DNA from: Octopus bimaculoides
Lineage: Eukaryota
Length of the DNA: 64,000 nt
Direction of reading: 5' to 3'
Assembly (NCBI RefSeq): GCF_001194135.2
Contig: NC_068983.1
Span: 53,475,009 to 53,539,008, forward strand
Shown here: piece by piece, positions 1 through 64,000 of the stretch
How positions within the stretch are numbered: the stretch's first letter is position 1
Layout: each line of letters begins with the position of its first letter
Program-made: the position numbers and the translations under genes
The notes under the pieces: generated by a model
Seen by the model: only the letters and a program-made list of their open reading frames with translations
What the model was told of the DNA's origin: nothing
Database searches by the model: none

Positions 1-1015
1 GAATGAATTGACCCTAGGACTTATTTTTTAAAGCCTGGTACTTTTTCTATCAGTATCTTTTGCTGAACCACTGAGTTACAGGGAGATAAACACATCAATA
101 ATAGTTGTCAAGCAGTAGTGAGGTATAAACACGGACACACATATGAGGGACTTCTTTTAGTTTCCATCTGCCAAATCCACTCAAGGCTTTGGTCGACACA
201 AAGCTATAGTAGAAGACACTTACCCAAGGTGCCACAGTGGGACTGAACTTGGACAATGTGGTTGGGAATAAAATTTACCACACAACCACACCTGCACCTA
301 TGATTAGACAGATTTCACAGCCTTAATTTATAGTCGATATCTTATAGTTTTCTAATAGTTAACCATATTATTATTGTATCTATATTCTCAAATCATTACT
401 CTATTCCTATAACCTCTAGCACTCCATATACTTCAGCTTTCTTTTATTTTCCTATACTGTGTCTTATTTACCTGGCCAGTTATAATCTGAATGATTTTAA
501 CCCACATTAAGACAATATTCAGCTAAAACAGTATAACATACAGAAAGTATAATCTTATGGGTATCTGAATAATTACATGTCAGTTATGTTCATACTGTTA
601 CATCTGTAGCTATATTCACAAACTAAAATCTCAATGTCGATAATTATATGTTTTGCTGATTATCATTATGTGCAACTGACTACTTTTGTGGTAATGTTAG
701 TAATTATAATAATGTTGATTATTAATATACTGAATTTTTTTTTTAACAACTATAATATTTCTCCAGTGGACACAAAATAACACATTTGTAAGAAAGTATA
801 GTCAATTAGTATTTTACAACATATTTTAACAACTCTAAGCATGTTGAAGACAAGTCAAACTTTGAGGAGATTTAAAGCTAGAACATAGAAATATAAAACA
901 ATCTACTGAAATTATATACTTTGGTGTTCTAGTGTTTCTCTCACCACTCTACTCACACACACGTGCACACACACACACACACATACATACACATATGTGT
1001 GTGTGTAATGTACAT

Positions 1016-1435
1016 AGGCACAGACAAAGCTATGTGGTAAGAATCTTCCTTCCCAAGCACATGGTTGTGGATTCAGTTCCACTGTGTGACATCTTGAGTA
1101 AGTGTCTTTAACTGTAGCCTCAGGCCAACCAAAGCCTTATGAGTGGATTTCGTAGATGGAAACTGAGAGAAGCCCATCGTATATATATGTGCATGTGTGT
1201 TTTTGTGTGTGCTTGTCCTACTAACATCACGTGTTGACAACATGTGTTGGTTCGTTTATGTCACCATAACTTAGCAGTTTGACAAAAGAAGTTGATAGAA
1301 TAAAATACCAGGCTGAAAAAATAAAAATGAGTACTTGGGTTGAATCATTTAACTAAAAAATCCTTCAAGGTGATGTTCCAGCTTGGCCACAGTTCAATGA
1401 CTGAAACAAGTAAAAGATAGCAGAAAGATAAAAGG
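1016..1435 (+). mobile_element. tRNA-derived SINE, family A (octopus OR/CORE-SINE-like)
   Basis: tRNA-like head (TGTGGTAAG box A, GTTCAGTTCC box B-like), CCTTG(G/A)G(C/T)AAGT core-like motif, internal (TA)/(TG) tract, tail GACTGAAACAAGTAAAAGA. The OR family name is from memory, not a search. Confidence 0.8.
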
Positions 1436-1683
1436 TATATTAAGTAGTAGGGATCTAAATGACCCTGGTATATTTAGCTAACAAGGTATACAAGAAGTAC
1501 ACTTAAATGATTACAGTCAATGATAACCATTGTCTAGTGATATTAAGCATCCTGTAAATCAATGTATATAACAACAAAATTGCATGTATTACATGGTGTT
1601 TAATATAGCAAAGGAAGAAAATGGACTGCTGATATTTTTGTTGCACATGTTTCCATAACGTGGTCATTTATTCATAAATGGAT

Positions 1684-2098
1684 ACTCTCTCTTTTACTCT
1701 TTTACTTGTTTCAGTCATTTGACTGCGGCCATGCTGGAGCACCACCTTTAGTCGAGCAAATCGACCCCAGGACTTATTCTTTGGAAGCCTAGTACTTATT
1801 CTATCGGTCTCTTTTGCCGAACCACTAGGTTACGGGGACGTAAACACACCAGCATCAGTTGTCAAGCAATGTTGGGGGGACAAACACAGACACACAAACA
1901 TATACACACACACACATATGTATATACATATATACGACAGGCTTCTTTCAGTTTCCGTCTACCAAATCCACTCACAAGGCTTTGGTCAGCCCGAAGCTAT
2001 AGTAGAAGACACTTGTCCAAGGTGCCACGCAGTGGGAATGAACCCAGAACCATATGGTTGGTAAGCAAGCTACTTACCACTCAACCACTCCTGAGCCT
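1684..2098 (-). mobile_element. Family A SINE, near consensus
   Basis: Reverse complement of the family A head, body and tail. Confidence 0.85.
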
Positions 2099-2670
2099 AC
2101 CTACATAACTTTACTACATAACTTTAAAGTTTTTCATAACCACACCATTTCATCAGGCAATATTGAGTTTTACTACCCAAGGCTAAACATTTTTGAGGAA
2201 GGGGTATAGTTAATTAAATCAATCCTGCCATACAACTGGTTGTATTTTATTACTCATAAAAGGTGAAGATGCAAAACAGATTTCTGCAGGATATCATCAA
2301 GGGTCATAAAAGAACAGTAACTGAGTGTTGTAAATTATTTAGTCTAGTATCATTTCTGCTACTTCAAAACCCTTTTAATTAAGCAGTTTTTCAGCTAACC
2401 TGTTCATTACCACGTATTTCTCGAAATACATTGCCTTTGCTTCAATTAATTCTGTAAATGATGAAAACTTTAATAAAATTACTTTGTCACTGTGAAACTG
2501 ATGGTCAGAGACTTCCATGTAAGTTTAAAATTTACATTGTTTTAGAGGAAGTTAAGTGGTCTTGCGAAGGATACAAAGCAAATTTTTCATAGACCTGAAC
2601 TTAAATAAACTAGATGGCTCTTGAACCTTAGTGCCAGAATAATAAAACAATGTTATTTATTATTTATCAT

Positions 2671-3035
2671 AAGGTGCAGGCATGGCCTTGTGGTAAGAAG
2701 CTTGCTTCCCAACCACATGGTTCCTGGTTTAGTTCCACTGCATGGCACCTTGGGTAAGTGTCTTCTACTATAGCCTCGGGCCAACCAAAGTTTTGTGAGT
2801 GGTTTTGGTTGATGGAAACTGGAAGAAGCCTATCATATATATATATATTTGTTTGTCCCACCACCATCACTTAACAACTGATGCTGGTGTGAACTAAGTG
2901 GTTCAGCAAAAGAGACTGATAGAATAAGTACTAGGCTTACAAAGATTAAATCCTGGGGTCAACTTGTTCGACTAAAGGTGGTGCTCCAGCATGGTCACAG
3001 TCGAATAACTGAAACAAATACAAGAATAAAAGAAT
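2671..3035 (+). mobile_element. Family A SINE
   Basis: Colinear with 60055-60410 and 31022-31395. Confidence 0.85.
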
Positions 3036-3835
3036 AGTTTTATATCTGATGTCATACGTCTTTCTCTTTTGATGAGATGTAGTTGAAATGGAGTGACTAG
3101 TACCATAAATATACTTACTATCTTTCAATGCTCTTTCTAAGGCCAAGGTTCTTTAAACCTTCATTCCATTTTACCTGAACTCACTAACAATTGAACTCTT
3201 TGCAATAATACAATACGCTCTGGAGATTGTTTTCATAGCCATTTATTTATTCATATATTTGTTTTACTTCAATTTATGATTATAAAAAAAAAACCATCAA
3301 AACAAACACAATTGGCTTGCAGTTTTGAAGTTGTAAATGTCAGCAATATGGTGGCTGACAGATTTCCTTTAATATGGCAGAACAAAAAAAGTTAAAAATG
3401 TAAATTGTAACATTATAGGTTATTTAAATTTCAGATAACTATTGTAAACATATAATAATTATTGTAATATCATCAAATTGTTTCTTATGTCATGTGCTAT
3501 GCCTTATTTATTGATTTCAATAGTTTTTTTCATTAAATTGCCTCTGAGAAATTTGATCATTCTCATCTAATAGCTTGCAAGTAAGAAATACATTATATCA
3601 AAATTACAAAGAGATTTCGTGGAATATTCCTTTCATTTTATAATTTCTTTTTTATATTTTTTATTTATATATTTCTTTTGCTTCATACATTTTTAAGTTT
3701 CCTTCAGCATTTTGTAATTTTTGCTGAAAGTTTTTTTTCAAGCCATTTTCTGACAGCCGGAATCTGCTTAGACAGCAGCAAACCTTAACTGCAGTTACTC
3801 ATAAATATAGACAGATGTACTAAGGAATTGCTAGC

Positions 3836-4070
3836 TTGTTTCGGTCATTGAACTGTGGCCATGCTGCATGGCGATAGTGTAACTGAAACAAGTAAAATAT
3901 AAAAGAATTTCTAGTTGTGCAAATGAACTCCAGTACTTACTTTTTTAGACGCTTGGTATTTATTCTATCAGTTTATTTTGCCAAATCACTAAGTTACAAG
4001 GACATAAACACATCAGCACTCGTTGTCAAGCAATGGTAGGTAACAAACACAGACACAATGACACACACAC

Positions 4071-4110
<40 letters not shown>

Positions 4111-4528
4111 CAATTAGAAAATGGAGGATAATATGTTGAACCCAACTACTTGCAAACGGTGTATCCCATTGAATTCATTAATTTAATTCATAACAAAAGT
4201 GACAAAAAAAGAAAGAAAAAGAAAGAAAGAACCAAAGCACAGGTGTCTATGGCAGACTATGTTATTTTGCCAACCTGGTTTACATATAGAAGTACAAAGT
4301 ACATAAGGAATTAGATGATGAACAGAAGTTTAATCTTACAGCTGTTTCGGCCTAGTTTTAGCAAGCCCCATTCTATCCGAATATTCCTTTCCGGAGTGAT
4401 TATCGGATGACATTTTGAAATGGGGTTACATGCCCGAACCGCTAGGCGACAATTGGATACCCTCCCAACAGTATACTGGATAGATACTATCCCTTAGTGG
4501 GTTGAACCCCCAACCCCTAACTCTCACG

Positions 4529-4568
<40 letters not shown>

Positions 4569-4700
4569 CAAGCTTCTTTTCAATTTTTGCTTACCAAATC
4601 CACTCACAAGGCTATGGTTGAAGACATTTGCTCAAGAGGCTATGCAGTGCAATTGAACCTGGAACCATGTAGTTGGGAAGTAAATTTCTTAACACATGCC
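3836..4700 (-). mobile_element. Family A SINE split by an about 420-bp insertion in its (TA)n tract
   Basis: Tail half at 3836-4070, head half at 4566-4700, unrelated sequence between the two (TA)n runs. Confidence 0.75.
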
Positions 4701-6732
4701 CATTTTGTATTTGTATCAGTTATTGGATTTAGACAAATGTCAATGTAATTTTTGTCTTGCCAATAAATAACAGGAACACCAGATAAAGATCTTCACTCAA
4801 CTATCTTCAATGATATCACTTGATTTAAATATTCATGCTTTCACTTCATTGTACTGCAAATAAAATAAGTTTGAATAGGATGACTGACATCAGGATATAC
4901 ATATATTCATATAAATTTATTAAAAGAATTCTATATATATTAAAGAACACTTCCAATTATCTCAGTATTATATCATTAAATATTTCAAATTTTTTATCCA
5001 AGAATATTAAATATATTCAAATTATACAAGCATATTTCTTCTATTAATAGATGCATATAGCTTGTATATTATCATAATATCTAACAGTGGTTTCAATATT
5101 AATTTTGTAAAATTCTACAAATGTTTAACTTTTGTTGTAGTTATCCTTTATTATTCTAAATAGGTAATAGAACTCTTCCAATTCCAGATTCTGATTTTAT
5201 ATACCTTTTGGTTTATTTATTTCACATCACCAAACATACAGAATATTTCTTGTCTGTTGTCACAGCCATTGTGCACAGTTAAATTACTTACCAAACTTCC
5301 AGTTCTCTACTTCTTAATTGCATCATAAGAGAATATTTTCTGATAATAAAGTTTTCAAATACCACTGGTGTATTCTATACTGAACTGACTAACTCTGAAG
5401 AATAAGTCCACCTTTATATATTTAAGGTTTCTGATTATATTAGAAACGGCATTAAATCTTTTGTTTGCATTGTAAGCATAACCTTTTTTTTTATATATAT
5501 TCTTCTTCTCACAGTAGTCATTTACAATTCTTGATTTTGTTGTTTTATGGTGTACCATAGTTTATAGGGATTAGTCTTCTAAGTGTGTTTCAAGTTGAAA
5601 TTATGAGGAGCACTCTGGAGTCTTTCGGTGGTACTTCTAGATTTGTATAGTTTATCAATTGAAGATATTAGCTTTGCTCAAATAAATCATTATAAAACCA
5701 AAGAAACTTTATTACTTCTGTCCAAAATTGACAGCAAGTAATAATAACTTTTGCTAAGCAACTCAGAAATTTGTAGGAAAAAATCTAAGAAACACAAAGA
5801 TATTTTGATACTCAAAGATATATTGGGATTTTATGAATCCATAATTTATATCCAGAGTTATATGACTGCGCAACTTCTGTAATCATAAAAATATTTAGTT
5901 AGCTTAATATTTCATTCTTTTTTTCCGACATCCACAAATCAATGAATTTGGAGAAGCGAACAGTCAATAACAGGAAGGCATCTTTTTATAACACATTTCT
6001 TCTTTCTCTGGAACATTGACCTGGAACTTTGACCTAGAATCTTTTTTATTCAGATGGAATAGAATATTTCAACAGACAATCTGTAATTCAGTAATATTCA
6101 GAGAGACATATTCACACAAGCTTAACATCGTATAACTTTGTTGCAGATAAAAATAAACAATAACATTTGCAGCAAATACATTGGTATTCATTTCACAAAA
6201 TGAAATAGGAAAAAAAAAAATCAATTTATTCACAATATAAAAACTGCTAACCTCCAAGAAGAACTGTAAGCTAAACTACTTTTCAAAATGCTGATTTTTC
6301 AAAATTAGATATTATTCAGCAGCAAACATTTCATTGTAGTTGAAAGTCAGAGCCACTAACTTAAAATGTTAAACAAGTTCAAAGTTCATCCATCTTTTCA
6401 TCTGGATATTTGCATGATATCCACAATTTGTGTGTGTGTGTGCATTGCTGTTATTTTATAGCTCCAGGTCATCTGTAATTGAACAGTCTTGTAGCAAACA
6501 GACTGAACAACTGGGCACAACCGGACAATTTGTTGTTTGAGTCATACCAAGCCTTCACCTAAAAGAGAACATAATGCACACTGCAGCTTGCAATTATGAC
6601 TCATGGGACACAGTGTGATAATCTGGACATGTGAACCCTTTACTACCAAATTTGTTACTGTTTATTCATTTTGTTTAGCCCTTAGTTCAGCTCTGGTTGA
6701 ACAAAATTACAGTCAAAAACATTCCAACTATG

Positions 6733-7210
6733 ATCATCATTATCATTTAACGTCTGCTTTCCATGCTAGCATGGGTTGGACGATTTGATTGGGGACTGGC
6801 GAACCAGATGGCTGCACCAGGCTCCAATCTGATCTGGCAGAGTTTCTACAGCTGGATACCCTTCCTAATGTCAACAACTCTGAGAGTGTAGTGGGTGCTT
6901 TTACGTGCCACCTGCACAGGAGTCAATCCAATGTTTTGTTCACATGCCACCAGCACAAGTGCCAGTAAGGCGAAGCTGGAAACGATCGAGCTCAAAACGG
7001 TGCTTTTTATGTGCCACCGGCATAGAAGCGAGATCGCTGCTCTGGCAGTGATCCCACTCGGATGGTGCTGTTAGCGCTCCAGTGGCAAGGGTGCCAGTCA
7101 TCGAATTTGGTTCAGTTTCGATCTCACTTACCCCAACAGGTCTTCACAAGCTGAGTTTAGTGTCCAATGAAGGAAGGTTGGCATGGGTGCCAGTCATTGA
7201 ATTTTGTTCA
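6733..7210 (-). mobile_element. RTE-3'UTR-type repeat (family B) with about 65-bp internal subunits
   Basis: Shares TTAGGAAGGGCATCCAGCTGTAGAAACTCTGCC...CCAACCCATGCTAGCATGGAAAG and a (GAT)n tail with many copies in the window. Confidence 0.85.
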
Positions 7211-7542
7211 ATTTCGGTCCTATATTTTTACACACCAAGGTCTACATTGTGCTTTGTGTCCCTCCATTACTGATGGCTACAGTGGTAGTGGGGATGGTGG
7301 TGACAGTAGTGGTGGCAGAGTATGACAGTTACTCTTTTCCTGCTCTTACTATTATTTGTGTATGTTTTACCGTAAAGTAGAAACTAATGTATTTTGTAAT
7401 GAGGCATTGCACCACCAGAGCAACAAATTGTTGTGAATTCATTACCTGAATGCTGAGAATATATGTGTGTGTGTATGTGTACTATAATTTTGGAAACAGT
7501 GTACTATCCAGATGAAGAAGATTGGTGTTGTAAGTATATATA

Positions 7543-7770
7543 TTGGGTTGTCCGGAAAGTTCGTGCCGATTTATAGTAGCTTACCTTTCGACTTATTTGC
7601 CATGAACTCACCTCAATTCTGGGAGGAGAGTGTTTTCAAGTTAAAGGAGAGATGGAGACACATTGTGCAACAAAATGGTTCATATTTGGTTGATTAAAAA
7701 TGCAATGGCAAGTATTTATTGACCTTTTTCTCTCCTTTAAAAATCGGCACAAACTTCCCGGACAACCCAA
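7543..7770 (+). mobile_element. 228-bp internally deleted mariner (MITE-like)
   Basis: About 30-bp inverted repeats TTGGGTTGTCCGGAAAGTTCGTGCCGATTT / AAATCGGCACAAACTTCCCGGACAACCCAA, flanked by TA; interior encodes FWEESVFKLKERWRHIVQQNGSYLVD*, the typical mariner transposase C-terminus. Confidence 0.9.
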
Positions 7771-9700
7771 TATATATATATAATAATAATAACCCTTACA
7801 TATGATCAAAAATATTCCCACCATGACTATTCCATCTTTTATTTGCACATTGTATAAGACTACATTAACCAATGTCTCTCTCTCTCTCTCTCTTTTCTGT
7901 GAATAATCAAGTAATCTGGCTGCTATTTCTAACAGTTTGAGCCACTGCATAGAGGCTTCTTTTGAAAGTTTCTTCAGAAGGATGTTATTATTATCATTTT
8001 TTTTTTTATTTAATGCTACATATCTTCATGCTACACATTATCCTGCTCTAATCTTGTCTCTTGTAAACACAGTTATCTGGAATTGAGATCAGAAAACAAC
8101 ATGTGTGTGTGTGTGTGTGTGTGCAAGCATGTGGTTGTGTGTGTGTGTGTGTTTGTGCGAGCGTGTGTGCATGTATGTGTTTGTAATCATTGTAATGGAA
8201 ACATTACATATAAATGAAATTATTTCCAACTCATCCATTTTCAGAATGAAGTGAGCTCAAATTAATTGATAGGCAGCTAAATAGTAGACTTCTAAAGTGC
8301 ATCAATGTTACAAACAAGCTCTATTCTATCATAATTAAATTTTCTGGACTGCTAACTTTATCTAGCAAAGTGGTTAAGAACTTTGAAACTCTGCATTTAA
8401 AAACAAAGGTTCTTCATTTAAACCCTGTTTGTGGAAATGTTTATGCGGGAGCAGGGTATCTAAAGATGATCAACTATTGGACAAACTGAAATATTGTGTG
8501 ATGCATAAAAAGAAGAAAATGAAATTAATAGTCTGGAAAATTTAAATTATTATCATAATAACTCATCTCAAAAATTGTTGTTTGTCTCTGTTCTGTTGTG
8601 CAGTCAACTATTATCAAATATTATGTTAGGAGGGACTTCTTTCAAAGTTGGATGATATGATGTATGGTAATCTTGGTTTTTGATAAACCATTTGATAAAT
8701 TAATAAATTTGTGGTAGGGAGTATCATCTCTTTCATCTGTTATTATAATTATACTTGATAAAAATATTAAGGAAATAGAAATATTGGTTTCAAGTTTTGG
8801 CACAAGTCCAGCAATTGTGGAGAGAGGGTAGGTCAATTACAATGACCCAAGGACATAACGGTTCATATTTCATCAATTCTGAATAGATGAATGACAAAGT
8901 TTACCTCAGTGGCAAAATAATAATAATAATAATAATGATGATAATAATAATGATGATAATAATAATGATGATGATGATGATGTACCATACAGTGGCTCTC
9001 ATGCCTTCTGGTCTTAACTGATTGGAAGTGTTAACATGTACATTATTTTATCTTAGTGTAAATGATGGGCTACAGCAAATATTCTGCTCAATACCACAGA
9101 TTTGCTTGTCAGTTGTTTGGCCTTAACCAGTTGAGAGTGTCCCTTAGTGGCTGATGATATGTGCATCTCTAATCACAAGCAGTGGGGGAGCATCATAGCC
9201 ATGTGTTGAGAGGAATTCTTTGGTGTTTGAATAATTCACTTTTGGAAACATGGGTGTTTTATTCAACATCTTTAAACAACCCTTATTCCAGGACCTTTTG
9301 AGCAGAATTGGTTGATAGCATTGACTCCCAGTACTTGACTGGTACTTTATTTGATCAACCCTTGCAGGAGGATGATAGAAGTGTTAAATAATACACAAAA
9401 CAGCAACAATACATACAGAGTTGGCCAAAAGCTACACACCGAAACATACAACATTTTATCATTATTATTATTGTTATTATTCATTTTGTTCATCGCATAT
9501 AAGTATGTGTATATTCATCATTATTTTATTTGTTTTATCCAATTTTAGAAAAACTGAAGCATGTCTTTGACAATTCCAGAGTGTATTGAATTTATTTTGT
9601 GTGTGAATTTTGGCCGACCCTGTATTTCTTTAAATCAACAGTAGCACTATTGCACCTTAGTTACCAGTTCTGAGACTATATCATATCATATTACTGTGTA

Positions 9701-10430
9701 ATCATCATCATCATCATCATCAACATTTATACATCAACTTCTTATGCTTGCATAGGTTGGGCAGGTCCTCTCCAGCACAGTGTCTCATTCCTCATTGCTT
9801 TTGTTTGTCATCTTCTTTGTGAGATTCAGCATCCCAAGATTGGTTCTACCACTTCTAACCATCCCTTCCTTGGTCTTCCTCTACAGCTTCCTTCCACTTG
9901 TATTTCTTTGACATTCCTTTACCAAAATGTCATGCTCTGTATACAGTTAGTACAGACATTCAATGTCTATGCCAATACAATCTTCTTATTTCTTTACTGC
10001 CCACAAGGGGTTAAACATAGAGGGGACAGACAAGGGGATTAAGTCGATTACATCGACCCCAGTGTGCCAATACAATCTTCTTTCATGCACATTGAATCTG
10101 TTTCTTCGCATATTGATTTTTTCTCTTCTCTCAGTGCATCTGTGCCTCATCACTCATACACACTAACATTACACATCCAATAAACAAAACTCACTTCATT
10201 TGTTCCCAAGCTTCACACGCTTTCTGTATTCAATACACATGTTTCAACACCATTTGTGCTCCATTGTTCATAAACACAAGGAGTTTACATCCAATGCAGT
10301 TTTCATTGCTTTCTTCTCTTCACAAATCCTCTGCATTCAAAAGCCCCACTTCACTACCATGCAGCACTGCACTTCATGCAAAAGCCTCACACAATCTATT
10401 AAAGTGAGTGAAACTAAAAGAAAGAATATC
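9701..10430 (-). mobile_element. RTE-clade LINE 3' fragment, degenerate
   Basis: Minus strand gives RLCEAFA*SAVLHGSE... and RGRPRKGWLEVV...AVLERT, matching the post-RT C-terminus of RTE ORF2, then a CCAACC.ATGC.AGCAT tail and (GAT)n. Confidence 0.75.
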
Positions 10431-11279
10431 ATCTTATGCCCAGCAAATGTTACAACACCTTGAATGGCTTTGATTCTTACTCATATTTTGGTCCCTCTGC
10501 TTTCAGAGTGTCCTTCTCCACTGCTGACTAAATCACATTCATAACAGAAGCTGTCAACCATTTCTAGAGAGTGTTCCAATTTCTGGATAGAATTGTAGGA
10601 TGAGGGAAGCATCATCCAGTGCAACCACAATTCCTTACATTAACTTTAAGGAAAACAGCAGTAACAAGGTTTTCTGAACAACAGCATAACAATATTTATT
10701 TTTCACAATAGTCCAGCTCACATCTTGGGAGGATAAGTAGCCAGGTCGCCTGGTGTGGAGTGGAAACGACATCAGTTAAGTCATGCGGGTGAAGTCATCC
10801 TTCACAGGTAAGCCGAATGTCGGCTTCATTATAGGGCTGACGGAGCGATTGCCAATGCGTCCAGGAGCAGCGAATGTCAGCGTCCCTCAGCTTCGAGTGG
10901 GGGTAAAGCCTCAAAGTGGTGATGACTACGCATGCCCATGAGGGACTTCTGGCAGGCCTTCCAGAAGACCAGTCCCTGCGCAATCAGGCGTCACTACAGA
11001 ATCTATTTGTCTGGTGCTCTAACAACAATTCTTCTACAATCTCCCACATACAAAGTCTTTGTTCTCTGGTAACCTACACATGATTCCAACCACTGTTGTG
11101 CAACCACTTTTCAGACTGATTATACTGTATGGAATTCCTCCTCACTCCTTCCCTGGTTATCAAACAGGGCCATTTCCCTGGTGGCAGCAAGAGAATGTCT
11201 TCTTTCCTACCTCCTAAAACTTCAGCCTGGGCTAAATTTTGCTGAGGCCTCAATATTTTTCGCATAAAAGGATTTGCTT

Positions 11280-11670
11280 TACTCTTTACTTTTTACTCAT
11301 TTCAGTCATTAGACTGTGGCCATGCTGGAGCACCATTTTGAAGGGTTTAGTTGAACAAATTGACCCCAGTAATAATTTTTTTTAAAGTTTGGTATTTATT
11401 CTATTGGATTTTTTTGCTGCACAGCTAATTCATTAGGAAATAAACAAACCAACAGTGCAGGTGAAATGATGGGAAGACAAACACAAGCACAAAGACACAC
11501 ACATGTATATGCTTCCTCACAGTTTTCATCTACAAAATTCACTCACATGGCATTGATTGGCCCAGGATTGTAGCAGAAGACACTTGTCCAAGGTGTCGCA
11601 TACTGGGCTTGAACCTGAAACCATACAGTTGCAAAGCGAGCTTCTTAACTACACTGCCATATCTGCACCT
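11280..11670 (-). mobile_element. Family A SINE
   Basis: Colinear with 1684-2098. Confidence 0.8.
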
Positions 11671-12338
11671 ACAGAATTACAAATTAAATGGTACACATAC
11701 CAGAAACACAGACATGTGTTCTTCAGACTGTTTTTCCTATCTTGCATGTATTGTTGACACAGTGTTTCCATTGGTGTTTTCATATTCAGGTGACATTGCT
11801 GAGAGCAAGGCAATGGAATGAAATGTCCATTAACAAAAATATCCAAGATGAAATAAATAATCAGAAAAAATAAACATTCATATAAACTCATCTCAGATAT
11901 AAAGAAAACAAAAAACCACAAACAGAATGACAAGTTTGTCAGTTTCCTTACAGTTCTAATAGCTTATAGCTTCATACAAAGAGATGCTTTGCTTATAAGT
12001 GGGTAAGATAATTTGCATATGTAGGCTAGTTTAGCAACTGTTAAATATTTCCTTCACTACAAACTCAACAAAACAAAAATATTCAGCGTAATGACTTTTT
12101 GATAGGTTTTTTTTTTTTTCTTCAACTGGTTTCACTCATTGAACAACAGCCATTTCTGGAGTACAGCGTTAAAGATTTTAGCCAACCATAGTGATTTATG
12201 TAATTAGTTCAGTTTGATACTTATTTTACTAATCTCTATTTATTGAACTGCTAGCTCACAGAACATAACACGAAGCAATATAAATATAACATCAGTTTTT
12301 AACCAGACTCTACATAAAGACAGACATGGATGGACATG

Positions 12339-12369
<31 letters not shown>

Positions 12370-27455: not shown

Positions 27456-28750
27456 AATGATGATGATGAAATTCTTTATGATCTAAAGCAATTCTGTCTT
27501 CATTATAAAGGGCAAAAAATGTAGATAAATTTCAGTTCATTTTTTCAGAAAACAATTGCCAAATCTCTCAAATCTTTGTGAAAAAACAGAAATTTAAAGC
27601 AATTAATAACTTCTTGACTTCTGGCAGCATTCATCACCATCATCATCATTTAATGTCCACTTTTCCATACTTGCATGCGTCAAACAGAATTTGTTGAGGC
27701 AGATGCCTTTCCTGTTGCTAACCCTCACCTGTTTCAAATCAATGTAATATTTCTTTGTGATCAGACATGTTTTACACAGAAGACTGGAAATGAACAAAAT
27801 TGTTTGTATGATGATGATAATGCTCATTTACAACCATCACATGGTATCTTGACAAGGGTACATACAAACACACCTATACACATACACATACATACAACAA
27901 GCTTCTTTCAGTTTCCAGTTACTAAATTGACTTGCAAGACTTTGGATGGCCCAGTGCTACAGTAGAAGACATTTGCCCAAGTTGTTGTACAGTGAGATTG
28001 AACTGAAAACCACACGGTTGGGAAGCCAGCTTTTTAACTATACATCCATGCCTGTGAGAAATATAAATGTTAGTTCTAAACACAACTCTGTCTCTGGAAG
28101 ATTGTAATAGAAAGTATAAAATAAGAAAATTACCATCCCACTGATCTGAAACTATATTCTATATATTATGATGTTGTATATTGAATCATTTCAATGTGAC
28201 CCGGCTTTGAAGAACCATCTGGTGTATACGACTTAATGGAGACAACATGTTGAGATACAGATTGGATATACTGTTTGATGCCCTAAGGTGACACCTACCA
28301 AAACAACTTGATGTACTGTAATCTTGGCAGCAGAAAGCTTAGTTTGGTTGACAGAAAGCATACCCCAGAATTTTTCTAAAAGTATCTTAACTCACAGTAT
28401 TAATATCAAATCTTGGGAATATTTTGCAGAAAACCATACTTCCTGGTGCTCTAGATTTACCAAGAAACAACATATAACTGATTAAATTAGATTAGTGTAT
28501 TCATTCCTAGCCACAGTTTAATTTTAAATTTTAATTTTCTAGATTAAAATAATATTTTCTTAGTTTAGAATAATATGGTAAATAGATATATATTTATTAA
28601 AGTCTTTTTGCAGCTTCTTTACAAAGACAATATACTTTTACAGTTATTTAATATCATATTTATTCCATCATGCTTTTATTTTATTTTTTTTTATTTCATA
28701 TTACCAAAACTATATATATATATATATATTTTCTTTTTTTTTTTTTTCAG

Positions 28751-28878
28751 AATAACGATGAGAGCACATTTGCAGGCTACGTGTATGATGCAGTCTGGGT
28801 GTTTGCTTATGCTTTGGATAAGTTATTAAAAAGTAACCCAAGTGCATTAGAAGCTCTTCATACACCAGCAACAACAAG
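28751..28878 (+). CDS. VKR: Venus kinase receptor exon (first found): Venus flytrap lobe, NNDESTFAGYVYDAVWVFAYALDKLLKSNPSALEALHTPATT
   Basis: Poly-T tract plus CAG acceptor; AG|GTCAGA donor, phase 2; YDAVW..A.AL motif typical of GABA-B/class C GPCR-type Venus flytrap modules; joins the next exon in frame (AG+T=Ser). Confidence 0.9.
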
Positions 28879-29214
28879 GTCAGATATGATATTTTAATAC
28901 CTTATCTTTTCTTGAAAACAACACCTCATGATGATCATTATGATGATGATGATGGGGAGGGGGATTTAGCAGTGGTGGTGGTGATGATGATGATGCTAAT
29001 ACTGATGAATTGAAAAGCAATTAAGGAATTTAAATTTAAGATTACAGATATATAATAATTTATTTAAGAAACAAACAATTTTGAGGAAGTCTTCCATTTT
29101 TAAGCCATTCCATATGAAGTAGGAATCAATTAACTGCGTCACCCTTTCTCTGTGTGGGGACACATTGTTTGCTTATAAAATTCAGACTCATTCTAATAGG
29201 AAACAGAAAGTATT

Positions 29215-29580
29215 CCTTTACTTGTTTCAGTCATTTGACTGTGACCATGCTGCAGCACCACTTTTAGTCAAAGAAATTGATCCCAGGACTTATTCTTTGT
29301 AAGCCTAGTACTTACTCAGTCTCTTTTGCCGAACTGCTAAGTTATGGGGACGTAAACACACCAACATCGGTTGTCAAGCAATGGTGGGGGGACAAATACA
29401 CACACACACACATATATATATAAGACAGGCTTCTTTCAGTTTCCGTCTACCAAATCCACTCACAAGGCTTTGGTTGGCCTGAGGCTATAGTAGAAGACAC
29501 TTGCCCAAGGTACCACGCAGTGGGACTGAACGTGGAACCATGTGGTTGGGAAGCAAGCTTCTTACGACACAGCCATGCTT
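29215..29580 (-). mobile_element. Family A SINE
   Basis: Colinear with 1684-2098. Confidence 0.85.
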
Positions 29581-29614
29581 GTAATGATAATATTGATAAT
29601 AATAATAACTGTCT

Positions 29615-30394
29615 AATTTGGCACAAGGCCAGCAATTTTGAAGGGTGGAGATTAGTCAGTACCTTGTCACCAGCACTTGTACTTCATTTTATCAACTTGG
29701 GGTGTGGGAGATAAAAAACAAAGCTGGCCTTGGCAAGATTTGAACCAAGATTGTAGAGAGTCAAAATAAATACCATAAGACATTTTGTCTGATGCTGTAA
29801 TGATGTTCCAATCCAGTACCCTTAATAATTATAATAATGGTTTCAAATTTTGCCACAGGGGCAGCAATATGGGGGGGGGGGAGATGAGTCGATTACATTG
29901 ACCCGTCTACTATAGGCACAAAACCTGAAATTTGGTGGGAGGGGATAAGTTGATTACATCAGCCCCAGTGTTTGACTGGTACTTGTTTTATCAACCCCAA
30001 CACGATGAAAGGCAAAGACAGCCACAGTGGAATTTGAACTCAGAATGTAAAGATGGACAAAATGCTGCTAAGCATTATGCCCAGAGGCCTAATAATTATG
30101 AGAAAGGATTAATATTTTTATTGATTATAATTAATAATAATGATAATAATAATAATGATAATAATAATAATAATAATAATCCTTTGTACAAGAGGCACAA
30201 GGCCTGAAATTTTGGGGAAGGGGACTAGTCAATTACAATGACCCCAGTGTTTCACTGGTACCTAATTTATCGACCCCGAAAGGATAAAAAGCAAAGTCAA
30301 CCACGGTGGAATTTGAACCCAGAATGTAAAGAGCCGGAAGAAATGCTGCTAAGCATTTTGACTGACATGCTGACGGTTCTGCCAGCTCACCACC

Positions 30395-30435
<41 letters not shown>

Positions 30436-30870
30436 TCTTTCTAATTTTGGCACAAAGCCAGCAATTTTGGAGAAAGGGGGCAGGTTTATCACATCAACCC
30501 CTGTCCTTGACTACCAGTTGGTCATGGCTGGATTAGATCTCAGAACATAAAGAACCAGAAGAAATGATATTTAACTTTTTCTCTGACATGCTAGCAACTG
30601 TGTCAGCTCACCACCATATCAAGCATAATGTTAATGGGTTTTAATATTGGTAAAAGGCTAGCAGTTCCTTTTAAGGGGAGGATGTTGGCTGATTACAGAA
30701 ACCCCAGTGCTCAACTGGTAGTTTATTTTGTAGGCTCCCAACTGGATAAAGGGAAAAGTTGACCTTGGTAAAATTTGAACTCAGAGTGTAAAGTGCCAGG
30801 AGAGATGCTACTAAACATATTCTCCAATGTGCTTGCAATTCTGCCAGATTGCAGCCTTAATAATAATAAT
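29615..30870 (-). mobile_element. Cluster of about six family C SINEs separated by (AAT)n
   Basis: Repeated GGCACAAGGCC...AATTTT...GGGG...ACCCCAGT...ACTGGTAC...GAATTTGAACTCAGA...CTAAGCATT...CTGCCAG units; another copy at about 24290-24495. Confidence 0.8.
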
Positions 30871-31021
30871 GATAACAAAAACCACAAAATTAATAATGAT
30901 AATAATCACAATTAGTCTCATGTTGAACATGACCGTAATGATGATGTCAAGATTTAACACATGATAGACATGTGTTTCTTATATATGAGACACAGTCATA
31001 TGGTAAACATTTGTTTTCTAG

Positions 31022-31395
31022 TATAGGTGTAAGCATGGTTGCTTCCCAACCACATGGATCCAGGTTCAGTCCCACTGTGTGGCACCTTGAGCAAGTGTCT
31101 TCTACTATAGCATTGGACTGACCAAAGTCTTGTGAGTGGATTTGGTAAACAGAAACTGAAAGAAACCTGTTGTGTGTGTGAGCCTTTGTGTCTGTGTTTG
31201 TCCCTCACCACTGCTTAACAACTGGTATTGGTTTATTTACATCTCCGTAACCTAGCAGTTTGGCAAGAAGAGTGATAAAGTAAGTACCAGGCTTAAAAAA
31301 ATTAAGTACTGGGGTTGATTCATTCAACTAAAAAATTCTTCAAAATGGTGCCGTAGTATGGCCACAGTCTAATGACTGAAACAGATAAAAGATAA
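31022..31395 (+). mobile_element. Family A SINE
   Basis: Colinear with 2671-3035. Confidence 0.85.
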
Positions 31396-31549
31396 TGATG
31401 AGAGTGATTTTTTTCACTTTTACTTTTTACAGGAGATAGGTTTTGTCATCCGTTTTGGAGTAGGTTGACTTATTTTCCATAAGATTCCTCCCATAGAAAC
31501 AAAGTTCATTTGCAGTGGGGTTAATAAAGGGAATTAAGGTGATCCTATA

Positions 31550-31865
31550 CTTTCGGTGCCACGTAAAAAGCATCTGTGCTGGTGTCACATACAAGCACCC
31601 ACATTGGTGCCATGTATAATGTACCCCTGTCAGTGCCACATAAAATTCACCTGTGCCAGTGCCACATATAAAGCATTCATTCTGGAGCAAAAGCAGAAGC
31701 ACCCAGAACACTCAGTAAAGGGATTGGCTTTAGGAAGGACCTCAAGTTATAAAAACCATGCCAAAACAGGAGTGGTGCAGCTCTCCAGCTAGCCAGCTCC
31801 TGTCAAGCTGTCCAACCCATGCCTGCATGGGAAACGGACGTTAAATGATGATGATGATGACGACA
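31550..31865 (+). mobile_element. Family B repeat, 25-bp-subunit variant
   Basis: About 5 copies of GTGCCA(C/T)(G/A)TAAAAAGCACC-like units, then the family B tail. Confidence 0.75.
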
Positions 31866-32679
31866 ATGAAGAAGAAGAAAACAAAGCATGAGGAGGAATA
31901 AGAAACTATATATTACAGATATATATTTCATACTATAGAGAAGAAAAGTTCGATTGAAGCCTTGCAGAATTCAAACTCAGAAATGTGAGCCATCAAGTTC
32001 AATCTGCTAAGAGTATTAAGTGATATTCTCTACAATAAATGTTGTTTCTTTCATATGATGGGATATAACATTTCATTAGTGTTTCCTAATAGAACCAATA
32101 AAAACAAACATTTATGAATATGAATGCTTATAATTGCTTTAATAGCTAATAATACCTTAGGACATAGTTATTATAACAAGTAGTACGTACACTTTTCATT
32201 ATAGTAATAGCGTTGTAAGTAATGTCATCCTGACTACGAAAGATATCAAGGAAGTATATTTCCTTTGCTCAAATTTAGCAGCACTGCATTTTCGACATTC
32301 TACCTAGATATCTTATTAACATCCAAAAATATTGAAAAATTAAACATATAACTATTTTACAGTTAATGTCTTTCTGACAAAAGAAATATGACTTTTCTTT
32401 CATTTTAATTTTCTTTTATTAGCAGTTGCTGTTGAAATTCAAATTGCTGATTAGCTTGTGGGAATTGAAAATAAAAAATAATAATAAAATGAAACTAGTG
32501 CAAATAAAAGAGAAATCTTCTTTAGAAAACCAATTATTAGCTAACTGGGTTATGGTTATTTTCTTAATCTGAGTTCTTGCAGATATACAATTTCATTCAG
32601 TGTTGATTAATATAATTTAATGCTAATTTCATGCATCTCAGAAAGGCTGATAATTATTATTTTCTAACTATTTAATATT

Positions 32680-32730
<51 letters not shown>

Positions 32731-32738
32731 GCTATAGG

Positions 32739-32770
<32 letters not shown>

Positions 32771-32870
32771 NNNNNNNNNNNNNNNNNNNNNNNNNNNNNN
32801 NNNNNNNNNNNNNNNNNNNNNNNNNNNNNNNNNNNNNNNNNNNNNNNNNNNNNNNNNNNNNNNNNNNNNN
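32771..32870. other. Assembly gap (100 N)
   Basis: N run. Confidence 1.
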
Positions 32871-32902
32871 TATATATGTGTGTGTGTGTGTGTGCCTATA
32901 GC

Positions 32903-32970
<68 letters not shown>

Positions 32971-34458
32971 CAGCTTAGGTGGCAATTGCAAGAATAACCG
33001 TGTAGCTTTTATGATGCTTTCAGTAATTGTTTCAAGTGTCAATGTAGTGGTAAGAATACATAGTCAGCCTCTTGATGCACTCAAACTTTGGCCTGTTCAA
33101 ACACTGAGGATGGTCTGCACTAACAGTTAGCTGATACTCATTTTCAGCTATGTACACTGGAACAATGTAAAATGATGTGACATGCACAGGGGCAGAAATT
33201 GAACCCAGTACATTATGGTCATGAACCCGAATCTCTAACTACTAGGCCATTTACATTCATATTTGTGTGTGTGTGTTGGTGTACACACACACATAGAGTA
33301 ATAACCACGAACTGAATGTATAATTTGGATATTACTACATGCATATCAGTATCAAATTTACACACATGATTAAGTATTTACATATATATGTGTGAGTGTA
33401 TGCGCATATGTGTATGTATGTATATGTGTTTGTGTGTGTGTGTGTGTGTGCATGTATAAACAAAATGGGAAAGTACTCAATATTGAAATTAAAGTTGTAT
33501 AATGTATAGGAAGCAGAAATTTCATAAATATTTATAACATCTTCTGAATATTGGCAATGATAATAAAGATTTACCAAGTTTCAACTTCCAATAATTATAT
33601 TCACATAACCCATGAAAAAATTTAATTTTAAGCTAAGGAGTATATATATACTTGTCTCCCCCCCCCCACACACACACACGCACGTGTGTGTGTTTATGTG
33701 TAGATGTGTATTATTGGAAATTAAGCAGTATTGGAGTGTTTGCAAGCATGAACAGACTCATACTTCTGTTTAATTCTATCAGTGAAGAATTCGTGATGAC
33801 ACAGACATGAGAACATCAGTAAATGTGATCCTAAAGTGTTCAGGGAAGGGACCATCATGATGACATGGAGGAACTGACTGGCACCCAAGGCATCACCAGT
33901 AAACATTAGAACAGCTAAAATACAAGGCCCTTCTTGGTTGTGTAGCCCAGTGCAAAACCAGACATGAGTATGCGTTTATGACTTTATATGACACAGCCTA
34001 TAGGAAAGAAAGAGAGGCACTGGTGCAAGCAGATAGAGCATTGGCACTGCAAGCAAACAGTGGCCTGATGAAATGGAAACAGTTACTGAATGGGGTGTTC
34101 CCTAATAGGACATTTGGAAGTGGAAGCTAATATATTACTGGTACTTAGGTGCTGGCTTGGCTGTGTGGTTAAGGATTTCAGATTTCAACCCACTGCATAG
34201 CAACATGGGCTGTATTGGGCTGAAGGGTGCAACAGCAGGCTCAGTTTCTGTTTTGTTCTGTCAGAGAAGAATTCATGATGATACAGGCATAAGTTTACCT
34301 GTTAAAGTGACACCAAAGTGCTCAGTGCTGGGACTACCACAGGGTAACCCCTAAACGTAAAATATCTTCTACACTATTCTTGAGTCATCCAAAGCACTCT
34401 GTTTGAGACTTGCTTCACAGAAACTAAACAGGAACCATTGTACATGTGTGTGAATATG

Positions 34459-34870
34459 CAGGGCCAGATTAAGACCCATAGGGGCCCTAAGCACTTTAAA
34501 GGTTTTGGTGCTCCCATATATATGTAATTAAAAATATAAACAATAAATTATAAACCATAAAATAATTTTTTATTTTTCAAAATACAACAAAACTAACAGT
34601 AAGATGAAAAATAATGTTTGTTTTTGTATATTTTCACTTTATTTATATTTGAAATATTTTCTCCTGCTTTTGATCAGATCCTCAAAATTAATCTTACATC
34701 ACATATTTGCTTCTATATATAGCAGAGATAAAGTGTCCCAAGTATTATTTTAACAACTTTAAGGTGATTTCTTTTGTGTCGTAAACCATTTACCAGTTCT
34801 GTGATGCCCCCACTTCACTTAATGCCCTAAGCTTGTGCTTATTCTGCTTAATGGTTAATCCAATGCTCTG
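34459..34870. mobile_element. Probable non-autonomous DNA transposon remnant
   Basis: Begins CAGGGCCAGATTAAG and ends TTAATCCAATGCTCTG (degenerate inverted match); GCCCTAAGC sub-terminal motif near both ends; no clear TSD. Confidence 0.45.
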
Positions 34871-36766
34871 TATATGTGTGTGTGTAGGTATGTGTTTGAG
34901 TATTTCTCTGTCTTCATATTGTCCCATATGGCAAACACTGTGACAGTCAGTGTTTATTCTGTCATAAACAATCTGTCCCATAGCTCATGATTTCATCATA
35001 TGATAAGTAGAATAAAAAAAAAAGTCCTTACTTGAAAATCAAGGTCTGCAACAGGAAGGGCATCTGACCATTGAGCACTAACTCTTATCTAAGCCACACC
35101 AGCTTAGGAAAAATAAAAACAGAAATAAAAATGGTTGTGATGATAAAGATAACTCCAGACAAGAAGGAAAGGAAAGTGAATCTCAGCAGTATTTGTATTG
35201 AGAATGTAAAGAATTGTAACGAAATACTGCAGGGTATTTTGTCTGGTTCTCTACCTTTTCTCATCTGCAACACCATTTTTCATTATGATTAATAAATAAT
35301 AATTCTATGTCATATTGTTATTGCCTTTAATTGCTTCAAACGTTGTCTATACCTATTAATATTTATTAAACAATGATATAAAGGAAATTACAGCTGGCTA
35401 TGTCTATTGTATATCAACTAAAGTGTCAAGGATTCATATTCCATCTCCAGTGAAGAAATATGTCCTTGCTGGTTCTCAACCTTTTCTAGCTCAATACCCG
35501 CTTTGACCTAATGGGGCTTTACAAAAGCCCTTCACCATGTTTTACCCCCCACCCCAAAGTAGATTATTTAATCTAAGTGAAATTAATTTTACATAATTGT
35601 TTATTACCCATATGTTCTTATCCGACCACATCTAACATGTGCTATGTTTTAGATATTTGTGTGAACTAGCGCCACCTATAACAAATCTTAATGAAATTTT
35701 ACTAAAGGTGTTGAAGGCTTATCCAACAAAATTATATTGGATCTTGGTGTATCAGTCACATTTTTGCTCAATGTTCTACTCCTGTTTTAATCCCAACAAA
35801 GAGTTTTTGAAAATGTATTTAGAATATGAGCATTATATGGTTTAAATATTTTATTTCTGAAACAAAAATTACAGCCCTTTTAAACACTCTGTTCCCTCTA
35901 TATCACCCCTTAACATTTTCCCCTTCTTATCAGCTCATAATTACATCCAAAGGAGTGCTACAGCCCAAATTAAAAATCACCAAACTAGATGTGAGCAGAT
36001 ATTATGTCAAGAACACTCACTGACAGTAAGCCCCATGCCACTTAGGAAAGCACTCACGCCAGTGCCATGTAAAAAGCACCCAGTACTCTCTGTTAAGTGG
36101 TTGGCATTAGGAAGGACATCCTGCCTTAGAAACTATGCCAAAACAGACAATGGGGCCTGGGTAATTCTTCAGCTGGCCAACTCCTGCCAAACCATCCAAC
36201 CCATGCCAGCATAGAGAACAGTTGATGGTGATGGCAATGATGATATATGGAGTAGGTTAATTAGCAATCTCTCTTTTATCCCTTGTTAAATCACTATTAA
36301 ACATTAACTCGTTAATTCTCTATTTCTTGATTAGTCCTGCTTGAACAAAACTAAGGTCTTTGGTCAAATATTTTGGTGTGATCAACAGACCCAACAGTTG
36401 AGAGATTCCATGTTTTTGTCTTGTTTAGGACAACACTGCACACACTAACATTCAGTATTTGAATATGCCAAGTATTGTGTTTGGGGCATTTGCTTCTCGG
36501 CACAGTATGATCCAGTGTATCTGCAAGATTTTTAGGGAGGCCATAGCAGAAGCAGGCAAGCTGGAAATGCACAGCGTGTTCCAAATGACTGGCATATAGG
36601 TACCAATGTAATGAATGCTAATTCAACATCCTAATAATAACAACTAAATTTCCTTTCAGTTACTTATTAACATCTCTAAAAGAGAACAAATGCTTTATGG
36701 GAATAAATTTTGGAGTTTTAACAGCTACTGTATGTGTTAGAGGATGTTACCAGAGACAGAATTTAT

Positions 36767-36966
36767 CCTTTTAGCATTAAAACCAGCCATTTTCTGGTCC
36801 TAATATTCTACTGGTTTTACATTCAAACGAGCCATGTCCTGCCTCTTATTCTAAAAATAAACAATCACATCATCAAAATCTCGAAGCTTTGAGATAATGC
36901 ATGGTTAATTCAAAACAATGAATAAATAAGCATTACATTTGACAGAATAATATGAATGCTAAAGAG
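36767..36966. mobile_element. piggyBac-type MITE, about 200 bp, degenerate
   Basis: Termini TTAT|CCTTTTAGCATT and AATGCTAAAGAG|TTAA, consistent with decayed CCCTTTAGCATT inverted repeats and a TTAA target. Confidence 0.6.
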
Positions 36967-37024
36967 TTAAACAGTTTATTGTGTTTGCTCCTAAACAATT
37001 ATTTTTATCATTAATATTTTTCAG

Positions 37025-37323
37025 TCAGCTAGTACAATACATCAATGAAACCAAATTTGATGGTGTATCTGGCCACATAAGTTTCCAAGGAGGTGAACGC
37101 ATAGGTACAATTAACATTCTACAATATTTTCACAACGAAACCCGTCTCATTGGTCAATATATCCCAACTATCCATAATAATCCTCGCATAAACATCCGTG
37201 GTAGTACACCTCCAGTAGCTTCAGGAAATGAAGAAATAGATAACGGAATTCTTCGGCTTTACAAGAGAAAGGTGCGCTGGCTCTCACCAAATGGGAAACC
37301 TCCTGCAGATGGTAGGCAAAATG
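37025..37323 (+). CDS. VKR: VKR exon: end of Venus flytrap module (QLVQYINETKFDGVSGHISFQGGERIG...VRWLSPNGKPPADGRQN)
   Basis: TTTTCAG acceptor, phase 2; F.GVSG.I.F and W....PP.DG motifs of GABA-B-like VFTs; two N-E-T sequons; donor G|GTTAGT after 37323 (alternative in-phase donor G|GTAGGC after 37311). Confidence 0.9.
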
Positions 37324-37854
37324 GTTAGTTTTCATTTTCAACTATTCTTTATTATTATTATTATTGTTATTATTATTATATGATCTTTAAATTCTTCCAT
37401 TCTGTCAAGAAAGTGATTATAGAATCCTCATTTCTGATATTTAGATATGTGATGTTCCTGAACTAATGATGAAAAATTTTATTGGTCTATTGACTTCAAT
37501 CTTTCTTCCTTTTTTTTCTTTTTTATTTAGTTTTGTTGTTGTTTGTTTTGTAAAATATGTCTGGTTTCAATTCATCAAGCACAGTGTTATTGTACAACTT
37601 GTTTGCATCTGTAGTTAATGTTAATGCCGGAGCCCTCTGTGAAATGTATAGATTTGTCAGTTCAGTTTTATCCCACTCACATATGTACATATAAATACAT
37701 GTCACCTGATGACAGATTGAAATTAAAGATTTCCAAACATATTTTACAAAGAACAAAAAGAAAAAGAAAACATAAAAAAGATGAAACTAACTGTCAGAAG
37801 AACATTATCAACATTGCAAATATTAACTTGACCTAACAACTGAGGCATATAATT

Positions 37855-37864
37855 NNNNNNNNNN
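37855..37864. other. Assembly gap (10 N)
   Basis: N run. Confidence 1.
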
Positions 37865-37902
<38 letters not shown>

Positions 37903-39899
37903 TAGACTACTCCTATTGAGCCAGGATATCATGATACTCATGCTAGAGGATGATTTATTTATAACTCAGCATCACTTTAGTGACCGTGCAAATAACAATG
38001 GTTATCTTAAAATGAATCGATATACAATGTTTGTAAATACTATGTTCCGCTGAGTATACGGTATACCGAATTAAGAGCTGATGATGAGTCTATGATTTAT
38101 ATATCTATCCCATTGCTGCCCTTTATTCATGGCAAATCATTGAACTATGGATAGAGCCATCCATCAACTTATCTATAAATGGCTAACTTAAAATGCTTTG
38201 CGACTCATAAAGTAGAATGAGATCTTTAAATCAATGAGATTTTCATAAAAATATAGTACCAAGTTCATCCTCAAGTATAGGTAGGGGGTAGGCTCAGATA
38301 AGCTACTCCAGTGTATTTTTCTCGAGAGAGCACGGTATTGGAGAGATGACGTGTATATTAACCTAACTACCCACGACATCTTTGACGGAATATATCATGT
38401 TGATGAAGAGGAACAGTAACAATGACAGTAACAGTCGTTTGGACCAGAAAGTCTGATTAATTCTCTCGGGAAACATCGATAATAACTTTAACTCTATTAA
38501 TTTGTCAGTGTATATATTAAATAGAGTGCAATTATTCCGAGATATATTTCAATATATGACGTTCTTGATGGTCATTTATTAATCTTTATATACACATGTG
38601 TGAGTATGTATGTATCTTGGGAGGGAGGGGGGAGAACCGTGTCCATGGATGTATTTGAAATTTTTGTGTGTGACTGTGAAGCTGGCAAGTCACTGTATCA
38701 CTTTATTTTCTAAATGGATGTGACTTCTGAGACTACAATCATTTAAATTGATTACTTTTACTCCCCGTTACTTGAAGTTTCTTCCTAGAGAGGCAATCAT
38801 GAAAAAGATCTCATTCGTCCAAAACATATCCAGAGTTATCACTATGTCTCGCAAATGCCTCTTTATTTCAATTAATCAGGACTCTTGTGCATCAACTCAT
38901 TTTAACAATTTCCTGTTTGTTTTTTTAATTGTCAGTCTTGCCTTTGTTTGGCTTTCTTAAGCATTGTTCAACAATATTTACCTCTTTCTTAATATTATTA
39001 CCACCATCTCAGTTAATTAGTTACTGTACTTGCTACATTATCACTTAATTCAGTACATGTGATTTTTTTTTTTTTCCTAAGCTGTCAGCCTTGCCATTTT
39101 GGTGGGTTTCCTTAATCATTCTTCAAACGTATTTATCTCACGTTAATATCAGTATATTCCCAATTAATTAAAGTTATTGTATTTGTTACATTATCACTTG
39201 ATTAAAATTCACACACACACACACACATATATAAACATGCCAATGTACATTTATATACGAACACACACTCCTGCATACATATATGTGTGCATGCATGCAT
39301 GTATATATACCTGTTTGGGTGTGGGTTGTGTTATAAATGATAAGAGCATTGAGATTCTGTTTTAGAAATACCATTTTATGCGTTTCTGATTCAATGTTTG
39401 GACATATACATATGCAAAAGTAGGGCTCTTTAAGAGACTAAATCAAATATAGTTTTGAAAACAGAGACAAAAATGATCAAGTTAAATAGTTCAGAGAATC
39501 CATACTGCTCTAATTATAACTTATATGATTTATATTTATGTAATATATTATGATATTTAACGACCATTTTGTTGCTGGGAGGTTTTTTTTTTGTCTTCCA
39601 AGTATCGACTCTGCTATCATAGGGAATTGCAAAATCTATGATCATACAATGTTTGTTTATTTTTCCCTCTATAATCATGTCTGGTCTTCTTGTCTCAACA
39701 GTGTTACAGGGGTTACAGAGTATCTGAATGAATTATTGTGTCATCATCATAATGGGGGTGGATGGGAGAGCACATCGATGAATACAATGAAGTGAGATAA
39801 GAGTTTGTGAGTTCCGTACATTGTATTAGAATCTTAGAATTAGTTTCCCTGGGGAGACCAAGTTTAGCTGTGTTAGATGAGTAGCCAAGCACAACTCCC

Positions 39900-40375
39900 A
39901 CTGCCTCCTCCTTTTCCTCTCTCCCTATTCCTCCAGCACAACCTCCTCTTCCACCCTTCCTCTTCTTCTTCCACCTCCACTCTTTCTCCTCCCCCCTCCA
40001 ATTTCCCTCCTCTTCCACCTTCACCCTCTTCCTCCTCTCTTCACCTTTTGCTCCTCTAGTTCCCCTCCTCTATTCCTCCTCTTCTCCACTATTCACCCTC
40101 TTCCACCTCTGCCTCCTCTCTTCTTTTCTGTCTCCCCTCTTCCACCTCCTCTGCTCCATTCTTCCTCTTCTGCTCCACTCTTCCTCTTTCACCTCCACTC
40201 TTCTTCCTCCTCTTCCCCCTCTCTCCCCCTTCTGCTCCTCTACTCCCCCTCCTCTATTCCCCCTTCTGCTCCACTATTCTCCCTCTTCCTCCTCTGCTCC
40301 ACTTTTCCCCCAGCTGTCTCATCTCTTCCTCCTCCTCCACCGCCTCCACTCTTCCTCCTCCTCCTTATTCTTGCT
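39900..40375. repeat. Polypyrimidine (TCC/CTT-rich) low-complexity tract
   Basis: About 470 bp almost entirely C/T on the + strand. Confidence 0.9.
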
Positions 40376-41039
40376 GTTGCTGCAGATGCTTATCAATTCT
40401 GGACCAGCCCTGATCACACAGACTTATGAACAAAAGCATTTTAGACATGGTCTTCACATATTTCTTCAGTCATTCTGTGCATAAGACTACATTATCTAGT
40501 GTGTTCCTCTCTTAAGATATTATTTTGAGGAAGATATAGCTGCTATTTCTACACCAGACCAAGTAACTACATTAAGGGTCCCTCATTGACTCAATGGTAT
40601 TTTTGAAACAGTATTTCAAGTGGTTAGAGAATTGAATTCTTATACAATAAGAGACATAAAATAAAAACAACTAGTCAATATGGGGTATATTTACTGTGCC
40701 TGACATATTTGTTACAGAATACTTTGGTTGAGAAGTGATGGATTGGACAATTTGGAAGAATTAAAAGAATTCCACTTAACAAGAATCTCAGAACTATTTA
40801 GATGCAATTTATCAGAGTTAAGGACTTACAAACTATGCATTGTAAAACTATGCATTTCCTGTTTTCTTAGTTATGCATAATTGCCTTGATCTCTACTTCA
40901 CAGAATATTGGTCTCTGTTTAAATGTTATTCATAGCAAACCTGAATCATATTGACGTGAATAATAAACTTATTTGAACAAAAGCTTCATGTGGTAATTCA
41001 AAATCCACCAGAGAAATACTGCCCTCCTGATAGCATGAA

Positions 41040-41461
41040 TTGAGAGAAACTGAGTGGCCGATGACAGAACCCCCTGATTGGCACCCATGCCGGTGACACA
41101 AAATGCACCATTCTAGCGTGGTTGATGCCAGTGCTGCCTGACTGGTCCCGTGCCAGTGGCATGTAAAAAGCGCCACTCGAGCATGATCATTGCCAGTACC
41201 ACCTGACTGGCTCCCAAGTTGGTGGCATGTAAAAAGTACCATTCAAGCATGGTTGTTGCCAGTACCACCTGGGTGGCACGTAAAAATCACCCACTACACT
41301 CTCGGAATGGTTGGCATTAGGAAGGGCATCCAGCTGTAGAAATTTTGCTAGATCAGATTGGAACCTGGTGCAGCCTTTTGGCTCACCAGCCCTCAATCAA
41401 ACCATCCAACCCATGCCAGCATGGAAAGCAGATGGTAAACGACGACAATGATGATGATGAG
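41040..41461 (+). mobile_element. Family B repeat copy
   Basis: Same subunits and tail as the other copies. Confidence 0.85.
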
Positions 41462-42361
41462 TTATTATTTTTAGCAAGTCAAACAACCATGTAAGAGGCT
41501 GTCTTTTATTGGTTTAAAGTAAATATGGTTGTTGATATTGCCTAGCTCCAGATCACTCCTGATTAAACAGAACAATGACGAAAGGCACTCCAGGCATGAT
41601 TGACCCTTCTGTCATTGAACTACTTCTGAACTGCATTTATCCAATTCAACCATTTTGGATAAATGCAGTAGAATGAGATTTAAAGGAGATTTGGCTAGTA
41701 TATCTAGTAGGTTGTGTGAGCATGTAAAAGCTTTCTTATTGAAAACCAAAGCCAGCTGACATACATTTGAGAAAATAGTCTTTGGTGGGACAAACAATGC
41801 TTTTCTCGCCCACAATGTCTATTTTACTCTCTTGCACTTTCTGTTTCATTCCTTCACAGAATTAATTATGTGAAAGGGAGAGTAAGAGGTAGTCTGAGGT
41901 ATGAATTATTGGGTTGTCAGATAAATGTTTGTTTATTTGTTTGTTTCTGTTTGGCATTCCATCATCATGTGTCTGAAAATAAGGTAAAATTTATTCAGAT
42001 TTCAAAAACAATAAACAAATGTTATAGAGGAAGATTAGATCTACAAAACAAAACCATAATTTTTTTTTAAAATTTTAATTCAAATAACATTGAAAAGATT
42101 AAAATAAATGGAAAAAAAATATCATATCTATCTGACAAACCAATACTTAGTGATGTGATCTTTGAACGAGTAAGTGGCACTGTTTCAGTTGCATATATTG
42201 ATATACTTATATTGTCTCAATTATAATAAGGACTATTTGGGAAAATGTATATTGTAGTCTTCCTTTAGAATTGCTAATATATTGATTGCATTTGTCTTAT
42301 CAGTGTTGAAACCACACAAATGGTTATTCTTTCTATCCTAAATTTCCATTTTTATTTCAAG

Positions 42362-42503
42362 AAAAAGTCACTGAATGCCATATAGAGAAGTTTCGAGCTT
42401 TCTTGAATGTCAACTGTGAAATGGCTGTAATTCTTGCAAATGTCATGGCATTTGGTTTCTTTTCTATCATCATATCCGTTGTTCTTATAATTATAAGACA
42501 AAG
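42362..42503 (+). CDS. VKR: VKR exon: stalk plus single transmembrane helix (KVTECHIEKFRAFLNVNCEMAVILANVMAFGFFSIIISVVLIIIRQ)
   Basis: Not in the ORF track; translated by hand. TTTCAAG acceptor, phase 1 (G+AA=Glu); AG|GTAAGT donor, phase 2; about 25 hydrophobic residues followed by basic residues. Confidence 0.88.
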
Positions 42504-43746
42504 GTAAGTCATTTTTGCATTGATAAATCACTACCTATCTATAACTTCTACATCTGTATTTATAAATTTTATGTCTGTATGCACAAATAATGTCTGTGTG
42601 TATAAATTGTGTGTATGAAAGTTCAGATGTTTAATGGAATTATCTTGAAGAGTGATAATTACTGCTAATTAATTAATTGCACCTGTGTAACTTTCCATCA
42701 AATAAATTCCTCTTGATTGACTGATTGGGAAACAAATAATCACTTTTTTTTTTTCAGTTTCTTTTTTGTTGTTTTTGTTTTTCTTTCATGTTATATTACA
42801 AACTTTTATGGGATATTCTACTTAGAACTATTATAAAACAATACTGTTTATTGAGATTTGATAAGTAAGAGTAATCAATTGTCCTTTTACTACTCAGAAC
42901 AGTAATAGGATTGTTCAGGTATGTGACTGTTAGGAAAGAAGAAAGGTTTGGAGGCTGCAAGCAGAAACTGTAGGGAAGCTTAAGCCTTAGAGAATCAAAT
43001 AGATAATGAGGAAACTCTAAATGAAAGATCTGTTTATGGTGTAAGGTTTTAGTTGTTTTTCACAAATTGGAAATAAGATTTTAACCAAATTTTCCAGAGC
43101 TGACAATTTATAACTGTTTTGATTTTATTTGTTTTGTTTTTTATTGCCTGAATATTTATTTATTACATTAATACATTAGTCAATATCATTTTCTGAAAAA
43201 AAATCAATAGAAATGTGTATTGTCTCTAGTACTTATTAATAAAAATAAAATTGCTTAGACATGTTATGTGCTTGAATAATGAGAACTGAATGAATAACTG
43301 TGATGTGCCTGTATTGTAAGAGGAACAAACACAAAGCCAAGCAAAATTGGAAATTGTTAGAGCTGATCTAAAAGAATTGGTTTAATAACAGAAATGATGT
43401 GATAAAAGAAGGCAGAAAAAAAAATGTTCAGTTTGTATTTGTAAAGAAATAAATAAGAGTAAGCTAATAATAGCATCAATAGAAGGGGTGTTTTGATGTT
43501 GATGTTATCAATGGTAGTTTTGTTCTCAGGAGAGATGTAAATGGTGACTGAAATCACAAAAATCTGTATTACTTCACAGATTTCAAGAAACAAATTTACA
43601 CAAGAAATAAACTTTCGTTTATCTTAACATTTAATTGAAATTCTCGTGTTAGTTTTAATTCATTAAATTGATAAAGAAACCTAATACTATGTAAGAGGTT
43701 TTTTTTTTTTTCTAAATTTTTTTTTTTCTTATTTTCTTTTTCCCAG

Positions 43747-43990
43747 GTATTGCAGACGTAACAGAGGTTCGAACCAGAAAATGGAAGAACTCGGGTTATT
43801 ATCTACTCGATTCTCCCGGTGCCTATCTCTTGATGGCTGGGAATTACCTCGAGATAATGTGGTATTAAACAGAAAACTAGGCGCAGGAGCATTTGGTACT
43901 GTGTTTGGAGGAGAGGCTTTCCTTGACGATCAAGGTTGGCAACCTGTGGCGGTAAAAACACTAAAAGTCGGATCAACCATTGAACAAAAA
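43747..43990 (+). CDS. VKR: VKR exon: juxtamembrane region and kinase subdomains I-II (YCRRNRGSNQKMEELGLL...WELPRDNVVLNRKLGAGAFGTVFGG...VAVKTLKVGSTIEQK)
   Basis: Long pyrimidine tract plus CCCAG acceptor, phase 2; GxGxxG loop (GAGAFG) and VAVK lysine; AAA|GTAAGT donor, phase 0. Confidence 0.95.
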
Positions 43991-44006
43991 GTAAGTCACA
44001 ACTTAA

Positions 44007-44308
44007 CCCATTACCTCCCATAATTCTATTAACTGGAAATTTTTTTTATAAAAAATCATTTTTTATGATTTCTAGCATAAAACAGCCTTAGAAACACGCT
44101 GGAATGATCGAAATAACATTTCAAAATAACGTTTTAAATAGAAATAAGCGAGATATTGGGTGAAAAATTAGCAAACCTCATTTGAATATCAGAGAAATAT
44201 ACTTAGTAGATATAGCAAAAAGGGTTAGATATGTGTAAATATTAACAGATAATTACGAAATTTGTAATTTTTAAGTGATCTCATATGAGATCACTGGTAG
44301 GTAATGGG
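44007..44308. mobile_element. piggyBac-type MITE, 302 bp
   Basis: TTAA on both sides (44003-44006, 44309-44312); inverted termini CCCATTACCTCCCA / TGGTAGGTAATGGG; no coding capacity. Confidence 0.8.
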
Positions 44309-47300
44309 TTAATGCAGAAATAGTTTATCACATATCATACATCTATTATGGTCTACTTTCTTGAAATAAGTTTGTCTTTGATTGAGGGTGTCTACACATA
44401 AGCACCTCATTTACAGAGTCGTTAATTCATAGCTTTTTTAATGATTACAGAATTATTTTTAATAACATTCTGGAAGTTCTTGCCTACAGATGTGTGAATC
44501 TGGTGGGAGATATTCGTGGTTGTATGTGAATGACACAAAAATTTATGACTGTAAACAAGATCACATTATTCTCCAAATAGGAGCCTATCATTGATACGGA
44601 TAAAGAGAAGATTTATAGGGTGCAGATTCCAGGGTATTCACTTAATTCATGTCCTGATAGTACTATCTGCAAAATCTTCCTGTACAGAGATTTAGTTTTT
44701 AGGGGCTTTTCTTGGTTAGAAACTTCTTATACCAAGTATAAACTTTAACTTTGCTAATAACATGAGCAATATCTTAGCTTTCTTCAAATTCTACTGACAT
44801 TGATTTTTTTTTGTTCAGTGAAATAAATACCAGTTGAACACTGAGATCGATGTAACTGACTTACTCACTTCCCTCAAAATTGCTAGACTTGTTCCAAAAT
44901 CTTAAATCAGTAATTGTAGTTAATCAATTGAGAAAATTTACTCAAGATAGTAAAGGAAATGTCTACTTAGAAACATCTCTCTTGAAAGTAACAGAACAAA
45001 TATTCAAGGCATTCCATTTGACTGAGGACTGGCAAACCAGATGGCTACACCAGGCTCCAATCTGATCTGGCAGAGTTTCTACAGCTGGATGTCCTTCCCA
45101 ACGCCAACCACTCTGAGAGTGTAGTGGGTGCTTTTAAGTGTCACCGGCAAGAGGGCCAGCCAGGCGGTACTGGCAACGGCCATGTTCAAACTGTGCCAGA
45201 TCAGATTGGAGCCTGGTGCAACCTTCTGGCTTGTCAGTTCTCAGTCAACTCATGCCACCATGGAAAGCAGACATTAAACAACAATGGTGATGATGATGAA
45301 TGAGCTTTTCTCAGTTTATGCTGACCAAAATCTATTCACAAGGCTTTAGCTGACCCCAGGCTGTAGTAGAAGACATTTACCCAAGGTGCCTCACAGTGGT
45401 ACTGAACCAAGAACTATGTGATTGGGCAGTGAACTTTTTACCACACAACTGTGCTTGATCCTATGAATATTTATATATATATATATATATATATATACAT
45501 ACATACATATACACACAATATATCTATATAGTAGTTAAACATTATATTTATGTGTTTTATATATATACATATTTATATAATATTGGTGGAAGATGCAGAA
45601 TCAGTAGAACATCTAACAAAAATATCTTGTGTTATTTGGTTATATCTCTTTATGTTCTGGCTATGTCCCTTTACGTCAAGGGCAACTTTACTTTTCTTCC
45701 TTCCGAGGTTGATTTATTAAGTACCAAACAAAGTAATGGATTTGATAGAATCAACTAAAATCCCTTAAAGGTAGTGCTTCAGAACAGTCACAGCTCAATG
45801 ACTGAAACCAGTAAAAAGAAGAAAGAAGTTCTGGAGAGAGCAGCTTACAGTCAGTATGTTTTGAAAAGGATTCTTTTTATCTTTCTTGAATATATATGTA
45901 TATATATGTCATCATCATCATGATGTATGCGTACGTATGTATGTATGACTTTCCAACTTCATGCAATGGCGCCTACTTAAAAGACATCCGTACTTAACAA
46001 TTTATCGATATTCCCTTTTTATGTTTCTCTTATATAAAGGAATTGTTATTACATTTTTATCTACAACAACAAAGGAAACTGCTTATTGAATTTGAATATC
46101 ATAAGTATAGAAGTCTAAGGTTTGCTGTCAAAAGATTCATTTCAATGCATACACATAAAATATTGTTCTACTCCATGACTTTTGTGCAAGGTATCAATCA
46201 TGGGCACAAGCATGATGATGTGGTTAAGAATTTTGCTTAACAGTTACATGGTTTTATGTTCAATCCCACTACTTGGTATCTTGAGAAAGTGCTTCCTACT
46301 GTTAACTCAGACTGGACTGAGGATTTAAATTGAAACTAAGAAGACAGAAACTGTTAGCCTATTAGATGAAGGAGGGTCATTGTGAAAGAGGGTCATTGAC
46401 CTAATCCATCTCCCTGTGAAACACCACCACAGAGCCCTTGTATGCCTTTGGTGAAACCCTTCATATTGCAAAGCCACCTGTTTCTTCATCCCTTTCTCAG
46501 AGTTCTGCTAAAAGTAATGGTTTAATCATCATCAGTTAACATCCATTCTCCATGCTGACATGGGTTGGATGGTCCAGCAGGAGCTGGCAAATCAGAGGCC
46601 TACTCCAAACACCAGTCATCTGTTTCAGCATGGTTTCTTTTGGCTGGGTGCCCTTTCTAACACCAACCACTTTACAGAGTGCACTGAAGTCTTTTACATA
46701 GTGCCGGCACTGGTTCCTTTGTACTAGGCACTGGCTCCTTTGTACTAGGCACTGGCATGGGTGCTCTTATGTGGTGCCTGCACTGGTTCTGGCATGGATG
46801 CTTTTTACACGATGTCAAATGGTTGTGAGGAAGCATATGGCCTAGTAGTTAAACAACTGGGCTCTCAACCAGAAGGTTGTAAGTTCAATTCCTGCTGGAG
46901 GAGGCATGTTGTGTCCTTAAGTAAAGCACCTAACTGCCTCCAGTTCACTCAGCAGGTAGATATGAGCATTAAGATTGACAGAATGCTCTGAACTAGTTGC
47001 TGCTTGAGTCAAAATTCTTCAAGCTGGGAAACGGATTTATCCAACAGTAAACAGCTATACTCCTTTACACTCTGACTAAAAACCATTAAGAAAAACAGAG
47101 GACAAGAGACAAAACTTTAACATATTAAATACTGCCGTTTAAAAACTTTTTATCAACAGCACAATGCAGAGAGTAAATATTTTTTTTGTTTTGTTTTTTT
47201 TGTGTTTTTTTTTTGTTTTTTGGGGGGTTTTTTTAAGGTTTTTCCCTACAAAAATCATACAATATTTTTCCTTCTGAATTGTAAATATTATATCAAGTAT

Positions 47301-47584
47301 TCCTTGCATTAAAATTGAACAAAGTATTTCTTTCATGGAAATACAATTGTTTTGAAATTTATCACGACTAATGTTTATTTTAAATTAAAGGCTTCAACTT
47401 TAATTGAGTTATTTTTAAAAAAAAAAAGCCTTATTCTTTATTCTGTGTTCTTATTTTCAGTTTTAGATGGCATCTGACATTAGCATTTCACCTGTAACTT
47501 GGCTGTCTGTTGTCTTAATTTTTCAACATTTGTTTTTCTCCTATATTCAATAAATGTTAGAGATCAAACAAGTGTGTGTATGTT

Positions 47585-47617
<33 letters not shown>

Positions 47618-49012
47618 TTGTGTGTGTGAAAGAAAGGGCAAGAGGTGAGGAAAGGGCAAAACAAGAACTATAGCATTCAGTAAGTGACTGTTTGTTTTAA
47701 TTGCAAATCAGATTTCCTAAGCTAAAACCACTCTGTACTTTTAAACAATGAATCATTTTGGAATTGGAGAAGTAATAGAAAAAGAAAAACAAACAAAAAA
47801 AAAACATTTGTGCTTCAACCAGTACAAATAAAATCATAACTTTGTCCATTACATTTATTAAAATTCCTTTGTGTTGTCAAAAGTAATTACCCTGATAGCC
47901 AAAAAACAACACATAATTACATAAAAAGTTCAATGACTTTTTTTTTTTTCAATTTATTTTATTGACGACATTTTACCAAATAGATCTAGTTATGTTCTTC
48001 CATGCATATGACTGATGCATTATTATGATAATTCTAATGACTGCAGCCACTGTGGCGACAGTATGTGCTAATTTATTAGCTTTTATTTTTGTCCGTTGCA
48101 ACAGTAAACAAGTTTGAGATTTCAAAGAGAAAGTATCTAGAATAAAACTCAGATTATCGATACTTAAATTAAATGGTTGTAAGTCGTTAGTTTCATGATA
48201 TATGGGAATAAATATATATAGCAAAGTTAGAAAACAAACTAGTCCCCTAAGTATTAACAACATTGTAAAGAATATATTCTATGTACAAGTGTGTTTTTCT
48301 CTGAGAAACAAAAGAAGATTAGGAAATGGAAAATTCCTTTTAGTTATTGACTTTCATGAAAGCAAGAGAACATTTATGTAGAGAAATCCTTCAGCAATGT
48401 ATAATAATGCTGCAATATAAGTTCACAAACGATCATTGTTACTTGTGTTAGTCTGAGAAAGAGAGCAAAGCCTACAATCTATGTATTTCTTTCTCAAATG
48501 GAGGGATTAAGTTAAACAGATGATGTCTGTGCAATCAATATTGGGAAGAAATTGTTCCTGGTTTACAGATGAAGGGTAATTATGGGTATTAAGGGACAGT
48601 GAAAGGTTGTAGTTTTAATGAGAAAGAATTAGCCAAAGTATTTAGGGATGACTCTGTAAGATGAGAATGTGGAAGTAATGAGAGGAATAGAAGAGAACAC
48701 ATCAAATTGGTTTAGGTGACATGACATAGATTTAGCTATAAAGCTTAGATAATTACAGACCATTGTAGTAGTGAATGATTTCAAGAAATGTAACAGCTTC
48801 AAAGTGAGTAAGGTTTTGCAGTGGTTTAATGATTGTGAGTTGGACTATCAGATGAGAGACTACCTTTTAGATGCCTTTTAGACTACCTTTATTAGGTAAT
48901 AGACACTGTGTGAGCAATATTCAAGTGTAGATTGTAACTGTGCATTTAAATGCTTACCAGATATAGAGACTCTGATACTGAGAGGAAATTTATATGGAGA
49001 ATGCCAGAGCAG

Positions 49013-49414
49013 CTGTCTGGCTCCTGTGCCAGTGGCACGTAAATAGCACCATTTGAGCATGAATGTTACCAGCATCGCCTTATTGGTACTTGTGCCAGCG
49101 GCACGTGAAAAAACGTTCGGGCGAGATCATTGCCAGTGCCGCTGGACTGGCTCCTGTGCAGGTGGCACGTAAAATACACCATTTGAGGGTGGCCGTTGCC
49201 AGTACCGCCTGACTGGCTTTCATGCCGGTGGCACGTAAAAGCACCCACTACACTCTCAGAGTGGTTGGTGTTAGGAAGGGCATCCAGCTGTAGAAACTCT
49301 GCCAAGTCAGATTGGAGCCTGGTGCAGCCATCTGGTTCACCAGTCCTCAGTCAAATCGTCCAACCCATGCTAGCATGGAAAGCGGACGTTAAACGATGAT
49401 GATGATGGTGATGA
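49013..49414 (+). mobile_element. Family B repeat copy, CpG-rich and near consensus (young)
   Basis: Retains many CpGs (GGCACGT, GCGGACGTTAAACG) that are CA/TG in other copies. Confidence 0.88.
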
Positions 49415-49869
49415 ATACTATGTTTGCACATATAAAATACCAGAAACTACTGGGTTACACTTTCCAGTAGACTACAATATTTAAAAAGGGGCAGTATGAT
49501 GGTTTTGTTTCTTTAGACATGAAGTAATAGTATTTCACTGTTGAATTGTTAAGGGTTTCAAGGCTGTTAATGAATCTACGGAACTATTATTATACATGTC
49601 TTTACAGTGCTTTTCAAATTGTAAATATTTTCATAATTTTATGTAAAAATTATCTGTCCTTTATTCAAAAGACCAGTGCACAATGTTGTTATTATACCAC
49701 AATGATGAGCATCATCAATGTTTTCATGTTCATTTATCCAAGCTGACATGAATTAGACAGATCTGCTATCAGTATAATTCCACTCAGTATATCTTTTCAT
49801 CTATAAAGCCCAACATTCTGCAAGTTAACCTTACCCCCTCTTTCCAAATCTTTTGTAGTCCTCATCTGC

Positions 49870-50260
49870 CACAGATGTTCTCTGATAACTCTCATCTCTT
49901 TTTTCACTTAACACTCATCTTCCTAAATTTTCTTCACCAGTGCAGTTCTCTCTTTGTCATACATTAACCAATGCCATTAATGTTGATCTTAATTTTGCTA
50001 CACCTTTCATACAAGTTAGCATTATGCTTCCATCTTCAGCTCCTTTAGATCTACTTTCACTATTGCTAATATAAGCATCATCTAGTCTCAGTTTTGTTAA
50101 AAGTTCTTATTTTTACTCTTTGTTGCCAACTGAAGCAACTGTCTGCTGAATTTCTTCAATTCTTTGCTCTAACAACTGATTTTTTCAGTAACTACATACA
50201 GTACCTAAATAGCAAGCACTCTTAACGAAATTTAGAGAGTTGTTTAATTAATTTAAGTAC
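49870..50260 (-). mobile_element. Old, highly decayed RTE-like LINE fragment
   Basis: Minus strand NFVKSACYLGTV...TKLRLDDAYI resembles the RTE F.YLG and KLRLY.A motifs; many stops. Confidence 0.4.
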
Positions 50261-51184
50261 TGTGTTTTAATGGAGCTTCTAATGCTAACTCTTCTATACA
50301 TGTCATTTTTGCCAGCCTTCTTTTCTGTGAATCTACAAGAGGTTGTATCTACTCCTTATTCTAGATACTGCTGTGCTATTTATTGCAAGTGGCAACATTT
50401 TGCTCTCCTATTTAAGCAGTACTAACACAGAACCTTCTAAATTATCAATCAACCTGCTGGAAATAGCAGCCAAATTTCCTCTAACTTGCCTACTAATATC
50501 TAAAAAAAATGACAAATTGTGCAACAAAGAAAGGATGGTCATTAGGCAAGCTGTATCAGGGCTTGCCTGCGACTAACTGAAAATGGCATGATTAAACTCA
50601 AATAATAATTAGCATAGCACCTACATAGTTTGAGGTTTTCAACACCACAAATATTCCTATTATACTTGTTCATTATCTTTATTTCATTATTACCTTTACT
50701 ACACAGTAGTTAACCATGCCAACTAAGATTTCTGTTAATTTCAGATGAGATATTTCCTTTACCACTCTATTAATATTCATTATTCAATAACCTCTAACTG
50801 TAATAACGTAACACTTCCTGCTTTTTTATTTCTTTTTTTTTTTTGGCTCTCACAGGTTAAATATCCAATGTCATTTTGAACTTATTTCCCTCAATATATC
50901 AACTAGTCAATACAAATACATTGTATTTCATTTCACAATAATTTATTCATCTTGTCTTCATGGCAAGCAATATATCTTTGTCAATTTTCACAGTAATTAA
51001 ACTTCTTCTACTTAAAATGAACCATACTCGGCTGAAGTTATGGGTGTGTATTCAAACCATTGTAAATGTGGGGTTAATATTTAAGCAGTCATAGATAACT
51101 AGTATTAAATTGGTCATGTAACAATTGATGCATTTCAAAATCCGACAATAACTAATATAATTTTTTTTTCGCTTGTTAGCATTC

Positions 51185-51500
51185 AGGGTGTGTGGCTTAA
51201 TGGTCAGGGTATTTGGCTCATGATTGAAAGATCATGAGTTCGATTCCTGGTGGCACATTGCATCCTTGAGCAAGATACTTTATTCCACATTACTGACACT
51301 CAGCTGACAAAAGTGAGTAGTACCTGTATTTCAAAGGGCCAGCCTTGTCACATTCTTTGTCATGCTGAATCTCCCTATGAACTATGTTATGGGTATGTGT
51401 GTCTGTGGAGTGCTCAGCCAGTTGCACATTAATTTCACAAGCAAGCTGATCTGTTGATTGGATCAGCTGGAACTCTTGTCATCATAACTGATGGAGTACC
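51185..51500 (+). mobile_element. tRNA-derived SINE, family D
   Basis: Head TGTGGCTTAATGGTCAGGG...GAGTTCGATTCC (boxes A and B), CCTTGAGCAAG core; body shared with 20652-21100. Confidence 0.7.
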
Positions 51501-53346
51501 AGGTTTTATTTATTTATTTTTTGACATTCAATTGAAACTGTCATTACTCATTTCAACAGCAAGATATACAACTCTTAAGTTAAGTAGATACCAGAGTACA
51601 CATAGGAGTAATTCGGTGTCAATTTTGGAGAATTCTTCTTTCTTGAGATTGTCTCCCTTTCTCATATGGAATTGGTCTCAGTTGTTATTTGGTAATTGTG
51701 ACACATCTTCTAACAGGTAGAGATAATTTCAATAACTCAATAATTTATGTTGTATGGTATTTGATATCATGTGATCACATGATCAACCAGACTATTGGAT
51801 GCTGTTATACAACACTGGTCACAATGTGCTTTGCATTGTTTTAGCTTTTGAATGATTGCTTAGCAATCTCCGCTGATCCAAAGGTTATTCCATCACAGAG
51901 TTACCTATTTACATCTGATTAGACTGATGCAGCATGAAATGTAGTGTTTTGCTCAAGAGCACAACATGCCACTCAGTCCAGGAATTGAACTTATGATCGT
52001 TAGATCTTGAGAGCAACACTCTAACCACTGCACCACGTTCCTCCACATGGTATTTGATATACATGTATTTATTGTTGCTGTTGTCCATATACATGCAATT
52101 GGCCAGTCTGAGTTATTTCTTTTAGCTCATGTTTGTTTAATTTATTCAAATCACCTCAACCACAAATGTGCTCATCTCTTTTTGTGTCTATCTATATCCC
52201 TTATCTGCTGGAAATAACTTAGGGCAATTGTTTTGTGGATGATGCTTATTGAGGCAGAAACACTTGTCTATACTGTCCTCTAATATCCAAGCAATAGTCC
52301 TGTCTTTTCTTTAACGGCATATCAATTTTAGAGGATTGTTGATTTTTTTAGTTAGTTTCCTCTTTTTGTATGGAGTTGGTCCCAGTTTCCATTTGGTAAG
52401 TGTGACACATCCTCTTGAGGCAGAGATAATTTTAATAAATCTTTTTATATTGTATAGTATTTGATATACCTGTATTTCTCTACATTATACTTCAAAGCCC
52501 AGGTATGGAAAATGTGGAGACTATAGTTTATACATCCATCACCTTAAACCTAATTTGCTTTAAACATGTTGATTAGTTGTTATTTCAATGATATATGAAA
52601 AAATGTTTTGAACCATTTAACCTCTGGTCCTAAACTAAATCCATATATCAATTATAGATTACTATGCTGAATATATTTTTTACTAAATAATAGATATATT
52701 CTGCATTTGCTATCATTCAAATGCATATACAAATTGCACTAAACCTACAAAAGGAGGCTTTAAAAAGGACGTATGAGGGATTATAATAATTTGCATGCCC
52801 TGTTTCAATTCTCATATTGAAACATGCACTCTCAGTGGCATGGGTGTGTGTGTGTGTGTGTTATCCCCTTTATTTTCCTATTATAAAAACTTATCTCATG
52901 GTGGCATATAATTTCCGTTTCCCTATCATAAATGTTTTACATTTCTGACTTCATTGTTCTCCTCTGATTACAGCTTTCTAATATCCATTTATAATGTTTA
53001 GATGTCATCTTGTTTCTCTTTTATACATTCTGAGGTTCTTCCAATAATGGATGGAATATTTTATAAATGATTTCATTTTTTTTTTTTTTCCTATTTGTGG
53101 ATTAAGCTGGGGAAGTTTCTGTCAAAGGCATCATCACTATCATCACCATTATAATTATCATTTTCATCAACACTACCATCATCATCATCATCATCATTAT
53201 ATAGGCTGTAAAAATTCTGTAGCTCCATGTTTTGGAAATCATCATTCTCAAGTTTGTGTGTGAGTGAATAAAACCTCTATGAAAAGAATGAGAGAGAAGT
53301 AATGGTGTAATATCATTCATGTTGTAATGTTTATGCCTTTTGGCTA

Positions 53347-54242
53347 CAAGGTGCATTCAAAAAGTATCCAAATTATTTTTTCCTGCCAAAACTAATGCTA
53401 CATGCACAAAATTCTTTCGATGGGCGGTAACACCATCTTTCCTGTGCATGAGTGGAAATTTTCATACTGGTCGGCCATGTCAGTTCTCAGCTGTTATGGT
53501 TTAAGTATGGTTGTGTAATGCATGCTTGTCAAATTTTCGTTTTCATGCAAGATGCCTGGACGCATTAAGAAGAGATCATAAACCCATGTCTAATCCCCAG
53601 TGATGATGGTCTTCATAAAGTCTGGGTCATGGTTTTCACAGTCTAGCATGTCACAGTGATTTCCATGTGGAATTGCTCTGCCAGCAATGTGGGGATGAAT
53701 TTCGCCAATGCTCTCCACGTGTACAAATCCTTCAATGGAATGCACTGATCCTGTGCCTGTTCCCGTTTCATGAGTAATTTTCTGGAGAGTTACATGACAG
53801 TCTGCTATGACTATGTGCCAAACCTCCTCAATCGGTTCCTCATTTTGGCTTGTGGATGGCCTGCCTGAGTGTGCCTTGCTCTTCACCGAGGTGTGGTCAT
53901 GTTTGAAGCAGTTGTACCACTCCTTGATCTGAGTTTTGCCCATGGCTCAATCACCAAAGGCCTGCTGAATCTTCTGGATGGTTTAAGCTTGAGTATCACC
54001 AAGCTTTTAGCAAAACTTGATGCAATATCTTTGATGCGTTTGGTGAAAATGAAAATCCAACAAGCACACACTACACATCTGCACTCTGGGCATAACAGCT
54101 GGGAACTGACACAACCTACCAATGTGAAAATCTTAGTGCATGCACAGGAAGGGTAGTGTTACTTCCCACCCAAAAGACTAAGCCCACATGGCATTAGTTT
54201 TGGTGAGAAGAAATAAAGAAGGTACTTTTTGAATGCACTTCA
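53347..54242 (-). mobile_element. Defective mariner transposon with transposase remnant and about 200-bp inverted arms
   Basis: TA flanks; termini CAAGGTGCATTCAAAAAGTA / TACTTTTTGAATGCACTTCA; minus strand reads QRYCIKFC*KLGDTQA*TIQKIQQAFGD*AMGKTQIKEW...SGRPSTS...IITGD*TWVY (mariner HTH through the first catalytic D) with several stops. Confidence 0.92.
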
Positions 54243-55493
54243 TATGTCTTAGTGATTAATGTAAAAGAAGAGCTGATAGTGTGCTCATTTACAAGAAAAT
54301 CCATAAATATATAGTATGATGTAGTTTATATTAGAATGCTTATTAGTTCAATTGTTTAGACTTTTACTGAATGTCATAGTATATTTCTCAGAAGTTTATT
54401 AATAACAAACATGTTAGATACCAAGATATTCATATGAATTAATAGGAAAGTTTTCCTCTTGTAAAAGATCTTTAGTAACAACAGCTAATTGATAAACTGA
54501 TAGTTTTTTTTTGGGGGGGGGGTCACCTTTTTTCTTTTGCAGGAATGTTCAAATTATGTGCTTTACCTTTCTTCAAGTCTCATTGCAAGATGTGAAATCA
54601 TAAATTTTTCAGTTGTGTAGTGTCTTAATATTCAGCCCACCCCTCAATCACCACACCTCTATACATTGAGAAATCATTGACAAAATATATATCAAAGGAA
54701 GTAATTTAATTTTAGATAACAGCCTAGTTACATAATTGCAGTTTCTGTTTTAAAGTATCTCCTAATTGCTTTCCTGTGTAGATAGTTTACCCTAATTTCA
54801 ATTAATTAAAATTCAAAAAAAAATTATTTTTATTTTATTACTTTTTTTAACTTTTTTTTACTCTATTCTCCTCTCCACCATCTTGATTTTTGTGTTAAGA
54901 CTTTTCAGTTAGTGTACGTTACTCCTCTTTCATCAGCACACTCACATACACATCCAACCATAATACTACACATTGCTATTAATTCTCTTGGTTTATTTTG
55001 ATCAATTTTACGATGCCAATCTTCTATTGCAAAAACTGATTTACAAAACATTAAAATAATTATTCAAGTGAATAATAAACTATTACAGATTGAATCTGTG
55101 TTATAGCTTGAGATCAGCATTAAGAATCATGTCCATTATTTTCTTTTAAGCTTGTATTAGAAATTTATGATTTCTGTATTACGCAGCTAATACTAGCATG
55201 GAAATCTGAATATGAAATTTAAAACCTTTTTGCTTTCTTCTTCCTAGGACATTATTTAAAATGATGTTAAACAGTCACCTACAAATGACTTGGTTGTTGT
55301 TGTTGTTCTTCTTCTTATTCTTGTTGATGTTGTCAACCCTTCAATCAAATTTTTATATTTTATTGAATTCCTTACTCATACCATTCTGCGTATAAAGATT
55401 GATTTTTAACCTTCTGTACATACATTCCTTCACTATATTGGAAATCATATATTGATTAATCTTGTTTTACAAAATTTATTTTTGCTTCCAAAG

Positions 55494-55614
55494 CTTGATT
55501 TCTTGAGTGAAGCAGAAATGATGAAAAGATTCAACCATCCTAATATTGTCCAGTTACTTGGAGTATGCACCCAAGGGGAGCCTATCTATACAATAATGGA
55601 ATTTATGTTACATG
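55494..55614 (+). CDS. VKR: VKR exon: kinase subdomains III-V ([40 protein letters not shown])
   Basis: Not in the ORF track; translated by hand. TTCCAAAG acceptor, phase 0; FLSEA and HPNIV.LLGVC tyrosine kinase motifs; G|GTGAGT donor, phase 1. Confidence 0.95.
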
Positions 55615-58092
55615 GTGAGTGATTAGCAACAACTTTCTGTATCACATTTTTACTGACATCATTTATATTTTAAACAGTCACTATTCAGTTCTAATTCTTG
55701 AAATTTCTTTTATTCAATGACTATTTGTATTCAAACTAAGCTGATTACTGCAAGAATTTAGCAGACGTTTTTCTGCTGTTCAAGTAAATGTTATACTCTT
55801 TAAATATCCACACCATGAATCTCAACTTAAAACACTAGCCATCACGGTGTGTATTTATTAAATCAGTGTGTCAAATATCTAATTATACTTTGTAGCTTTT
55901 TATTTCTTCCTCATTTCTCAAATAACATTTTTATCAGTTTATCTCTCTCTCTCTCTCAATATTTCATTCAACAGATTATCTAAGAAGATTATGTTTTATT
56001 GTTATTTTATTAGTTTTTAACATTTTAGTAATAATTTTGTAGAGAAAAAAAAATGAAATTATATTTTACTGCATGAAAAAACATCTAGCGAGTAGATTCA
56101 ATAATATTCAACCATCAAGAAAATGCCAGAAATTAATTGTGTGTATCTCTCAACAAACGTTTTAAAGCAAGAGTCTGGAAAGAACTAGGAATCATTTTAA
56201 CTACTTTTGCCAATTTTATTATTTTTATTTTTATGAAAATATTCATCAAGTAAAAAAATATATACATTTTTGAAACTAAAAATGTACAAAATTTTTGTTC
56301 AGTTTTATGAGATTATAAACTATGAAATATATGCTTCATTTAATGTTTATATTTCATATCTACCCATATGGAAAGTCAAGCAATTTAATTTCAGTTTCTT
56401 TGAGTCTATAAGAGGTACCAATATTGATACATATTAAATGGTAAGTTCTTAGTGAGCCAATTCAATGATGGAAGACAAGTTGGAACTAGCTTCTTTTACC
56501 TATATTAACTAACAATTTGGTTAAGACTTGAATTTTTTCCTTGGAAAATCAGTTTTAAATTTGGGAAATTATTCTTTTGATAAACTCATTAGACATACAA
56601 CATAGTTGTCACAATTATACTTTGATTATGTTGCCAATAATAATGGGAAAATATGAACATCACAACACACCCATCTTTTTAAATTTGAAACCTTATACCT
56701 AATAATAAATACAATATAGTAATACAACAAAGCATAAACAAACCTAATCGACAAACTCACAGATCATGAAACTGCTCTAAAATCCTATTCACCTATAAGT
56801 TGTTTCCTTTCTTTAAATATTCTTCCACTACTACAATGGTCTCTATTCTTTTGATCTTTATAACTCTCTGTCATGTCACCTAAACCAATTTGATGCATTC
56901 ATTTCTCTTTCATTCTCTCCCTCTACTGTCTCATCTTCCAGTGCCATTGTTAAATACTTTGTTTCATCTCTCTCCTTAAAACAACCTTTCAGAGTCCCGC
57001 ATTGCCTATAATTTTCCTTCAGCTAAAAACCTACACTAAGTTACACTCTGTATCAATTGTACAAACATCTGTTTATTTAATTCCTCTGTCAGGGAGATAA
57101 GTAGGTTATAGGTGTTGCTATCATTCTCAAACTAATTAGGTGGTTGACTTAATCCATTACCCTCTTTAACATTACCATCACCTGACCCTTCGGTGCCTAT
57201 AGTCATGTTCACTCTATTACAAGCAATCTGACCAGGTTTTAGGACTGGAGATAACTTTACTCCTTACACTCCCAAGTCTCAGAAGACCTTCAATATGGTC
57301 ACAGGTGTTGCCTATTTTCCTCAGTTTAATCCATAGCAAAAACAAAAATACTTAACAAATAATTAGATAATTAGCAACTGGTGAATAATTGTTATTTATG
57401 AATCTTTTTCTTGCTGATGAGAAAGTTCATAACCAAGAGGAATTTTCTCTCTTACAATATTCTTTTGCCTTCAGAGAAAATATACTGATACAATGCGTGT
57501 ATGTATGTATACAAATCTATAATATTAGGTTGAGGAAAAAGTTTGTGTGCCATGTTAAGCATTATTTTAACACAGCATTATTTTTAAAATAATGCCATGT
57601 TAAAATAATGCTTAACACGGCACACAAATATTTCAAAATTCCGGATTTCTTTATTTGGGTAGTACTTTTCCGTAATATACAACCCTAACAGGTTTTTACT
57701 TCATATATAGGGGGTTTTAAATTAGCCCCTTTCTATTAATCTATAGAGAGAATGTTACCCGTATTAGTAATATATATATATATCAACATCGAAGCGTTAT
57801 CCTTTAGTCTTGTTTTAAATAGACATGACTCCAAGATCATTAACATTACAAAAATGAGTAAGAACACTATGCCTATGTAATCCTAAAGTCTTTTTAGCTT
57901 TCTTCTTATTTTCAGCTACTGACGAGTACTTTTTGGCAACTCAGATTATTAAAATGAATTTATTGTCTTTCTGTATGAAACAATTATATAGCTACATGAA
58001 TAAAAAAAAAAAAATCATCATCCATATTAACATCTAATCTCCATTTATGTAAAATATGTTGAACTTTGTTTAATAAGCTAAATTATATACTT

Positions 58093-58128
<36 letters not shown>

Positions 58129-59214
58129 CCTCATTGTGTATGTTAGTATAAATGTACTATGTGAAATGATTCTGTTATTATCTCAGTTGAAAACAATTTA
58201 GTGTGCAGGCAAACATCTCTACTTATTTTCCAACTGCAGCTAGGCATTTCAATACATTGTCAAAATTATCTTCACCGACTCGAAGCAATTTTAATCTCCT
58301 TCTCTATAATCCAGACAGTTTTATTATCAAACACTAGCAGCCGTTCACGTTACACACTCAGTATGTCTTTCAACATTAAGTCACATCTTATCTGCTCTTA
58401 TTCTGCAACTTTAGAATTGGTATTTAGTTATATTGTTATACATTCTAAGTTCAAATCCTACCAATATTGATTTGTTTCTTTCATCCTTCCAGGGTAGATA
58501 AAATAAGTACCAGTTAAGTATTGAGTTCTATTTAATTGTCTGTACCCTCCTACACAAGTCTGTGAACTTGAACCAACGTTAGAAATCAATAATTTAATAG
58601 CAGATATTTTTATCTTTTAATTACACATTGTACAGCTTTCAAGTGTTTAATGAAAGGCCTTTATTATAGATAAAGTTAAGATTGATTAAATTATAGTGTA
58701 ATCTTATATTATAATTTAGTTTCCAATGACATTTTGTTCAAGTATTCATGATTATTTAAATTTATGGCAAATATAATATTTTGATCAAATGAGATGACTA
58801 ACACTTGAAATATTAACACTGATTTCATTCTACAATTGGTGAGAATGAAACACACTCAATCTCTTCTATATTGCTGATATTAAATCTTATTTCATTCTAA
58901 GAGAGGCAATTTAGATGTACCAAGTCATATTTGATACCAATGTCAATTCATCTATTCAATTTAATATTGGTGAAAATCAATTTAGTGGTAAATCAGACAA
59001 CAAAACAATTAATAAACTGTTGTAATGTTTTGTGTACCCAAAACGAAAAACATTTTGTTCAAAACGAGATTGGATGTTACTCTTTGGACGACTTTTGTTT
59101 TACTAATCATTGTATCTGTGGAAGAATGTCATGGTTTAGAACAATCAGAAGTAGAACAAAAATCTAAATAAAATTTTGTACATTCAATAAAGAGGTTCAA
59201 GAATAGAAAAAATA

Positions 59215-59419
59215 CTATTTATCTTTTACTTGTTTCAGTCACTGGACTGTGGCTGTTCTGGAGCACCACCTTGAAATCTTGAAGAATATAGTCAAACAAA
59301 TTGACCTCAGTACTTGTATTTCTGTCTGGTACTCATTCTATTGCTGAAGCACTAAGTTCCTGGGACAGAAACCATCACCAGTTGTCAAATGATGGTGGGA
59401 GTAACAAACACAGAAACAT

Positions 59420-59464
<45 letters not shown>

Positions 59465-59615
59465 AGGTTTCTACAGTTTCCATCTACCAAATTCGTGCAT
59501 GTGGCATTGGTCAGCCTTAGGCTATAGTAGAAGACACTTGCCCCAAAATGCTGCACAGTGGGACTGAACCTGAAACCATCCAGTTGCAAAGCAAGCTTCT
59601 TAATCAAACAACCAC
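59215..59615 (-). mobile_element. Family A SINE
   Basis: Colinear with the other minus-strand copies; internal (CA)n. Confidence 0.8.
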
Positions 59616-60054
59616 GTTTAATAAAAATGAGTTACATGGCTCTAAAGATCCCTAGATCCTTGAAATAAAATAGTACATATGAAGATATAAGATTCAGAAA
59701 GCAAAACATAGTGAGAGACGGAAGATAGAAATGTGAGTGTAAGAGGTTGGTTGGAACAAGACTTTCTAAATATTGTGGGCTGATCAAATAAATAACTGAA
59801 GATAACATTCTGTTAACGAAAGTGAATAATATACTTGTTACTTAGCCGAGAGTCAGTTTTGATTAATGGTTTCGCTTTTCTCTGTTTACAGTACATCATT
59901 TCCTATGTTGATTGGGTTAGGATTTGTAGGACATTTAGCCACTATTTCTAAAAGGGTGAGTGTTCAAATAGAAACCCTGTGTATTGTGGTGTAAGCTTTA
60001 GGAGGTTATCTCTGTTCATAAAAATGTTTTCTTTCTCTGGAAATATGAAAACAA

Positions 60055-60410
60055 ATAGCTGTGTGGTAAGTAGATTGCTTACCAACCACATAGTTCCAGG
60101 TTCAGTCCCACTGCATGTCACCTTTGGCAAGTGTCTTCTACTATAGCCTCGGGCCAACCAAAGCCTTGTGAGTGGATTTGGTAGACAGAAACTCAAAGAA
60201 GCCCGTCGTATATATATATGTGTGTGTGTGTGTGTCCAACATTGCCTGACAATCGATGCTGGTGTGTTTACATCCCCATAACTTAGCGGTTCAGCAAAAG
60301 AGCCTGATAGAATAAGTACTGGGCTTACTAAGAAAAAGTCCTAGGGTAAATTTGTTCAACTAAAGGTGGTGCTCTAGCATGGCCACAGTCAAATGACTGA
60401 AACAAATACA
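60055..60410 (+). mobile_element. Family A SINE, near consensus
   Basis: Full head, core and tail. Confidence 0.88.
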
Positions 60411-60484
60411 AGTTAATGTTTAATTGTTATATATATATATATGCAATGGTTAGTATGCTCCACTGGATGTGTAATGTAAGTGTA

Positions 60485-61170
60485 CATGTTTGACAGACAG
60501 CCAGTGTTCTGAGAGAGAGGTTAGGCATAAGAGGAATTGGTTGCTGCATGTAAGAGAGAAGATTGCACTGGTTTGGTCATGTGATGCAGAAAGATGCCAA
60601 CAGTTCCATAAAGAAGTGTTCTGTCTCAAAGTGGATGGAACATGTGGAAGTGAGAGATCCAGGAAGACATGAGATGAAGTACTGAAGAATGACCTCAGGA
60701 AGTTGAACTATCCAGGTGAGATGACAAAGGACCAAGATACCTGGTGCCTGGCCATACTCGAGAAGACCCGTACGTCACAGCAGAAGTGTTATGATTGATC
60801 CTGCCGGTGGTGTAAAGCACTTGTGGTGGTGTCACGTAAAAACGCCCATGTGGTTCCATGTAAAAATGTTCATGTGGTGTCATGTAAAAGAGCCCATGCG
60901 GTGCCATGTAAAAGCACCCCTGCGGTGTCACATAAAAGTGCTTGTGTGGCACCATGTAAAAATATCTGTATGGTGCCATGTATTAGCACCCGTCCAGTAC
61001 CACATAAAAACATCCAGCACATGCTGTAAAATGGTTGATGTTAGGAAGGGCATCTGGCTGCAAAAACCATGCCAAAACAGACTGGAGTCTGGTGCAGCTC
61101 TCTAGATTGCCACCTCTGGTCAAACCATCCAACCCATGCCAGCATGGACAATGGACATTAAATGAAGATG
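60485..61170 (+). mobile_element. RTE-clade LINE 3' fragment with 3' UTR
   Basis: LRERLGIRGI...RRLHWFGHVM...(frameshift)GTCGSERSRKT*DEVLKNDLR...AILEKTR, followed by a minisatellite and the CCATCCAACCCATGCCAGCATGG...TTAAATGA tail. Confidence 0.85.
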
Positions 61171-61490
61171 ATACATACATACATATATATAGTCCTATTT
61201 CAGCAATGAAATGCGCGTAGTCTATGTACTAGCACTGACTTTTATACATTTATACTTTCATACTTTATATTATTGTATTGATTTTTACTGTCCAATTTAT
61301 AATTTTGATTTAAAAATTTTTTTAAATTAATATTTTTATGATGAATGTTTCTTTATATGATATATTATTTAAATTTAAAATTTTAGATTAAAATCTTAGA
61401 TAAATATTAATATGGTATATGCCTCACAGCATGGATTTGGACAGGTTCTGAGTTGACTGAGTTGTAGAGTGGTGGTTCGTCTCTAAATTA

Positions 61491-61529
<39 letters not shown>

Positions 61530-61761
61530 TGTGGTACCAGTGCCAGTAGTGTGAAGAAATCACTTTAGACATTGTAGAGTGGATGATGTTAGGAAGGGCA
61601 TCCAGTCATTAAAAAAATATGCCAAAGAAGATAGTGGAGCTCAGTGCCACCCTGTGACTTACCAGATATTGTTAAACTATGCAACCAATGCCAGCTTGGA
61701 AAATGGAAATTAAATGATGATGATGATATAAAGTGCTTAAATATGTTTGTTCTTGTAACAG

Positions 61762-61912
61762 GTGACCTAAAAACTTACTTATTGTCTCGCCGGAGTCTTG
61801 TTGATCGAGAAACTATTGAGGCTGAAGACGTTGCTCCCTTTAAGCTAACCCAAATGGCTACTGATGTTGCGAATGGACTAAACTACCTCCACAGTCTTAA
61901 ATATGTACACAG
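61762..61912 (+). CDS. VKR: VKR exon: kinase subdomains V-VIa ((G)DLKTYLLSRRSLVDRETIEAEDVAPFKLTQMATDVANGLNYLHSLKYVH)
   Basis: ACAG acceptor, phase 1; GDLK.YL and A.G..YL....VH motifs; AG|GTATGT donor, phase 2. Confidence 0.95.
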
Positions 61913-62719
61913 GTATGTACGCAACTTCAATATTTCCCATATGTCAACCCTAGGTTTTGAATTTCCTTTAACATTTTATTCTGCTTCATTTGCAAACAGT
62001 ACAACTGTTGACAGTAATCTAAAATAAATTCATTCTTGCATTCTCATGGTACTTCTTGAATCTACATTCTTACAACCACAGATGTGGCTGTGTGACTGAG
62101 AAACTTCCTTCCCAACCGTGAGATCTCAAGTTCAGGCTCGTTGCACAGTAGCTTGGGCAAGTGTCTTCTACTATATCTCTGGGCCAATCAAAGCCTTATG
62201 AGTGGATTTGGTAGACAGGAACTGAAAGAAGCCTTTAGTGTGTGTGTATGTGTTGCTTGTCTTGACATTATATGGTGGTTGTAAAGAGGCATCTTGGTGA
62301 TACAAGCAATGTTGTTCATTTTCACTCTTTTGTAAAAGACACATCTGCCACACACATTGATCATAGCAGACGACCATGGGCACCAGAATTCCCACATCAC
62401 GTGATTCTGACCTACTGGACTTCATCAATGGGAAGCACCTGATAATCTGATTGTCTGAGACAGAAATGCTGTGAACACATGTTTTTGTCTCAATAGGCTT
62501 CACCACATTTCTGTAGGTGTCTTGATACACACATTTCCAAACAGTGATGCATACTAATTCAAATATGAGGTACTTTTAAACTTTTTCCTCTAGGATATTG
62601 CAAATGTTTATCCTGGAAAGCATCACAAATGATATTATGGTGACAAAGTGTTGGTCATGTTCATATTGAAAATGATTCTGGTTATTATGATAATGATGAT
62701 TTATATTTTAAAATTCCAG

Positions 62720-62832
62720 AGACTTAGCTTGTCGTAACTGTTTGGTACATTCAAATAAAACAGTGAAAATAGGTGATTTTGGAATGACGCGATCACTATA
62801 TGAATCAGATTTTTACAAATTCTCTAAAAAAG
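62720..62832 (+). CDS. VKR: VKR exon: catalytic and activation loops ((R)[37 protein letters not shown])
   Basis: Not in the ORF track; translated by hand. TTCCAG acceptor, phase 2, completes HRDLACRN; intact DFG; G|GTGAGT donor, phase 1. Remaining kinase exons were not found and presumably lie beyond 64000. Confidence 0.95.
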
Positions 62833-63114
62833 GTGAGTAATAATTTTTGATGAAAATATTTTTTCTTTTTACTTTAATGCTGAAAAACAATTTTTTTTTT
62901 TTTTTGTGGAATCAAAGTAAAAAATAACAAATTTTATTTTTCAAATCAGATGTTATTAAGAATTCAGGTGAAAAAAGAAATACTTTTATCTTAAATGAAA
63001 CATAACATAAATAGATAGAACATGAAATATTGTGCAAATTCACTTTCTCCCTCCCCTCTCTATGTATTTGTGTTTGTGTGTATATATATATATTTATACA
63101 CACACACACACATA

Positions 63115-63170
<56 letters not shown>

Positions 63171-63310
63171 TGCCTAAATACTTTTATACATATTTTATAT
63201 ACATGCATACGTAAATGTGCATATATGTATGTATGTATATATATATATATATACACATATATAAATGTATATATGCAAATGTATATACATACATATATAA
63301 ATGTACCATT

Positions 63311-63632
63311 TGAGGGCAATCGTTTCCAGCTTTACCTTACTGGCACTTGTGCTGGTGGCATGTGAACAAAACATTGGACTGACTCCTGTGCAAGTGGCAC
63401 ATAAAAAACACCATTAGAGCATGGCCGTTGCCAGTACCGTTGGACTGGCCCTCGTGCCAGTGGCACGTAATAAGCACCCACTACACTCTCGGAGTGGTTG
63501 GCATTAGGAAGGGCATCCAGCTGTAGAAACTCTGCCAGATCAGATTGGAGTCTGGTGTAGCCATCTGTTTGCCAGTCCCCAGTCAAACCGATGCTAGCAT
63601 AGAAACCGGACGTTAAATGATGATGATGATGA
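63311..63632 (+). mobile_element. Family B repeat copy (duplicated at 63848-64000)
   Basis: Family B subunits and (GAT)n tail. Confidence 0.85.
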
Positions 63633-63747
63633 TATATACATATAAATGTATATATATACGCATACATATATAAATGTATATATACATATATACACACATA
63701 TAAATATGTATTTATATATATATATAGATAGATGCACATTTATATAA

Positions 63748-63798
<51 letters not shown>

Positions 63799-64000
63799 TA
63801 AATGTATATATGCAAATGTATATACATACATATATAAATGTACCATTTGAGGGCAATCGTTTCCAGCTTTACCTTACTGGCACTTGTGCTGGTGGCATGT
63901 GAACAAAACATTGGACTGACTCCTGTGCAAGTGGCACATAAAAAACACCATTAGAGCATGGCCGTTGCCAGTACCGTTGGACTGGCCCTCGTGCCAGTGG

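Follow-up and report, generated by a model that had tools for sequence, protein, structure and literature searches.

Evidence for seven internal exons of a Venus kinase receptor gene, probably from an octopod

Within the 64,000-nucleotide stretch of DNA analyzed here (the window), positions 28751-62832 very likely represent seven consecutive internal exons of one mollusc Venus kinase receptor (VKR) gene, probably octopod. VKRs occur only in invertebrates and have been linked to egg formation in both schistosomes and mosquitoes, and molluscan VKRs had previously been listed from the genomes of Lottia, Crassostrea, and Biomphalaria. The VKR found here is a real, apparently undescribed member of this family rather than a new kind of gene.

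An earlier note on this DNA had claimed seven exons between 28751 and 62832, and all seven were recovered at the positions it gave, on the plus strand and with a total length of 1198 nt. The splice dinucleotides are canonical (AG/GT) at 14 of 14 exon borders, the phases are compatible, and the spliced exons form an unbroken frame of 399 codons with no stops or frameshifts. The exons, together with two assembly gaps between them, are as follows.

28751..28878, plus strand: exon A, 128 nt, acceptor in phase 0, AG/GT borders; product NNDESTFAGYVYDAVW...TPATT, which forms a helix close to where the flytrap module ends on its C-terminal side
32771..32870, no strand: assembly gap in intron 1, inside a (TA)n/(CA)n microsatellite
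37025..37323, plus strand: exon B, 299 nt; terminal part of the flytrap module, with FDGVSG and WLSPNGKPPADG
37855..37864, no strand: assembly gap in intron 2, adjoining (TA)n
42362..42503, plus strand: exon C, 142 nt; Cys-containing linker, single transmembrane (TM) helix (~42421-42495), and start of the basic stop-transfer segment
43747..43990, plus strand: exon D, 244 nt; juxtamembrane segment, glycine loop GAGAFGTV, and VAVK lysine
55494..55614, plus strand: exon E, 121 nt; helix alphaC and N-lobe strands to the hinge
61762..61912, plus strand: exon F, 151 nt; start of the C-lobe, with the 3' end falling inside the HRD codon triplet
62720..62832, plus strand: exon G, 113 nt; catalytic loop (62775-62783) and activation loop, donor in phase 1

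The introns among these exons are 0.8-11.5 kb long and filled with repeats, spreading the exons over 34 kb. Both gaps have (TA)n in their flanks, and neither is crossed by a reading frame. Alignment with 40 homologues and with Patella revealed no residues lost at the A/B or B/C junctions, and the Patella equivalents of the exons flanking the gaps are adjacent. A mollusc origin is supported. An octopod source is plausible on weak evidence, namely one LINE relic with 78% identity to a protein of O. bimaculoides, whereas the VKRs closest to the peptide are from gastropods.

The encoded peptide carries the end of a flytrap module, one membrane helix, and a tyrosine kinase in a single frame, which is the architecture expected of a VKR. 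Exons A and B together match positions 274-350 of the 353-position Pfam ANF_receptor profile (peptide residues 5-77, E 1.6e-12), and PK_Tyr_Ser-Thr was detected at residues 229-396 (E 1.4e-51). A single hydrophobic helix spans ~residues 163-187 (Kyte-Doolittle maximum 2.63) and is followed by RQRYCRRNR; in the predicted structure, a long helix covers residues 161-204 with a pLDDT of ~90. In the homologue alignment, C148 and C161 show no variation. Within the kinase, GAGAFGTV lies at residue 235, VAVK at 257, FLSEAE (with the alphaC Glu) at 274, the HRD motif at 361, and DFG at 381, and the tyrosine-kinase signature HRDLACRN is present, as are the catalytic motifs listed previously for the family, namely GxGxxGxV, VAxK, the alphaC Glu, HRD(L/V/I)xxRNxL, and DFG (PMC3703292). 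Every motif named in the earlier note (YDAVW, FDGVSG, PPADG, GAGAFG, VAVK, alphaC Glu, HRD, and DFG) was found, and its one TM helix corresponds to the hydrophobic helix above. Its "intact kinase core" stands as far as the activation loop, with all in-window catalytic motifs present, and can be claimed no further.

The nearest relatives of the peptide are gastropod VKRs, namely those of Patella vulgata (XP_050398346), P. caerulea (KAK6174280, 1305 aa), and Pomacea canaliculata (PVD21200, 1322 aa). These share its domain order and are 57-60% identical to it over 399 residues and 72-74% identical in the kinase. Patella vulgata gave the best match (60% identity, E 1.6e-142), followed by Pomacea canaliculata at 59%, and a match of this strength to Patella indicates that the exon pattern is not due to chance. 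By exon, identity reached 63% for exon D against Patella (tblastn) and 79-84% for exon E against VKR homologues. All homologues spanning 99-100% of the peptide carry both PF01094 and PF07714, and one member of the homologue cluster is named "venus kinase receptor [Lasius niger]." The characterized VKRs of Schistosoma mansoni (VKR1 and VKR2), Apis mellifera, and Aedes aegypti likewise have the architecture seen in the window gene.

Gene structure points the same way. Intron phases in the Patella vulgata VKR gene (0,2,1,2,0,1,2,1) match those of the window gene at 8 of 8 introns; seven of the eight fall in the identical alignment column, including the one at exon A, and the eighth is offset by no more than two residues, where the linker is variable. 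Intron positions are conserved among cnidarian, annelid, mollusc, and echinoderm vkr genes (PMC3703292). The main structural difference is length, as the same seven exons occupy 34 kb in the window gene vs. 4.7 kb in the gastropod gene, with much longer introns in the former.

We infer junction use at this locus from homology, and the same holds for the C/D junction, at which the region could be read as two adjacent genes: a flytrap fragment (GABA-B- or ANP-receptor-like) ending at exon C and a kinase gene starting at exon D. For Lytechinus pictus, the homologue cluster does contain separately named models, "uncharacterized protein" and "insulin receptor-like." However, exon C ends in phase 2 with its codon completed by exon D, no independent start context is present at exon D, the single Patella gene model has a same-phase intron at that column, and the full-span homologues are all fused. 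We therefore consider two separate genes very improbable.

We also weighed whether the gene might only resemble a VKR and belong to another receptor class, namely the insulin/IGF type, the ROS/ALK type, or the receptor guanylyl cyclases, which carry a kinase-homology domain. In sequence and fold, the kinases of IGF1R and INSR do match strongly: human INSR and IGF1R share the kinase fold and the catalytic and activation-loop layout at 44-45% identity. Among solved structures, the best match was nonetheless Venus kinase receptor 2 (PDB 7zvs, 194 bits), ahead of IGF1R (167), INSR (158), and ROS1 (139), although this S. mansoni kinase (SmVKR2) is only 54% identical to that of the window; by comparison, kinase identity was 74% for Patella and 44-46% for INSR, IGF1R, and ROS1. 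In a neighbor-joining tree of the kinase (181 columns, 500 bootstraps), a VKR clade including the window kinase received 97% bootstrap support. Grouping with the insulin receptor, named beforehand as evidence against a VKR, was recovered in 0% of the 500 bootstraps, for INSR and IGF1R alike.

The ectodomain separates these families as well. INSR and IGF1R have an L1/Cys-rich/L2/FnIII ectodomain, whereas the membrane-proximal ectodomain of the window gene is of the ANF_receptor type, and we rejected the insulin receptor family on this basis and on the position of the kinase outside the INSR/IGF1R clade. A separate gene encodes the insulin-like peptide receptor of cephalopods, and an ILPR has been described in Sepiella japonica (PMC9654127).

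An ANF_receptor-type module is also shared with class C GPCRs (GABA-B and mGluR) and with natriuretic-peptide receptor guanylyl cyclases, which is why VKRs are often named as those flytrap receptors in databases. The suggestion that such a gene could be mislabeled was borne out in other taxa, where orthologues are named "ANP receptor 2-like," "guanylate cyclase gcy-5-like," "GABA-B receptor subunit 2," or "insulin receptor-like." Such names, including "ANP receptor 2" and "guanylate cyclase gcy-like," could be taken to favor a cyclase. Yet the window gene encodes one membrane helix followed by an active-type tyrosine kinase, whereas class C GPCRs have seven helices and the cyclases combine a pseudokinase with a cyclase domain. 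A class C GPCR was rejected given this single hydrophobic helix and the kinase after it. A receptor guanylyl cyclase was rejected as well: the kinase has the full catalytic set with HRDLACRN, unlike cyclase pseudokinase domains, and the closest orthologues, Patella among them, carry only the ANF_receptor and kinase families and no cyclase domain, with the C-terminus of the window gene itself lying beyond the window. Any receptor class other than VKR is thus so improbable as to be nearly negligible. Architecture, best structural match, tree, and Patella intron phases all agree with the VKR identity proposed in the earlier note.

The coding sequence within the window amounts to ~30% of the VKR gene. 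It is equivalent to residues 697-1070 in the 1322-residue VKR of Pomacea; some 700 codons on the N-terminal side and 250 on the C-terminal side lie outside the window. Since the exon G donor is in phase 1, the gene continues past the window. In Patella, two more coding exons follow the intron that matches this donor in column and phase. M(A/S)PE and kinase subdomains IX-XI had no match in 62833-64000 and are encoded downstream of 62832. The flytrap module is represented in the window by its last quarter only; outside the window are its remainder, an N-terminal extension, and, on the kinase side, the C-lobe and tail. Family-motif residues of the flytrap, including the ligand-binding S66, R107, and GYVWFLPxWL, fall ~100-350 residues upstream of exon A, and no exon with C35, S66, R107, W128, or GY(V/I)WFLPxWL was found in window positions 1-28750. 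A 270-nt exon expected from Patella immediately upstream of exon A was likewise not found in the 28.7 kb upstream.

Two further features set the window gene apart from the gastropod VKRs. The first concerns the activation loop, which has FY rather than YY. Phe393 (TTT, 62811-62813) occupies the first twin-tyrosine position in the sequence D-F-Y-K, with Tyr394 kept and the upstream Tyr389 (the counterpart of INSR Y1158) also present. As 120 of 121 homologues have YY at this site, the window gene departs from the twin-tyrosine pattern. The twin YY is not strictly defining, as the VKR1 of Bombyx and Danaus have a single Y (PMC3703292). Phe393 may be a sequencing error or a sign of relaxed constraint; a speculative reading is that autoregulation is altered by having Phe in place of this tyrosine. 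The second feature is a lineage-specific insertion of ~20 residues in exon B (~37155-37244), before the last flytrap strand, which is present in none of the aligned homologues. It is predicted to be disordered, with pLDDT below 50 at residues 97-110.

No cephalopod protein matching the peptide was found in a collection of 5.8 billion proteins. This result fits an unannotated gene, and the model thus has no close orthologue confirming it. In the literature library searched, there was no paper pairing "venus kinase" with cephalopods, and no description of a cephalopod VKR was found.

Taken together, the missing upstream exon, the Phe at a near-invariant tyrosine, and the lack of a matching annotated protein could indicate a decaying VKR pseudogene or truncated copy, in which the exons are locally intact and a full receptor is no longer made. 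However, all seven exons are open with no stops or frameshifts, the 14 splice dinucleotides are canonical, all in-range catalytic motifs are intact, and the kinase is 74% identical to that of Patella. Moreover, in-window introns of up to 11.5 kb make an upstream intron of >28.7 kb unremarkable. We regard decay as unlikely, and the seven exons as very probably those of a VKR gene.

By analogy with bee, schistosome, and mosquito VKRs, the receptor would act as a dimer (PMC3703292, PMC4522560). The trigger may be a small ligand or peptide hormone binding the flytrap module; bee VKR and SmVKR1 reportedly respond to L-arginine, SmVKR2 to calcium, and the Aedes receptor to the neuroparsin OEH (PMC3703292, PMC4522560). 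If the analogy holds, binding would lead to trans-autophosphorylation of the insulin-receptor-like kinase and, downstream, to PI3K/Akt/S6K and MAPK signaling. In the animals tested, VKR effects were mainly on gonads and larval tissues (PMC3703292, PMC4522560).

Molluscs are reported to have neuroparsins (PMC6425005), neuroparsin/OEH has the VKR as its receptor in the mosquito (PMC4522560), and changes in the insulin pathway accompany octopus reproduction (bioRxiv 10.1101/340984). It is conceivable, though doubtful, that cephalopods keep a VKR missed by protein sets, with diverged regulation (loss of the first activation-loop tyrosine and a disordered flytrap insertion), and that this VKR could receive a neuroparsin-like or amino-acid signal coupling gonad maturation to feeding state, in parallel with the insulin/ImpL2 axis of the optic gland.

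If confirmed, a cephalopod VKR would be a candidate nutrient or hormone receptor for the poorly known endocrine control of reproduction. It would also provide, in an insulin-receptor-like kinase, a natural Tyr-to-Phe variant at the activation-loop position with an autoinhibitory role. For annotation, the lesson is that genes spread over long, repeat-filled introns are easily missed, split, or misnamed; apart from these points, the window VKR is an ordinary orthologue.

The spliced frame described at 28751-62832 was confirmed, and its reading as part of a Venus kinase receptor (VKR) gene was supported. The seven exons proposed for it in the earlier note, which we call A to G in order of position, total 1198 nt and lie as follows:

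Exons of the VKR gene, each with AG before and GT after
28751-28878, + strand, exon A, 128 nt
37025-37323, + strand, exon B, 299 nt
42362-42503, + strand, exon C, 142 nt
43747-43990, + strand, exon D, 244 nt
55494-55614, + strand, exon E, 121 nt
61762-61912, + strand, exon F, 151 nt
62720-62832, + strand, exon G, 113 nt

Splice phases are compatible throughout, and the joined exons form an open frame of 399 codons, bearing out the unbroken frame described earlier; every motif named in that description was found in the spliced peptide. By Pfam, the peptide begins with the end of an ANF_receptor (flytrap) module (residues 5-77, profile 274-350 of 353, E 1.6e-12) and closes with a tyrosine-kinase domain (residues 229-396, profile 2-160 of 258, E 1.4e-51). 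Between them is the only hydrophobic stretch, at residues ~163-187, followed by RQRYCRRNR and modelled by AlphaFold from a 36-sequence alignment as one long, confident helix. The analysis shows the domain order, the catalytic motifs, and membership of the VKR family; the earlier wording of an "intact kinase core" holds only up to the activation loop.

Sequence comparison supported this assignment. Every database protein covering 99-100% of the peptide contained both the ANF_receptor and the tyrosine-kinase families. When 1.84 billion cluster representatives were searched exhaustively, the gastropod Patella vulgata (XP_050398346, 60% identity, E 1.6e-142) came first and another gastropod, Pomacea canaliculata (PVD21200, 59%), second, ahead of nemertean, tick, hemichordate, ant, sea urchin, annelid, shrimp, and scallop representatives. 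The ant cluster includes a member named "venus kinase receptor [Lasius niger]", and other matches carry names such as ANP receptor 2-like, guanylate cyclase gcy-5-like, GABA-B receptor subunit 2, and insulin receptor-like. These misleading names support the earlier remark that such a gene is prone to mislabelling. Within the kinase, identity was 74% to Patella, 54% to Schistosoma mansoni VKR2 (SmVKR2), and 44-46% to INSR, IGF1R, and ROS1.

Solved structures and a kinase tree pointed the same way. The best structural match was the S. mansoni VKR2 kinase (7zvs, 194 bits), followed by IGF1R (167 bits), INSR (158), and ROS1 (139). The neighbour-joining tree (181 columns, 500 bootstraps) contained 14 VKRs and human INSR, ROS1, ALK, TRKA, and IGF1R as outgroups; the IGF1R sequence came from the PDB alignment, and each of the other four was checked and found identical to PDB chains. 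The earlier note had set grouping with VKRs against grouping with InR or ROS, and the window kinase sat inside the VKR clade in 97% of the 500 bootstraps and never grouped with INSR/IGF1R. It joined the three molluscs in 56%. A fold search with the partial model matched IGF1R, INSR, VKR2, and RET kinases without separation among them; the search confirms the kinase fold and was of no help for family assignment.

Gene structure offered a further comparison, for which the Patella vulgata VKR protein was mapped back onto its locus to place the introns. The eight introns lying between or directly beside the seven exons have exactly the same series of phases (0,2,1,2,0,1,2,1) in the window and in Patella. 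Seven of the eight also fall in the same alignment column, and the eighth is offset by no more than two residues in a linker of variable length. This agreement is strong independent support for both orthology and the exon model, and it speaks against assigning the flytrap exons and the kinase exons to two different genes. The two loci differ greatly in extent: the seven exons that take up 34 kb here occupy 4.7 kb in Patella.

We considered whether assembly gaps affected this model. None is crossed by any coding frame:

Assembly gaps in the window
22460-22780, 321 N, inside a (TA)n microsatellite
32771-32870, in the intron between exons A and B (8146 nt), in a (TA)n microsatellite
37855-37864, in the intron between exons B and C (5038 nt), in or beside a (TA)n microsatellite

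All three look like microsatellite-induced assembly breaks. No residues were missing at the A/B or B/C junctions in an alignment with 40 flytrap-plus-kinase homologues, nor in the pairwise alignment with Patella, and the counterparts of A and B, and of B and C, are direct neighbours in the Patella gene. The two intronic gaps are therefore without effect on the VKR finding. The remaining gap, at 22460-22780, is surrounded by (TA)n and is therefore unlikely to conceal the expected 270-nt upstream VKR exon.

The window has a G+C content of 34.5% and carries many copies of two interspersed repeats, accompanied by two relics:

Repeats and relics in the window
SINE-like repeat, ~390 bp with internal (CA/TA)n, at least 17 full or partial copies on both strands, 68-83% identity; for example 1701-2100, 1034-1414, 2690-3020, 11292-11647, 29217-29575, 31029-31389, 59225-59615, 60060-60408
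Second family, ~400 bp with internal sub-repeats, ~15 copies, 71-92% identity, several within VKR introns; for example 48951-49420, 6733-7047, 18701-19046, 41079-41460, 45016-45301, 63375-63631
17599-17871, + strand, LINE relic, a decayed 3' end with stop codons and a C2H2-like CPHCQRRF...SHLRTH tail at its end
~53590-54080, - strand, truncated mariner-type relic (Mos1 HTH domain) with in-frame stops, inside the 11.5-kb VKR intron

The SINE-like element accounts for many spurious ORFs ("...LPNPLTRLW...SRRHLPKV..."), and its apparent resemblance to a repeat abundant in octopus genomes gives a lead on the host. The LINE relic best matched an O. bimaculoides protein (LOC106879749, 78% identity), the one direct indication of octopus in the sequence. 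Overall, a mollusc source is well supported, gastropods being the closest relatives of the VKR, and an octopod source is probable. The best matches of the mariner relic were crustacean and tick "GVQW3-like" proteins (~58%), and such resemblance to distant arthropod-type mariners is uninformative about the host. Scans for Rfam families and tRNAs found none in the window.

Two local features set the peptide apart from its relatives. In the activation loop (10 protein letters not shown), Phe393 (TTT, 62811-62813) stands at the first of the twin tyrosines, with the local sequence DFYKF, where 120 of 121 VKR homologues have YY. The equivalent tyrosine of the insulin receptor is Y1162, which occupies the active site while the kinase is inactive; Phe393 could therefore alter autoinhibition. 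The residue may reflect a lineage-specific regulatory change or an error at one base (TAT to TTT). Lepidopteran VKR1 proteins are the only VKRs known to have a single tyrosine here (PMC3703292). The second feature is an in-frame insertion of ~20 residues in exon B (~37155-37244, residues ~87-116), towards the end of the flytrap module, absent from all aligned VKR homologues and predicted to be disordered (pLDDT <50 at residues 97-110). An unspliced short intron seemed an improbable origin and was rejected, given a sequence of ~60 nt that is in frame and within one ORF.

The peptide corresponds to residues 697-1070 of the 1322-residue Pomacea VKR. Full-length gastropod VKRs have an N-terminal extension of ~370 residues, a flytrap at ~396-760, and a kinase reaching ~residue 1160 before a tail, which places ~700 N-terminal and ~250 C-terminal codons beyond the window. 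We sought the flytrap remainder and the kinase C-lobe with arthropod and mollusc VKRs as tblastn queries, a WFLPxW regex, and two profile HMMs on all stop-to-stop fragments, but neither 1-28750 nor 62833-64000 yielded another VKR exon. The ligand-binding residues and the GY(V/I)WFLPxWL motif of the family (PMC3703292) both lie outside the window. The N-terminal part, with this motif and the Ser/Arg residues that bind ligand, would be encoded by about 10 exons upstream, and the C-terminal part by two or more exons downstream, beginning with MLPVRWMAPE. In the Patella caerulea VKR (P0386), residues 248-353 of the extension weakly matched OpuAC, a periplasmic substrate-binding family (E 7e-6), a hint that the extension may include another domain of binding-protein type.

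In cephalopods the gene is apparently unannotated or undescribed. A word-indexed search of 5.8 billion proteins, those of O. bimaculoides included, returned no high-identity protein, which is only moderate evidence of absence because this search is not exhaustive and overlooked Patella and Pomacea (~60%), both recovered among the cluster representatives. With the full peptide it gave only ~50%-identity matches, mostly arthropod, and with the flytrap and membrane part alone, none. Four exon-containing ORFs had no exact match in the contig collection, and none of the papers in the literature collection searched mentions "venus kinase" together with cephalopods.

Characterised VKRs suggest how this receptor may work. 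It would act as a dimer, activated by flytrap binding of a small ligand or peptide hormone, and the kinase would then autophosphorylate and signal through PI3K/Akt/S6K and MAPK (PMC3703292, PMC4522560). Ligands in the family include L-arginine for the bee VKR and SmVKR1, calcium for SmVKR2, and the neuroparsin OEH for the Aedes VKR, with roles in oogenesis and larval tissues (PMC3703292, PMC4522560). Xenopus oocytes have served to express the bee and schistosome receptors. The evidence supports exons A to G as a partially visible new VKR of a known invertebrate receptor family, rather than a new kind of system. Its main value lies in pointing to an annotation gap and in offering a candidate receptor for the reproductive endocrinology of cephalopods.
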